Below are positions 1-64,000 of a DNA stretch of 64,000 nucleotides, piece after piece. Positions within the stretch are counted from its first letter, which is position 1. The number at the start of each line of letters is the position of its first letter. This DNA comes from an uncultured bacterium (GTDB lineage: Bacteria > CAYUVA01): positions 1-64,000 of the forward strand of contig CAYUVA010000014.1 of the NCBI GenBank assembly GCA_964448115.1, in the 5' to 3' direction. The position numbers and the translations under genes are program-made. The notes under the pieces were generated by a model. That model saw only the letters and a program-made list of their open reading frames with translations. It ran no database searches and had not been told where the DNA came from.

Positions 1-1
1 A

Positions 2-3000
2 GAGGACACAATTCAGGTCATTATCACCCAGCCGATGGTCATCAGTGCTAGCAGTGATGCGGATGATCCCAAGTGCTTCAATGAGGATGTCCACTTCGAG
101 GGATATGCATCAGGTGGAAGCGGTTTTTACTCCTACCAGTGGGACTTTACCGATGACGGCACCTGGGATAGCACCGAACAGAACCCGGATTGGAATTACC
201 TGATCGATGGACCCGGCGTCTATGCTCCGCAATATACCGCAAGATTCAGGGCTACAGATGACATTTACGGCTTTTACCTGGAGACGACAACCACGGTCAA
301 CCTGATTGCCATACCTGATATTGAAATCCAGGTGAACAAGGTAAGTGAGTGCCTGAATGATGATGTAACTTTCATCGGCAATGCCTCTGGCGGAACCGGT
401 CCTTACACCTACGAGTGGGACTTCACCAATGATGGCACTATTGATGATAGCGGACAAACCGTGGTTCATAACTTCATGGCTGATGGGCAGGGACCGCACA
501 CGGTACGCCTGGTAGTTAACGATAGCGGCACCGGCTGCGTGGTGGAGACGACCACCAGCGTCTCCTTCGACCCCGGCTTCGATGTTAATAGCTGGTGGAC
601 AGCAAGATACAAGTGCATAGGAAAGCGTTACCAATTCTATGCATATCCAACACAGGGTAATTATAGGCAATATAATTTCTACTGGGACTTTGACATGGAC
701 GATGTCATTGATAGTACATACTATCGTCCATCCTGGTACCCGGATACTAACGGGATTTTCACGGTAAGGCTATGGATGGAGAAAAAGACCACTGGATGTT
801 TCATCTACCGGGAGCACATAGTTCCAGTCTATGAGATGCCCAGCGGTGGTTTCATCTCTCCCGATCTACCTGCCTGCTTAGTAGGCGGCAGTGTAACCGT
901 TGATTTCGAGGGATACTGCGATAATTGTGTTTACGAGCTGGTTTACTACTATTGGGACTTCGGCATGGATGGCAGTTGGGAGTATTGGCAGCGACAGAAT
1001 GTATCCTACACATACTATACCGAGGATATGCACGACCTCGCTATGTATATCTATGATTTCTATGGCTCTGGTTGTTACTCATATATCCAGTTCCCAGACA
1101 GCATCAACATAGCTGAACCCCCGGAACCGACCATACAGCATGATGATAGCGTTTGCGCCTCGGCGCCGATACAGTTCTCAGCCACCATCCAGCATGGCTC
1201 TGGCAGCTATACTTATGAGTGGGACTTTACAAATGACGGGATAGTTGACTCCTACGAGGAAACGCCGACCACCTCTTACCCAAGCGCAGGCACCTATACA
1301 GTTGCTCTGCATCTGATCGACGATAATGGCTGTGAGGGATGGGATACCTCGACAGTCGATGTGGTTCCGGGATTGCCTGTAACCCTGGATTCGGATAGTC
1401 CGGCATGCTTTGGCACCGAATCGATCAACTTCGAGGGTCAGGTTGTGGGCATGAGCGGCAACTTCATCTATCGTTGGGACTTCACCGATGATGGTACCTG
1501 GGACTCCAATGAGAACATCGTCTCTTATGACTATGCAGCCGAGGGTCCAGGCACCTATACAGCCAGGTTCTGGGCATTCGATGTCGATTCCTTCTGCGGC
1601 GGTGAGGATACCATCGAGGTCACCCTTTATGATCCACCGACAGTAAGCGCTTCCAATGATAGCCCGGTCTGCGCTGGTGAGCCAATACAATACGACAGCA
1701 ATATCAGCGGGCAGGTGGGAACTATTGATATCGCTTGGGACTTCGATGATGATGGCACCTGGGATCTGTTCGATGATCCATCGCCGACCTTCAACTTCTA
1801 CCAGCAGTCAGGCGTATTCAACTCCAGGCTGCGGGTTACCGATAACGGCTCCGGCTGCGTGGTATATGACACAACTACTACCACAGTTTATGAGCTGCCC
1901 ACTGTCTCCTTCACCAGCAATGCGCCGGTCTGCGAGGGAGAAGATATCGACTTTGTCTCCAGTGTCAGCGGTGGCGGTGGCGGATATAGCTATGCTTGGG
2001 ACTTCGACGGCGATGCGAGCAGGATCTCCGGATACTGGAAGTGGGAGCGCGGCGCCAGGCTGGAAGATGACTCGCTTTATGATCATAGCGCAGAGTGGCG
2101 TTCGCGAACCGGCGGCGCTGCCAGCGGAAGCTATGATGGTGGAAAACTCGGTGAGGCGGCTATGTTCACCTGGAGCGGCGACCATGTAAGGGTGCCGGAT
2201 CATTCCGCGCTAGACCTGACAAACGAGGGATCCATCGAGGCTTGGATCTATATCGATGCCCACCATTCTTATGCTGGCTTGGTTCACAAGGGCGATCGGT
2301 CCAACTGGAATGATGAGGCTTACTCATTCCAGTTCAATAGCAACCGTAGATTGATGTTGTATATTCTGGGGAATTCCTCCGCCTGGTCCTTGACATCAGC
2401 GAGCCAGCTCAATACCGGTCAATGGTATCATGTAGTCGGCACCTGGGGACCGGCCGGAATGCGCATATATATAAATGGCGCTCAAAATGCCTCCAACGGC
2501 AGTATTGCAACTGCCAGGACTACTGGCGGCGGTCTCAACATCGGCGCACAGCTCAACGAAGAGTACAACAGCACCTATCGCAACTTCCCATTCGAGGGAT
2601 TGATAGACAATGTAGCCATCTGGAACAGGCAACTGGAAGCGACCGAGGTTACCCAGCATTACAACAACGGCGATGGCTATGTCTGGCCGGTCTATGAGTC
2701 TGATGGCAGCATCGAGAGCACCGATCCCAATCCGACCTGGAGTTACAGCGGTCCGGTGCCAGCAGTCTATACTACCACGCTGACCGTTACCGATGCCAAT
2801 GGCTGCTCAGCCTCCTATTCCGATTTCACCTATATTTACGATGCACCGGTGGCAAGCGCCTCCAATAATGGACCGGTCTGCGATGGAGAGCAGGTTCGCT
2901 TGATAGCAACTGCAAGTGGAGGCTCTGGATCTTATAGCTACGAGTGGGACTTCACAACCGATGGAAGTATCGATAGCACCGAGAGACGCCCCTATGTAAC

Positions 3001-6000
3001 CTATCCATCTGCCGGCTACTACACGGCGACGGTCTATGTAACCGATACCCAGACCGGCTGCGAGTCTGACGATTATACTACGGTTACCGTTTATGAGAAT
3101 CCGCTGGCAGATGCAGATAACGATGGACCCAAGTGCTACGGCGAGACCTTCAACTTCACCGGCTCAGCAAGTGGGGGCAGCGGGACTTATGTCTCCTGGC
3201 AGTGGGACTTCGACAATGATGGCGACTACGAGGCTAGCGGTCAGAATGTCAACTTCACCTATCCGGAGCCGGCTTACGGACCGGGGACTTACACGGCTAG
3301 GCTGCGGGTTACCGACTCCAACGGCTGCTATGATGATGCCTACACCACGGTGACAGTATGGGAGAATCCAGTTGCTGTGGCGAGCAACGATGGTCCACTG
3401 TGCTACTTGGCAGAGGTGCACTTGTACGGTAGCGCCAGCGGCGGCACCCCGCCCTACAGTTGGGCATGGGATGTTGATGGCGATGGCACAGATGACTACT
3501 TCGTGCAGAATCCGCCCCATACATACAGCACCTGGGGCACCTACACGGCGAGGCTGACGGTTACCGATGCCAATGGCTGTGTTGATGTCGATTACACCAC
3601 GGTGGTTATCTGGGAAGAGCTGGCGGTTGACTTCTTTTCTAACCAGCCGGTCTGTTATGGCGAGACGGTCAACTTCAACGGCATGGCTGATGGTGGTACT
3701 CCGCCTTATGACTGGTACTGGGACTTCACCAATGATGGCACTTACGATGCCTTTACTCAGAACACCTCTTATGACTATTCGTCAGAGGGACCAGGCACAT
3801 ACACCGTGCATCTGCATGTCGAGGATCCGGATACAGGTTGCGTAGGAGATAGATATAGAAACGTAAAAATATATCCGGCGCCGACTGGATACTTCACCAG
3901 CAACAGCCCGGTCTGCGAGGGGGAGAGCATCCAGTTCAACTCGTTTGTCTCTGGCGGCTCCGGAAGCTATAACTATCAGTGGGACTTCACGAATAATGGA
4001 AGCATCGACTCCACGGTAGCCAATCCATCCTATAATTACGCTGCAGAGGGACCTGGGACTTACACGGTGCGCCTGGTGGTAACCGACCAGAGTTATCCCT
4101 GCGGGTTCACTTATTACGATACTGTAACCATCTACGATGCGCCGGATGTATCGGTTACCAATCAGTCCGATATCTGCGTTGGCGAGTCGGTGCAATTCTA
4201 CGCCACCATAACCGAGGGCACTGGCAGCTATACCATCGAGTGGGACTTCGAGAATGACGGCACTGTTGACAGCACCGAGGAAGATCCGAGCTATGACTAT
4301 GGTGGTGTCCCCGGCGATTATACCGCGCATCTGCATGTGGTGGATGATGGCAATGGCTGCGAGGTCGATGTTTATCGCGATATCCAGGTATGGGCTCGAC
4401 CGACGCTGAGCGCAACCAACGACAGCCCCGCTTGCGAAGGCTCAGAGGTGAGCTTCGTGGGCACGGTTAGTGGCTCCGTGGAAGGTGTATATTACTTCAG
4501 TTGGGACTTCGATGGAGACTGGAGCTGGGATCTCTCCAGCGATTATAGGCATCCAGAGGATCTAACACCGACCTGGGAGTACGATGATGACGGCACTTAT
4601 ACCGCTATCTTCGGCGTTTGGGATCAGCATTCAGATCCGGAATGGAGTGGCTGTTGGCAGTCGGTAACTACTCAAGTTACCATCTGGGATAAGCCAAATG
4701 CCAATGCGACAAATGGCGGTGCGGTCTGCGAGGGACAAGCCACCCAGCTCTTCGGCAGCGCAAGCACTGGAACACCGCCATATACCTACGAGTGGGATTT
4801 CACCGATGATGGCTCCTACGATGCTGTCGGACAGAACCAGACCTACACATATCCTTATGGTAGTCATAGGGCAAGGCTGCGCGTAACCGATAGCAATGGC
4901 TGCCAGGATACTGACACCACCAACATTACGGTGCGCCGAGTCGTTGCATCTGCCTCCAGCGACTCGCCGGCTTGCCTGGGCGATCCGATCTGCTTCAACG
5001 GCAGCGGCTCGCAAGGTTCGGGTAACTACTCTTACTTGTGGAACTTCGGAGATGGTTCTCCGAACTCTACACAGAGGAATCCGTGCCATACTTATAGCTC
5101 GGTCAATACCTTCACGGTTACATTGACGGTAACCGATAACAGTTGGGGTTGCGTGGATACAGATCAGATCCAGGTTCAGGTTGTACCCAATCCATCAGCC
5201 AACCCGACCAATGATGGACCCAAGTGCTATGGCGCAACTTTCAACTTCACTGCCAATCCATCCGGTGGCACCCCGCCCTACTCCTACGCATGGGACTTCA
5301 CCGATGATGGCAGCACGGACAGCACGCAGCAGAATCCAAGCTATAATTACCTTGCCGAGGGCTATGGCACCGGCTCCTACACCGCGCGGGTAACCATCAC
5401 CGACAGCAACGGTTGCAGCGATACTGATACGACTACGGTGCAGTTCGCCGATACCTTCAATGTCTCTGCCAGCAACGATGGACCGGTCTGCGATGGTGAA
5501 TCGGTACAGCTAACCTCAACGGTGAGCGGCGGTTCGGGCAACTACAGCTATCAGTGGGACTTTGACGGCGATGGAAATTGGGATAGCACTGAGGATGATC
5601 CTACATATACCTATCCGGCTGCCGGCTCTTACCAGACAAGGCTGCGGGTAACCGATACCATAGATGGCTGTCTTGGCGAGGCTACTACATCGGTGATTGT
5701 GCGCGGTATCCCGATTGCCAATCCGACCAGCAACTCGCCGGTCTGCTATGGTAACAGCGTCAACTTCTCGATGAATCCATCCGGCGGCACCGGCAGCTAC
5801 ACCTATCGCTGGGACTTCACCGATAATGGCTCCTGGGATTCGACCCAGCAGAATCCGAGCTACAGCTACATCGCAGAGGGTCCGGGCACTTATACAGTGC
5901 GCTATCGTTTGACCGATGCTGCCCAGCCGCACTGTTACACTGAGGATACGATGCAGGTTACGGTTAACCCGGCTATAAGCGCAACCGCGAGCAACGACAG

Positions 6001-9000
6001 CCCGGAGTGCTTTGGCAAGTTGATCAACTTCAGCGGCTCTGCCAGCGGCGGCTCCGGTAACTACACCTATCGCTGGGACTTCACCGATAATGGCTCCTGG
6101 GATGCGACTGGTCAGAATGTAAGCTATGGTTATGGACCTTATGGACCTGGCACATACACCTGCCGTATGCGAGCGAGCGATAACTCCACTGGATGTTATG
6201 CTGAGGACACGACCACTGTCGAGGTGCTCAATGCCCTGGTTGCCACTATCATCCACAATGCCCCCATATGCTACGGACAAAGTGTCAACTTCAGCGGCTC
6301 TGCCAGCGGCGGCTCTGGCAATTATAGCTACCAGTGGGACTTCACCGATGACGGCAGCATCGATGCCAGCGGTCAGAATGTGAGCTACGATTACGGCTCC
6401 GAGGGACCGGGTACATATATTGCCAGGCTCTATGCGCATGATAACGATACTGGCTGCGATAACGAGACCACCGTTCAGGTCAAAGTCGAGGAGAATGTCG
6501 AGGTTATAGCCTCCAATAACAGTCCAAAGTGTCATGGGGACAATGTAACCTTCGAGGCTGACATTACCGGTGGCTCTGGCGACTACAGCTACGAGTGGGA
6601 TTTCACTAATGACGGCAGCATCGACTCAACGCAGAGCAGACCAAAATATAACTACAGCTCAGAGGGTCCGGGCACTTATACCTGCTATGTGAAGGTTACC
6701 GATAACGAGACAACCTGCTGGGGCGAATCGACCACCGATGTAACCATCAAGGTCTTGCCCGAGGTCGATGCTACGGTTGCAGATAACGAGAAATGTTATG
6801 GAGAGGTCTTCGAGTTCTTCGGTCAAGGCTCCGGTGGCGCCGGCGGACCTTACCTGTATGCCTGGGATTTCCAGGATGACGGATCCTGGGATTCGACCGC
6901 ACAGAATCCGACCTATAACTACGCCTCAGACGGACCGGGTAACTACACTGCTAGACTGCGTGTAACCGATACGGCGAATAGCTGCGCAAATTACGACACG
7001 GTTCAGGTCAATGTGCTCACCCTGCCGACTCCGCAGCCGAGCAACGACTCGCCAACCTGTGTAGGATTGCCAGTGCATTTCACCGGCAATGCAAGCGGCG
7101 GCAGCGGAAACTATGCATGGGAATGGGACTTCGAGGGAGATGGAGTCTATGACTCGACAGATCGCAATCCAACCCATACCTACAGCACTGCTAACAACTA
7201 CACAGCGGTGCTGAGAGTTACTGACAACGACTCTGGATGTGTAAATACCGGCACCACAGTGGTTACCGTTAACGAAGGCGTAACTGTTAGTGCAACAAAT
7301 AACTCTCCTAAGTGCGAGGGAGTGCCGATCAACTTCGTTGGCATCGCCTCCGGACAGACTGGTCCATATACCTTCGAGTGGGACTTCACCGACGATGGGA
7401 CAGTTGACTCTACGCAGCAGAATCCGAGCTATGACTATGCTGGATACCCGGCGGGGGTTTATACTGCCCGGCTGACGGTTACTGACAACCCGACCGGCTG
7501 CCAGGGATTCGATACCACAACGGTTACCGTAGCCGAGAAGCCAGTTCCTTCAGCGAGCAGCAACTCGCCACAGTGTTACGGCAAGTCGATCCAGTTCACT
7601 GGGTCAGCGACCGGCGGCAGCGGCAACTACAACTGGAGATGGGACTTCACCGATGATGGCATCTTCGACTCCACGCAGCAGAATCCGAGCTACAACTACC
7701 TGACACAGGGACCGGGCACATACACGGTACGGTTCAGGGCAATAGACCAGGTAGCTCCCAACTGCCATGGCGAGACGACTATCCAGGTTCAGGTAACCAC
7801 CGCGCTGACCGTAGAGGTCATCTCCGACTCGCCGGGCTGCGTGGGGCTGCCGATAAACTTCCAGGCATCGATAACAGGAGGCAGCGGCGACTTTAGTTAC
7901 CAGTGGGACTTCGAGAGCGATGGTGTCTGGGATTCGACGGAGCCGGAGGACAGCCATATCTATCCATCTACCGGCATGTACACGGCGACACTTCGGGTTA
8001 TCGATAATTTTGATGGCTGCATCGGTCAGGATACGAGCGTAGTCGAGGTTACCAGTGAGCTGTCGGTGGTCGGCATCAGTGATTCGCCCAAGTGTATCGG
8101 TGAGCAGATCAACTTCAATGCGCTGCCTAGCGGAGGATACGAGGACTACTCCTATCGTTGGGACTTCACCACTGACGGCACCTGGGATGCGAGCGTGAAG
8201 CAGCCGAGCTATGGATATGAGGCTGAGGGCGCGGGGACCTATACGGCTACGGTTGAGCTTACTGATAATGTAACTGGCTGCGTAGATACTGACACGGTTG
8301 AGGTTGTCATGCACCCAGCGCTTAATGTGGGAGCATCCAACGACTCACCAACCTGCTTCGGTGATTATGTGAACTTCACTGGAACTGCCTCTAATGGTTC
8401 GGGCAACTACTCCTGGGCATGGGACTTCACCGACGACGGGTACTTCGATTCCAGTCAACAGAATCCGAGCTATAACTATAGTAGCTATAGCGCAGGGAAT
8501 TACACTGCTAGACTGAGAGTGATCGACAATGAAACCGGCTGCGAGAAGGATGCGACCACTTCAGTAACGCTTATCGCCTCACCGAGCATTGTGATGGATA
8601 ACGACTCACCGGTCTGCAACGGTCTGGATGTCCACTTCACCTGCACTCCATCTGGTGGTTCTGGCGACTACAGCTATCAATGGGACTTCACCGATGATGG
8701 CACCTGGGATAGCACGGCGCAGAATCCTAGCTATGACTATCAAGGTGAGGGCGAGGGAATAGGCAATTACACCGCCCGGGTGCGCGTAACCGACAATGTA
8801 ACCGGCTGCTACCGGGAGAAGACTGATACGGTAGATATTGCTGCTGCCCTGAATCTGCAAGCCACCAATGACTCCCCTGCCTGTGATGGCGAATCAGTCA
8901 GCTTCGTGGGCGTGGCTAGCGGTGGCAGTGGCAACTATAGCTACAGATGGGACTTCACCGATGACGGGACTTGGGACAGCAGCAGCCAGAATCCGAGCTA

Positions 9001-10228
9001 CACCTATTCGACTTATGGCAGCTACACTGCCCGCTTCCAGGCGACCGATGAAGACTGGGGATGCGTGCAGGATAAGACAACATCGGTAACTATCTACCAG
9101 AAACCGATCGCCAATCCGACTAATGACTCACCGGTCACTTACGGAACTCCGGTCAACTTCCAGGCAAATGTAAGTGGCGGCTCCGGCTCCTACACAATTC
9201 AGTGGGACTTCACCAACAACGGCGACTATGAGACCAGCGGAGCCAATGTCTCTTATGACTACAGTACAGAGGGACCGGGAAGCTATACTGCTAGGGTCTA
9301 TGTATTGGACAATGTCTATAACTGTATAACCGAGGCTTTGACCCAGGTAACCATAAACCCGGCAATGGCAGCAGCCATGATGGCATCGATCACTGGCTCG
9401 GTTACAGACCAGGTGGTCTCAGAGCGCATGGAGGCTTACAATACGCTCCATCTAGCTGTGAATGCCATATCCTGGCTATCGACTATGGTTAACCTTGAGC
9501 CTGGCGAGATAGTCTTCTTGAACCATAGAAAGGGTTACTACTATGACATTAATCCTTATGACTTCACGCCCTTCAGGCTGCTGGCTTCCAGTCTCGAAAA
9601 CTTCGGATACAAGGTGCGTGTGCTTGCTGCCAACCATACCAAGGGTTCGAGATTCCATGATTGGTTGACCTACGAGATGATCCAGGATGCTGATGTTCTG
9701 ATAATCGCCTCGCCGATGCTGAATTGGAGTCCGTCCGAGCTTGAGGTGCTCTATGAGTATGTGCATCAGGGCGGTGCAATATTCCTAATGGTCTCGCTGG
9801 ACGAGGATATTGCGCCGGAGACCGGCATCAACAAGGCGATCATCGACTCTGCGAACCAGGTCGCTAGGATGTTCGGCTTTGCTTATGGGTACGACTATAT
9901 CGCCGACAATGTAGCCAACCTGAAGGGGAACGAGGAGAATCCGATAATCTACTATCCGAATATGAATATGGATTACCCGATCTTCTGGAACTTGCCTGGC
10001 TTGGGAGATTACGATCGAGCGTTCAGCCTGCTGACCAGGTCTCCTTCGATAACACTACTGGATGAGAACGGGATCGAGCTTGCCTGGGGTGGTGATAGTG
10101 CATATCGAGTACTCAAGGGAGTCGCACAACAGCCGGATTATCCGCTGGTGATTGGGCTTTATATCTCCAAGATCGCACACTCAATACCGAGCGTAACCGA
10201 GCCGACTGCTCAGGATAGGGTCGATTAA
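2..10228 (+). CDS. Giant secreted/surface PKD-repeat protein (33 Cys-containing PKD repeats in window, one LamG-like jellyroll, C-terminal GldG/DUF4350-like domain); 5' end lies outside the window
   Basis: Frame is open from nt 2 (EDTIQVIITQP) into the ATG at 35. I count 33 W(D/N)(F/V) PKD motifs of the type SGGSGxYxYxWDFTxDGxWDSTxQNPSY..GPGTYTARLRVTD..GC. LamG motifs SIEAWIY, QWYHVVGTW, RIYING, FEGLIDNVAIWNRQL. C-terminal DADVLIIASP..ELEVLYEYVHQGGAIFL. Confidence 0.9.
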   Translation, partial: EDTIQVIITQPMVISASSDADDPKCFNEDVHFEGYASGGSGFYSYQWDFTDDGTWDSTEQNPDWNYLIDGPGVYAPQYTARFRATDDIYGFYLETTTTVNLIAIPDIEIQVNKVSECLNDDVTFIGNASGGTGPYTYEWDFTNDGTIDDSGQTVVHNFMADGQGPHTVRLVVNDSGTGCVVETTTSVSFDPGFDVNSWWTARYKCIGKRYQFYAYPTQGNYRQYNFYWDFDMDDVIDSTYYRPSWYPDTNGIFTVRLWMEKKTTGCFIYREHIVPVYEMPSGGFISPDLPACLVGGSVTVDFEGYCDNCVYELVYYYWDFGMDGSWEYWQRQNVSYTYYTEDMHDLAMYIYDFYGSGCYSYIQFPDSINIAEPPEPTIQHDDSVCASAPIQFSATIQHGSGSYTYEWDFTNDGIVDSYEETPTTSYPSAGTYTVALHLIDDNGCEGWDTSTVDVVPGLPVTLDSDSPACFGTESINFEGQVVGMSGNFIYRWDFTDDGTWDSNENIVSYDYAAEGPGTYTARFWAFDVDSFCGGEDTIEVTLYDPPTVSASNDSPVCAGEPIQYDSNISGQVGTIDIAWDFDDDGTWDLFDDPSPTFNFYQQSGVFNSRLRVTDNGSGCVVYDTTTTTVYELPTVSFTSNAPVCEGEDIDFVSSVSGGGGGYSYAWDFDGDASRISGYWKWERGARLEDDSLYDHSAEWRSRTGGAASGSYDGGKLGEAAMFTWSGDHVRVPDHSALDLTNEGSIEAWIYIDAHHSYAGLVHKGDRSNWNDEAYSFQFNSNRRLMLYILGNSSAWSLTSASQLNTGQWYHVVGTWGPAGMRIYINGAQNASNGSIATARTTGGGLNIGAQLNEEYNSTYRNFPFEGLIDNVAIWNRQLEATEVTQHYNNGDGYVWPVYESDGSIESTDPNPTWSYSGPVPAVYTTTLTVTDANGCSASYSDFTYIYDAPVASASNNGPVCDGEQVRLIATASGGSGSYSYEWDFTTDGSIDSTERRPYVTYPSAGYYTATVYVTDTQTGCESDDYTTVTVYENPLADADNDGPKCYGETFNFTGSASGGSGTYVSWQWDFDNDGDYEASGQNVNFTYPEPAYGPGTYTARLRVTDSNGCYDDAYTTVTVWENPVAVASNDGPLCYLAEVHLYGSASGGTPPYSWAWDVDGDGTDDYFVQNPPHTYSTWGTYTARLTVTDANGCVDVDYTTVVIWEELAVDFFSNQPVCYGETVNFNGMADGGTPPYDWYWDFTNDGTYDAFTQNTSYDYSSEGPGTYTVHLHVEDPDTGCVGDRYRNVKIYPAPTGYFTSNSPVCEGESIQFNSFVSGGSGSYNYQWDFTNNGSIDSTVANPSYNYAAEGPGTYTVRLVVTDQSYPCGFTYYDTVTIYDAPDVSVTNQSDICVGESVQFYATITEGTGSYTIEWDFENDGTVDSTEEDPSYDYGGVPGDYTAHLHVVDDGNGCEVDVYRDIQVWARPTLSATNDSPACEGSEVSFVGTVSGSVEGVYYFSWDFDGDWSWDLSSDYRHPEDLTPTWEYDDDGTYTAIFGVWDQHSDPEWSGCWQSVTTQVTIWDKPNANATNGGAVCEGQATQLFGSASTGTPPYTYEWDFTDDGSYDAVGQNQTYTYPYGSHRARLRVTDSNGCQDTDTTNITVRRVVASASSDSPACLGDPICFNGSGSQGSGNYSYLWNFGDGSPNSTQRNPCHTYSSVNTFTVTLTVTDNSWGCVDTDQIQVQVVPNPSANPTNDGPKCYGATFNFTANPSGGTPPYSYAWDFTDDGSTDSTQQNPSYNYLAEGYGTGSYTARVTITDSNGCSDTDTTTVQFADTFNVSASNDGPVCDGESVQLTSTVSGGSGNYSYQWDFDGDGNWDSTEDDPTYTYPAAGSYQTRLRVTDTIDGCLGEATTSVIVRGIPIANPTSNSPVCYGNSVNFSMNPSGGTGSYTYRWDFTDNGSWDSTQQNPSYSYIAEGPGTYTVRYRLTDAAQPHCYTEDTMQVTVNPAISATASNDSPECFGKLINFSGSASGGSGNYTYRWDFTDNGSWDATGQNVSYGYGPYGPGTYTCRMRASDNSTGCYAEDTTTVEVLNALVATIIHNAPICYGQSVNFSGSASGGSGNYSYQWDFTDDGSIDASGQNVSYDYGSEGPGTYIARLYAHDNDTGCDNETTVQVKVEENVEVIASNNSPKCHGDNVTFEADITGGSGDYSYEWDFTNDGSIDSTQSRPKYNYSSEGPGTYTCYVKVTDNETTCWGESTTDVTIKVLPEVDATVADNEKCYGEVFEFFGQGSGGAGGPYLYAWDFQDDGSWDSTAQNPTYNYASDGPGNYTARLRVTDTANSCANYDTVQVNVLTLPTPQPSNDSPTCVGLPVHFTGNASGGSGNYAWEWDFEGDGVYDSTDRNPTHTYSTANNYTAVLRVTDNDSGCVNTGTTVVTVNEGVTVSATNNSPKCEGVPINFVGIASGQTGPYTFEWDFTDDGTVDSTQQNPSYDYAGYPAGVYTARLTVTDNPTGCQGFDTTTVTVAEKPVPSASSNSPQCYGKSIQFTGSATGGSGNYNWRWDFTDDGIFDSTQQNPSYNYLTQGPGTYTVRFRAIDQVAPNCHGETTIQVQVTTALTVEVISDSPGCVGLPINFQASITGGSGDFSYQWDFESDGVWDSTEPEDSHIYPSTGMYTATLRVIDNFDGCIGQDTSVVEVTSELSVVGISDSPKCIGEQINFNALPSGGYEDYSYRWDFTTDGTWDASVKQPSYGYEAEGAGTYTATVELTDNVTGCVDTDTVEVVMHPALNVGASNDSPTCFGDYVNFTGTASNGSGNYSWAWDFTDDGYFDSSQQNPSYNYSSYSAGNYTARLRVIDNETGCEKDATTSVTLIASPSIVMDNDSPVCNGLDVHFTCTPSGGSGDYSYQWDFTDDGTWDSTAQNPSYDYQGEGEGIGNYTARVRVTDNVTGCYREKTDTVDIAAALNLQATNDSPACDGESVSFVGVASGGSGNYSYRWDFTDDGTWDSSSQNPSYTYSTYGSYTARFQATDEDWGCVQDKTTSVTIYQKPIANPTNDSPVTYGTPVNFQANVSGGSGSYTIQWDFTNNGDYETSGANVSYDYSTEGPGSYTARVYVLDNVYNCITEALTQVTINPAMAAAMMASITGSVTDQVVSERMEAYNTLHLAVNAISWLSTMVNLEPGEIVFLNHRKGYYYDINPYDFTPFRLLASSLENFGYKVRVLAANHTKGSRFHDWLTYEMIQDADVLIIASPMLNWSPSELEVLYEYVHQGGAIFLMVSLDEDIAPETGINKAIIDSANQVARMFGFAYGYDYIADNVANLKGNEENPIIYYPNMNMDYPIFWNLPGLGDYDRAFSLLTRSPSITLLDENGIELAWGGDSAYRVLKGVAQQPDYPLVIGLYISKIAHSIPSVTEPTAQDRVD

Positions 10229-10413
10229 CCCTGGCAAGATCAATTTTATTCGCTCTTGCATGGCTTGACTAGAAGTGGAGACTTTTCGCCGCTGTCTTGT
10301 GCCGATGGCTATCTGGACAGGGTCGGGATTCCTTGGGGGCTAGAAGCGGAGCCTTGCCCTCGCATCTTGTTTCCTCTATCTGTCTGGAAAATTTATCCAA
10401 TGATAAAATAGCC

Positions 10414-10442
10414 TTGACATTCAAAGCACTCTTATATATAGT
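10414..10442 (+). promoter_or_regulatory. Putative sigma70 promoter for the beta-barrel gene
   Basis: TTGACA (10414-10419), 17-nt spacer, TATAGT (10437-10442), upstream of GGAGG and the ATG at 10507. Confidence 0.6.
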
Positions 10443-10506
10443 TAACAAAGTTCTTTGTAGGACTATAAAAGATGAGCCAATAAGTTTGCAGGAGGTCATT
10501 TTGGAC

Positions 10507-11313
10507 ATGCACAAGCAGTTATCGATAGCGATAATCAGCCTATTAACGGTGTTTGCCATTTCAGCAAGCGCCTTTGAGTTGCCGGGTAAATATGGTATTC
10601 GCTTTGGTCAAGTTTCCTTTATGGGAGGCAACGACTGGTGGGCTCAAGGATATCTTGAGGAGAAATTCGAGGCTAACAATAAGGATTTTACCAACTACTC
10701 CTTTGGGGTTGAGGGGAATCTTCCTCTGACCGGGAACCTTGAATACAACTTTGGGGTTGACTACTTCCAGGTCTCCTTTGATGCCAAGCACCGAAATCCC
10801 GAAGCCTTTGATTACCTGAATCCGGGTCCGGATCCCAAGAATGAGATAGAATTCACCATGATCCCAATAAATGTATGCACCCTAAAGATAAGTCCCTTTG
10901 GAAGGGAGGGCTTCTTCCATCCTTATGGTGGTGTCGGATTTACCTTGCTCGTCTGGCGCTATCGGGAGAGTGGATATTTTTATGACAAGGATGTGCACGA
11001 TTATAATCACAACGGGGTCGTTGATGAGATCCTCGCTTTTGAGGACAGCATTGAGGATACCAGCGCCAATCTAGCATTAACAGTCAATGTCGGTGTTGAA
11101 CTATCAGTAACCGAGTGGATGTTCTTTAACCTGGACGCCAAGATGGCTATGGCTGAATCGCAGCTTCATTACCAGCACGACTATCTGTATGTAAGACCCA
11201 ACACAAATCCGATCCAGATGAAGGATGTGCGAGTGCACCACATGGATATCTTCTATCCGATGCTGCTCGATGACCTACAGGTGAACTTCAGCGTTTTATT
11301 CAAACTCGGATAA
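10507..11313 (+). CDS. Outer-membrane beta-barrel protein (OmpW/OmpA-like)
   Basis: GGAGG RBS before ATG 10507; signal peptide ending ASA; alternating beta-strands, HPYGGVG and NVGVEL motifs; C-terminal strand VNFSVLFKLG. Confidence 0.75.
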   Translation: MHKQLSIAIISLLTVFAISASAFELPGKYGIRFGQVSFMGGNDWWAQGYLEEKFEANNKDFTNYSFGVEGNLPLTGNLEYNFGVDYFQVSFDAKHRNPEAFDYLNPGPDPKNEIEFTMIPINVCTLKISPFGREGFFHPYGGVGFTLLVWRYRESGYFYDKDVHDYNHNGVVDEILAFEDSIEDTSANLALTVNVGVELSVTEWMFFNLDAKMAMAESQLHYQHDYLYVRPNTNPIQMKDVRVHHMDIFYPMLLDDLQVNFSVLFKLG

Positions 11314-11340
11314 TCATTATTATCTGATAGAACATTATCA

Positions 11341-11380
11341 GCGCCCTTTTCTTTGCTATGACAGCAAGGGGTGTTTTTCT
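11341..11380 (+). terminator. Possible intrinsic terminator
   Basis: Imperfect hairpin gcgccct..ttgct-atgac-agcaa.ggggtgt followed by tttttct, just after the stop codon. Confidence 0.4.
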
Positions 11381-11518
11381 ATTGACATAAGTAATTTATA
11401 TCCAAGTATTGATCTCCTTAAAAATCAAGAAGATGTTTCATTTGACAATCCCCAATTATATGGGCTATTAAAGAGTGTTCTTGAACAGCCCTTTGTCGAA
11501 AGGAATCATTAAGCCAAG

Positions 11519-13651
11519 ATGCCGCCAATAAACAAGGCTATCAGGTGTGGTCGCATCCTGCCTAGCCTGTTCATCACGCTAGTAATCATCAGCGCTCCAA
11601 GCCAGTGCGCTGCCTACATCGGTCCCGGTGCGGGCTTTGCTTTCTTGACCAGCTTCTTCTTTTTCTTCATCGCCTTTGCGCTTGCCTTCTTTTTCCTGCT
11701 CTCCTGGCCTATCCGCTACCTATTCAAGATGATAAAGATGCGCAAGGTCTATGGTAAAAGCAAGCTCGATCGAGTGATAGTGCTCGGCATGGATGGCTTG
11801 GATCCTGACCTGGTGCAAAAGTTCATCGATGCTGACAAGCTACCCAATTTCAAGCGGCTAGGCGAGCAAGGCAGCTTCCATCGCCTGAGCACAACATGTC
11901 CAGCGGTCTCGCCGGTCGCCTGGAGTTCTTTTATGACCGGGGTCAACCCGGGCAAACACAATATCTTCGATTTCCTGAGCCGCGAGCCCAAGACCTACCT
12001 GCCGGATCTCTCCTCTGCACGAGTCGGCAAGCAAAAAAGAACCATCAGGCTAGGGAGATATCGCATCCCGCTGGGTAAGCCGATCTCGCGGCTGCTGCGC
12101 AAAAGCAAGCCCTTCTGGGTAATACTCGGCGAGAACGGTATCTTCAGCAACATCATCCGCGTGCCCATAACCTTTCCACCTGAGAGATTCCATGGAGTGC
12201 TCCTCTCGGCAATGTGTGCGCCTGACCTCAAAGGCTCCCAGGGAACATTTACACACTACAGCGACAACTTGAATCCGAGCCATAAGACTACCGGCGGCGT
12301 GCAGATCCGGGTTCAGCGCGATGATGGAATCATTCACACATACATTCCCGGTCCCATAAATACACTGAGTGAAAAGCAAGAGGAGCTGCGCATCCCGATG
12401 ACCATAAGACCACTGCCCGAGCTGGAAAAAATAATTATCAACCTACAGGACCAGCACCTCGAACTAACTAAGGGGAATTATACATCCTGGATCAGGCTCA
12501 GATTCTCCGCCGGCATGGGGATCAAGGTGCAGGGTATAGCTCGCTTCTTTCTGAATAGCATCGAGCCACATTTCTCGCTATATCTGTCCCCGATCAATAT
12601 CGATCCCGAAAAGCCTGCATTGCCTATCTCTCACCCATTCAGCTATGCGGTTTACCTTTCCAAGTTGATCGGCTCTTATGCCACGCTCGGCTTAGCCGAG
12701 GACACCTGGGCACTGAACGAGGGGGTTATAGATGAGGATGCCTTCCTGGAGCAGGTCTATCTGAACCACCAGGAGAGAGAGAAGATGTTCTTCAATGCCC
12801 TGAGGGTTACGCCAAAGGGCGTGGTAGCCTGTGTATTTGATACCACGGATCGGGTGCAGCACGGGTTCCTTCGCTTCTTGGAGCCGGATCACCCGGCAGT
12901 CTCGCAATCGAAGTATGAGAAGTATCATGGCGTAATCGAGGAACTATATGCTGAGATGGATGAACTGCTCGGTGAGACCATGCAGCTCCTGGGGAAAAAG
13001 GATCTGCTGCTTGTCATGTCGGACCACGGCTTCAAGCAGTTCAGGCGGGGAGTAAACCTCAATGCCTGGCTTAGAGAAAACGGTTACCTGGCGATCAAGG
13101 ATAGGGAACAGGCCGGCGAGTGGTTCAAGGGAGTGGATTGGGGAAATACCAGGGCTTACTCCTTTGGAATGAATGGGATCTATCTAAACCTAAAAGGGCG
13201 AGAGGGTAAAGGGATCGTCAATCCAGGGAAGGAGGCTGATGCCCTCTGTGCCGAGATCATCGAGAAGCTAAGCGGAACCATCGACCCTGCCACCAATCGA
13301 CCGGCTATCAATAAGGTCTATCACCGAAGTGAGGTATATTTCGGTCCTTACACGGAAAATGCTCCCGAGCTTACCGTCGGCTATGTAGATGGATATCGCT
13401 CCTCCTGGGAAGGGGTTACCGGCGTGGTATCAGGGAATGTCTTCGAGGATAACCGCAAAGCATGGGGTGCGGATCACTGCATCGATCCCAAGCTGGTGCC
13501 CGGGGTTTTGTTTAGCAACTATAAGATATCGGACGCCGAGCCACAAATAATCGATATTGCACCGACCATACTAGCGCTATTCGGTGTGCAGCCACCAAGG
13601 CATATCGATGGAAAACCTCTTAAAATTAAGAACTTGCTAGGGGATAGCTAG
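11519..13651 (+). CDS. Alkaline phosphatase superfamily (type I phosphodiesterase/nucleotide pyrophosphatase-like) protein with N-terminal membrane anchor
   Basis: LGMDG, PAVSPVAWSSFMTG, DTTDRVQH, MSDHG, GADHC, DIAPTIL motifs; N-terminal AYIGPGAG followed by a Phe-rich TM helix. Confidence 0.85.
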   Translation: MPPINKAIRCGRILPSLFITLVIISAPSQCAAYIGPGAGFAFLTSFFFFFIAFALAFFFLLSWPIRYLFKMIKMRKVYGKSKLDRVIVLGMDGLDPDLVQKFIDADKLPNFKRLGEQGSFHRLSTTCPAVSPVAWSSFMTGVNPGKHNIFDFLSREPKTYLPDLSSARVGKQKRTIRLGRYRIPLGKPISRLLRKSKPFWVILGENGIFSNIIRVPITFPPERFHGVLLSAMCAPDLKGSQGTFTHYSDNLNPSHKTTGGVQIRVQRDDGIIHTYIPGPINTLSEKQEELRIPMTIRPLPELEKIIINLQDQHLELTKGNYTSWIRLRFSAGMGIKVQGIARFFLNSIEPHFSLYLSPINIDPEKPALPISHPFSYAVYLSKLIGSYATLGLAEDTWALNEGVIDEDAFLEQVYLNHQEREKMFFNALRVTPKGVVACVFDTTDRVQHGFLRFLEPDHPAVSQSKYEKYHGVIEELYAEMDELLGETMQLLGKKDLLLVMSDHGFKQFRRGVNLNAWLRENGYLAIKDREQAGEWFKGVDWGNTRAYSFGMNGIYLNLKGREGKGIVNPGKEADALCAEIIEKLSGTIDPATNRPAINKVYHRSEVYFGPYTENAPELTVGYVDGYRSSWEGVTGVVSGNVFEDNRKAWGADHCIDPKLVPGVLFSNYKISDAEPQIIDIAPTILALFGVQPPRHIDGKPLKIKNLLGDS

Positions 13652-13654
13652 AGA

Positions 13655-15610
13655 ATGAACATGATTGAAAAGTTGAAAAAACATATATTCCTGTTACTAT
13701 TCCTCCCCCTGCTAATCTTCGCCCAGGCATCATATCCAGCGCCTAAGACCATCATACTTGGGGTCGATGGCATGGACTATTATCTGCTGAAGGACTGGAT
13801 GGAACAGGGATACCTGCCTAACTTCAAGCGCCTGGCTGACATGGGTACATTCAAGCCGTTATGGAGCAGCATCCCGCCGCAGAGTCCGGTCGCCTGGTCG
13901 AATTTTATTACCGGCATGGATCCAGGGAGCCACGGGATCTTCGACTTCATCCACCGCAAGCCGGGGACCTTCACCCCCTACTTGAGCACCTCGGAGGCTT
14001 TGGATCCTGAAAAAAAGATGCAGCTCGGCAAATGGATCATTCCCCTAGGCAAGGGTGATGTCTTGCTACTTCGCAAAGGCAAGGCATTCTGGGAGTACCT
14101 CGATGAAGAGGGGATTCCAGCCACCATCTTCAAGATACCCTCCAACTTCCCGCCAGTGGAGACAAGGTGCAGAACCATTAGCGGCATGGGAACTCCAGAC
14201 TTGCGCGGTGGGTACGGCACTTTCTCATTTTTTACGGATAATCCCCCGGATAATGCGGACGATATCTCGGGAGGCAAGGTTTACTTCGTTTACCCAGAGG
14301 ATAACATGGTCAAGGCGGAGCTTATAGGTCCCAAGAATACCTTTATCGAGGGAAGTCCCGATGCTGCCATTCCCTTCAAGGTCTATATCGATCCCATCTA
14401 TCCAGTGGCAAAGATAGTTATTCAAGACAAGGAGATAATCCTCAATGTCGGCGATTGGAGCGACTGGATACAGGTAAAATTCGAGATGGTAGCACACCTG
14501 GTGAGCACCTATGGGATCGTTCGCTTCTATTTACAGGAGCTAAAGCCCGACTTCAAGCTTTACGCCAGTCCGGTGAACATAGACCCCACAAAGCCCGCCT
14601 TGCCGATCTGTACACCGGATGGTTATAGCAGGGAGTTATACGATAACATCGGCTTTTTCTATACTCAAGGTATGCCCGAAGATACCAAGGCATTGACCAA
14701 TGACATCTTTACTTATGGAGAATACCTAAAACAGGCGATGATAGTTCTCGATGAGCGCATCAGGGCTTTCAACTACGAGTTCGGGCGCTTCAAGGAGGGC
14801 TTGTTGTTCTTCTACTTCTCAAGCACCGACCTTAATACCCATGTCTTCTATCGCTGCATGGATCCACTCAATCCATTCTATTCAGAAGAGGATGCCAATA
14901 AATATGGCACGGTGATACGAGATATCTACGCCCGCATTGATAAGCTAGTCGGTAGAGTACTGGACAAGCTGGACAGCGAGACCTACCTGTTCATTATGTC
15001 AGATCACGGCTTTGCACCCTTTAGATACTCTTTCAACCTCAACACCTGGTTGCTTGAAAACGGCTACATTGAGCTTGTAGATCCCCAAAAACAAACTGAA
15101 ATAGAGTTCTTCAGCCATGTTGACTGGCGGCGAACCAAGGCTTACGGGCTGGGACTCAATAGTCTCTATATAAACCTGCGGGGAAGGGAAGCCAATGGCA
15201 TAGTCCCCGCCTCGCAAAAGGATGTGCTGGTGGATGAGATAGCCAATAGGTTGCTTGAGGTGGTCGATCCCAACAGCGGCGAGCATCCTATCAAAGAGGT
15301 GTATAAGCCGAGCGAGGTATATGACGGCATATATGTGAAAAATGCCCCGGATCTTATTATCGGTTATGCCAGGGGTTATCGAAGCTCCTGGGAGACGGTG
15401 CTCGGCGAGTTTCCAAAGGATATCATCACCCCCAATGACGATGAGTGGAGCGGGGATCACTGCGCAGCCACCTCAGAGGTGCCGGGAATCCTTCTATCCA
15501 ACAAGAAAATCAACCGCGGGAACCCACACCTGTACGACTTCGCACCAACCATACTCGATATATACAACATAAAACCTGAGCAAAAGATGACCGGAAAGTC
15601 ATTATTTTGA
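13655..15610 (+). CDS. Alkaline phosphatase superfamily (nucleotide pyrophosphatase-like) protein, secreted paralogue
   Basis: Signal peptide; LGVDG, PPQSPVAWSNFITG, STDLNTH, MSDHG, SGDHC, DFAPTIL; collinear with the upstream paralogue. Confidence 0.85.
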   Translation: MNMIEKLKKHIFLLLFLPLLIFAQASYPAPKTIILGVDGMDYYLLKDWMEQGYLPNFKRLADMGTFKPLWSSIPPQSPVAWSNFITGMDPGSHGIFDFIHRKPGTFTPYLSTSEALDPEKKMQLGKWIIPLGKGDVLLLRKGKAFWEYLDEEGIPATIFKIPSNFPPVETRCRTISGMGTPDLRGGYGTFSFFTDNPPDNADDISGGKVYFVYPEDNMVKAELIGPKNTFIEGSPDAAIPFKVYIDPIYPVAKIVIQDKEIILNVGDWSDWIQVKFEMVAHLVSTYGIVRFYLQELKPDFKLYASPVNIDPTKPALPICTPDGYSRELYDNIGFFYTQGMPEDTKALTNDIFTYGEYLKQAMIVLDERIRAFNYEFGRFKEGLLFFYFSSTDLNTHVFYRCMDPLNPFYSEEDANKYGTVIRDIYARIDKLVGRVLDKLDSETYLFIMSDHGFAPFRYSFNLNTWLLENGYIELVDPQKQTEIEFFSHVDWRRTKAYGLGLNSLYINLRGREANGIVPASQKDVLVDEIANRLLEVVDPNSGEHPIKEVYKPSEVYDGIYVKNAPDLIIGYARGYRSSWETVLGEFPKDIITPNDDEWSGDHCAATSEVPGILLSNKKINRGNPHLYDFAPTILDIYNIKPEQKMTGKSLF

Positions 15611-15649
15611 TTCTTGCCGAAACCTAAGATAACATGGAGAATAAAGACC

Positions 15650-15835
15650 ATGCCCAAGCTAAAGATACCAAAGGAGCTTTACCAGAGAATAAAGGATCAT
15701 GCCCAAGAGGCGGGATACAGCTCGGTCGATGAGTTCATCGTCCATCTAGTTGAAAAGGAGCTGGAAAACCTTGAGAGCGCCGAATCCGAGGAGGAGATCA
15801 AAAACAAGCTCAAAGGGCTTGGATACCTGGGATGA
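15650..15835 (+). CDS. Small ribbon-helix-helix (CopG-like) protein with C-terminal EEIKNKLKGLGYLG tail
   Basis: GGAG RBS before ATG 15650; KLKIPKELYQRIKDHAQEAGYSSVDEFIVHLVEKEL fits a beta-helix-helix RHH pattern. Confidence 0.7.
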   Translation: MPKLKIPKELYQRIKDHAQEAGYSSVDEFIVHLVEKELENLESAESEEEIKNKLKGLGYLG

Positions 15836-15896
15836 GCAAGCCCCAAGAGCCTTGATATTAGTATATTTGCCTCTTTGACCCCGTATCCTTCCTTTA

Positions 15897-16757
15897 TCAC
15901 ATTGCAGCTTGCTTCTTGTCTGAGACCCTACCAGCGGTGCCGGTGGAAAGCAGCACCACGCCGGTTACGATTATGAGTATGATAATCACATTCAAAGTCC
16001 TTGGAATGATGCCATAGATAGCATACTCCAGGATTACCGGCGTCAATATCATAAAGGAGTTGATAGCCGGTACCACCTCCAGCGCTCTACCACGAAGGAA
16101 ACCTAGCTGGGTGGTAACAAGCGCTATCATTCCGATGCCCAATGCTATGTATGGATATGGATTGCTGAACTGCCCGAAGAATGACCCTCCAGCCCGCACC
16201 AGTGCCACATCACCCAGAAATATCGACCAGCCCAGTATCATCCCTGCCAGGGTGCCGAAAGCTATGCCGTGAATCCGCTGATAAAAAAGGGCTACAATGC
16301 ACAATAGACCTGCTATCGCAATCATCACACCAAAGGTGGCAGCCAATAGACCGAAGGTGAAAGGTGCCTTTGACAAGCTATTCGATGCGCTCCTGTATCC
16401 GAGCCAGGAGGTGCCGATGATGACAAGAATAACGCCCAATATATCGACCCGGTTAATACGCTCCCCGATGACCAGGATGGCGTAGATCACCAAGCCGACC
16501 AGCCCTATACCGGTTAAAGACGAAATTATCGAAGGGGACTGTGAGAACTTAAGACCCAGTGAATAGGGCAGCGAGGCAAAGGCGGTCATGCCCCAGCCCA
16601 TAAACCATATCGCTAGATCCCTGCGATTCTCCCTGTCGAGTATCCGTCTTCCAGCGAGGAAGACATGTACCTTCTGTTTTTGTATGCCCTTGCCGATGTT
16701 CAGTGATAAAGCAGCAACCGCACCGAGAAACATGCCGAGCAGAAATTCAACATTCAT
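15897..16757 (-). CDS. DMT-superfamily (NIPA-like) membrane transporter
   Basis: About 9 hydrophobic helices; NIGKGIQK, ILVIGERI, TQLGFLRGRALEVVP motifs. Confidence 0.65.
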   Translation of the reverse strand: MNVEFLLGMFLGAVAALSLNIGKGIQKQKVHVFLAGRRILDRENRRDLAIWFMGWGMTAFASLPYSLGLKFSQSPSIISSLTGIGLVGLVIYAILVIGERINRVDILGVILVIIGTSWLGYRSASNSLSKAPFTFGLLAATFGVMIAIAGLLCIVALFYQRIHGIAFGTLAGMILGWSIFLGDVALVRAGGSFFGQFSNPYPYIALGIGMIALVTTQLGFLRGRALEVVPAINSFMILTPVILEYAIYGIIPRTLNVIIILIIVTGVVLLSTGTAGRVSDKKQAAM

Positions 16758-16812
16758 GGTTTGTGAATCTTTATGCTAATACCCTTCACTTAAGGTATTT
16801 TGGATAAAAACT

Positions 16813-16896
16813 TCTGGGTTCCAGCCTGCACGGCAATGACAGGACTATGGACATGGCCACCCTCCTTGTCATGCCCGCGAAGGCGGGCATCCAGTA
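16813..16896. repeat. Inverted pair of REP-like palindromic units
   Basis: tgtcatgcccgcgaaggcgggcatccagt (16867-16895) and a degenerate reverse-complement copy ctgggttccagcctgcacggcaatgaca (16814-16841). Confidence 0.6.
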
Positions 16897-16975
16897 TTTC
16901 TTGCACAAATTGAACAGCATTAGACTTTATACTTAAGGGTTTTAGGTTATGGTCATCGATGGTCAATAACTTCCA

Positions 16976-18358
16976 TTACTCAGTTGCGCCCATATTTTCA
17001 ATATACGATATCATGCTAACTTCCATCTTCATATCACAAACACCGCCGAAGAAGTACTCCTTCTGCCGTTGTGTAACCTGGAAGAATGCTGCCTCGTCCA
17101 TCCAGTGTATCATCCTCTGGTCTTGATAATAGCGGTCTCGCTCCTCGCTGATGGCTGCCTGCACCTCGTAGAAGTTGACGCCGAGGTTGCATAAGCATCG
17201 AAACTCGACAGCACAGATATCCCCCTTGTTGAATTCTCTATCCCAGAATACCTCACCTTGTTTCAGTCCCGCCCAGATCTGCATATCCTGGTTTAGCGTG
17301 CCCCAAGAGTACACCTTTACGCCCTGCTTGTTACGAATCCGCAAGCCGATATTGGTATGGGTAAGATCCCTGTCAAAAAAGAACTTTACCCTAATCCTCA
17401 TAAGCTCACCCGGATAGAATATTGTACACTCCTCTTGTTTTTCATTCAGTATGATGACCTCCATTATCTTAGCGTCCATATCCCCGAAGGATAGCTTATC
17501 GGTGCGCCTGCCTTTTGTTGGTTTTGCAGCAGCCTCGGTAGCAAGCTGATCTTGTTTTTTCTGTTGCTGATGCTTGATATATGTATCAAAGTATCTTTTC
17601 TCCTCCTCGTGCAACAGCGCCCGATACTCAAGGACGACCTCGGCGGAAGGAGCAAGCATCAACTGCTCCCCCTTTTCCAACAGTAACGCCCGCCTGGTCA
17701 ATGTGCGCACGCTCTCGATGTCGTGGCTTACGAAAACCAGGGTAACCCCCTTGGCAATGAGCGCCTCCATGCGCTGGAAGCAGCGCTTCTGAAACAGCGC
17801 ATCGCCTACCGCCAGCGCTTCATCGATGATCAGGATATCCGGCTCAACCTGCACCTGCACCGCGAAGGCAAGTCGGACGATCATCCCCGAAGAATAGGTC
17901 TTGATCGGCTGATCAATATATTCACCGATGTCTGCAAAGGCGGCGATCTCATCGAAGCGATCATCTATCTCCTGCTCGGTCAACCCGAGAATAGTTCCAT
18001 TTAAGTAAACATTCTCCCGTCCGGTGAACTCGAAGTTGAACCCGGCACCCAGCTCCAGCAAGGCTGCCACGCGCCCGGCGCTCTCCACAATACCCCTGGT
18101 AGGATGAAGCGTGCCGGCTATAATCTGCAAAAGCGTACTTTTGCCAGCTCCGTTTCTTCCGATGATCCCCAGTGAGTCCCCCGGCTCAAGCTCAAAGCTG
18201 ATGCCCCTTAGTGCCCAGAATTCCTCGAAGAGCCTCTTGCGGCTGCCATAGATGAACTGCTTGAGCCTATGTCTAGGATTGGCATAGATCTCGTAGCGTT
18301 TGCCGATATCTTTTACCCTTATACTTCCCTTGGCTAGTGAGCTTTTCTCATAGGACAT
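16976..18358 (-). CDS. wzt: Polysaccharide ABC transporter ATP-binding protein with C-terminal carbohydrate-binding domain
   Basis: GRNGAGKST, YSSGM, ILIIDEALAVGD, LVFVSH, plus a Wzt_C-like extension. Confidence 0.9.
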   Translation of the reverse strand: MSYEKSSLAKGSIRVKDIGKRYEIYANPRHRLKQFIYGSRKRLFEEFWALRGISFELEPGDSLGIIGRNGAGKSTLLQIIAGTLHPTRGIVESAGRVAALLELGAGFNFEFTGRENVYLNGTILGLTEQEIDDRFDEIAAFADIGEYIDQPIKTYSSGMIVRLAFAVQVQVEPDILIIDEALAVGDALFQKRCFQRMEALIAKGVTLVFVSHDIESVRTLTRRALLLEKGEQLMLAPSAEVVLEYRALLHEEEKRYFDTYIKHQQQKKQDQLATEAAAKPTKGRRTDKLSFGDMDAKIMEVIILNEKQEECTIFYPGELMRIRVKFFFDRDLTHTNIGLRIRNKQGVKVYSWGTLNQDMQIWAGLKQGEVFWDREFNKGDICAVEFRCLCNLGVNFYEVQAAISEERDRYYQDQRMIHWMDEAAFFQVTQRQKEYFFGGVCDMKMEVSMISYIENMGATE

Positions 18359-19181
18359 CGGCAAATCCCTTCTTTGTGATCATAAAGAATGTATAGCCGA
18401 GCTGCATGATAACAAACGAGATCAACACGACCTCCAAGAACCAGTACCACTCGAAATTCTTGCCCCAGATAAGGCTTCGGCGAGCGCTATCAACCAAGAT
18501 AGCCAGCGGATTGATCTTCATAAAGACCTGATATCGCTGTGGAATGGCTGTGATCGGATAAAAGATGGGAGTCAAAAAAAATAACACCTTGACGATCACT
18601 CCCACCGACTGGTTGATATCAGGGGCATAAACCCCGATGGCTGCCAAGAACCATGAGAAGCCGAGCGTAAGCATGCTCAGAGGGATAAGGATCAACGGAA
18701 ACAAGTACATGGTAGAGCTAAGGGAGGGCATGGCAAGGAAAAGCCCGATAAGCAGAATGATCAGGCTCACCGCGCCATGGATCAAGATGTCGATATAGCA
18801 AACCACCGGCAGCACCTGGATGGGAAAGACAACCTTCTTTACATAATTGGTGTTGACCCTGATTAGATTAGGCGCTGTACCAATCCCCTCGCTGAAGACA
18901 TTGAACACGATCAGCCCGGCGAAGAGAGTCAGGGCGAACTCCGCCTTGGAATCGGTTATGCTCCCCCCACGCAGCTTGAAGACATATCCGAAAATAAAGG
19001 TGTAGATGGCAAGCATTGCCAGGGGAACAATAAAAGCCCAGATAAAACCGAGTGCAGACCCCTTGTATCTTTGTTGAATCTGCCGCTTAGCCAGTTGCTT
19101 GATAAGACCGCGGTAATCAAATAGCTCCCCAATATAGCCTAGAGAGAAGAAATATTTAATAATCAGCCTAAAGCGACTCAT
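18348..19181 (-). CDS. wzm: Polysaccharide ABC transporter permease
   Basis: RYKGSALGFIW, YVKKVVFP, FFLTPIFYP, KKGFADVL; overlaps the wzt start. Confidence 0.9.
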   Translation of the reverse strand: MSRFRLIIKYFFSLGYIGELFDYRGLIKQLAKRQIQQRYKGSALGFIWAFIVPLAMLAIYTFIFGYVFKLRGGSITDSKAEFALTLFAGLIVFNVFSEGIGTAPNLIRVNTNYVKKVVFPIQVLPVVCYIDILIHGAVSLIILLIGLFLAMPSLSSTMYLFPLILIPLSMLTLGFSWFLAAIGVYAPDINQSVGVIVKVLFFLTPIFYPITAIPQRYQVFMKINPLAILVDSARRSLIWGKNFEWYWFLEVVLISFVIMQLGYTFFMITKKGFADVL

Positions 19182-19222
19182 GTCACAAGGTTAACTGGCA
19201 ATTAGTGGTGTATCGCGTTTTT

Positions 19223-19362
19223 TCCACAAAGGCACGAAGAATAGGTGGTACCGTGATACCATAGCGTGAAGGAATATCTTAACTTTCTTTCCTCTTTGCG
19301 TTCTTTGCGTCTGTCTTTGCGTGATCCTCTTTCCTCTCTGTGTCCTTAGTGACTCAGTGGTT
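19223..19362. repeat. Intergenic repeat family copy (ccacaaaggcacgaag / gtgatacc / (ctttgcgt)n / agtggtt)
   Basis: Same motifs recur at about 40285-40355, 52890-53015 and 58872-58935. Confidence 0.6.
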
Positions 19363-19392
19363 ATTTATTTTATCTCATTGGGTGAGATTCTT

Positions 19393-22116
19393 TCATCTCA
19401 CATCGAGGTATGGCCACATGAAGCTGCGGTTGTCATCCACATCAGTGGCCATTAGTCCCAGTAAAAAGTAGCTCGGTTGCAGGTCCTTGTCGCCGAACAA
19501 GTAATCCCAGCCAAAGATACAATCCCCTCGCTCGAAGTCATCATGGAATCCATCATCGTAAAGCTCGATGCCTAAGCTGAATCCCCCGTAGTAAACCTCC
19601 ACCATCTCCACGGATTCACAGCCGCCCTGGTCGCTAAGCAGAGCCATGAAACGAAGCAGACTCGGCTTGCCAGCCTGAAGGTCGCTGTTCCAGTAGCCGG
19701 CGAGGAGAATGACCGGTCTCCCCCCGGGATCGATGGTGGGGCTTGGCGATGGTGTAAATGTGGGCGTAACCGTTGGGGTGAAGGTGGGGGGTCCCTGCTG
19801 CGTCCAGGTGGCGGTGGGCGTGAAGGTCGGCAATGGCGTCGGGGTTGGCGTTGGCGGCAGGTTGGTCCACGGCTCGTAGTCAACATAGTCGCTCACCTTG
19901 TCCCCCAAGCCATCCGGGTTGGTGCTCTCATGGTAAGGACCGCTTGGGTCCCCCCAGTAGTTGTGCTCTGCGTTTATTATCGCTGGCTGCTTGCGCTCCT
20001 GGCCTTGATTGAAGACACCATACTCGCTATTTCCGCTTACATTGCCGTTGTTGAGCACCACTGAGTCGCCGGTAGTCTGCGAGTAAAGACCGTACTGGTT
20101 GTCATAAAGGCTTAAGCCATCTGCATCCAGGTCGGTTCCATTCAGGTTTATGCCCCTGGTACATCCCTTGATTACCCCTCCCCTTATCACAACCGGCGAA
20201 GATGAGGCAGCGGTTATGCCGTTGTTGGGATTGTTTATTATGTTGCAGTTATCCAACTGAAGCCTTCCGCTACCGAATGCTGCCACCGCCGCCTCTACAC
20301 CGCAGGCGGTGAAATTGCAATCGGTCAATTGCGCCATTGCGCTATCGTGCACCGATAGGGCGGCTCCACCATGCTCCGAGTTGAAGCCTCCACCATAAAA
20401 CTGCGTATAATATATTATGGCGCTTCCGTTACCCTTAACCGAGATTCCACCGAAGCGCTTATAGACATTGTTACCTCGGAAGGTTACATTATAGTCGGTA
20501 TTGCCGTTCACCCGCAGGTTGCCATTCACTATCATGGCATCCGATTCCTGGTCAAAGAAGATATTGTTGCCTCCCCAGATAGTAAGCGTCTTGCCCTCTT
20601 GGAGGCTGACCTGCCCGAAGAGATAGGGCAGGGCGCTATTTGCCAGTGAGTTGTTGCGCTCTATCTCGGGACCCTGTATATAGATGCCATCAAAGCGAGA
20701 GTGCCCCACCGCATAGTTGTTCATGCACTGGGGAAAAACATTGCGCGAGTTGACCAGTATAGGTTGCTCTCCACCATGCAGGAAGCGATTGCCGGTGATC
20801 TCGGTCGTGCTGTTTGTCTGTACCCTTATGGTGCCGAAACAGTAGGTAAACTGGCAATCCTGGACGACTCCCCCGCTCGAATCCTTGTAGCTAATGGTCG
20901 TATTTTCCCGCTCGTGAAACCTGCCCCCCTTCTCGAAGATGCAATTGTAGAACTCCATAGTTCCATTTTCATAGGCGGTAAAAGCCCCCCATCCCTCGTC
21001 GGGACGCAGCGGGAAGAATCGCACCTTGCCAGCCTTTGCCTGTCCAACAACCAGGTTACCCCTGACATCGATGCGGCTCGGTCCCTGCTCGAAGTATATG
21101 GTAACACCGGGATCGATCTGAAGCGTAGCCCCGTCGCTGATATCAAAGCCGGGAACCTCGAAGCCAAGATTGCCCATGATGGTGCTGTCATGGGTAACAT
21201 TGCCAAATATCACCTTTACCCTATTGCTGGTTGCGTTGCGCTGGGCAGTGTTGTTGAACAAGGCGGGGAAACGCCCAGCAGCGTTTATCTGCATCGGGTA
21301 GTCGTGCCCGTCGCTGAAGCTACAGTTGTTCACGCTGCTGGTCTCCGAAGAGTCGAAGTAAACCGCTCCCTTGCAGCGTATAAAATCGCAGTGATCCAGG
21401 TTTATCCTGGCAGCCTCCTCCACCGTGATGCAGCGATAGCCGGTTACCGAGAACTTGCCGCCATCAGATACCTGCGTATAGGCGAAGTTGCCAGTCCCGT
21501 TCCCCTTGAAGTGGATGCCAGACCAGTCGTTTTGTGGCGAGGCAGCCGATAGATATACCGGGGACATCGAGGTTCCCATCGTATTCATCGTGCCCTCGAC
21601 CTGGATGCGCGAGTCGTACTCCATGAAACGGACATAGCAGTTCGGCTCAATCGTTAAGGTCAATCCTGGCGGAATGCGTAACAGGTGAAAGACGCGCAGG
21701 ATCTCATCGGTATGCCAGGTCAGATTGTCTGCCAGGAAATCTCCGCTTATCTCGCCAGCAACCCCGCTGTCCTCGATAGGTTGACCAATATTCTGCCATT
21801 GTCCGCCCTGGAACTTCTGGAACTGCAAGCGATAGGTATAGCTTGCATTATATGTCAATCCACCATCTCTCAGGTAGCGATCGCCATTGGTGTACCAGGT
21901 CCACTCGCTGGGATGATCGCTATTTCGTATCAATATATAGCGCTCCGTCTCCGGGGTGAGGATATTATCGATCACCAGGTGTATATCGATAGTGTCATTG
22001 CTCACCACTGCAATCTCCAGGCTCGCTTTAGCGCAATAGCCGCTTGCCGGCAAGCCAAGAACCGCGATAAAACATAGCATCAACGCAAAGCTCATCTTCG
22101 CTTTGTATATCAACAT
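19393..22116 (-). CDS. Secreted right-handed parallel beta-helix protein with Pro/Thr linker and C-terminal AGY...WPYL module
   Basis: AAGGAG RBS, signal peptide, repeated WSGIHF/WGAF/FGGI beta-helix units, NAEHNYWGDPSGP..GDKVSDYVDYEPW, PTPTP linker, C-terminal module at about 19396-19716. Confidence 0.8.
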   Translation of the reverse strand: MLIYKAKMSFALMLCFIAVLGLPASGYCAKASLEIAVVSNDTIDIHLVIDNILTPETERYILIRNSDHPSEWTWYTNGDRYLRDGGLTYNASYTYRLQFQKFQGGQWQNIGQPIEDSGVAGEISGDFLADNLTWHTDEILRVFHLLRIPPGLTLTIEPNCYVRFMEYDSRIQVEGTMNTMGTSMSPVYLSAASPQNDWSGIHFKGNGTGNFAYTQVSDGGKFSVTGYRCITVEEAARINLDHCDFIRCKGAVYFDSSETSSVNNCSFSDGHDYPMQINAAGRFPALFNNTAQRNATSNRVKVIFGNVTHDSTIMGNLGFEVPGFDISDGATLQIDPGVTIYFEQGPSRIDVRGNLVVGQAKAGKVRFFPLRPDEGWGAFTAYENGTMEFYNCIFEKGGRFHERENTTISYKDSSGGVVQDCQFTYCFGTIRVQTNSTTEITGNRFLHGGEQPILVNSRNVFPQCMNNYAVGHSRFDGIYIQGPEIERNNSLANSALPYLFGQVSLQEGKTLTIWGGNNIFFDQESDAMIVNGNLRVNGNTDYNVTFRGNNVYKRFGGISVKGNGSAIIYYTQFYGGGFNSEHGGAALSVHDSAMAQLTDCNFTACGVEAAVAAFGSGRLQLDNCNIINNPNNGITAASSSPVVIRGGVIKGCTRGINLNGTDLDADGLSLYDNQYGLYSQTTGDSVVLNNGNVSGNSEYGVFNQGQERKQPAIINAEHNYWGDPSGPYHESTNPDGLGDKVSDYVDYEPWTNLPPTPTPTPLPTFTPTATWTQQGPPTFTPTVTPTFTPSPSPTIDPGGRPVILLAGYWNSDLQAGKPSLLRFMALLSDQGGCESVEMVEVYYGGFSLGIELYDDGFHDDFERGDCIFGWDYLFGDKDLQPSYFLLGLMATDVDDNRSFMWPYLDVR

Positions 22117-22154
22117 CGCTCTTCTCCTTAGCAATTCTTCACCATGAGTATTCT

Positions 22155-23777
22155 CTATTCAAGCGCCCAAAGATAAGGCCAGAGCTTGCTTTGCAGCCCA
22201 GCATCATCGGTTGCCATAAGCTCGAGCAGGAAACGCTGAGCTGGATATCCGCGATTTATATAAAGATTGGGTATCGCAAAAACACCGCCGCCAAGGTCAT
22301 CCAGGCTAAGCCCAATAGGGATTCCCTTATAACAAATTTCCATCGAGACCACCGATTTGCCCTGCTGACCAACACCATAGCCCAAGATGAACATTATTCC
22401 GCCTTGTTGGGTGGTGATGCGCGTGTTCATGTAGCCGGCAGCGGCTATCTTGGGGGCTGCCGGGGTCGGTGTTGCTGTCGGAGTAGCGGTGATGGTCGGC
22501 GTGGGAGTCGGTGTATCGGGGATGGAATGAGCATAGTAGATCTCACCACTTGGTTGTTGTTCATTTGCCCGCTCAATCCAGACCAGCCCGAGGTAATCCT
22601 CCTGCTCGAATAGCAGCGGATCGAGCTGTGCGCAAAGAGCGCGCTGGGGAGTAACCTTTTTAGGCTCAACGCTGAATGACTCTCCATAGTCCTTACTACA
22701 TGCGTACTTGAGCATCGGCTTTAGAAATCCGCCCTGGTAGTCATTCCATACTACATTGATCACATCCTCATCATCGATGAGCATATCGCACTGGTAATGA
22801 TCATAAAGCTGCACGCCATTTAGCCTCTTAAAGCCATGCCAGCTCTGTCCATAATCGGATGAACGCATGAAGAAGATATGATTATAAAGCTCATCGCTTA
22901 GCAATCCGCTCCAGGCGATGTTCACCCCGCCGCGGCTATCGGTTGCGATAGCCGGCCTTAGCTGTTCAACATCCGAGCCTTGAGGTCGAACCTGGCTGTA
23001 TGAAAAACCAGACTCCAAGGATGGCGACCTGCCGACCCAAACCATCTGGTCATGGACATAAGCCAGGTAGATGATGCCGCTGGGTTGATCGATGACAAGA
23101 TCAGCATCATTCACCCTTCCCGGCGTCTCGATGAGCGTCTGTCGCTCCCAGTACCTTCCATCGCTCTGCGAACGGGCATAGACAAGGCGATCCTCAGCCT
23201 CGCCCAGATGGCTATACTCCCAGAGACACAGCAGGCTACTGCCCCCCAGGTGGCGTAATATTGGACTTTGATTGATAACATTGTTGCCCGTGTTGGAACT
23301 GACCACGAAGGGGATTTCATTAAAGGTTGACCCTCCATCGAGCGAGCGCAGCATATAAAGGTCGGAGCGAACCTGGCTCGCCTGGGGCTTGCTAACATAG
23401 ACGAAATATATGCCCATACCTTGAGCTGACAGGGTAACATCAGTGGAAACTAGTTCAACCGGGCTGCCTGCCTCGGTACTAAGGATGGTTGCCGGTTCAC
23501 TCCAGCTTTTTCCATTATCCAGGGATATGCTAGATTCAATAAAATAGATTCCATCACTCGATCGCTCCACCCAGGCGACTGCGATCACACCTGTATCCGC
23601 CGATATAGCCACCGAAGGCGCTCCTCGATAGGCAATACCATTGGTGGATCCGCTGACCAGCACCGGCTCGCTGAAACTTAAAGGGAAACAGATAACGGGG
23701 AGTGAGAGCACAAGACAGCAGACCATCATGGCTGTAACGATTCGGCAACTATTGCTATTTCCCATCGATGCAATCAT
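22155..23777 (-). CDS. Secreted Asp-box (BNR/sialidase-like) beta-propeller protein with Pro/Thr linker and C-terminal AGY...WPYL module
   Basis: Asp-boxes SLDNGKSW, SLDGGSTF, SSDYGQSW, SKDYGESF; TPTPTP linker; module at about 22158-22454. Confidence 0.8.
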   Translation of the reverse strand: MIASMGNSNSCRIVTAMMVCCLVLSLPVICFPLSFSEPVLVSGSTNGIAYRGAPSVAISADTGVIAVAWVERSSDGIYFIESSISLDNGKSWSEPATILSTEAGSPVELVSTDVTLSAQGMGIYFVYVSKPQASQVRSDLYMLRSLDGGSTFNEIPFVVSSNTGNNVINQSPILRHLGGSSLLCLWEYSHLGEAEDRLVYARSQSDGRYWERQTLIETPGRVNDADLVIDQPSGIIYLAYVHDQMVWVGRSPSLESGFSYSQVRPQGSDVEQLRPAIATDSRGGVNIAWSGLLSDELYNHIFFMRSSDYGQSWHGFKRLNGVQLYDHYQCDMLIDDEDVINVVWNDYQGGFLKPMLKYACSKDYGESFSVEPKKVTPQRALCAQLDPLLFEQEDYLGLVWIERANEQQPSGEIYYAHSIPDTPTPTPTITATPTATPTPAAPKIAAAGYMNTRITTQQGGIMFILGYGVGQQGKSVVSMEICYKGIPIGLSLDDLGGGVFAIPNLYINRGYPAQRFLLELMATDDAGLQSKLWPYLWALE

Positions 23778-23893
23778 CCCTGTATCGTAATGTCTAAAAC
23801 TACATTATACAAGATTCTCAGGTAAATTTCATTTTGGTGATTGACCTGGCTGGAATGATAAGAATCAGGGCTTAAAAGGAGCTATAGACGATG

Positions 23894-26239
23894 CTAGTTC
23901 TCATTTATCAAAGAAAGCTCGAAGGCTTGATTTATGTTATTTATGTATTTTATCTCCAAGCCCTTGATAATATGCTTCGGTATCCCGGAGACCTCCGGTT
24001 TATTCTTGGATGGCAAAAGCACCACCTTCATACCAGCTCTCTTGGCAGCTACCAGCTTCTCCTTCAGTCCACCTACCGGCAGTATCTTTCCTCGCAGGGT
24101 TATCTCGCCGGTCATGGCTACATCGCAGCGCACCTTTTTTTGTCCAAGCACCGAATATAGTGCTACTGCAAGCGGCACCCCCGCCGAGGGACCGTCCTTT
24201 GGAACCGCTCCTTCAGGGATATGTATATGTATATCGAGATCCTCGAAGAATGCCGCATCCAGCTTCAGGCTATCGCACTGGCTTCTTATGTAACTCAGCG
24301 CAGCCTGTGCCGATTCCTTCATCACATCCCCCATCTGCCCGGTCAGAGAAAGCCCCTTTTTGCCTTTCATCTTGATAGCCTCCACGAAGATGATCTCGCC
24401 TCCGGCGACAGTCCAGGCGAGCCCGGCAGCTACGCCTATTTCAGGCACCTTTTCCGCTTTTTCCATGTAGAATTTAGGCGGACCAAGGTATTCCTCAACT
24501 AATGCCCTGGTCAAAGAAACCTTGACCTGCTTACCCTTAGCAGCCTCCACGGCGACTTTTCGGCATATCTTTGCTATCTCTCTTTCAAGGTTTCGCACCC
24601 CGGCTTCGTCAGTATAATTCTCAATAATTGCCATGATGGCTGCTTTTGAGAAGCGCAGGTTATCAGCCTTGATGCCATGCTCCTTAAGCTGTCGCGGAAT
24701 AAGGTACTTGCGGGCGATGATATATTTCTCCTCATCGACATATCCAGGCAGTCGGATAACCTCCATTCGATCCATTAGTGCTCCCGGTATCGTATCCAGG
24801 ACATTTGCCGTGGTGATGAACATGACTTGCGATAGATCAAAGGGGTGCTCTATGTAGTGATCGCTGAACTGGTTGTTCTGCTCCGGGTCGAGCACTTCGA
24901 GTAAAGCAGAAGATGGATCGCCCCGAAAGTCTATGCCGAGCTTGTCAATCTCATCCAGCATGAAGACCGGATTCTTGGCACCAGCTCTTTTAATCCCTTG
25001 TATAATCCTGCCCGGCATTGCGCCGACATAGGTTCGCCTGTGCCCTCTTATCTCAGCCTCATCCCTGATCCCGCCAAGTGATATGCGATAGAACCTTCTT
25101 TTCGTTGCCCTGGCTATCGATTTCCCAAGCGATGTCTTGCCGACTCCAGGCGGTCCCACCAGGCAGAGGATTGGGCTTTTCATATCATCCTTGAGTTTTC
25201 TTACCGCAAGATATTCGAGAATCCTATCCTTAGCTTGCTCCAGGTTGTAGTGGTCTGCCTTGAGGATCCTTTGTGCACGCTCGATATCAATATTTTCCTT
25301 GGTCTGTTTTGACCAGGGAAGCGCAACCAACCAATCCAGGTAGTTTCTGATTACGATATACTCGGCAGCCATGGGAGGCAAAGAGACCAGCCTTTCCAAC
25401 TCGGCAACCGCCTCGACCTCGACCTGCTCGGGCATCTTGGCTTTTTTTATCTTGCGCATGTACTCGCGATACTCGACCTCTTCCTCGTCCTCTTCGCCTA
25501 GCTCCTCTCTTATCGCCTTTAGCTGCTGTCGAAGAAAAATCTCCCGCTGCGAGTCCCGGATCTCATCCATAGCCTGATCTTGAAGTTTGCTGCTTAGCTC
25601 AGCGATCTTTATCTGGTTATTAAGATGCTGGAGGATGCGCTTTATCCTCTTGCTCAGATTGAGCGTTTCGAGCAGCGATTGGGCTTCACGCGTCCTGAGC
25701 GAAAGGTTCATTGCCACCAGGTCGGCTAGTTTGGCTGGATCCTCGAGGTTAAGCGCCATGATATTCAGCTCCTCTGGAAGATTCTCCGATAATGAGATCA
25801 GCTTCTGGAATTGGTTCAAGAGCTTTTGTTCCAGCGCTTTTTGATGGTTGTTCTCCGCTACAATATCCGGCACCACCTCGACCTTGGCGATCGGATATGG
25901 ATTCTCTCGCAGGATATCAAGCAGTTTTATTCGATTAATCCCCTGGATAATAACCCGGTAGGTGTTATCTGGCATGACAAGTTTTTTAAGCACCAGGGCA
26001 GCAACACCGTAGTCATATAGCTTGATCTTCTTAGGATCTTTTATTCGTTCATCCTTTTGGGATACGAACCCAACTATGCGATCCCCCTCAAGTGCCTTCT
26101 CGATGATCCTTACATCGTTCTCATCTTCGAGCATCAGAGGGATGATAGCGCTTGGGAACATGACCACCCCCCTCAAGGTTATCAAGGGGAGCTTTTCTGG
26201 TATCTTGATTTCTGGGGATTCGCTGAAATCCTGAAACAT
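23894..26239 (-). CDS. lon: ATP-dependent Lon protease
   Basis: GPPGVGKTS, RRTYVGAMPGRI, MLDEIDK, PKDGPSAG, MTGEITLRG, GGLKEK; GGAG RBS before ATG 26239. Confidence 0.97.
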   Translation of the reverse strand: MFQDFSESPEIKIPEKLPLITLRGVVMFPSAIIPLMLEDENDVRIIEKALEGDRIVGFVSQKDERIKDPKKIKLYDYGVAALVLKKLVMPDNTYRVIIQGINRIKLLDILRENPYPIAKVEVVPDIVAENNHQKALEQKLLNQFQKLISLSENLPEELNIMALNLEDPAKLADLVAMNLSLRTREAQSLLETLNLSKRIKRILQHLNNQIKIAELSSKLQDQAMDEIRDSQREIFLRQQLKAIREELGEEDEEEVEYREYMRKIKKAKMPEQVEVEAVAELERLVSLPPMAAEYIVIRNYLDWLVALPWSKQTKENIDIERAQRILKADHYNLEQAKDRILEYLAVRKLKDDMKSPILCLVGPPGVGKTSLGKSIARATKRRFYRISLGGIRDEAEIRGHRRTYVGAMPGRIIQGIKRAGAKNPVFMLDEIDKLGIDFRGDPSSALLEVLDPEQNNQFSDHYIEHPFDLSQVMFITTANVLDTIPGALMDRMEVIRLPGYVDEEKYIIARKYLIPRQLKEHGIKADNLRFSKAAIMAIIENYTDEAGVRNLEREIAKICRKVAVEAAKGKQVKVSLTRALVEEYLGPPKFYMEKAEKVPEIGVAAGLAWTVAGGEIIFVEAIKMKGKKGLSLTGQMGDVMKESAQAALSYIRSQCDSLKLDAAFFEDLDIHIHIPEGAVPKDGPSAGVPLAVALYSVLGQKKVRCDVAMTGEITLRGKILPVGGLKEKLVAAKRAGMKVVLLPSKNKPEVSGIPKHIIKGLEIKYINNINQAFELSLINEN

Positions 26240-26281
26240 CAAGTGTCTCCGTATATTCAAATTCTTTCAACAATGCAAGCA

Positions 26282-26310
26282 TCTATAATGAACTGTTGAA
26301 CCATTGTCAA
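26282..26310 (-). promoter_or_regulatory. Putative sigma70 promoter of lon
   Basis: Minus strand TTGACA, 17 nt, TATAGA. Confidence 0.45.
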
Positions 26311-26451
26311 GGTGCTTTTATCTTGCTTATGATTAAAGATTATATTGCCTTTAGCTCAAGGGAAATTGCCTTGAATATTGTATTATGTGGAAGAACTCGC
26401 ATAAGCAAAAAAGTCTTAATCGATCTGAAAATCTGTTGAATTCAAACTCTA

Positions 26452-27035
<584 letters not shown>

Positions 27036-27043
<8 letters not shown>

Positions 27044-28619
27044 GCCGGTTCGTTTCTCTGAGCATAAAAAGTGCTGCCCCATTGTCGAAATATCTGATCG
27101 GCTGGTAATTTTGCTGAAAGCGATAGCCATTCACCAACTCGATATAGCCAGGATATGGTAAGCCGAAGTAGGTATTCTTTATGTATGGCGATAGGTATAT
27201 CCACTCGATGGGGATGTAATCCTTATTGCAGCGCCATATATCATGTGCGGGGATTATTGGGCGCATACATCGCCTCCGCGCATCGGTTGCCACTATCCAT
27301 GAGATATCTGACAAGACCATGTCATTTGGGGGGATCAAGCCCTTTAATACCAGCATATTACGGCGATCAGCCTCAAGATAATAGTATCCATGTTCACTTG
27401 TGATTTCTCGAAATAAAGGGATACTGATCACGACCAGCAAGCCTGCGGAGATAGCATGAAAAGCTATTGAGTAAGAATTATTCCTAGCGGTTATCCCCTC
27501 CAGCGCCCTTTTTACTCCAAAAAATGCCAGTGGAATCATCAAAGGAACCAGGTGGAAATAGTAGCGCGGGGTCTGGAGGATAAAGTTGTATGCCAGGATC
27601 TGGCTAATCAAAACCAGGAGCAATGCCTTGTAAAATAACCGACGACGCTTATCCCCAAGTCCAAAATAGCCCCATATCGCCAATGGAAAAAAGACCATGT
27701 ATTCCTTGAAGATAAAATCAGCATCCAACAACCTCGCCATCTCATTGAGCCATTTGCTGATATACCTGCTTGGATATTGGGCATATAACGCCGGGATGGA
27801 TAGAGCCTGTAGCCGACATCCGAGATCGACCCATGCGCGATCAGGCGAGAAGTATATTGCAAGGTTTCTAACCAGGCTGAAATTGAAAAAGGGCTTGCCA
27901 GAGTAATGTATATTATGCGCCAGCAAGGGTGATGCTACGGCTAAAAATAAGGCAAACAATATGGTTAAGCCCCGCGCTCGAAGACGCCTGCTTCCAAGTA
28001 TGAATAAAAACGCTATTGCTGGAATCGATAACAGGATGTTGCTCCTTTGCAGATATCCAAGCCCCAAAAAAATCCCTGATAGAGCTGCATGTATCGGCTT
28101 TCGATCCCGAAGATATAAATATAAAAAAATGAACAAAGCGGTATAAAGAAAGGCAAACCCAGACTCGGTCATGCCGTTTATGCTATAGGTTAATATGGAG
28201 TTGCATAGAAGATATCCTAATGAAGATAAAAAGCCTATTCGATAATCGAACAATAAAGACCCCAAAATATAAATCAGAGCCACGGTTGCAATAAAAAAGA
28301 AGCCGGAAACGGCAGCGGCGATGACCTGGTAATTTGCTGCCCCAAACATGGACATAAGAAAAGCTAATAACAACGGATGCAGCCAAAAGCGGTGCAGGTT
28401 GGGGATATTATCATCGAATAATCCATTTTGCGCATAAAATGGCACCTGGTGAGGGAATACCTGTAATGTCGAGTTGCCCTTGCCAGCCTCAATCTGCATA
28501 GCGATCTGAGCATAGTCGTAGGCATCTGGTATCATAAGCCCGCGATACACCAATGAGAAATAGACACTCCAAACCGCAACTGCCAGAAAGATGATTAGAA
28601 CCAAGCCCCTATTTTCCAT
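27036..28619 (-). CDS. GT-C fold glycosyltransferase (ArnT/PMT, GT39-like)
   Basis: PDAYDYAQIA, many TM helices, GMTES, GLGYLQR, PRYYFHLVP. Confidence 0.75.
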
Positions 28620-28754
28620 TATTGATATAATAACACCCCTACCAGCTAATTGGAATCACCATCTGGCTGTTTGTGGCGCGCCACAGGGCTATTCCATTGA
28701 ATCCGTTGAGCTTTATTATGCCAATGGGACTACTCCGCTGGGGATCTTCCTCGA

Positions 28755-29145
28755 GAAGGTTCTATAATTGGTATATCGGAATATCAAAAGAACTATTGAG
28801 AATTATTAAACCTGGTGGCTTTTTTTTCTCATTCTCCTGTCCAAGACTTTATCATCATATGGCGCTTGCAGTCGAGGATGCTGGATTTTTAATCAGAGAC
28901 TGTTTTATTTGGCTATATGCGAGTATTTAATCGCCTTAACGACCTTTTCAGAAGCTGCCATCGTACTTGATCCTTTTGTTGGAAGTGGAACTGTCGCAAT
29001 CGCTGCAAAGAATCTAGGCAGAAACTTTATAGGTATAGAAATAAATCAAGAGTATGTTGAGATTGCAAACAGACGCCTAAAAGAAACGACAAAAAAATCT
29101 ATAAACAAACAAGATGAATGTTTTAATCCATTGATCAATTTATAA
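28755..29145 (+). pseudogene. Remnant of an N4/N6 DNA methyltransferase with internal deletion and frameshift
   Basis: ELLRIIKPGG...EDAGFLIRDCFIWLY in one frame abuts LAICEYLI...VLDPFVGSGT...GRNFIGIEINQEY in another; the catalytic DPPY N-terminus is absent. Confidence 0.75.
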
Positions 29146-29156
29146 GATTTGCTCCC

Positions 29157-32100
29157 TCACCTACATGTCACCTGCAGGGTATAAGATGCTGGCGTTTCTT
29201 GCTCGCCATCGACTACGATGTAGTAAGTCCCGCCTATTATAATCGGCAAGGTAACCTCATAGTCCCCCCATGCCCAGCAATACTCCTCGCTGCAGCCTAG
29301 CATCTCGTTGCCGTAGATAATGAATACATCGACATCTGCGCCACCTGCGGTCAGGGTTACCGTGATCTCCTCGACTGATCCCTGCTCGATCTCAAGCGCA
29401 TGAACCATCTCAGGTCCGCTCATTAGGGCAGAGTCGGTGCAATGTCCACCGTACTGCTCAACATTCGCATTTCCATTAGCCGTGTTGCCGCTGTAAACGC
29501 CACCGCATGAAAGATTGACTGGGTTGCTGCAATCAAGCTCTCCCGGCATCGGTGTCATGGTGATGGTTACAGTAATTGCCGGCGTCGGAGTCGGTGTATC
29601 TGCTCCACCGGTAGGGGTTGCTGTCGGTGTGCGGAATGGCTGGCAGGATGTCTTGAGCGTATAAGCTCCATAATCGCTATCCCTGTAGCCGTCAACCACG
29701 ATGAAATATCGCCCGGCAACAGCATCCTCAACGGTCAGGGTTCGCTTGTACGCGGAGGCGACCTCTCCTTGCGCGTAGCAGTGGTTCTCGCTGCAAGAGC
29801 TTAGCAAGAAGAAATTTAGGCTCTTGGGATGGTACCCGCTCAGCTCGATGCCTAGATCTCCATCCGAGATCCAAAGCTCGTGCACCACCTCCCTGCCAAA
29901 GAACTGGTCGAACTCCTCGCAGCTATAACTATCGATATCGCTGCTCCCTAAGCTGCTGTCCCCGGTGTATGGAGAGTTGCACTGTATGATCACCGCGTCG
30001 CTGCAATCGAGATCTCCCGGCGGATTGGTCGGCGAAGGGGTTGCTGTCGGCGTCGGAGTCGGCGTTGCGGTGCCCCCAGCGGTGATTGTCAGATATGGCC
30101 ATAGGTAGCTCTCGTTACCTGCCTGGTCTCTTGCCAGGATCTCAAGCAGGTAGGAACCAGGAGCGGCTCCTGGATTGATGCTGGTCGCTAGCGTATAGAG
30201 ACTATCATTCGCTGTCGCATCGCCCTGGCTGCCGTCATCCTTCAGAAAGACGCCGGTCGGTGCGCTATCATAGAATATCTCCACATTCTGGACATCCTCA
30301 TCCGGGTCGGTTACCCAGGCGATTAGGTTGAACTTGCCCCCGCTGGCAGTGGTTATGTGCGTATCCATATATCCAGCCAGATTAACGAAGGGGCGGCTAC
30401 CTCCCTTGCAAGGAACCCCCTTCCGTTCACGGGGGGGATTGAGGGGGGGGATTTGACTATAACATTCAACATTATCCATGCCGCTAACGGTGGCTAGATA
30501 ATGCTGCTGCCAGGAGTCGATGGGCAGCCTGAATTGCGATGCGAAAAGGTTCTCTGGGGTGGCTGCATTCCCCGATTTATCCGGATAAGGCTCGCTATCG
30601 AAGCTCTTTATCTTAAGATATGGAAAAAGGTTGCTTACATAGCCTTGTTTGTTGGTAGCTACCGCTTCAAGGAGATACAGCCCTTGCGGTGGCTTATCCG
30701 AGGGGGAGAAATTAGCTGTGAAACCGAACACGCCATCGGATGCTGCAAAATCCCCGCTCTGCCCGTCATCGCGGAACAATGCTCCAGTAGGCTTGCCGTC
30801 AAAGTACATCTCGACTGTGGCGATATTATCCGCACCGCGCACATCGCTTACCACGAGCAAGAATTTAAGCTCTCCGCCGCTGTAATGGGTAACAATAGTA
30901 TCCATATATCCGCCGGCGAGGATGGTTGGGGGACCGGATGCCTGTGGCTGTCCTTTGAGCGTGCGCATGAATATACCGCCGATGGAGTCCTCCCAGATTA
31001 TATAGAATGTATCCTTGTATCCAGCCACAGCGGGGAACTCCAGGCATTTCTCGACCACGGGCACGATAAATGCCTCATCGGGAAGATTAGTTCCCTGGGT
31101 TACATAACAGATCAGCTTATCGCTTGCGTTGGTTACGCTGCAAGAGCCGGTATCATTCAGCTTCATATCCGGAAATACATCGAAGACCTGGATTATCTGC
31201 TGTTCAATGTCGATATTCTCTACAGCCTTATGCATCCATTGCGAGCCGTCGAAAAGCCCGTAGCCATAATGGCTCAGGTAGAAGAAAACCTCGTAAAGGG
31301 CGGAATAAATCGGGTACCCGATGTGCACGCGATCCTGATCATCGACCTCGACCCTGAGCGCGCCAGCCCAGTTGCCCCATGATGTAACCTGTTCGATCGC
31401 CCCCCAGACTCCGCCGCTTTTCTTGCGCCAGAAGACCTCGGCTGCGTCCATATTGCCCACCGGGCTGTACCAGGCAACATAAACCTCGCCCTTTGAGTTT
31501 ACCCCGATGCCAGCCTTTTCGCCATAGACCGCCCGATTGGAGATGACAAAGGCGGGGTCGTTGGGCGGGGGAAGCCACTGCCCGCCGACCCTTTGAACAT
31601 AGCAAATAAGATCATACCCATCCATGGGATCGTTGGGGGCATAAGTCTCTACGAAAGCAATATGTATATTGTCCGAGTTATCTATGGCGATATCAGGCCA
31701 GGATGACCAGTTAGTCTCGCCGTGGCTGACATACTCTGCCTGCGGCATCCACTGTTTGTTGGTCATGCGATTGTAGTATATGGGACCGGTCTTGGGTCGC
31801 CCCAGGCTGCACCAGACAACATGGGGATTGCCCGCGCTATCCAATGCGATGCGCGCTCTGCCGAACTGCCAGTCAGCCTGAGTCGGAGCCGGAACCACAT
31901 CCGGCAGCGAGGTATCCCACGCCGGGGGATCAACCCCGTTCCACTGGCTCAGCAGGTACTTGCGGTAGTAGATGACATTGGTCACAGAAAGGGTAACAAC
32001 ATGAAGATCACCGTTATCATCGAAGGCGGCATGGGGATACCTGGAGCCGATCTGCATGTTCACGATAGGACCCAGGTTTATATCGCCATAGCCGGCTGTA

Positions 32101-32159
32101 ACCATCATGCATACTAAGCCAATGGCAGCAGGAATAGAGTATCGTCTGGAGCAAAGCAT
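29157..32159 (-). CDS. Secreted modular protein: beta-propeller, two AGY...(F/W)PYL modules, Pro/Thr linkers, two Cys-rich PPC-like domains
   Basis: Propeller blades IALDSAGNPHVVW and IAIDNSDNIHIAF; modules at about 30607-30929 and 30081-30392; duplicated LDCS..C..Y.G...GRE/GPE.VH.L...YFIVVDG domains. Confidence 0.8.
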   Translation of the reverse strand: MLCSRRYSIPAAIGLVCMMVTAGYGDINLGPIVNMQIGSRYPHAAFDDNGDLHVVTLSVTNVIYYRKYLLSQWNGVDPPAWDTSLPDVVPAPTQADWQFGRARIALDSAGNPHVVWCSLGRPKTGPIYYNRMTNKQWMPQAEYVSHGETNWSSWPDIAIDNSDNIHIAFVETYAPNDPMDGYDLICYVQRVGGQWLPPPNDPAFVISNRAVYGEKAGIGVNSKGEVYVAWYSPVGNMDAAEVFWRKKSGGVWGAIEQVTSWGNWAGALRVEVDDQDRVHIGYPIYSALYEVFFYLSHYGYGLFDGSQWMHKAVENIDIEQQIIQVFDVFPDMKLNDTGSCSVTNASDKLICYVTQGTNLPDEAFIVPVVEKCLEFPAVAGYKDTFYIIWEDSIGGIFMRTLKGQPQASGPPTILAGGYMDTIVTHYSGGELKFLLVVSDVRGADNIATVEMYFDGKPTGALFRDDGQSGDFAASDGVFGFTANFSPSDKPPQGLYLLEAVATNKQGYVSNLFPYLKIKSFDSEPYPDKSGNAATPENLFASQFRLPIDSWQQHYLATVSGMDNVECYSQIPPLNPPRERKGVPCKGGSRPFVNLAGYMDTHITTASGGKFNLIAWVTDPDEDVQNVEIFYDSAPTGVFLKDDGSQGDATANDSLYTLATSINPGAAPGSYLLEILARDQAGNESYLWPYLTITAGGTATPTPTPTATPSPTNPPGDLDCSDAVIIQCNSPYTGDSSLGSSDIDSYSCEEFDQFFGREVVHELWISDGDLGIELSGYHPKSLNFFLLSSCSENHCYAQGEVASAYKRTLTVEDAVAGRYFIVVDGYRDSDYGAYTLKTSCQPFRTPTATPTGGADTPTPTPAITVTITMTPMPGELDCSNPVNLSCGGVYSGNTANGNANVEQYGGHCTDSALMSGPEMVHALEIEQGSVEEITVTLTAGGADVDVFIIYGNEMLGCSEEYCWAWGDYEVTLPIIIGGTYYIVVDGEQETPASYTLQVTCR

Positions 32160-32267
32160 CTTATCACCTCAAGGATCATTACAGGTCATTCAATATTCGC
32201 GCTGCGAACTTATTTGCCTATAATAAATATATCCAAAGTTGGCTTATAAGACAAATCAGGACTAAAT

Positions 32268-34130
32268 TTATATCTTGACCTCTGCGACCTTGAACTGCAT
32301 GTCGTGTAGCTTCTTGTAGAGCCTTCCTTGGCGCATAAGCTCCTCGTGGGTGCCCTGTTCGGCTATCTTACCGCCATCAATCACGATGATACGATCCGCA
32401 TTCGATATGGTGGAAAGTCGATGGGCGATGACGATTGTAGTGCGATTCTTGACCAGGTTGATGATCGCCTGTTGCACTATAAGCTCGGACTCTGTATCCA
32501 GCGATGATGTCGCCTCGTCGAGGATCAGTATCGGCGGGTCTTTGAATATAGCCCTGGCGATGGATATGCGCTGGCGCTGTCCGCCGGAGAGCTTCAGCCC
32601 CCCTTCGCCTATGATGGTATCGTATCCCCTGGGAAACTCGGTGATAAAATCGTGGGCATAAGCCTTCCTCGCAGCATCGATGACCTTTTCTTCAGATACA
32701 TCTCGCTTGCCATAAGCGATGTTATTGCGGATTGTATCGTTGAACAGGATCGTATGCTGGCTGACGATGCCTATTTGTTCCCTAAGAGATCTTGTTGTAG
32801 CCCTGCGTATATCTATGCCATCGATGAGTATAGCGCCCTTTGTAACATCGTAGAACCTGGGGATCAGGTTTGCCAGGGTTGTCTTCCCCACGCCGCTTAA
32901 GCCGACAATAGCAAGGGTTTCTCCCTTTTCTATTTCCAAATTAAAGCCAGCCAGGATCCACTCCGTATCCTTCTCGTACTTGAAGTAAACATCTCTAAAC
33001 TCGATTGATCGCTTTATCGGTTCGATATCCACTGCATCGGGCGCATCGACTATGGTCGGCTCTGTGTCCATTACCTCGAAGATACGGGCGGCGGCGGCGA
33101 GTGCTCGCTGGATGGCGTAGTTGACCATTCCGACCTTCTTGAAGGGGCTGTACATCATAAAAAGCGCTCCAATGAACGCCCAGAAGGTTCCGGTGGTTAT
33201 TGCGCCGGCTATCACCCACTTGCCGCCTAGCCAGAGTATTATCGCAGCCAGTATTGCTCCTATAAATTCCATCAGCGGTGTAGAGAGTGCCTCAGCGCGT
33301 ACCGTGCGTACTATGTATTTATAGTACTTGTTATTAGCTCTCCTGAACTTCTCCGCCTCGAAATGCTCCATGTTGAAAGCCTTTACTATGCTGATACCGC
33401 CGAAGGTTTCCTGGCAGACGGTATTTATCTCTCCCAGCTTCTCCTGGCTGGTCTTGCTGGTCTTGCGCATGCGCCGGGCAAGGCGGATTATCGGATAGGC
33501 AGACAACGGAAGCACTAAAATGGCGATAAAGGCGAGCTTCCAGTGCAGTAATATCAGCACAATTATCAAGCCAACGATAGTAAATGATTCCTTGATGATA
33601 TCGCTGATCACCGTGCTAATGCCCTGTTCCATGATCATCACATCGTTGGAGACGCGGCTTATGAGGTCGCCCTGGCGATGATCCTTGAAGTACTGTATAG
33701 GAAGGCGCTCTATATGGGTGAAAAGCTGATATCGTAAGTCCCTTATGCCACGCTGGGCAACATCCTTCATGATCACCTTCTGGAAGTAGTTGGTCAACCC
33801 CTTTAACAAGAACATGATGATCAGAATAAAGGGAATGATCGCTAGCAGCTTCGTATCACCCTTGATAAAGACATTATCTATCGCGGGTTTGGCAAGATAT
33901 ACCGGCGAGGAGGTAAAAAGCCCGTAAAGCACCATGCAAACCATCGCGATAATGAACTGGCGCTTATAGGGGTAAATATAGCGAATAAGCCTTTTATAAA
34001 GCCCAAGGTCGATGCCTTCCTTGAGGATATTGTCCAGAAAAAGCAGCTTGGCTAAGGAAATAAGGCGGCGAGCAGACACCTCAGCAAGCCGACAAACCTT
34101 ATCTTTTAGATTCTTTTGTTCAGAACTCAA
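32268..34130 (-). CDS. msbA: MsbA-like lipid A export ABC transporter (permease plus ATPase)
   Basis: 6-TM domain; GLSGVGKTT, LSGGQRQR, ILILDEATSSLD, IAHRLST; start codon uncertain. Confidence 0.75.
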   Translation of the reverse strand: MSSEQKNLKDKVCRLAEVSARRLISLAKLLFLDNILKEGIDLGLYKRLIRYIYPYKRQFIIAMVCMVLYGLFTSSPVYLAKPAIDNVFIKGDTKLLAIIPFILIIMFLLKGLTNYFQKVIMKDVAQRGIRDLRYQLFTHIERLPIQYFKDHRQGDLISRVSNDVMIMEQGISTVISDIIKESFTIVGLIIVLILLHWKLAFIAILVLPLSAYPIIRLARRMRKTSKTSQEKLGEINTVCQETFGGISIVKAFNMEHFEAEKFRRANNKYYKYIVRTVRAEALSTPLMEFIGAILAAIILWLGGKWVIAGAITTGTFWAFIGALFMMYSPFKKVGMVNYAIQRALAAAARIFEVMDTEPTIVDAPDAVDIEPIKRSIEFRDVYFKYEKDTEWILAGFNLEIEKGETLAIVGLSGVGKTTLANLIPRFYDVTKGAILIDGIDIRRATTRSLREQIGIVSQHTILFNDTIRNNIAYGKRDVSEEKVIDAARKAYAHDFITEFPRGYDTIIGEGGLKLSGGQRQRISIARAIFKDPPILILDEATSSLDTESELIVQQAIINLVKNRTTIVIAHRLSTISNADRIIVIDGGKIAEQGTHEELMRQGRLYKKLHDMQFKVAEVKI

Positions 34131-34133
34131 ACC

Positions 34134-34643
34134 TCAAAGCTCCTGATCAGCCTGGATTACCTTCTGCGACATAAGTCGGCGGTACTCTGCCAGCTTGAGT
34201 TGAAGTTCAGTATCCGTTATTGCGAGGATTTCCACAGCATAAAGTGCTGCATTGGTAGCTCCAGAAGAACCGATCCCCATACAGGCGACCGGCACCCCAG
34301 GTGGCATCATCACCGTTGACAGAAGCGAATCTATGCCATTGAGCGGCGATGAATTGAGCGGAACGCCGATGACCGGCAGGGTGGTATGCGAGGCGATAAC
34401 ACCACCAAGATGCGCTGCAAAGCCTGCAACCGCTATGAGCACCTTGTAACCAGCATCCCTGGCTCCCTTGGCAAAGCTCACCGCAACATCCGGAGTGCGA
34501 TGCGCTGAAATGATGCGCAGATCGTAGCCTACACCGAGACTATCCAGAGTATTTTTTAGCCCATCCATCGCTGGCAGGTCGCTCTTACTTCCCAGTATAA
34601 CGGCAATCTGCTTGTTATCTTTATCCATAGTCATATCATTCAT
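34134..34643 (-). CDS. purE: N5-carboxyaminoimidazole ribonucleotide mutase
   Basis: [44 protein letters not shown]. Confidence 0.97.
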
Positions 34644-34801
34644 GCCTTAAATGATATGGAGTTTGCCATACCCTGTCAAATGTAGGCTTTAGGCTTCTTG
34701 AACCATCTAGACACAAAGGTACTAAAAATAAGGATACTATCTCCTTAACTGTAATGAAATATTGACTTTTCCTGTTTTTACGAAACAATAGTATAGCTAA
34801 A

Positions 34802-37354
34802 ATGCAAGGAACAGTCAGAGAAATCCTGAACATTATTCAACCAGCCCGTTATGACCGCAAGCTTCTGGATGCCAGGTTCGATGGGGTCAGCATTGATACC
34901 CGAACGCTCAAGCCTGGTGAGCTATACATCGCTTTATCTGGCGAGAATTTCGATGGGGACTCATTCGCCCCTCTTGCACTTGAGCTTGGTGCTGCTTGTG
35001 TTGTCGTCTCCAAGCGTAAACAGGGTCTTGATGACAAGTACATCATGGTCAAGGACACGGCAAAGGCGCTGCGTAACCTTGCTACCTATCATCGCAGCAA
35101 TTTTGATATGCCTTTGATAGCAATTAGCGGCAGCATCGGCAAGAGTACGGTCTCCAAGATGTGCCACCTTATCCTTCAAGGGAAGTATGATCTTCATATA
35201 ACCAAAGATAACCGCTGCAACCTTATCGGCGTCCCCTTGACCCTGTTGGAACTGGATAAAAAACACCAACTCTCGATAGTCGAGGTGGCAGTAAGCCAGC
35301 CGGGAGATATGCCCCAGATGAAGCAGATGGTGCAGCCTACCATGGGAGTTCTTACCAATATTACAGCCATGCATCTGGGCAATTTCGGAAATATCAAAAA
35401 ATCTATCAATGAGCGGCGGCTGCTATTTGATGATTTCAGGGAAGACCAAGAGATTATCCTCCCATTTAAAGGTGATTATATCAGGCAATTCTGCAAGGGC
35501 TTACGATGCAAAACCATTACCTTTGGAAGTGAAGATGGTGCTGATTACCAGGCTAGGGATATCGTGATAACCGATGGATTGTGGTTGCAGTTTACTGTCG
35601 AGGCACCTGGTGGTGAATCAGCGCGTTTTCGACTTCCGATACCAGCTCGGTACATGACCAACAATGCCCTAGCGGCGGTTGCCTTGTGTCATCGGCTCGG
35701 TGTCAACCTCTCAGAGGCAGCCCAGGCACTACAGCGCTTCGAGACCCTGCCGATGCGTATAGAGATTCATACCTCTGATTTCGAGTTCCGTAATCTGACC
35801 ATAATCAACGACACCTACAACGCTAACCTGGTTTCCATGAAGGCAGCCCTGGACACGCTGGTCGAGCTTGCAGAAAGCAGAAGGAAAATAGCTGTGCTTG
35901 GGGATATGCTGGAGCTTGGGGATATGGCGGTAAGCCAGCATCGTGAGCTTGGCGACTATATAAACAAACTGAGGATCGACAAGCTATTTTTAGTTGGCGA
36001 GCAGATATCCCTTACCGGATCCCGAATAGCCGCCATCGCTCCCCATAAGGAAAAGGACATCTATTATGCTAAAGACCAGAGAGAGGCTGCCGAGCTGCTC
36101 TTTGAGGAACTGAAAGACAACGATGTTGTTCTATTCAAGGGTTCGAGACGAATGCGCCTGGAACGAGTTGCTCAGCAGTACATGAGCGGCATTCGCCAAA
36201 CCAGGCTGATCATAGACCTTGATGCCATCAGATCTAACATCAGGAATATAAGGAAGGCGGTCGGCGATAAGGTTAAAATAATGACCATAGTCAAGGGCTT
36301 CGGTTATGGACACGATGAGAGCAAGATCGCTCGCACACTGCTGGATGCCTCGGTCGATTACCTGGCAGTAGCCATTCCAGATGAGGGGATCAAGCTGCGC
36401 CGTTCGGAGATCAAGGCACCCATCCTCGTGCTCGGTCCTACCAGCCCGGAAGAGGCACACAAGCTGATCGACTTCGACCTGGCACAGATGGTCTGTACCC
36501 TCCAGCTCGCCCAGGCGCTGCACCTGGAGGCAAAAAGGGAAAACAAGAAAGCAAAGGTTCACATCAAGGTCGATACCGGCATGGGGAGGATCGGCTTGAG
36601 CCCCAAGGAGGTTCTCCCTTTCTTGCAAAGCCTCGAAAGGCTGGATTGCCTGGAGCTGGAAGGGATAATGACCCATTTTTCGGTTGCCGATGATCCAACT
36701 GGGCGAGATTATACAAATAAACAGCTTGCTGACTTCATCGACCTGCTCGATGAATTAAAACGGCACGGTTACAGCTTCGAGCTTCGTCATGCAGCCAACA
36801 GCGCCGCTGCCATCGCCTATCCAGAAAGCAGGCTCAATATGGTGCGCATTGGCATAGCGCTATACGGCTACTATCCGAACAAAGCCTTGGCTTCGATGAT
36901 CAAGCTTACGCCAGCGATGACGCTGCTAACCCGCATAGCCTATCTGAAGACTGTGCCACCTGGGACATCGATAAGCTATGGAAGAACCTTCAAGACCGAG
37001 CGAGAGACCAAAATTGCTACCATACCAATCGGTTATAACGATGGATATCCACGGGCGCTCTCCAACAAGGGCGAGGTGCTGGTCAGGGGCAAAAGAGCGC
37101 CGGTTATAGGAAACGTTTGTATGGATATGACAATAATTGATGTTACTGATATTCCTGGGGTATCCCTTGATGACGAGGTGGTTCTATTCGGTTACGCTGG
37201 AGATACCCATCTACCGGTAGAGGAACTGTCTGACAAGGCAGGGACGATCAATTACGAAATTATAAGCAGAATCAGCCATCGAGTGCCCAGAGTTTATATT
37301 GACGGCTACTGGAAAAAACAGGATGAGGCACAGAAAAAAGCACAACATATATAG
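34802..37354 (+). CDS. murF-alr: Bifunctional MurF / alanine racemase fusion
   Basis: MurF: SIDTR, GENFDG, GSIGKST, INDTYNAN, VLGDMLELG, LFKGSR. Alr: IVKGFGYGH, HIKVDTGMGRIG, HAANS, ISYG, GNVCMD. Confidence 0.93.
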   Translation: MQGTVREILNIIQPARYDRKLLDARFDGVSIDTRTLKPGELYIALSGENFDGDSFAPLALELGAACVVVSKRKQGLDDKYIMVKDTAKALRNLATYHRSNFDMPLIAISGSIGKSTVSKMCHLILQGKYDLHITKDNRCNLIGVPLTLLELDKKHQLSIVEVAVSQPGDMPQMKQMVQPTMGVLTNITAMHLGNFGNIKKSINERRLLFDDFREDQEIILPFKGDYIRQFCKGLRCKTITFGSEDGADYQARDIVITDGLWLQFTVEAPGGESARFRLPIPARYMTNNALAAVALCHRLGVNLSEAAQALQRFETLPMRIEIHTSDFEFRNLTIINDTYNANLVSMKAALDTLVELAESRRKIAVLGDMLELGDMAVSQHRELGDYINKLRIDKLFLVGEQISLTGSRIAAIAPHKEKDIYYAKDQREAAELLFEELKDNDVVLFKGSRRMRLERVAQQYMSGIRQTRLIIDLDAIRSNIRNIRKAVGDKVKIMTIVKGFGYGHDESKIARTLLDASVDYLAVAIPDEGIKLRRSEIKAPILVLGPTSPEEAHKLIDFDLAQMVCTLQLAQALHLEAKRENKKAKVHIKVDTGMGRIGLSPKEVLPFLQSLERLDCLELEGIMTHFSVADDPTGRDYTNKQLADFIDLLDELKRHGYSFELRHAANSAAAIAYPESRLNMVRIGIALYGYYPNKALASMIKLTPAMTLLTRIAYLKTVPPGTSISYGRTFKTERETKIATIPIGYNDGYPRALSNKGEVLVRGKRAPVIGNVCMDMTIIDVTDIPGVSLDDEVVLFGYAGDTHLPVEELSDKAGTINYEIISRISHRVPRVYIDGYWKKQDEAQKKAQHI

Positions 37355-37446
37355 GACTTGAAATCTGTTCTTTTTTAGTCTATAGTTCAACCAATCATTA
37401 CGGTAGTAGTGGCATAAACGAAAAAATTGTTAGCAAGGGAGGCAAC

Positions 37447-40101
37447 ATGAGGCTCAAGGTACTTTTGATTCCTGCGTTGCTCGTGCTTCTATGCACGGCG
37501 GGCGTCGTTTACAGCGCCACCACCTCGGTCATAGCCGGCAAGGTGGTTGACGACACCGGCGCTTATCTGGTAGGCGTAAAGGTTACCCTAAGCGGTCCCA
37601 ATATGCCCGGCGAGAGGAGTTTGTTCACCGACGACAAGGGAGAATTTCGGTTCGTTGAGGTGCCACCGGGTAGCGACTACCAGATCGTGGCTGAGACCCC
37701 GGGGATGAAAACCACAGTGCTGAAGGGGATCATTGCTCGATTGAATGATACCACCTTCACTACCGTGGAGATGGAGATCGGCGTTGTAACCATGAAACTG
37801 GAGGTCATCGATGATGCTCCGGTCATGGATACGACCTCCGCCACCACAAAAACCACTGTCCCCAGGGAGTTCCAGGAGCGTCTTCCCGGCAATGACAGCT
37901 TCCAGGACGCATTCTCCATGGGGGGTGGAACTGTCGGCGCTGGTAACCCAAAGGTACACGGCGCTCAGGAGACCGACAACACCTATCTGTTCGATGGCAT
38001 CGATACCACGGACCCGGTAACCAGCACCTTTGGATCCAACCTGAATGCAGATGCGGTGGCTGAAGTCGAGACTCAGACATCCGGCTTCGAGGCTGAGTAT
38101 GGCAGGGCAATGGGCGGTATCGTAAACGCTATCACCAAGTCCGGGGGTAACGAGTTCGAGGGGAGCTTCCGCCTGAAGAAGGTCTATTATGGCTGGAACA
38201 GCACCAGCAAACATGTCGGCGGATACCAGAAGGATGACTGGTGGGAGCCAACCATTACCTTTGGCGGTCCCATACTCAAGGATCGTATCTGGTTCTTCCT
38301 CACCTACAAGCGCATTGATCGCGATCTGGAGACAGAAGCCAGGGTTAGCAAAGTGGGTCCCGAGGAATGGGAGTACGCAAAGGTAGATGCCTCGCAGCTA
38401 TGGCAGGACATCTTCGGCAAGCTCACATTCCAGATCAATCCCTCCAATAAGCTAGTAGTCGAGTATATCAGCGACCCGGCAGTGATCCACGGCGAGACAG
38501 ACGGAACCGGCACCTATAGCCCGGAAGCCATGGAAAAACAAGAACAAGGCGGCGATAACTTCGGAGTAGAATATACCCACCTGATTAGCAAGGATATGTT
38601 CTTCAATGTAAAGCTCGGATTTGTTATGTCCTACCTGAACATCGTCCCAGATGACGGTGATACCGAGACGCCGGCAAAGTATAACGAGGATGACGAGATC
38701 CTATACGATAACAGCAGGTACTCGAGGATACAGGACAGAGAAAGATACTCCGCTAGTGCAAACTATAGCTTCTATATCCCCACCGAGCGAGGCGGGCATA
38801 CCTTCAAGACCGGCATTGAGTACCAGCACTGGCTGATCAAGGACGATACCTACTATCACGGGGGAGAGTACTATCGCTATGGCAGGAATCCTGTTACCGG
38901 CCAAGAGTATCCCATCGAGAAGATCGAGGAGATCGGAGCGGAACCGGTCGAGGATACCGCGAATTACTACGCATTCTACTTTCAGGACAAGTGGGAACTA
39001 AGGGAAGGCTTGACTCTGAATCCTGGCATCAGGTACGAGTACATCATGTTCAAGAACGATGTCGGAGATGAAACCGGAACCTTTGACATGATGATAGCGC
39101 CCCGCTTAGGGGCTGCCTGGGATCCGACGGCTAGTGGAAGATCCAAGGTCTTCGGGCATGTGGGTCGATACTACAACCCATTGGACTTGCAGCTCCCGCT
39201 CTTTATGAACCAGAAGGATCCCGAATATCGACACTATAGCTGGAGCGATCAGTTTGGCTGGGTTTACGATTATTCCACCGGCGGCGAGGAGAATCCCAAC
39301 TCGGTTGATCCTGACCTGAAGCCGGAATATACCGATGAGTTCGTTCTCGGCTATGAGTATGAGATCTCCAGGAATGTCTCGCTCGGAGTGCAGGGAACAC
39401 TCAGAACCACCAGGGACATCATCGAGGATGTTGGCATCTACTATGATGCTGACGGCAATGTCATCGAGGATCCCTATAGCGGGGATTTGGCTTCCATTGC
39501 ATACTATGTAACCAATCCCGATGGTGCTCGCAGGGACTACAAGGGCTTGGAGTTCAACCTGAAGGCATTCACCGAGAAGGTCGATATCTTAGCATCCTAC
39601 ACCCTGTCCAAGGTAGAAGGTAGCGTTATCGGCACCTTTGCTGGAGTTACTGGAGCGGTCTCTCACTTCACCGGCGACTACGATCTGCCCGGTACAAGCC
39701 AGAACCTTTACGGTCCGCTGCCCTGGGATTCGACACATTACCTGAAGGTGCTTATGACCGTTCACCTTCCGGCAGGCTTCCATGTGGGAACGCATTGGTT
39801 TACCCGCAGCGGTTACACTTACAGCAAGTACGGGTATGACGAGCTTTATGGTACTGGTTATTCCCTCTCCGGCAAGCGTGGCAGGTATAGACTACCCACG
39901 GTCAGCTTCATAGACCTGAGCCTACAGAAGGACTTCGACTTCAAGCGCTACGGTAAGCTTACCTTCATCATCGACATTAGCAATGTTCTGGATTCTCAGC
40001 CGGTACTTGCGGTGGCTCAAAACGATAACTGGGCATTTGGTAAGCCGATAGCCTGGGCATCGCCACGCAAGGTAACCGCTTCCATCTACTACAGGTTCTA
40101 G
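37447..40101 (+). CDS. TonB-dependent receptor (Oar-like) with N-terminal carboxypeptidase-regulatory-like domain
   Basis: Signal peptide; GKVVDDTG; AEYGRAMGGIVNAITKSGGNEF; APRLGAAWD; LKPEYTDEF; C-terminal YYRF. Confidence 0.9.
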   Translation: MRLKVLLIPALLVLLCTAGVVYSATTSVIAGKVVDDTGAYLVGVKVTLSGPNMPGERSLFTDDKGEFRFVEVPPGSDYQIVAETPGMKTTVLKGIIARLNDTTFTTVEMEIGVVTMKLEVIDDAPVMDTTSATTKTTVPREFQERLPGNDSFQDAFSMGGGTVGAGNPKVHGAQETDNTYLFDGIDTTDPVTSTFGSNLNADAVAEVETQTSGFEAEYGRAMGGIVNAITKSGGNEFEGSFRLKKVYYGWNSTSKHVGGYQKDDWWEPTITFGGPILKDRIWFFLTYKRIDRDLETEARVSKVGPEEWEYAKVDASQLWQDIFGKLTFQINPSNKLVVEYISDPAVIHGETDGTGTYSPEAMEKQEQGGDNFGVEYTHLISKDMFFNVKLGFVMSYLNIVPDDGDTETPAKYNEDDEILYDNSRYSRIQDRERYSASANYSFYIPTERGGHTFKTGIEYQHWLIKDDTYYHGGEYYRYGRNPVTGQEYPIEKIEEIGAEPVEDTANYYAFYFQDKWELREGLTLNPGIRYEYIMFKNDVGDETGTFDMMIAPRLGAAWDPTASGRSKVFGHVGRYYNPLDLQLPLFMNQKDPEYRHYSWSDQFGWVYDYSTGGEENPNSVDPDLKPEYTDEFVLGYEYEISRNVSLGVQGTLRTTRDIIEDVGIYYDADGNVIEDPYSGDLASIAYYVTNPDGARRDYKGLEFNLKAFTEKVDILASYTLSKVEGSVIGTFAGVTGAVSHFTGDYDLPGTSQNLYGPLPWDSTHYLKVLMTVHLPAGFHVGTHWFTRSGYTYSKYGYDELYGTGYSLSGKRGRYRLPTVSFIDLSLQKDFDFKRYGKLTFIIDISNVLDSQPVLAVAQNDNWAFGKPIAWASPRKVTASIYYRF

Positions 40102-40130
40102 GCTAGCTAGGTTAAACTACAATGACATCT

Positions 40131-40165
40131 AGGGCTGGTGGGATCGCTCACTAGCCCTTTTATTA
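40131..40165 (+). terminator. Intrinsic terminator after the TonB receptor gene
   Basis: agggctggtg...cactagccct stem followed by ttttattatt. Confidence 0.75.
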
Positions 40166-40254
40166 TTGCTCCTCCTTAGACAATGGAAAGAAAAGGAAGA
40201 TAACGCATTGAAAATAAAGCTATCTTAACGATATTTTAATCTGTAAGGTACGCA

Positions 40255-40550
40255 GCCCTCACCCCGCCCCTCTCTCATGGCTTCTTTACTTCTTTGCTTC
40301 TTTGCGTGATCAAATATTTCTTTTCTGCGCCTTTGCATGAGCGTCTTTGCGTGATTCTCTTTTTTTCCTTCCCGCATCAAGTGCGGGGTAAACTCCGGCG
40401 GGAATCCAGTAATCACGGGAAGTGATAAAGTGATAGAGGAGAGGAGAGACCCTCTCCCCGCCCTCTCCTCCCTGTTCATTCTATCGGGACTTACAGCGTA
40501 GAGGGAGTCCTGATTTTATCGGGACCATCCCCCGACTTGTTCCGGATATT
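40255..40550. repeat. Composite cluster of intergenic repeat/palindrome types
   Basis: ccctcaccccgcccctctc; (ctttgcgtga) copies; cccgcatcaagtgcggg...gcgggaatccag; gtgataaagtgatagagg; gtcctgattttatcgggac. Confidence 0.55.
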
Positions 40551-40654
40551 GCCACTTCGGGGCTTAGGAAAAGAAAGCCTCAATATAGCGGTTGATCGAG
40601 TGCTTTATAAAAATAGCGTTTTGAGATATACTTTAGATTTGGACTAAGGATATT

Positions 40655-42310
40655 ATGGGCTGCGACTATATATGGAAATTCGGCGAGCATAAGGGCATCA
40701 AGTGCGCTAGAGAGCCTGTACTAGAGGATGGCAAGTGCTTCTGGCATTCAACGGTGCCTAATAAGATATACCCGGGTGATGCGCCTCCCAAAAGCGAGCT
40801 GCAGGCTCTGGTGGATGAGGGACATAGCCTGGAGGGATTCGTGCTTGTCGATATGGATCTGCGAAATATAAGCCTCAAAGGAGCGAACCTGCGTCGTGCG
40901 CTCTTACGAGAGGCAAGGCTTCATAAATCCAAGTTCACCGAGTGCGATTTCTACCAGGCTGATCTCAGAGGCTCGAAGCTAATCGGCGCCATGTTCAGGC
41001 ACTGCGATCTCACCCTTGCCGACTTCGAGGGTGCAATTATGCAGGAAGCGGATTTTTCAGGCAGCAACCTTTACGAGGCGAATCTGCAGGATGCAGAGCT
41101 TGAGGGCGCCAAGCTGATCGATGTCAACCTTGGCGGTGCAACGCTTATAAACGCAAACCTGTTCGGCACCGACCTGCAATACTCGAACCTTCACGATGCG
41201 ATCTTCGAGAATGCCAACCTGGAATGCGCCAATCTTTCCTATGCGGATCTAAAGGGAGCTGTGCTTTTGAATATCGATTATAATCCGCTGACCTTGATCA
41301 AGGACATGCGCAACCTGGAGCTGGCACACCAGGCGCCGCCTGAATGGCTGAAGGCATTACAGAAGAAAAAGTTCGAGGAGGTGGTTAGCCCCATAAAGTT
41401 CGATAAGAGCCAGATCCCGATGGTGCAGAGATCCATCGCCAACCTGCGCAACGATGATTTGTTCGGCGATAATAACGAATATCGTATCATAAAGAAGATC
41501 GGCAAGGGTGGTTATGCCTTTGTTTATAAGGTCGAAGACCTTACCGACGAAGAGAACCCAATAAAGGCGATCAAGATCCTGGATCCCCACCTGGGAGCTG
41601 ATCAACTCACCATCAAGCGTTTCAAGCAGGAAGGACTCATCGGCAAGAAGGTCAGGAATCCGAGGATCGTGGTTACCTATGATTTCAAATACACCAACAA
41701 GTATGACACCTTCTACCTGATAATGGAGTATGTTCAGGGTACCGATCTGCGGCGAGTGATCCGCAAGTACCAGAAACAAAAGAAGTCCGTGCCTTTTAAG
41801 ATGTGCCTGAGCCTGTTTTACCAGATCTGCCAGGGCTTGAAGGTCGCGCATGCCGAAGGGATTGTGCACCGGGATCTCAAGCCGGGAAACATCCTAATAC
41901 GAACCGATGGAACCGCCGTATTGACCGATTTCGGATTATCGAAGATAACCGCTACCCTGGAGACCTCAATGCACATACAGACCAAGACCGGCACCGTAAT
42001 GGGCACATTCGAGTACATGTCCCCAGAGCATGTAACCAGCATGGATATCGATGAGCGCTCCGATATATATTCACTCGGCGTGGTTATTTATGAGCTATTC
42101 ACCCTGAAAATGCCTTACCAGGGGGACAATCTACTTGCTTGGGTTCATGTAATTCGGGGCAAGAACCCAGAGCCACCATCGAATATCAATCCTGATATCC
42201 CATCTTGGCTGGATAAAATGGTGCTTAAATGCATGGCAAAGAAAGTGAGTGAACGATACCAGACGGTCGATGAGATCATTGCCGATATTAAGGTAAACAT
42301 TAAAAGATAA
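40655..42310 (+). CDS. Pentapeptide-repeat / Hanks-type Ser/Thr protein kinase fusion
   Basis: A(D/N)Lxx pentapeptide tract; GKGGYAFV, AIKIL, HRDLKPGN, DFG, GTFEYMSPE, DIYSLG; no TM segment. Confidence 0.9.
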   Translation: MGCDYIWKFGEHKGIKCAREPVLEDGKCFWHSTVPNKIYPGDAPPKSELQALVDEGHSLEGFVLVDMDLRNISLKGANLRRALLREARLHKSKFTECDFYQADLRGSKLIGAMFRHCDLTLADFEGAIMQEADFSGSNLYEANLQDAELEGAKLIDVNLGGATLINANLFGTDLQYSNLHDAIFENANLECANLSYADLKGAVLLNIDYNPLTLIKDMRNLELAHQAPPEWLKALQKKKFEEVVSPIKFDKSQIPMVQRSIANLRNDDLFGDNNEYRIIKKIGKGGYAFVYKVEDLTDEENPIKAIKILDPHLGADQLTIKRFKQEGLIGKKVRNPRIVVTYDFKYTNKYDTFYLIMEYVQGTDLRRVIRKYQKQKKSVPFKMCLSLFYQICQGLKVAHAEGIVHRDLKPGNILIRTDGTAVLTDFGLSKITATLETSMHIQTKTGTVMGTFEYMSPEHVTSMDIDERSDIYSLGVVIYELFTLKMPYQGDNLLAWVHVIRGKNPEPPSNINPDIPSWLDKMVLKCMAKKVSERYQTVDEIIADIKVNIKR

Positions 42311-42334
42311 TAACAGTAGTGTTGGCTTAAACTA

Positions 42335-43321
42335 ATGGAGGCAAGGCACTATATAAGATTAAACAATGCCAAGGTCAAGTGCACCCTCTGCCCAGTGGAC
42401 TGCGAGATAAAACCCCAAAAAATGGGGATCTGCATGGGAAGGGAGAATCAAGATGGGGTCCTTGTCGCGGTCAACTATGGAAATGCCATAGCGCTTCACC
42501 TGGACCCGGTGGAGAAAAAGCCGCTTTATCACTTCTATCCGGGCAGGGATATACTTTCCATCGGGCAAAACGGCTGCAACCTGCAATGCCCCTTTTGCCA
42601 GAACTGGCAGATAGCAAGGGGAGATGGACGCAAGGGGAATTACATCTCGCCGGAGAAACTGGCATCGATAGCTCTCGATTACGGCTCCATCGGCGTTGCA
42701 TACACCTACACGGAGCCGCTGGTCTGGTTTGAGTATGTGTTCGACTCCGCAAAGCTGATCAGGCAGCAAGGCGGTGTTACCGTCCTGGTAACTAACGGGC
42801 ACCTATACGAGGAGCCATTCAGGGAGATACTAACCGTGATTGATGCGCTCAACATCGATGTCAAGGCATTCGATGAGAGCTTTTATAAACGACAATGCAA
42901 GGGTAAGATGGAGCCTGTATTGCGCAATGTCGAGATAGCTCACAAAATGGGCAAAATGGTCGAGGTAACCTACCTGGTCATCCCCACCTTGAACGACTCG
43001 GAGGATAGGATAATAGAGATGGTCGATTGGCTAAGCGGCATCTCGCCTGACATCCCTCTCCATTTCTCGCGATACTATCCGCAATACAAGGCTTCCTACC
43101 CGCCTACCCCTCCGAGTACCCTGTTTCGCTTCCGGGAAATAGCGCTAAACAAGCTCAACTTCGTCTATACGGGGAATATCGTCGATGTTGAGTCCTCGAC
43201 CACCTACTGCCCCAAATGCCAAAGCGCTTTGATCAGGCGAAATGGCTATACTACAAAGGTGGTTGGGCTGGAGGGGAATCGCTGTACCAACTGCCACGCA
43301 CAGATACACATAGTAAATTGA
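42335..43321 (+). CDS. amrS: AmmeMemoRadiSam-system radical SAM enzyme
   Basis: CTLCPVDC, DPVEKKPLYHFYPG, GCNLQCPFCQNW, AYTYTEP, PLHFSRYYP, YTGN, CPKC. Confidence 0.9.
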   Translation: MEARHYIRLNNAKVKCTLCPVDCEIKPQKMGICMGRENQDGVLVAVNYGNAIALHLDPVEKKPLYHFYPGRDILSIGQNGCNLQCPFCQNWQIARGDGRKGNYISPEKLASIALDYGSIGVAYTYTEPLVWFEYVFDSAKLIRQQGGVTVLVTNGHLYEEPFREILTVIDALNIDVKAFDESFYKRQCKGKMEPVLRNVEIAHKMGKMVEVTYLVIPTLNDSEDRIIEMVDWLSGISPDIPLHFSRYYPQYKASYPPTPPSTLFRFREIALNKLNFVYTGNIVDVESSTTYCPKCQSALIRRNGYTTKVVGLEGNRCTNCHAQIHIVN

Positions 43322-44247
43322 AAGCGCTAATCCATATCGATGTCGATGGCAGTTGGGTGATCAAGAGACACCTTGGATATCCCGTTGAATCAGGTGATGA
43401 CAACGATATCCTGATCCAGGATGGATTGCCTAAGATATTGGAGATTTTATATAAGACGGAGACCCTGGCTACATTCTTTGTAATAGGAAGCGACCTTGAG
43501 TCTTCGAGCAGGCGCAAGCTGTTACAGGAAACAGTCTCCGCCGGACACCAGGTAGGCAACCACAGCTATCAGCATCAAGAAGGCTTTTATTACCTGAGTC
43601 CTGGGCAGAAAAAGGCTGATATTATCGCCTGCCATCAGGCTATAAAACAGCACCTCGAGGTGGAGCCGATCATCTTCCGGGCACCTAACTTCGAGCTGGA
43701 TTATGAAACGCTTGCGATATTAAACGAGCTTGGCTACAGGTACGATTCGAGCATCCTTCCCTCCGCTGCCATTCTTCCCTTGAAGCTATTTCATTATCTT
43801 CGATGTAAAAGCCAAACTCGCAGCATGTACCTTGGTGAGCTGGGCAATGCCCTGGCTGCGCGATATCCCTACCACCCAGGCAAAGCCTGCATAAGAGGTA
43901 ACAGCGAGGAATATCTCGATATCATCGAGCTTCCGGTCGCTGTATCCCCTTGTTTCAGGCTTCCGGTCCACCTGTCATATCTAAGGTTGTATTATCGCCT
44001 TGGACTGTGGCGAAGGATGCTGCTTAGCGCGCTAAGGTGGTACAAGAAAAAGGGTTATCCCTTTGTTTTTCTTGTACATTTATCCGATCTGGCGACCAGG
44101 AATCGAGAACCGCAGATCTCCAGTGAACCGGGCAATAGCCTGGATGACCGAGAACGCCAGTCGTTATTCAAAGATTCGCTTGACCTTATTAGACAATACT
44201 TCGAGATCGTTCCAACCAGCATTATCGGCAGCTACATGAACCTATGA
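43318..44247 (+). CDS. Polysaccharide deacetylase family protein
   Basis: TTG start overlapping the amrS stop; IDVD, ATFFVIG, GHQVGNHSYQH, FRAP, YDSS. Confidence 0.85.
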   Translation: MKALIHIDVDGSWVIKRHLGYPVESGDDNDILIQDGLPKILEILYKTETLATFFVIGSDLESSSRRKLLQETVSAGHQVGNHSYQHQEGFYYLSPGQKKADIIACHQAIKQHLEVEPIIFRAPNFELDYETLAILNELGYRYDSSILPSAAILPLKLFHYLRCKSQTRSMYLGELGNALAARYPYHPGKACIRGNSEEYLDIIELPVAVSPCFRLPVHLSYLRLYYRLGLWRRMLLSALRWYKKKGYPFVFLVHLSDLATRNREPQISSEPGNSLDDRERQSLFKDSLDLIRQYFEIVPTSIIGSYMNL

Positions 44248-44254
44248 TCACCAG

Positions 44255-45490
44255 ATGATAACCAGAGAAAGGCACAGTCCGGCGATCGCTGGTATTATTG
44301 CTCTAGCCATGGTAATACGCATAGCATTCCTCGTAATATCAGGGAGCCTTGATGCACCATTATTCAACGCGGATGCCTCCGATTACCACCGGTGGGGTAT
44401 TGATATCAGCAACGGCGAGAGGGTCAATTTCTGGCATCGACCGCCCGGTTATCCTTTTTATATTGCCTTCGTTTATAGGATCTTTGGGGCTGCACCGGCT
44501 CATGTCCGCATATCGCAAGCAATGCTTGCCGGGGTATGCGTGCTTTTGATCCATTTAATTGCGGTCAAGATAGGCAATCGTGGGATCGCACTGTTATCCA
44601 GCCTGCTGTTTGCTATCTATCCCCAGTCGATCATTTACAGTGGTCGTTTGCTTGGAGAAACCCTGTTTACAACTACTTTGCTTATCTCCGTGTGGCTTTG
44701 GCTCTATTTTTGGGTGAACAAGGGATTTATGAGCGGGTTCTTATGCGGTCTATGCTTCGGCATGGCTTACCTGGTCAAGCCCTTTGCAGTGGTTGTTCTT
44801 GCTTCATTGTGTCTCGGAGAAATCATCTTTGGCAGTAAGAGGCTGACTACAATCAAGGGCATGATTTCGGTTGTCGTGGCTTTTTTGATGCTCGTGGCAG
44901 CCTGGACGGCTCGGAACATAATATACTTTGACAGCCCTGCACTGTTGTCCACCTCATCACCTTTGGGAGGTCTGGAGCTGTACAGGTGCAATAATCCATC
45001 ATTTGACGGCTATTATACCAGTATAGAGCCGCTCGGTGATAAAGGGCTATCCCCGCTCCAGTCTGAGCTTCGATATTATAAGCTTGTCTTCGATTATTAC
45101 ATGAGCAAGCCGGGTGCGCTGGCTAAGAACATCATGCTCAAGCTGGGGGGATTTTTTTACCCCTTTGAGCCGCGCTTCGACCCTATTTACGCCACGGTAC
45201 TGGTTATTTCATTGCTTGGGATGCTGCTAGTCATAAGGGACGAGAGATACAGGCAGATCTTTTTTATTATTGCAGCCTTTTTGGCCATTACCATCGTTTA
45301 TTATGGTTTAGCTCGCTTTCGGCTGCCGGTTATGCCATATTTCATAATGCTTTGCTCCACGGCGATCTACCGTCTCGGCGTTCGCTATTGGTTCAGGGCT
45401 TTCGCAGGCTTGATCGCTTTTTTCAACCTGATGCTTTTTCTATTTTCCGACCATGCAAAAAAGATCCTCCAAACCATACTCGGCAATTAA
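44255..45490 (+). CDS. GT-C fold glycosyltransferase (GT39/ArnT-like)
   Basis: DASDY, RPPGYP, GETLF, LVKP, WTARN, ARFRLPVMPY; multiple TM helices. Confidence 0.8.
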   Translation: MITRERHSPAIAGIIALAMVIRIAFLVISGSLDAPLFNADASDYHRWGIDISNGERVNFWHRPPGYPFYIAFVYRIFGAAPAHVRISQAMLAGVCVLLIHLIAVKIGNRGIALLSSLLFAIYPQSIIYSGRLLGETLFTTTLLISVWLWLYFWVNKGFMSGFLCGLCFGMAYLVKPFAVVVLASLCLGEIIFGSKRLTTIKGMISVVVAFLMLVAAWTARNIIYFDSPALLSTSSPLGGLELYRCNNPSFDGYYTSIEPLGDKGLSPLQSELRYYKLVFDYYMSKPGALAKNIMLKLGGFFYPFEPRFDPIYATVLVISLLGMLLVIRDERYRQIFFIIAAFLAITIVYYGLARFRLPVMPYFIMLCSTAIYRLGVRYWFRAFAGLIAFFNLMLFLFSDHAKKILQTILGN

Positions 45491-45648
45491 CGATAGGCAA
45501 CTGGCAACGCTAGTAACCATTGATATCTACATACACAACTGCTATACATGCGATGTGAACCAGGCTATGGTGCAGATCCTGATGCGAAACATCGCTGATA
45601 TGTTGCATCTTCAACATCAATCCCAATAAATAAAAGGAGAACATTGCA

Positions 45649-46470
45649 ATGAAGAAAGCATCGGTTGTGCATGTTGCAATCTATGCCTTGATTGTTTGCC
45701 TTTTTGCCGTGGTCGTAGCGCAAGAGCAAAAGCTGATCACTTGCGCGATGTGCTCTAAGCCATGCGATGTTAATAGCATGGTGCAAGTCAGGCTTAAAGA
45801 CGCCGATCCCATGAACACCTGCTCCATTCGCTGCGCCGTGATGCTGGCTGGGAAGCTCAAGGCTGATGGTAAAAACCTCGAAGGTCTGGTTGCCCGCGAC
45901 TTTGATAGCAAAGAAAAGTTCGATGCCTCCGAGGGGTATTACTTCGAGCCTGCCGATGGCAAACCAAACCAGGTGATAGCCTTCAAGGACAAGAAAAAAG
46001 CAAAGGCATGGGCAGCTACACATAAGGGCGAGCTTCTCTCCTTCCAGGAGATCCAAAGATCATGTTCTCCACAGGCGCTGGGACCTGGTAAAAGACATGG
46101 AGAGCAGCACGGAAAGCAGATAAAGCAAGCCCATGGCTGCGGGACGGTGCAGAAAGACGGCTTTGAGATGCTATTTGTTTTCCATCGCACAATGTGTACC
46201 ATGCACCATGCTTTGCTGGAGAAGAAGATGGATACCTTCAAGGCTGAACTTGGGGAACTGCACAAGAAAGCCCACAACATGGCTGTGTCCGATGCGCCTA
46301 GATCATTGGATGATAAGGGAAAAGAAAAGTTCATCCAGATGGCAAAGGAGCTTGAAAAAAAGATAGTTACCCTGAAAAGCAACCTGGATGACAAGAGCTA
46401 CGAGCAAATAGAACAAGACTTCTACCAGGTGCATAAACAGTATCGTGCCATGGTTGCAGAGTTTAAATAA
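45649..46470 (+). CDS. Secreted NosL-like metal-binding protein with His/Cys-rich linker and helical C-terminal domain
   Basis: AGGAG RBS, signal peptide; CAMC, TCSIRCA, VIAFKDKKKAKAWAATHKGELLSF (NosL-like); FHRTMCTMHH. Confidence 0.6.
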   Translation: MKKASVVHVAIYALIVCLFAVVVAQEQKLITCAMCSKPCDVNSMVQVRLKDADPMNTCSIRCAVMLAGKLKADGKNLEGLVARDFDSKEKFDASEGYYFEPADGKPNQVIAFKDKKKAKAWAATHKGELLSFQEIQRSCSPQALGPGKRHGEQHGKQIKQAHGCGTVQKDGFEMLFVFHRTMCTMHHALLEKKMDTFKAELGELHKKAHNMAVSDAPRSLDDKGKEKFIQMAKELEKKIVTLKSNLDDKSYEQIEQDFYQVHKQYRAMVAEFK

Positions 46471-46500
46471 ATCGGCGAAAGAGCGCCTGGTAAATCATCC

Positions 46501-46725
46501 TTAACCAGGGCTGGCATTCGGAGAGGAAGCATTTAACAAGACTATTCCCAGTAACACAACTACTATTCCGATTACCTGGGTAAGATTATACGGCTCTGCA
46601 AATTGGATATTTACTACCATGCCGGTCAACCACACGATGAACCTTCCCCTGCAGCGCCATATTTCATCAGCGCCATTGCAGTCCAGTAGGGATAGTATGC
46701 GAGGATGCCTGGAATGATGCTCATC
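46501..46725 (-). pseudogene. Frameshifted C-terminal fragment of an EamA/DMT transporter
   Basis: SIIPGILAYYPYWTAMALMKYGAA in one frame, then GMVVNIQFAEPYNLTQVIGIVVVLLGIVLLN in another. Confidence 0.4.
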
Positions 46726-46769
46726 TGATGGGGAATATTGGTGAAGCGATGAAGTATGCTCTGGCAATC

Positions 46770-47531
46770 TTAATCAATTTTAGCTACATCAGAATAAAGC
46801 GCTTTATTGATGACATCCTTGTATATCTCCTGGTAGGCAGGTTGGGGCAATTTTCTGGACAGCTTCACATCGGTCAGCTTGTTGACGAGCCATTCCCACA
46901 GCCTCGGCTTGCTCGAAGCACTCGCAAGATAGCTATTTATCGCCATCAGGGTCTTTATCGCGCGCTTTTTAGTCATCCCATCGAAGATATCCTCAGGATT
47001 CAATAGCCTAATATCACCGCCGGGTTTCTCCAAGTCCAAAAATAGGTCGTAGATGCGGTTTAGCAATGGATTGCTTCTCACCTTAAAGTTATTTAGCTTT
47101 TGCTTGATCCCGCCTAATATAATCCTCTCTTTTTTTTGAAGGTATATAACTCTAAGGAAGGTTAGCAGGGCAATGGTATCAAAGAATATATCATCGAAGA
47201 AGAAGGTCGCCATATTAAGCAGCATCACTACCGGGGTGATGATGCACAGGCTTTTTATCACACTCCTGCCCAGGTTGTTGAATCTCTGGCGTTCCTCAAG
47301 TTTTCCTATGAATTGTTCCTTGATGTGCTCGGTTATCTTATCCTTTACAGCATCATAGACCTCGAAGGTGATCTCGCCAGCCATCCCCTTTTGAAGCAGC
47401 TCCTTCTCGTCATAGATGCTGATCACGCAGTAATCGCTGGGATTACCGGAAAATGGCACCACATAGACCGTATCCTCAAGTACCGTATTGACCGGTTCTT
47501 TCTCGAAGCTAATTTCCTTGAACTCAACCAT
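46770..47531 (-). CDS. Hypothetical protein with two predicted TM helices
   Basis: About 253-aa ORF with hydrophobic segments SLCIITPVVMLLNMATFFF and IFFDTIALLTFLRVIYL. Confidence 0.55.
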   Translation of the reverse strand: MVEFKEISFEKEPVNTVLEDTVYVVPFSGNPSDYCVISIYDEKELLQKGMAGEITFEVYDAVKDKITEHIKEQFIGKLEERQRFNNLGRSVIKSLCIITPVVMLLNMATFFFDDIFFDTIALLTFLRVIYLQKKERIILGGIKQKLNNFKVRSNPLLNRIYDLFLDLEKPGGDIRLLNPEDIFDGMTKKRAIKTLMAINSYLASASSKPRLWEWLVNKLTDVKLSRKLPQPAYQEIYKDVINKALYSDVAKID

Positions 47532-47769
47532 GTTTATTAATTTATACTTTATAGAGAGTGAATACAAGATTTTTTCAATGTTTTATTATTACTTGTTTTC
47601 TTTGCCACTTCGCAACTTTTTATCCTGCCAGACAACGGCAAGGCGATTGGCGAGTCAGACTCCGCATTCACTAGGCTTGATGCCCGGTCTGATGAATCGG
47701 TAATCAGGAGATATCATTTCAGGCTCTGTCTATTCAACGACTAAGATTGTTTTTACAATACAGCAAACT

Positions 47770-48114
47770 TCATCGATGCTCTTTGATTATTACCTTGAGT
47801 TGTTCAATCAATTTAGGGAGATCACTATTTATAATTTTCCATAAAATATCAAGATCAATCGCGTCATAGCCATGTATTAATTTATTTCTAAATCCTATAA
47901 TCTGGCGCCAAGGCACATTAGGATACATTGTACGGAATTCGTATGGAACTCTTGAAGCAGCCTCACCTATAACTTCCATTATCCTAACCAGCGCTAGGTT
48001 CAATACTCTATTGGAGTCTAGATCTGAACGAGAAAGATTTGAAGCAAGTTTAAAGCCTTCTTTTGCATAATCAAGCATGTGATGAATATAAATTATTGGA
48101 TTATGCCGTGTCAT
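47770..48114 (-). CDS. hepT: HEPN (DUF86/HepT-like) ribonuclease toxin
   Basis: EVIGEAA, PWRQIIGFRNKLIHGY (R-x4-H-x-Y). Confidence 0.88.
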   Translation of the reverse strand: MTRHNPIIYIHHMLDYAKEGFKLASNLSRSDLDSNRVLNLALVRIMEVIGEAASRVPYEFRTMYPNVPWRQIIGFRNKLIHGYDAIDLDILWKIINSDLPKLIEQLKVIIKEHR

Positions 48115-48412
48115 AGATCACCTTTGCTTCATTTAATATTTCTTTCTTAAAATATGGACTCAAAAAACCAGGGGTATTTAGATCTACTTTTCTGCCTAGA
48201 AGTTCAGATAATTCATCTTGAATATCGAAAAAATCCAGACCCGGAATATGCTCCGGCTCGAATTCAACTAGAACATCAATATCACTATGCGAGCCAAAAT
48301 CATCTCTTATTACTGATCCGAACAAGGACAACTTTCTGATGTGATGCTTCTGACAAAACTTGGCGATCTTATCTTGAGAAATATTAACCTTTGATCCATC
48401 ATCCAAAACCAT
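48101..48412 (-). CDS. mntA: Minimal nucleotidyltransferase antitoxin (MNT)
   Basis: LFGSVIRDDFGSHSDIDVLVEF, LGRKVDL; overlaps the HEPN gene. Confidence 0.88.
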   Translation of the reverse strand: MVLDDGSKVNISQDKIAKFCQKHHIRKLSLFGSVIRDDFGSHSDIDVLVEFEPEHIPGLDFFDIQDELSELLGRKVDLNTPGFLSPYFKKEILNEAKVIYDTA

Positions 48413-48591
48413 GCCTGTAACCTATATTATTTATTTTATCGTATCAGAATCATTTTTCAAGAAATCAACATATTTCTTTGTGATATACTCTTTCCATGAT
48501 TATCAAGTAGTGCTAATATAAAATGTTAATTTTGGCTGGTGCAACCAACCTTATGCCCAAGGGCACAATGAAATACAAGGAGTGAAACTAG

Positions 48592-51387
48592 ATGGACTAC
48601 AAGAAAACACTGAACCTTCCCAGGACTGACTTCCCCATGAAGGCACAGCTTGCGCAGAGGGAGCCGGAGATCATAGAGCATTGGAATAAAGATAATATCT
48701 ACCGCAAGATCAGGAGCAAATACAGCGGAAGGCAGAAGTTCATTCTCCATGACGGTCCACCTTACGCCAACGGTCATATACATCTGGGAACCGCCTTAAA
48801 CAAGATACTCAAGGATATCGTTGTCAAGTACAAGACCATGAAGGGCTTCGACTCGCCCTATATTCCAGGTTGGGACTGCCATGGGTTGCCAATCGAGCAT
48901 GAGGTGGAAAAGATGCTCAATAAGCAAGGCAAGTCCCTGGATAGAACTGGATTTCGCGAGGAATGCCGAAAATACGCGCTCAAGTTCATAGATATACAAC
49001 GCCGGGAATTTATGCGCCTTGGCGTCTTGGGCGATTGGTTCAATCCATACATTACCATGATGCCGCAGTACGAGGCGGTCGTGGTCGAGGAGTTCCAGAA
49101 TTTTCTCCACCAGGGGTACATCTATAGCGGATTCAAGCCGATCCACTGGTGCTCAACCTGCAAGACCGCGCTCGCCGAGGCTGAGGTCGAGTATAGTGAC
49201 AAGACCTCCCCTTCCATCTATGTGCGCTTCAGGGTGGCTGATGAGATAGCCAAGGTCATCCCTCAATTGCAAGGCAAACAGGTCTATGTGATCATCTGGA
49301 CTACGACCCCCTGGACCCTGCCCGCCAATCTCGCCGTGGCTGTGCATCCAACGCTCGATTATACTGTCTTCGAGGCAGACGGCGCCTATTACATCGTAGC
49401 AGCGGACCTGCTCAAGGACACGGTCAATGCCATCGGCTTCGAGAATTATAAAGAGATTACGCTAATAAAGGGAGCTGTTTTCGAGGGAATTGGTACTTAT
49501 CACCCCTGGATCGACCGCATATCTCCGTTCGTGCTTGCCGATTATGTTACCCTGGAACAGGGCACCGGCTGCGTTCACACCGCGCCGGGACACGGGCAGG
49601 AAGACTACGAGACCGGCAGGAAATATGGTCTGGATATCTACAACCCTGTCGATGGCGAGGGCAATTTTACCGATGATGTAGAGCACTTCGCTGGGATGAA
49701 TGTGTGGAAGGCGAACCGGCTTATAAATGATTTCATGCGAAAGAACGGTTCACTACTCGCCGAAAGCGAGATAACCCATAGCTACCCTCATTGTTGGCGC
49801 TGCAAGCAACCCGTGTTATTCAGGGCGACAAAGCAGTGGTTTATAAATATTGATGCTAATAATCTCAGGGAGCGCGCCCTGGATGAGATCGAGAAAGCCC
49901 GCTGGATACCTGCCTGGGGACAAAAACGAATTTATGCCATGGTGCAAGGCAGACCCGACTGGTGCATCTCAAGACAGCGGCTCTGGGGAGTGCCTATTAC
50001 CATCATCTACTGCAAGGATTGCCATCAGATGGTGATCGATAAGCAAACCTCGGATAAGATAGTAAAAGAGGTCAGGGAACATGGTATCGGGATCTGGTTC
50101 AAACGCTGTGCTAAAGACTTCCTCCCTGATGGCTATAGATGCTCCAAGTGCGGCAGCGCTGATTTTGCGAAGGAAGAGGATATCATCGATGTCTGGTTCG
50201 AGTCTGGTGTAAGCCATGCTGCCGTGCTTTTACCTAGTAAAGACCTCACCTGGCCTTGCGATCTCTATCTCGAGGGTAGCGACCAGCATCGCGGTTGGTT
50301 CAACAGCAGCCTGATGTGCGCGGTCGCCTGCGAAGGTAAAGCGCCATATCACCAGGTGCTCACCCACGGCTATGTGGTTACCGGCGAGGGATTTAAGATG
50401 TCCAAATCGCTGGGCAATGCCATTGCACCAGAGGAGATCATAAATGTTTACGGAGCAGATATACTCAGGCTATGGGTCGCTGCCGAGGATTACCAGGAGG
50501 ATATAAGGATCTCAAAGTCGATCGTAGAGCAATGTGCTGATGCCTACCGCAGGATAAGGAACACTGCTCGCTTTATACTGGGCAACCTGTATGACTTTGA
50601 CCCTGTAAAAGATACTCCAGAGTGCAATTGCCTGCATGATATCGATTACTGGATACTAGGCGAGCTAAACGAGCTTATCGAGGAGGTGGACAGAGCTTAC
50701 GATGACTATCAGTTCCATGTCGTGTATCACAAGATCCACAACTTCTGCACTGTTCAGCTAAGCTCATTATATCTGGATATACTAAAAGATCGACTTTACA
50801 CCACCAAGCCGGATAGCATTGACCGACGCTCAGCCCAGTACGCCCTATTCGAGATACTAAAGGCTCTCACTCGTATGATAGCGCCGATAACATCCATGAC
50901 CGCTGAGGAGATCTGGAGCCATATCCACAAGATCGACCCTAGGCTCGAAACCAGCGTTCACCTGGATAGCTTCCCAGAGACCTTGGATCACTTCCTGGAT
51001 GAGGAAAGGCTTAATCGGTGGAGGGAATTCCTTAAGGTGCGCGAGGAGCTGACCAAGGCGATGGAAAGGGCAAGGGCAAAGAAGATAATCGGACATCCTC
51101 TCGATGCAGCGGTGGATATCTATGCTGGTAAAGAGACTTATGATAAGCTGCGCGACTTTGAGATGCGGTTGGCAACATACCTTATCGCATCGGATGCGAG
51201 CCTGAAACGATTAGAGGAGCTCGATGGTGAACCGACTCTGAAGAGCGAGGTATTCCAAGACCTGGCGGTTATCGTCAGGCGTGCTGAAGGGTTAAAGTGC
51301 GAGCGCTGCTGGATAATCTCACCGACCGTGGGAGCTGATAAAAGACACCCAACTATATGCTCGCGATGCGCTAGCACCCTGGAATAG
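48592..51387 (+). CDS. ileS: Isoleucyl-tRNA synthetase (type 1)
   Basis: [57 protein letters not shown]-terminal CERC..CSRC. Confidence 0.97.
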
Positions 51388-51431
51388 AATCGAGGATGGA
51401 TTGTATTATAAATACCTAAAGGAAGGGTGGG

Positions 51432-52859
51432 ATGGTTATGAGTAAATCAGTCCCAGGCTTGATAATTCTGTTGCTTATCTTGCTTGGCAGCGCACTAGGT
51501 TACGCCGAGTCTGAAGATAAAGCAATCCAAGTAACCGACGATGCAAGCAAGCAAATCGCCTATCGGCTCTCCATTCACTACACGGCTGACTTGAAGAATG
51601 AACTGACCCCCTGTGGGTGAGGCAAGAACCGCTCAGGCGGACTAGCCCGGCGGGCTACTGAAATTGCAAAATTCAAACAGCAGCACCCAGAGAACCTGTA
51701 CATCTGGGTCGATGCTGGCAACAGATTCCTCAATTGGAATGAGCCGAATCGCCATCGAGCCGAGGGGATGATAGATATCCTTGATCATTTGGGGCTTCAG
51801 GCTGCTAACCTCGGAAAGAACGACTTCAACTACGGATTCGATTTTCTGCTTGAGAACATGCAGAAGACCCAGGTAAAGCTCATCTCGACAAACATAGTCA
51901 ATAAGGAGAGTGGGGAGCCGGCAGCCTTGCCTTATTGGATCAAGCAATTCAATCCCACGGATCATAATGCCCTGTTTGGAAAAAAGGCGATTAAAGTCGG
52001 GATCCTCGGCGTGATCAATCCGACCTTCGAGTTTCGCCTTGAAAAAGACAAGCAAAATATGCAGAGCCTCTCCTTCATCCGCGCCCTGCAATTGAAGCTA
52101 TCATTCTTACGCAGGCAATGCGATGTAATAATCGTGCTGGCTGCCTTAGGATTGGATCAGGCTCGCAATCTACCAAAGAGCGTTAACGGAATCGATGTGA
52201 TCATCTCCAGCGAGTTCCCCGGTGCGCTCGTTCCGCCACAATTATTGAAGGATAGACAGGATAGACAGGTCATTCTTTGCAGCCCGCAGGATAGAGGCAA
52301 ATCGTTCGATGTTCTGACATTGATGCTTGATGAAAAGAAAAACATAGTCGATTTCACCAACCTTCATACACCCCTTGATACGAAAGTTAAGGAAAACAAG
52401 GCGATCCTAAGGCTTGTAAATGACTACGAGGGCAAGTACCAATACCTGTACCGGTACAATCGCTTCTCCAAGTCGGGACACATATTTTACCAGGGCGCAT
52501 TAGGATGCAAGCGCTGCCACGAGGAGCAGTTTACAGCCTGGCAAGCAACCAGGCACGCCACCGCCTACAATACGCTTGTGCAGGCAAATGCAGACAAGAA
52601 TGAGACCTGCCTTCCATGTCATGTAACCGGCTATGGTAAAAAAAGCGGGTTCGAGCAGAATAATATCTCGCTTCGCAAGGCGAATGTCCAATGCGAATCT
52701 TGCCATGGACCCGGCTCTTTGCATATCTCCCACCCCAATAATCTATACGGAAAGACCGATGAGAGCACCTGTATAAAGTGCCACACAGGCGATTACGGAA
52801 AGGATTTCAACTATAAAAAATACCTCAAGATGATAGGCTGCGGACGGAAGAAGCAATAG
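51432..52859 (+). CDS. Probable selenoprotein: UshA-like (degenerate 5'-nucleotidase) domain with CxU motif fused to a tetraheme cytochrome c (475 aa via UGA at 51618-51620)
   Basis: Signal peptide; ADLKNELTPCG-TGA-GKNRSGGLARRAT reads in frame with no further stop into the 51768 ORF; VDAGN, ANLGKNDF; CKRCH, CLPCH, CESCH, CIKCH. Confidence 0.8.
51621..51660 (+). promoter_or_regulatory. Candidate bacterial SECIS element
   Basis: Hairpins ccgc-tcag-gcgg and tagccc-ggc-gggcta immediately 3' of the in-frame UGA; the second has a G-first loop 28 nt after UGA. Confidence 0.55.
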
Positions 52860-52889
52860 GCTTTAACCGTGAGGGGCGATTATTTTTAA

Positions 52890-53015
52890 GACCACAAAGG
52901 CATCCCGAAAGATCGGGGCTCAAGGACAAAATTTATTTTCTTTGCATGCTTTGCGTCTTTGCGTGCACAATTCCTTCTTTCTTTGCGTGCTTTGCGTGAT
53001 ATTCTTTAGTGGTTA
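52890..53015. repeat. Intergenic repeat family copy
   Basis: accacaaagg...ctttgcatgctttgcgtctttgcgtg...ctttgcgtgctttgcgtga...ctttagtggtt. Confidence 0.6.
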
Positions 53016-53040
53016 GGTAACCCCCAATAGCCAAGCACCA

Positions 53041-55218
53041 TCAGTGTATCTGTACATAGGGCCACATATCGCTGGTGAAGCCGAAGCTGTCTGTTGCAAC
53101 GATGTTCAGCAGGTATCTTCCCGGTGGCACAGGGGCATCGACATTAAGCATGTTTGCAAATATTCTATCGTTTGGCTCGAAGTCTCCATGTTCTCCATCA
53201 TCGAATAGATATATTCCTGTCGGTATAAATCCGTAGTATAATTGAACCGCCATCTGCTCAGTGCTATTGCCAAAGAAGGGTTCCACATAAGCGAAGATGC
53301 GGACGCTGCCTCCGACTGCGGGCTTGATGTCATTATCAAGGTATCCGGCGATGCAGATATAGGGTCCAATAACCGATTTGCCGTTTATTGTTTCCAGCAT
53401 GGCAGCCTGGTAGCTGTAGTAATCTGCTGATTCTCCGATGTTCAGGTATGGCCAGGGCTGGCTGTACCTGCCATGTTTGTCTCTTGCCTTTACTTCGAGC
53501 AGGTATTGTCCTTCTGGCATCAAGGCTGGGATCGAGGTTTTGAAGGTGTACAATCCATCGTCGGCTATTGCATCACCATTTATCCCGTCATCGTTGAGGA
53601 ACAGGCTGGTTGGGAAGTCTTGCACATAGACACGGACCTCGTCGATGTCCTCTCTACCATCGAGATCGTTAACCCACGCCAGCATGGTGAATTCTCCACC
53701 ATGCAATTCAGTGAGCCTTGTCTTCCAGTACCCTCCCCCGAGGATAGTCGGTGGACTGCTGGAGGGGGGCTGGGGTGGTGTCCACTTATATCCGAAAACA
53801 ATAGAAACCCGCCAGGCATTTGGCTGCCCAGAATCCATTTTATTTCCGATGATAAGATCATCAATACTATCACCGTTTATATCAAGACCACTTGCAATAC
53901 ATTTACCTACAGCATTATTTGCATGAACACCAACAAAGCTATAGGAATTTTCATCTATCAAATATTCGCTTTGCCAGCTATTTTGATTATTGAAAAGAAG
54001 ATATAATTTTCCATAGTTCCTTTGATCATCAATATCGAGAAAAGGATTTCCCAAAGGAATATCAAGATACCCGTCATTATTAAAATCACCTGGTGTCCCC
54101 ATTAATTTGCAGGCTTGATTATTGTAATAATAGATGGATATATCAGCATCATCAACACTCATTGAAGCCTCCCAGTTTTGCCTGCCCAAAATTACTATAT
54201 TCTTATTGAGAGGAGGTATATACAATATGATATCATCGTATCCATCATTATTTATATCGCCCCCAACCCCAATTGTCTGTCCAAGGTGGCAATTAGTGTA
54301 AGGTGAACGAATTTGGATTTCAGCCTCTTCAATAGAATACACTGAACCAGTTGGTTTAGTATTACCACCTAGTATAATAAAAACCCTTCCTCGGAAGGAT
54401 GCGAAATATCTTGCTCCAACAATAATATCATTAAAGCCATCCCCATTCACATCTCCAGCACCACAAATCTGCCACCCTAATCTGCTATCGGCATAAGGGC
54501 TATAATAAACAAGCTCTGCTGATGTAAAGGCAACTATACCGGTTTTTCTGATTGTTGATCCCAGAAAAATAGCTATAGTACCGGCATTTTGGGCGCCATA
54601 ATCGTCAAGCTCAATCCCGATAGCTATATCATCAACGCCGTCTCCATTGAAGTCTCCAACTCCATCAAGAGTCAAGCCAGCTCTATCTCGACTTGAATCT
54701 CCTGTAATAATAAAATCTGCTTGGTTTAGGTAATAGATCTCATTCCAGGTTGGACGACCATATATTAGATATGCTCTACCCTTATCAGAGCCTGTATCCC
54801 ATCTGCCAGGTGCACCAATTAAGATGTCCTGATATCCATCGCCATCGAAATCTCCTGCATCGGCAACAGAAAAACCAGCCAAACCATTAGGAATATGACC
54901 ATAGAATATTACATCAGCATCATTCAAAGACAATTGGCTAGGCCATTCGATTCTACCGAAAAATAAGTATGCTGCTCCAGCTAGTGCGCCGCCTGTATTT
55001 GTCTCCATCGATCCCATAATGATATCATTAAGATCATCGCCATTAACATCTCCAAGATTGCTGATCCAGAATTCACCATGATCATAAGGATATAATGTTC
55101 CCTGCAAAGTACCATTAATGGTTACATTGGCGCTCGATATTGGCTCATTCGGTGCAAACCCAAGCCCAATAGCTTGAAACCCTAGAATGCCTATTAGTAT
55201 TAAGATAACCATCCTCAT
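53041..55218 (-). CDS. Secreted FG-GAP (integrin-alpha-like) beta-propeller with two C-terminal AGY...WPY modules
   Basis: Repeats GDVNGDDLND, GDFDGDGYQDILIGAP, GDFNGDGVDD, GDVNGDGFND, GDINNDGYDD, GDFNNDGYLD, LDINGDSIDD; modules at about 53434-53751 and 53044-53364. Confidence 0.85.
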   Translation of the reverse strand: MRMVILILIGILGFQAIGLGFAPNEPISSANVTINGTLQGTLYPYDHGEFWISNLGDVNGDDLNDIIMGSMETNTGGALAGAAYLFFGRIEWPSQLSLNDADVIFYGHIPNGLAGFSVADAGDFDGDGYQDILIGAPGRWDTGSDKGRAYLIYGRPTWNEIYYLNQADFIITGDSSRDRAGLTLDGVGDFNGDGVDDIAIGIELDDYGAQNAGTIAIFLGSTIRKTGIVAFTSAELVYYSPYADSRLGWQICGAGDVNGDGFNDIIVGARYFASFRGRVFIILGGNTKPTGSVYSIEEAEIQIRSPYTNCHLGQTIGVGGDINNDGYDDIILYIPPLNKNIVILGRQNWEASMSVDDADISIYYYNNQACKLMGTPGDFNNDGYLDIPLGNPFLDIDDQRNYGKLYLLFNNQNSWQSEYLIDENSYSFVGVHANNAVGKCIASGLDINGDSIDDLIIGNKMDSGQPNAWRVSIVFGYKWTPPQPPSSSPPTILGGGYWKTRLTELHGGEFTMLAWVNDLDGREDIDEVRVYVQDFPTSLFLNDDGINGDAIADDGLYTFKTSIPALMPEGQYLLEVKARDKHGRYSQPWPYLNIGESADYYSYQAAMLETINGKSVIGPYICIAGYLDNDIKPAVGGSVRIFAYVEPFFGNSTEQMAVQLYYGFIPTGIYLFDDGEHGDFEPNDRIFANMLNVDAPVPPGRYLLNIVATDSFGFTSDMWPYVQIH

Positions 55219-55246
55219 TTCTCATTCTCCTTGTTTTCTTACGGAT

Positions 55247-55275
55247 AAGATATTACTTCCAAATATATTTGTCAA
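55247..55275 (-). promoter_or_regulatory. Putative sigma70 promoter of the FG-GAP gene
   Basis: Minus strand TTGACA, 17 nt, TATCTT, upstream of an AAGGAG RBS. Confidence 0.55.
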
Positions 55276-55281
55276 GAGGTA

Positions 55282-56274
55282 TTAGCTATTTTCTAGATCA
55301 CCGGCTTCTGGTTTCTTTGCTATTGCTATCAACCGATTACCGTTTAGAGTAAATAATGATAAAAAATATGAAACTATTTTGAGAAAAACTTTAACTGGAA
55401 AAGCTATGATGTTTTTCAAGGTTTTCATTTGCCAATCATCTGGCTTATTCTTCATTAAAAAAGGTAAATCTTCTCTTGATATCATTTTAAGCATTTTGAA
55501 ATTGCATTTATCAAGCAATTTTTGTAATGTTCTTGGTGTGTACTCAAAAATATGAATAGCAGTCATTCTAAATTTTTCATTATCAATCTTATTTTTTGTT
55601 CCAGTAATCCAGTAATAAATTTCTGTTAAATAGATCATAAAATATGTATATATGCTTGAGATGGAAGGACATGTAATAATAATAATTCCTCTCGGCTTTA
55701 GGAGTTCATAACACTTATTTAAAAAATTGCTTGGTGGAACATGTTCTAAAATCTCACCAAGATGAATAACATCGAAAAAATCATTTTGAAATGGAGAATC
55801 AAATATCTCACCTATATGAATTTCTAAATTGAATTTGTTTTTAGCAATATTCCCTGTATATTCTGATAATTCAACACCATAAGGTATAAATCCTTCATTT
55901 CTAGCCTCATCAAGAAAGTATCCTGCAGAACATCCAACATCAAGTATTCTACCATTATTCTTGTATTTTTTAATTAATCTTAAAATACCCTTTGCTGTAT
56001 TTCTTCTTTCTTCTTCATTTGATGCGATACCACCATTAACTCCAAATATATATTTACTTTCTGAATAATCTTTATTATATATTTCTATATTTGCCTTAGT
56101 TGTAGGTCGAGGATTAGTGAATATTAAACCGCATCTTCTACATTTTACATGATATAATACTTCTCCTTTGTATCTGTATGGTCGCCAAATTAGTCTTTCC
56201 AAATTATAATTACCACATAAATCACATTTAGTATATATTACATAACCATTATTTTCATTTGATGTTGATATCAT
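55282..56274 (-). CDS. Class I SAM-dependent methyltransferase with N-terminal Zn ribbon, very AT-rich
   Basis: CDLC..CRRCGLIFTNPRP, ILDVGCSAGYF, GVELS, FDVI..EILEH, LKPRG. Confidence 0.85.
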   Translation of the reverse strand: MISTSNENNGYVIYTKCDLCGNYNLERLIWRPYRYKGEVLYHVKCRRCGLIFTNPRPTTKANIEIYNKDYSESKYIFGVNGGIASNEEERRNTAKGILRLIKKYKNNGRILDVGCSAGYFLDEARNEGFIPYGVELSEYTGNIAKNKFNLEIHIGEIFDSPFQNDFFDVIHLGEILEHVPPSNFLNKCYELLKPRGIIIITCPSISSIYTYFMIYLTEIYYWITGTKNKIDNEKFRMTAIHIFEYTPRTLQKLLDKCNFKMLKMISREDLPFLMKNKPDDWQMKTLKNIIAFPVKVFLKIVSYFLSLFTLNGNRLIAIAKKPEAGDLENS

Positions 56275-56453
56275 CTCGGCATCTCAATCTTTTTATCGCT
56301 GATACTCATGCGTTCACAATCTTCATTACGAAAATTGATTATGTTAAACTCATTGAGCTATTGCAACTCTAGAATTACTTTGAACTATATTTTTCATCAT
56401 CATTGACTTCGGATTGGCGATTATCTAGTATGAGAAGCGGTTTTTATGGGAAG

Positions 56454-58847
56454 ATGAAAAAGGAAATCCTGCAAAATAGAATATTAAAGATCACACTCGA
56501 TGAGCAGACTAAAACCCTTAACATCATAAATAAAAAGACCCATACTGCACTGGAAAACCTCTACTTCAACGCATGGCTCGTAGATCCGCAGGCAAAGAAA
56601 AAAAACAAGGCGCTGATACAGTTGAATAATCCCGATACCGAGTCGAGCCTTACCTTCAAAACCTGGGAGCTCGAACCTAGCCAGGGCGCCGGACAAGCCT
56701 GCGACATAGAGTTCGCCCACCTACCGTTCAAGATGAGCCTGCTAATCAACATTGTCCTGGAGGATGATCGCGATCATTTCATTATCACCATGACCCTGAG
56801 CAACAATGGAGACCGGGAATGCCTGGTCAAAAAGCTTGTCCCCGTGGAGATCTCACAGCAACGGCTCGGTCAGATCAAGCTGGGAAGCAAGCCGAGCAAC
56901 TTTAGCTTTTTCTCAAACGGTTACCAATCCTGGACGCCATCGAGAGCTTACTCGATGAAGGAAAGGATGATTATTCCCCGCTTTGCCATGGCGCGAAAGA
57001 TGAGCATGGATCCCACCATCAAGCAGCCTAAGGGATGTGGCGAGTACTACAGCAACATGGTGGCTGGGATCAAGGATTTACAGAGCAAAAGCGGCATGAT
57101 AATTGGATCTTTATCGGAGAAGGAAAGGTTCACCAGGATTCACTTAAAGCTCGATGAACAACTGGCAAACCTCCTTTTCCTGCACCTCAGCCAGGATGGT
57201 TATGATATCCCTCTGAAGCCAAAACAGAGCCTATCATCGGAGCCGGTGCTGGTCATGCTAACCGATAATCCGCTTGAGGGGCTTAACCGGTACGGCAAGG
57301 AGGTGAATCGAGCCAACGAAGCGAGGATTGTGGAGAAACCGCCTACAACCTGGTGCTCGTGGTACTATTACTTCAACAAGATCTCGCAGGATGAGCTTGC
57401 TGCCAACCTCGATTACCTGGAGCAAAACAAGGATATCGCAAGCAAGTATGATGCGATCCAGCTCGATGACGGCTATCAAAGGCAGGTGGGGGATTGGCTG
57501 GTATGCAATGAAAGGTTCCCCGACGGGCTAGAGCCGATAGCCAAAAGGATAGATGGTCTCGGCATGATGCCCGGTATCTGGCTGGCGCCGTTTCTTATTT
57601 ACAAGGGAACCGAGATCTACAAAGAGCACAAACAATGGCTTCTTCGCGACAAGAAAGGGAGGCTGGTCAAGGGCTGCATCAATCCGATGTGGGGTAAGCG
57701 ACCATTGTATGTGCTCGATGTAACCTACCCGGAGGCGAGCTACTGGCTTGGCGATATCTTCAAGACATTGCGCCAGAAGTACGGCTTCAGATACTTCAAG
57801 CTCGATTTTTTATATGCAATAACCTTGCAGGGGCATTATTTCGACAAGAGCCTGACCCCAGCCGGTGCGCTACGATACGGCTTGAAGGTAATTCGCGATG
57901 CGGTCGGCGAGGATGCCTTTATCGAGGGATGCGGATGCCCGCTGGGACCGGCGGTGGGGCTGGTCGATGCCATGCGGATAGCTGCCGATACCGACCCTCA
58001 CTGGTACAACAAGTACAACAAGCTGGTACGCTGGGAGAGCCTGCCGTCGGCATATAATTCACTGCGCAATGGATTGACCCGCTTCTTTATGAACAACAAC
58101 CTTTGGATCAACCATATAGATTGCCTTCTCCTGCGCAGGGAGAAAAACAACCTGACCGAGGAGGAGATACGCACCTTTATGACCGTAACCATGCTCAGCG
58201 GAGCACAGCGAACGCATAGCGATCGGCTGCCTGACCTTGATAAGGAAACCTTTGAGGTCTTCGATTTCGTGAACCCTCCATTGGGCAAGGCTGCAATGCC
58301 GCTGGATCTGTTTGAGAGCGATATGCCTACCATTTTGGAGCTGCCCTTGGAGCGTTTTTACGATGAATGGAAGACAGTGGCCCTATTCAACTGGGAAGAT
58401 ACTGCGAAAGATATGGAGCTTACCGGGGAAAGACTAGGGCTCGATGGTGGAAAACAGCTTCATGTTTACGATCTGTGGGAGAAAAGGTACCTGGGAATAA
58501 GAAGTGGTATGCTTTACAAGGGGAAGCTGCCAGCACATGGGTGCAAGGCGCTTGTAGTGCGAGAACACGAGCCAGGTAAGGCGAAGCTAATTGCCAGCAA
58601 CCTTCACTATACTCAGGGTGCGTTCGAGATCAGCGAGTTCCATGCAGATGATAAGACTATACGGATAAGGGTCGAAAAGCCTGGCAAACATCGCGCCAGA
58701 CTCCACCTTTACATACCAGAGGGCTATAGCCTTAAGGGCTTCAATGCAGGGAGCAGCACCGTTGTACTGGAGATTGATGAGCATAACTCGGCAAGATTTG
58801 CCTTTGACTTTGTTGATAAAGGAAACCTGACCATTGAGCTTGTTTAA
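56454..58847 (+). CDS. Alpha-galactosidase-like glycoside hydrolase (GH36)
   Basis: NGYQSW, WCSWYYY, IQLDDGYQ, PGIWLAPF, YFKLDF, GCGCP, MRIAAD. Confidence 0.85.
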   Translation: MKKEILQNRILKITLDEQTKTLNIINKKTHTALENLYFNAWLVDPQAKKKNKALIQLNNPDTESSLTFKTWELEPSQGAGQACDIEFAHLPFKMSLLINIVLEDDRDHFIITMTLSNNGDRECLVKKLVPVEISQQRLGQIKLGSKPSNFSFFSNGYQSWTPSRAYSMKERMIIPRFAMARKMSMDPTIKQPKGCGEYYSNMVAGIKDLQSKSGMIIGSLSEKERFTRIHLKLDEQLANLLFLHLSQDGYDIPLKPKQSLSSEPVLVMLTDNPLEGLNRYGKEVNRANEARIVEKPPTTWCSWYYYFNKISQDELAANLDYLEQNKDIASKYDAIQLDDGYQRQVGDWLVCNERFPDGLEPIAKRIDGLGMMPGIWLAPFLIYKGTEIYKEHKQWLLRDKKGRLVKGCINPMWGKRPLYVLDVTYPEASYWLGDIFKTLRQKYGFRYFKLDFLYAITLQGHYFDKSLTPAGALRYGLKVIRDAVGEDAFIEGCGCPLGPAVGLVDAMRIAADTDPHWYNKYNKLVRWESLPSAYNSLRNGLTRFFMNNNLWINHIDCLLLRREKNNLTEEEIRTFMTVTMLSGAQRTHSDRLPDLDKETFEVFDFVNPPLGKAAMPLDLFESDMPTILELPLERFYDEWKTVALFNWEDTAKDMELTGERLGLDGGKQLHVYDLWEKRYLGIRSGMLYKGKLPAHGCKALVVREHEPGKAKLIASNLHYTQGAFEISEFHADDKTIRIRVEKPGKHRARLHLYIPEGYSLKGFNAGSSTVVLEIDEHNSARFAFDFVDKGNLTIELV

Positions 58848-58871
58848 GGCTTGAAGGTCGAAATTATATAA

Positions 58872-59036
58872 ACCACAAAGAGACAAAGGCACGAAGAAGA
58901 ATTGATAGCGTGATACCGTGATATAGTGATAGAGGAAAGAAAGCGCCTCATCTCCCGCCCTCTGCCAGCGGAGGTAGCTAGGAGCCGAATGGCTATCAGC
59001 AGCGAGAGGGAGCAGGGAAGGGGTCGGGGGATGGGG
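58872..59036. repeat. Intergenic repeat family copy plus GC-rich element
   Basis: accacaaagagacaaaggcacgaagaa...atagcgtgataccgtgatatagtgatagagg; cctcatctcccgccctct...gggaaggggtcgggggatgggg. Confidence 0.55.
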
Positions 59037-59150
59037 CTTCTTGTCCCCTCTTCGGGAGCATGAAAATTATGACGCGGGAAATTGCGCTATCTTTTTGGGT
59101 AAGTGATCAAGCTAGCTCTGAATGTGTAACAATGATATCATAGATAATAT

Positions 59151-59600
59151 ATGCGTATTGTCTTGGATACAAATGCCTTTATCGCTGCGGTAATTAAACC
59201 ATCAGGTGCCTCGGGGCGCATCCTCGAGCTGTGGAAACAGGGGAGACTATCCATTTTGATATGCAAGCAGGTAATGCGTGAAATAAAGTATTTCCTGGAG
59301 GCGCCCTGGCTAAAAAGAGCAGGAGCCTATAACCAAAAAGAGATAAATGCACTGGTAAAGCATCTCCGCGTGCACGGCGAAAGGGTGAACCTGAAGGGGA
59401 TCTACCGATTGGTGAAAAGAGATCCGGCTGATGATGTCTTCGTATCCCTGGCAATAAGCGGAGATGCTGATTACATCGTAAGCAACGATAAACATCTGTT
59501 GGAGCTAAATCGCATCAAGGGTGTTCAAGTGATAAGACCGGATGAACTGGTGTTGCTTATCGATAAGCCCAATGGGAACCAGGATGAAATATATACATGA
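59151..59600 (+). CDS. PIN-domain protein (putative TA toxin family)
   Basis: MRIVLDTN, RDPADD, DADYIVSNDKHLL. Confidence 0.85.
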   Translation: MRIVLDTNAFIAAVIKPSGASGRILELWKQGRLSILICKQVMREIKYFLEAPWLKRAGAYNQKEINALVKHLRVHGERVNLKGIYRLVKRDPADDVFVSLAISGDADYIVSNDKHLLELNRIKGVQVIRPDELVLLIDKPNGNQDEIYT

Positions 59601-59612
59601 AAAAAAGAGCGA

Positions 59613-60080
59613 ATGAGGGTGACTAAATCAGGCTACAAGAGGGTGTGCGAGAACCGCAAGGCTTACTTCAACTATGAGATCGAACAAAAGCTGGAGGCGG
59701 GAATCGAGCTTGTCGGCACTGAGGTCAAGGCGCTTCGTGAAGGCAAAGCGAACTTATCCGATAGCTATGCGGAGATAATTGACGGCGAGGTGATACTGAT
59801 CTCCTCTTACATCGGGCACTATACAGCGGGCAATCGGCAGAACCATGACACCCGCCGGCCACGCAAACTCCTTTTGCATAAACAGGAGATAAATAAGCTG
59901 ACCGGCAAGGTAAAGGAAAGGGGTAGAACCCTGATCCCATTGCAGATCTACTTCAACTCCAAGGGAATAGCCAAAGTGGAACTAGCGGTTGCAAAAGGAA
60001 AGCACTCGGTCGATAAGAGGAAGACCATCATGGAGCGGGATCTGAAACGGGAAGCTGAACGAGAGATGAAGGAGAGATAG
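59613..60080 (+). CDS. smpB: SsrA-binding protein
   Basis: NRKAYFNY, EAGIELVGTEVKALR, RKLLLHK, AKGK..DKR. Confidence 0.97.
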   Translation: MRVTKSGYKRVCENRKAYFNYEIEQKLEAGIELVGTEVKALREGKANLSDSYAEIIDGEVILISSYIGHYTAGNRQNHDTRRPRKLLLHKQEINKLTGKVKERGRTLIPLQIYFNSKGIAKVELAVAKGKHSVDKRKTIMERDLKREAEREMKER

Positions 60081-60175
60081 CTTTTTGATGCACCCCCATT
60101 ACATGAGGTTACCTGCTATTTGAAGATGGCTTGGGATCTTGTAATTATGGTTCCTGGTTGCTAACATTTGCCTTT

Positions 60176-60952
60176 ATGAGATACCGTAACGCTTTTATAA
60201 CTGGCGCTTCGAGCGGAATCGGCGAGGGGCTGGCAGTTGCTTTGGCAAAACAGGGGATCAAGGTACACCTTGCCGCCCGCCGCGTCCAGGAGCTGGAACG
60301 CGTTGCCAAGAGTATAGCTATCGATGGCGGCAAGGCTGAGATCTATGCCCTCGATGTAACCGAGACTCAGAAGCTGAAGGATATAATCACCCAGATACAA
60401 GCCGGCGAGGATGGATTAGACCTGGTGATCGCCAATGCGGGCGTGGCTGTGAACAAGCCGGCATCGAAAAAGAGCCTCGATGATATACTTTGGGTGTTGA
60501 ATGTAAATGCACTCGGGTCCGTAGCGACCCTTGCATCAGCACTTCCAGACATGGTGCAACGAAATAGAGGGCACCTGGTGGGCATAGCGAGTCTTGCAGC
60601 CATCAGGGGCTTGCCACTCTCTGCTGAATACTCGGCGGGCAAGGCTGCCCTTTCCATCTACCTGGAGGGCTTGCGCTGCGAGTATTTTAATTCTGGGATC
60701 GGATTCACTACTGTGTATCCGGGTTTCGTTGACACAGAGATGATTGCCAAGAACCGCTTCTATATGCCACAGGTATGGAGCGTGGAAAAGGCGGTCTATT
60801 TCATCTTAAAAAGGCTGCCTGATAAGCCAAGAACCATCTATTTCCCGCGCCTTTTAGCCACCGCAACCCGATTGAGCCGACTAATCCCCATGCCTGTCTT
60901 TGAGTTTATGGCATCAAGGAGCATGAAGCGACTAGTTGGGCAAGAAAAATAG
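60176..60952 (+). CDS. Short-chain dehydrogenase/reductase
   Basis: ITGASSGIG, ANAG, YSAGK, PGFVDT. Confidence 0.9.
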   Translation: MRYRNAFITGASSGIGEGLAVALAKQGIKVHLAARRVQELERVAKSIAIDGGKAEIYALDVTETQKLKDIITQIQAGEDGLDLVIANAGVAVNKPASKKSLDDILWVLNVNALGSVATLASALPDMVQRNRGHLVGIASLAAIRGLPLSAEYSAGKAALSIYLEGLRCEYFNSGIGFTTVYPGFVDTEMIAKNRFYMPQVWSVEKAVYFILKRLPDKPRTIYFPRLLATATRLSRLIPMPVFEFMASRSMKRLVGQEK

Positions 60953-60984
60953 AAAATAGAAGCAATGTATCAAGGAGGTTGACC

Positions 60985-61452
60985 ATGGCTTTCTCAATGG
61001 ATCTTAAGATCAACCGTTCGATAGTTGTCTCTGCCAGCAGCGATGCAGCCTGGAAACTAGTTACCGATACGCTTGCCCAACAGAACCTATTCCCCAAGGT
61101 GGATAAGATCAACGACATGGGCCATGATGTTTACCAGTGGCGCTTCAAGGAGCTAGGCGGTGCGGGCATGACCATGAGCATCGTTTATGCATCCAAGTAT
61201 CATAAAAACCCGGATGAATTAAAAATAAGCTGGACACCTGCACCTGGAGATTATAATTCCAGGTTCAGCGGCTACTGGAAGATCGAGCCGACAGGTGATA
61301 CCCTGCGCATGTATTTCGAGCTTGCTGGCACCATAGATCTCCCCTTCTCCGCCTTGATGAAGGGAGTTATCAAGCCTTTTGTAAGCGGTGCCTTTGAGAG
61401 GTACTGCGATTATTATATGGAGAACATTATAAAGGAGCTTGAGGGGAGATAG
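60985..61452 (+). CDS. SRPBCC/START (CoxG-like) protein
   Basis: GGAGG RBS; AWKLVTD..FPKVD, ISWTP, FSGYWKIE and a C-terminal helix. Confidence 0.7.
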   Translation: MAFSMDLKINRSIVVSASSDAAWKLVTDTLAQQNLFPKVDKINDMGHDVYQWRFKELGGAGMTMSIVYASKYHKNPDELKISWTPAPGDYNSRFSGYWKIEPTGDTLRMYFELAGTIDLPFSALMKGVIKPFVSGAFERYCDYYMENIIKELEGR

Positions 61453-61530
61453 CAATATATCTCTAAGATCGCCTTGTCTTATTTGCCTTAAAATATTATA
61501 GTAAAACTACAAAAAAAAACGAGGTAAACC

Positions 61531-62040
61531 ATGATGCCAAAGGAAAAGAAACAGACCTACCTGCTGGTAGCGGGCACTGTTATAATCGCCTTCTTTATGA
61601 TCTGGATAAACACCTATATCAGGCAGTCCAAGCAGTTCAAGCTGGGTGAGAAATACTATCAATCCGAGGATTACTCTCGCGCAATAACCGCTTATGAAAG
61701 CGCCCTGCACATGTACACCCCCTTCAGCAGCAAGATAGAAAAATCAGCGCAGAAGCTGTGGGATATAGGGCAGATGTTCGAGCGCAAGAACAATATCGAT
61801 ATGGCTTTGATCGCCTACCGTTCCTTACGATCAAGCTTCTATGCGGTGCGCTGGCTGGTTACTCCCGGACAGGAATGGATAAAAAGATGCGAGGATAAGA
61901 TCGACCAGTTGGTGAAGAAGCAGGCTGAGGAAGAGGAGAGGCTGAAAGAAGAGCTGCGCATGGAAGAGCTGCAAGAGAGCCAAGAAGATACCGAGCAGCA
62001 AAAAGAAACCGAGCAATCCTCATCGCTGACTGATAAGTGA
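61531..62040 (+). CDS. Membrane-anchored TPR-like protein with acidic coiled tail
   Basis: N-terminal TM; GEKYY..DYSRAITAYESAL; ALIAYRSLRSSFYA; Glu-rich tail. Confidence 0.6.
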   Translation: MMPKEKKQTYLLVAGTVIIAFFMIWINTYIRQSKQFKLGEKYYQSEDYSRAITAYESALHMYTPFSSKIEKSAQKLWDIGQMFERKNNIDMALIAYRSLRSSFYAVRWLVTPGQEWIKRCEDKIDQLVKKQAEEEERLKEELRMEELQESQEDTEQQKETEQSSSLTDK

Positions 62041-62081
62041 TCGCCTGGCAAATCTTACCCGCTATCGCAATGCATTAGCTA

Positions 62082-63359
62082 ATGATAAGATCCCTGCTTG
62101 TATCGACTGTAATATTACTTTTCGCCCCTTCAATAGTTTATGCCGATATATTACCCGCCGAGGCAAGGCGTATCCTGGGCGCTGACCTGATACATCTGCA
62201 AGGCTATGAATTGAGCCGCAAGTATCTTTACAACCGCGATATCTTCAGGGTATCGGTCGAGCTGGGAGGCTTCAAGATAGGCGAAGAGCCACATTATTGC
62301 TATCTGAGTCTCAGTGGCGCCGATGATAAGCTGCAGATCAAGCAACGGATAACCTGGGATCATGAAAGCAGCCAGGGCTTATTATTTAGCAAGGAGAATT
62401 TCATCATAACCATCCCTGAACACTTCCAGGAGGGGACTTATAATATATACCTGGGCATCTCTGGCAGCGATGAGAATAAAAGACCAACCCACGCCATAGT
62501 CATTGACCAGGTCATCATACATACTAAAAGCGGGTTGCTCGAATCGGGACGCTTCAATCTCGCAAATGGAAATTGCGAACTAGCGCTAAGAGGGATACTG
62601 GGATTCGCAGACATAAGTGAAGCGCGGGATAGCCAGATCCTGTATAAGCTGGCAAGAGACCTGCGAGAGAAAGATCGCCGCTGTGGAGATGATGTGCATT
62701 GCATCGCCTCCTTATTAGAGGGGATTAGCGAATACCATAAAGGCAATTACGAGCCTGCAATATCCATGCTCAAAAAGGCTGGTGAATCAGGTTATGCTGA
62801 AAAGATCCCCTGCCTGGAATACTGGCTTGGCTTGGCGCTTTTGAAAAAAGGCGATATGTTGTTAGCTGTAAGACATCTGCGCAAGGCATTGCGCCGGCGT
62901 GCAATGGACATGCGGATCTACCATGCCCTGCACAGTTGCCTGATCGAGCTGGGGGAAGTGGAAGAAGCCAACTCGCTACTCAACAAGGCTTATGTAAGGT
63001 GCAGCCGAAGCTATCTCCCCTCGATGTTACTGGGAGCTGAAAGGGGTCTCCTGGAAAGGACTGGTACAGCCTTTATCGATCTCCCTCTAATGAGCGGCGA
63101 GGTTCAGATCGAGGTCATCGCAAGCGGAAGTTTATTAGCCGGCGAATGGCCGAAGATGACCTTTTACCTGGAGGGAAGCCCCAAGGCCCACTATCTGGTC
63201 GCCTCTGAGCAACCGCTTCGCTATGTACACTCGGTTATGGTAGAAAGATCTGGCGTGCATCGCCTTTTCATCAGCCTAGACAATGGCTTAAAAAAAGGCG
63301 AGCTATATAGAAGCATAAAGATACTGGGGATTAATATAAAACAGGGTGCTGCATCTTAA
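62082..63359 (+). CDS. Secreted TPR-containing protein
   Basis: Signal peptide; GISEYHKGNYEPAISMLKKA, YWLGLALLKKGDMLLAVRHLRKAL. Confidence 0.6.
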   Translation: MIRSLLVSTVILLFAPSIVYADILPAEARRILGADLIHLQGYELSRKYLYNRDIFRVSVELGGFKIGEEPHYCYLSLSGADDKLQIKQRITWDHESSQGLLFSKENFIITIPEHFQEGTYNIYLGISGSDENKRPTHAIVIDQVIIHTKSGLLESGRFNLANGNCELALRGILGFADISEARDSQILYKLARDLREKDRRCGDDVHCIASLLEGISEYHKGNYEPAISMLKKAGESGYAEKIPCLEYWLGLALLKKGDMLLAVRHLRKALRRRAMDMRIYHALHSCLIELGEVEEANSLLNKAYVRCSRSYLPSMLLGAERGLLERTGTAFIDLPLMSGEVQIEVIASGSLLAGEWPKMTFYLEGSPKAHYLVASEQPLRYVHSVMVERSGVHRLFISLDNGLKKGELYRSIKILGINIKQGAAS

Positions 63360-63410
63360 GTTGAATAATGGTATAAATAAGTATGTTAGGTATTGCGATA
63401 AAAAATCGTC

Positions 63411-63439
63411 TTGACAAACCAGGTAGGCTTTGTTACCTT
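63411..63439 (+). promoter_or_regulatory. Putative sigma70 promoter of the pilM operon
   Basis: TTGACA (63411), 17 nt, TACCTT with an extended -10 TG. Confidence 0.5.
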
Positions 63440-63506
63440 TCAGCAAGGTAATTAGTGATTATAATTAGCAGTAATATCGAACAACCTTAAGGATAGGGAT
63501 AGTTGG

Positions 63507-64000
63507 ATGCCACTGTTGGGGAGTCGGCAGATACTAGGTCTTGACATCGGGTCCTCCTCTGTAAAAGCGATGGTGCTCAGAGGGGGCAAGGGTGGATATA
63601 CCATGCAAAGCTTTGGTATCGAGCACCTTCCTCCGGAGGTTATTGTCGATCAAGAGATCATGGACAGCACGGTCATCGTGGAAGCGATCCAGAAGATCCT
63701 CAAAACCCAAAAGATCAAGCTAAAAGATGTGGCAACCTCGCTTTCTGGGCATTCGGTCATAGTTAAGAAGATCCCCCTGCCCAAGATGAGCGCCGAGGAG
63801 CTTGCCGAGTCGATCCAATGGGAAGCAGAGCAGTACATACCCTTCGATATTGAGGAGGTGAACCTGGACTTCCAGATCCTGGAGGATATCGAGGGCGAGG
63901 ATGCAACCAACATGAATGTTGTCATCGTTGCCGTCAAGAAGAACAAGATCGATGATATAGTGAACCTTCTGACCCAGGCTAACCTCAATCCAGCCGTGGT
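63507..64000 (+). CDS. pilM: Type IV pilus assembly protein PilM (partial, runs off the window; missing from the ORF track)
   Basis: MPLLGSRQILGLDIGSSSVKA...SLSGHSVIVKKI.LP...WEAEQYIPFDIEEVNLDFQIL. Confidence 0.92.
   Translation, partial: MPLLGSRQILGLDIGSSSVKAMVLRGGKGGYTMQSFGIEHLPPEVIVDQEIMDSTVIVEAIQKILKTQKIKLKDVATSLSGHSVIVKKIPLPKMSAEELAESIQWEAEQYIPFDIEEVNLDFQILEDIEGEDATNMNVVIVAVKKNKIDDIVNLLTQANLNPAV

Follow-up and report, generated by a model that had tools for sequence, protein, structure and literature searches.

Four minus-strand genes in the 64-kb stretch of DNA analyzed here (the window) encode proteins with different bodies that share a module of about 105 amino acids. This raises the question of what the module is and what it does on proteins that otherwise differ. 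The original prediction described six copies and took them for a surface sorting or anchoring tag. We found that the module belongs to an unnamed domain family whose members usually occur as a terminal pair, and structure prediction suggests that the members clasp one another through their end strands.

Six copies of one module in four exported proteins

Motif search and translation placed the six modules in the four open reading frames within a few bases of where they had first been seen (Table 1). An HMM of the six copies, run against 745 six-frame segments of the window, returned exactly these six, with domain E values between 1.2e-35 and 8.3e-46, whereas the best of the other segments had an E value of 0.068. 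This separation led us to reject a chance resemblance. The alignment of the copies has 111 columns, 11 of them invariant, and identity to the first copy is 29 to 47%.

Table 1. Carrier genes and module copies in the window
Feature	Position	Strand	Description
Carrier 1	19393..22134	-	913 aa; signal-like N terminus, right-handed beta-helix passenger, Pro/Thr linker, one C-terminal module
Module, carrier 1	19396..19722	-	extreme C terminus; domain E 9.9e-43, HMM positions 1-108
Carrier 2	22155..23777	-	540 aa; signal-like N terminus, BNR/Asp-box propeller, Pro/Thr linker, one C-terminal module
Module, carrier 2	22158..22460 (motif search 22161-22460)	-	C terminus; domain E 1.2e-35
Carrier 3	29157..32159	-	1000 aa; signal-like N terminus, passenger of ~400 aa, two modules, 307-aa tail
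First module, carrier 3	30606..30935	-	domain E 1.3e-42
Second module, carrier 3	30081..30398	-	domain E 1.4e-44; copy folded alone
Tail after pair, carrier 3	29160..30080	-	two Cys-rich segments of ~130 aa each, Pro/Thr linkers between
Carrier 4	53041..55218	-	725 aa; signal-like N terminus, seven FG-GAP repeats, C-terminal tandem module pair
First module, carrier 4	53434..53757	-	domain E 8.3e-46
Linker between modules, carrier 4	53371..53433	-	predicted disordered, not conserved in family
Second module, carrier 4	53044..53370	-	extreme C terminus; domain E 2.5e-44

The carriers had been called unrelated, and their passengers do fall to different Pfam families or to none: Beta_helix (83 bits) and NosD (28 bits) in carrier 1, BNR_2 (38.5 bits) in carrier 2, FG-GAP (126.6 bits, seven stretches) in carrier 4, and no significant Pfam family in carrier 3, where BNR_4 and PDIAV_lipo matches from Pfam and NCBIfam were weak. 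Similarity between the BNR passenger of carrier 2 and the passenger of carrier 3 was not significant (E 0.095). The database version of carrier 1 has 907 aa and starts 6 codons later; the family protein P0126 is identical across 907 aa.

Several other features of the first description also held. The N-terminal segment is hydrophobic in all four carriers, a Pro/Thr linker precedes most copies, and the module is the extreme C terminus in three of the four. The carrier 2 copy had been said to deviate at the DDG..GD loop; in the six-copy alignment its Asp/Gly loop is shortened, with much of the loop lost and the end strands kept. The PPC label given to carrier 3 fared less well: no search confirmed it, and the tail matched nothing in Pfam at E <= 0.1 or among PDB sequences at E <= 1.

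An unnamed family and its relation to choice-of-anchor X

The six copies belong to a genuine family that has no name so far and consists of Ig-like beta sandwiches of ~107 aa. In a set of 1.84 billion proteins, a profile of the six, which had been suggested as a check, matched 1470 cluster representatives at E <= 1e-3; 607 of these had E <= 1e-10, and 166 had E <= 1e-30. A separate homologous-protein search gave 14 matches, and an ESM Atlas search with the tandem pair gave cluster matches scoring 0.91 to 0.93, none of them with names. A dedicated HMM would improve the annotation of ~1500 protein clusters that are now unannotated or labeled as choice-of-anchor X alone.

The first strand has the consensus P-x-I-x-x-[AG]-G-[YF] and the last W-P-Y-L-x-[IV], with P3 conserved in 91%, G9 in 96%, W102 in 86% and P103 in 99%. 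Between them lies a conserved Asp/Gly-rich loop, D-D-G-x-x-G-D...D-G-x-[YF], which is also present in choice-of-anchor X repeats. As originally proposed, the AGY and WPYL ends fall outside the named families of Pfam and NCBIfam. No Pfam model covers the module, and NCBIfam recognizes only the choice-of-anchor X core (37 aa). When 52 of the best 150 profile matches were searched against Pfam, no model exceeded its cut-off over the modules, and a partial Big_13 match (27.3 bits) touched one of them, in P0033. The module profile found nothing significant among PDB sequences (best E 0.15).

The core had been likened to choice-of-anchor X, and the likeness is one of homology over part of the module. 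NF041940, the 37-aa choice-of-anchor X model with a curated cut-off of 25 bits, scored 43.2 bits on carrier 3 and 52.8 bits on carrier 4, with two stretches in each, one per module. Carriers 1 and 2 matched no NCBIfam family at E <= 0.1 and did not reach the choice-of-anchor X cut-off. When 10 representatives were searched against NCBIfam, NF041940 scored 22 to 53 bits on eight family representatives. An hhalign comparison of 290 modules with 22 canonical repeats (from P0006 and P0008) gave a probability of 98.2% and an E value of 5e-14, with homology limited to columns 17-96 of 108. The Asp/Gly-rich core is therefore common to both, whereas the first and last strands differ. The arrangement differs as well: the canonical repeats form internal arrays of 10 to 11 copies in two giant proteins, whereas the module here forms a terminal pair. 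Judging from these alignments, the family appears to have branched off from the choice-of-anchor X repeat and to have acquired first and last strands of its own in place of the original ones.

Work on choice-of-anchor A describes choice-of-anchor domains as accompanying an anchor rather than being one, and the name implies carriers that end in known anchors such as LPXTG, PEP-CTERM or T9SS signals (10.1101/2023.03.06.531300). Pfam and NCBIfam searches found none of these three signals at the ends of our four carriers. Unlike choice-of-anchor proteins, then, these carriers lack a separate anchor, and three of them end in the module itself.

The family also has a narrow distribution, as had been proposed. 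We surveyed 185,579 species genomes with a degenerate DNA motif, verified the hits by HMM and inspected the 2-kb flanks. The motif, which catches 119 of 290 modules, found 76 loci, and the 66 that were HMM verified all lie in 17 of the genomes: 2 Coatesbacteria, 4 CSSED10-310, 1 labeled Acidobacteriota and 10 others. CSSED10-310 has been reported as sister to Acidobacteriota (PMC8248873). One MAG carries 12 distinct module open reading frames. Identity between the modules of the window and those of the 17 assemblies is 29 to 40%.

Predicted fold

The Ig-like fold that had been proposed agrees with the predicted structure. AlphaFold modeled a single module as an all-beta domain of nine strands (pLDDT 91.3, pTM 0.82), and Foldseek gave 24 PDB matches at E <= 0.001. 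All of the matches listed are Ig, PKD, FN3 or E-set domains with TM scores of about 0.5 to 0.6. The top matches were to the Ig-like domain of sulfite oxidase/SorT (E 2.6e-4, TM 0.51 to 0.53), which mediates dimerization in that enzyme. This likeness is at the level of the fold (11 to 19% identity, rmsd 4 to 6 A), without a sequence relationship.

The tandem pair of carrier 4 was predicted with a pLDDT of 90.6 and a pTM of 0.86 despite its disordered linker (pLDDT below 50 at pair residues 111-121 and 123-125). Across 35 pairs, the linker columns are unconserved. The pTM of this model suggests that the pair folds as one fixed unit. Foldseek found no solved two-domain protein in the same arrangement (TM 0.2 to 0.3); the best match of the pair was the Ca2+-binding adhesin SiiE, at TM 0.28.

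The tandem pair is the usual form of the module

To describe architecture, we used a set of 152 proteins made up of the best 150 profile matches, three of them from the window, plus carriers 1 and 2. Two modules were found in 142 proteins, four in one and one in five, so that copy number is even in 143 of 148 family proteins; the median linker between modules is 35 aa. The last module lies <= 5 aa from the protein end in 116 of 152. The set from the DNA motif, which involves no ranking by score, gave a similar picture: two modules in 50 of 65 open reading frames, and an end <= 2 aa after the module in 55 of the 63 with a visible stop codon. The usual architecture is therefore a signal peptide, a varied passenger and two modules at the extreme C terminus. 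The tandem pair as the usual form goes beyond the original prediction, whose description of one unit, mostly terminal and common to varied proteins with signal peptides, was borne out.

By a crude rule, 106 of the 152 proteins have a hydrophobic N-terminal stretch. Many of the remaining 46 begin within a module or lack a start residue, and so look truncated. Pfam searches of 52 of the best 150 proteins identified as passengers FG-GAP (6), BNR/Sortilin (6), PKD (4), beta-helix/DUF1565 (4), PQQ propellers (4) and the subtilase family Peptidase_S8 (4), as well as the carboxypeptidase family Peptidase_M14, LTD, prenyltransferase toroid, fn3 and Big; 16 of the 52 had no Pfam family. The pair is internal in 29 of 148 family proteins, where 18 to 388 aa follow with PKD or other beta domains; a membrane-anchor type signal at the protein end was absent from all 29.

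Predicted pairing of modules through the end strands

We then predicted a complex of the carrier 2 module (chain 1) with the carrier 1 module (chain 2) from unpaired alignments. Three runs scored 0.73, 0.82 and 0.83 (median 0.82), and the best of three controls scored 0.01. In the benchmark, 116 of 157 solved complexes but just 2 of 215 mismatched pairs scored this high; the counts are a rough guide here, where our own alignments were used. The runs showed 100% contact agreement, with a partner pLDDT of at least 77. The AGY strand lies on the AGY strand of the partner, and the Y-L-L strand lies on the WPYL strand. Thus, the AGY and WPYL end motifs form the predicted module-module interface, a feature absent from the original prediction, and predicted self-pairing would explain why these motifs exist. 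Both chains belong to one family and were modeled from unpaired alignments, so the result would fit a specific heterodimer, homodimers or a general tendency of modules to pair equally well.

Covariation between first and second modules lends modest support to the interface. The inter-module MI z-score of the 25 interface contacts averaged 1.06, which none of 10,000 random sets equaled, and the interface block held 23 of the top 100 off-diagonal pairs, against 10.6 expected and 4 to 10 with shuffled partners. However, when the block was slid, one other block of the same size likewise held 23 pairs, and common descent of the two modules within a protein can raise scores of this kind.

In the window, the gene for carrier 2 lies directly upstream of that for carrier 1 on the same strand, and we found no terminator-like site in the gap between them. 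We considered whether such a split pair is a recurrent arrangement: it was absent at all three loci where a downstream neighbor of a single-module gene was visible. The neighbors there were a protein kinase (L006) and module-less open reading frames of 234 aa (L033) and 425 aa (L027).

We also considered first and second modules as two old subfamilies, an idea that we dropped. The two types are weakly separable: among held-out modules, 53 of 69 of the first type and 47 of 69 of the second were assigned to the right type, with margins of 6 and 2.5 bits, respectively. This near lack of differentiation would suit an ordinary Ig-like spacer without a function of its own, whose C-terminal excess came from domain shuffling in a few related genomes. 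Such spacers are common in proteins of this kind, and the Foldseek matches were to generic Ig, FN3 and PKD folds only. However, at the very end of a protein there is nothing left to space, and the end position, even copy number and end-strand conservation persist across divergent carriers (30 to 40% identical). The controlled complex prediction also passed strongly. A mere spacer therefore seems to us quite improbable.

Pairing might instead build a binding site. A lectin- or CBM-like module, possibly Ca2+ dependent, could target the carriers to a polymer or to cells. The conserved Asp/Gly-rich loop shared with choice-of-anchor X repeats would fit such a module, as would SiiE as the best match of the pair (despite its low TM score) and a glycan ABC exporter encoded just downstream of carrier 1. 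The carriers also include proteases and proteins with adhesin-like repeats, types that often end in binding domains. However, no sequence or structure match to a known binding module emerged from Pfam, PDB sequences or Foldseek. Moreover, carrier 2 kept its end strands while losing much of the loop, and it is the ends that distinguish the family. We regard a ligand- or substrate-binding module as unlikely, and the Asp-rich loop may still bind Ca2+.

Envelope, machinery and proposed role

Genes in the window for MsbA, a TonB-dependent receptor and an outer-membrane barrel show that the cell has an outer membrane. We found no translocon, sortase, exosortase, T9SS component or scaffold gene in the 64 kb. 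Among recurrent neighbors sought in the 2-kb flanks of other loci, there was no transporter-like or processing enzyme; conserved neighbors were seen for small single-module proteins only, with a gene for a TPR protein upstream and a convergent gene whose product has ~460 aa.

These observations bear on whether the module is a true C-terminal sorting signal, a functional analogue of the T9SS C-terminal domain. Dedicated, lineage-restricted outer-membrane machinery would then recognize this terminal unit, carry its cargo out and either cleave off the tag or attach it covalently. The frequent extreme C-terminal position in both protein sets, the diverse passengers with signal peptides, the Ig-like fold and the many genes per genome within so few genomes all argue for it. 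However, the window lacks a machinery gene, and T9SS C-terminal domain models gave no match in the carriers and representatives searched. Doubling, the normal state of this unit, sets it apart from known sorting domains, and the internal pairs followed by PKD or other beta domains are a poor fit, since a terminal signal would not tolerate such placement. A sorting signal of this kind is therefore doubtful, and the paired unit is probably not a cleaved secretion signal. The original prediction thus stands for an Ig-like, terminal and lineage-restricted module with a choice-of-anchor X core; its sorting or anchoring role is a putative one.

Our preferred reading, which we hold tentatively and at a little less than an even chance, is that the module is a self-pairing C-terminal unit, an offshoot of choice-of-anchor X that serves varied proteins as a common non-covalent foot for surface retention or assembly. 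Two modules would clasp edge to edge through their family-specific end strands. The clasp would be intramolecular in tandem proteins and intermolecular between one-module proteins, for example between the adjacent beta-helix and BNR gene products of the window. The paired unit would then retain or assemble exported proteins of various kinds at the surface of an outer-membrane cell. The pairing and its interface are structure predictions, and retention or assembly at the surface is our inference.

A further reading, which we consider improbable, makes the clasped double-Ig unit a cargo tag for a lineage-restricted pathway of outer-membrane export or surface attachment, with one-module proteins becoming competent cargo, or being displayed, only after pairing. 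Such a pathway would operate in Coatesbacteria, CSSED10-310 and their uncultured relatives. Its tag would parallel the T9SS C-terminal domain in function and be unrelated to it, and the pairing of two single-module proteins would serve as a piggy-back step or as a checkpoint in assembly.

New bacterial sorting and display systems have usually been discovered through a terminal domain that varied cargo proteins have in common. This module probably marks a large part of the exported proteome, including proteases and adhesin-like proteins, in phyla without a cultured member. Self-pairing through family-specific end strands, as predicted here, is a concrete and cheaply testable hypothesis.

Comparison with known display and sorting systems

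The C-terminal sorting domain of the T9SS is Ig-like, spans about 80 to 100 aa and is cleaved by PorU. Our module resembles it as an Ig-like domain at the extreme C terminus of many different cargoes with signal peptides, confined to a limited range of outer-membrane bacteria; the host lineages named here are Coatesbacteria and CSSED10-310. However, the T9SS domain occurs once per cargo and always at the extreme C terminus, whereas the module is doubled in most carriers and at times internal. T9SS C-terminal domain models matched none of the four carriers (Pfam and NCBIfam, E <= 0.1), none of 52 representatives in Pfam and none of 10 in NCBIfam.

Dockerin-cohesin and SLH systems achieve non-covalent surface display through terminal modules on varied enzymes. 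Dockerin and SLH Pfam models did not match the four carriers (E <= 0.1), and no many-copy scaffold was seen in the 152-protein set, where proteins carry one, two or four modules. Dockerin is a duplicated, Ca2+-binding, EF-hand-like helical fold of ~70 aa that binds a separate cohesin, whereas the module is predicted to be all-beta and to pair with a copy from its own family. The duplicated unit nevertheless recalls the duplicated dockerin. By analogy, the shared, usually terminal module may resemble dockerin and SLH in working through protein-protein or protein-envelope binding rather than through covalent sorting.

The module in the four carriers

The original prediction described six copies of one module on four unrelated secreted proteins, and a motif search on the carrier translations reproduced their positions to within a few bases. 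The copies form a 111-column alignment with 29 to 47% identity to the first copy and 11 invariant columns. Scanned over the window's 745 six-frame segments, an HMM built from them picked up just those six copies (domain E values of 1.2e-35 to 8.3e-46; next best segment, 0.068). All four carriers open with a hydrophobic segment, in line with the predicted signal-like N termini. The module is the extreme C terminus in three of them; carrier 3 runs on for 307 residues, for which family libraries and PDB sequences gave no explanation. The passengers differ between the four carriers, and no relatedness was detectable between the propeller-like passengers of carriers 2 and 3 (E 0.095). The observation of a shared module on unrelated passengers is confirmed, and the original interpretation is supported in part.

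Carriers and other features of the window
Feature	Position	Strand	Content
Giant protein	35-10228	plus	3397 aa, frame open to the window's start
Glycan exporter	16976-19181	minus	Wzm/Wzt-type ABC exporter, directly downstream of carrier 1
Carrier 1 ORF	19393-22134	minus	Passenger Beta_helix/NosD
Carrier 2 ORF	22155-23777	minus	Passenger BNR_2
tRNA match	26452-26515	plus	64 nt, Rfam, 30.8 bits (threshold 29)
Carrier 3 ORF	29157-32159	minus	Passenger without significant Pfam family
Flippase	32268-34130	minus	MsbA-like lipid A flippase, 591 bits (cut-off 602), directly upstream of carrier 3
Mur ligase fusion	34802-37354	plus	Single 850-aa ORF, Mur ligase (MurF-like domains) fused to complete alanine racemase
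Kinase fusion	40655-42310	plus	551-aa ORF, pentapeptide-repeat region fused to Ser/Thr protein kinase domain
Toxin-antitoxin pair	47770-48412	minus	HepT-like toxin and MntA-like antitoxin (type VII), both below NCBIfam cut-off (39 and 51 bits versus 60)
Selenoprotein candidate	51432-52859	plus	In-frame TGA at 51618-51620; table 11 start at 51768
Carrier 4 ORF	53041-55218	minus	Passenger FG-GAP

Two PMT_2 glycosyltransferases lie close to the exporter and flippase genes, and this envelope-glycan context of carriers 1 and 3 may or may not be meaningful. The giant protein matches PKD_4 in 27 stretches, along with the SprB repeat and laminin-G-like domains, and its C-terminal region is GIFT/ABC_transp_aux-like; neither the module nor a T9SS C-terminal domain was found in it. 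When its TGA is decoded as selenocysteine, the selenoprotein candidate lengthens to 475 aa and gains a P-C-G-U motif and a signal peptide; a stem-loop follows the TGA. This reading scored 270.7 bits against NF041198, the UshA-like (seleno)protein model (cut-off 275), and the gene likely joins a selenoprotein to a cytochrome c554-like multihaem tail. ARAGORN reported no tRNA anywhere in the window.

Family architecture and distribution

Among 1.84 billion proteins, the six-copy profile matched 1470 cluster representatives at E ≤ 1e-3, 607 at ≤ 1e-10, and 166 at ≤ 1e-30. Architecture was read from 152 proteins: carriers 1 and 2, together with the best 150 matches, three of which come from the window itself. 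Exactly two modules were present in 142, four in 1, and one in 5; another 4 are giant proteins with 5 to 12 partial copies each. The linker between paired modules has a median length of 35 aa. The last module lies within 5 aa of the protein end in 116 of the 152, and at least 18 aa follow it in 33, including the four giants; none of the 29 nongiant proteins in this group has a membrane-anchor-like tail. By a crude rule, 106 of the 152 have an N-terminal hydrophobic stretch, and many of the others look truncated, because their sequence opens within a module or lacks a start residue. Pfam, applied to 52 of the 150 matches, showed highly diverse passengers that include FG-GAP, BNR/Sortilin, PKD, beta-helix, PQQ propellers, LTD, four subtilases, one M14 carboxypeptidase, and a prenyltransferase-like toroid; 16 of the 52 have no Pfam family.

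For the distribution across genomes, we searched with a degenerate DNA motif that covers the final 20 module columns and was derived from the column frequencies of 290 modules. It detects 119 of those 290 modules (92 of 148 proteins) and 4 of the 6 window copies, with no match in 100 shuffles. A search of one genome per species (185,579 species) returned 76 loci, of which the module HMM verified 66. Eight of the 10 failures were isolated matches in Bathyarchaeota, Fervidobacterium (twice), Treponema, Azoarcus, Novosphingobium, Bacteroidales, and a gammaproteobacterium; these taxa are unrelated, and we take the matches as chance. The other two lie on short contigs (1704 and 2575 bases) from a positive assembly. 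The verified loci fall in only 17 assemblies: 2 Candidatus Coatesbacteria, 4 candidate division CSSED10-310, 1 labelled Acidobacteriota, and 10 other MAGs, which bears out the proposed lineage restriction. The richest assemblies hold 12, 9, and 7 distinct module genes. Coatesbacteria and CSSED10-310 are both candidate phyla, the latter described as an uncultured sister group of Acidobacteriota that is predicted to be Gram-negative (PMC8248873). The motif matches do not include the window's own genome, whose modules are only 29 to 40% identical to those found. Gene products of the window include MsbA, a TonB-dependent receptor, and an outer-membrane barrel, so the cell has an outer membrane.

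Score ranking favours two-copy proteins; therefore, we also used the DNA-motif ORFs, which are not ranked by score. Two modules were present in 50 of the 65 distinct ORFs and one in 15; a stop codon could be seen in 63, and in 55 of these it comes no more than 2 aa after the module.

A conserved small protein (about 185 to 265 aa) carries a single module behind a signal peptide and a variable stretch of about 70 residues (genome loci L011, L015, L018, L019, L029, L042, L052, and L071; database matches P0142 and P0147). It occurs once per genome, also in CSSED10-310 MAGs without another match, always downstream of a TPR protein gene and accompanied by a convergent gene for a protein of about 460 aa. 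Its module scored 116 to 125 bits, level with the window's own copies, and this protein may be the one that founded the family or forms its core.

Predicted fold and pairing

A single module was predicted as a nine-strand, all-beta domain (pLDDT 91.3, pTM 0.82). The Foldseek matches listed for it were all Ig, PKD, FN3, and E-set domains (TM 0.5 to 0.6), led by the sulfite oxidase Ig-like domain, in agreement with the Ig-like fold originally proposed. For the carrier 4 tandem pair (pLDDT 90.6, pTM 0.86; linker pLDDT below 50), these values suggest that the two modules are held in a fixed mutual arrangement, for which Foldseek found no solved two-domain counterpart (TM 0.2 to 0.3). The linker is not conserved across 35 aligned tandem pairs, and little sets first modules apart from second ones.

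The genes of carriers 2 and 1 are neighbours that run in the same direction, each with one module, and no terminator-like site separates them. Therefore, we chose their modules for complex prediction, with our own 30-row alignment for each. The three runs scored 0.73, 0.82, and 0.83 (median, 0.82), against 0.01 for the best of three controls; in a benchmark that is only a rough guide for our own alignments, solved complexes reach this median in 116 of 157 cases and mismatched pairs in 2 of 215. Contacts agreed fully (100%) between runs, with partner pLDDT of at least 77. The predicted interface comprises residues 4-17, 72-79, and 94-101 of one chain and 4-17, 81-88, and 102-109 of the other; the two AGY strands meet there, as do the Y-L-L and WPYL strands. 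Thus, the AGY and WPYL motifs form the predicted contact surface, and two modules are predicted to pair through their end strands. In a rough covariation test with 190 pairs, the mean z of the 25 named contacts was 1.06, a value that none of 10,000 random sets reached. Of the top 100 off-diagonal pairs, 23 lay in the interface block, versus 10.6 expected and 4 to 10 with shuffled partners, although one slid block of equal size likewise held 23; covariation thus agrees weakly with the interface. The complex prediction supports binding in a model, and any two modules might pass it, so homodimers may form too. Single-module genes elsewhere encode three PQQ-propeller and two BNR/Sortilin proteins; at the three loci where the following gene was in view, L006, L027, and L033 (L004 counts neither way), no second single-module gene follows the first.

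We infer that the clasped unit would be a foot common to these proteins that keeps them on the cell surface, or assembles them there, by non-covalent contact. A true sorting signal recognised at the C terminus is a serious rival: extreme terminal bias, diverse cargo, many genes, and lineage restriction are hallmarks of sorting domains. However, 29 proteins carry the pair internally, the unit is doubled, neither the four carriers nor the representatives scanned (52 with Pfam, 10 with NCBIfam) gave a T9SS-type match, and the machinery is absent within the 64-kb window. Weaker rivals are a binding module, with putative Ca2+ binding by the Asp-rich loop, and a plain spacer.

Relation to choice-of-anchor X

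No Pfam model spans the module in the four carriers, where only traces appeared (Big_7, E 0.0079; Y_Y_Y, E 0.073). No family lies over it above cut-off in the 52 representatives, and a partial Big_13 match (27.3 bits) touches the first module of one database match, P0033. A profile search of PDB sequences reached E 0.15 at best. NCBIfam recognised nothing in carriers 1 and 2 and only the 37-aa choice-of-anchor X core (NF041940) in carriers 3 and 4 (43.2 and 52.8 bits; cut-off 25). One paper describes choice-of-anchor domains as marks of surface proteins with alternative anchors, not as the anchor itself (10.1101/2023.03.06.531300); none of the papers searched contains the phrase "choice-of-anchor X."

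Two giant representatives carry 10 to 11 canonical choice-of-anchor X repeats (243 and 250 bits to NF041940), which match the module HMM only over about columns 17 to 99. Aligned by hhalign, 290 modules and 22 canonical repeats gave 98.2% probability (E 5e-14) over columns 17 to 96 only. The predicted resemblance of the core therefore holds, as does the placement of the AGY and WPYL ends outside any named family. Because homology is confined to these columns and the canonical repeats start and end differently, the module is a core of the choice-of-anchor X type whose first (P-x-I-x-x-[AG]-G-[YF]) and last (W-P-Y-L) strands are its own. The motifs of the predicted contact surface are exactly those missing from the canonical repeats. 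The module is thus best described as a terminal, so far unnamed offshoot of the choice-of-anchor X Ig-like repeat, predicted to pair with itself.
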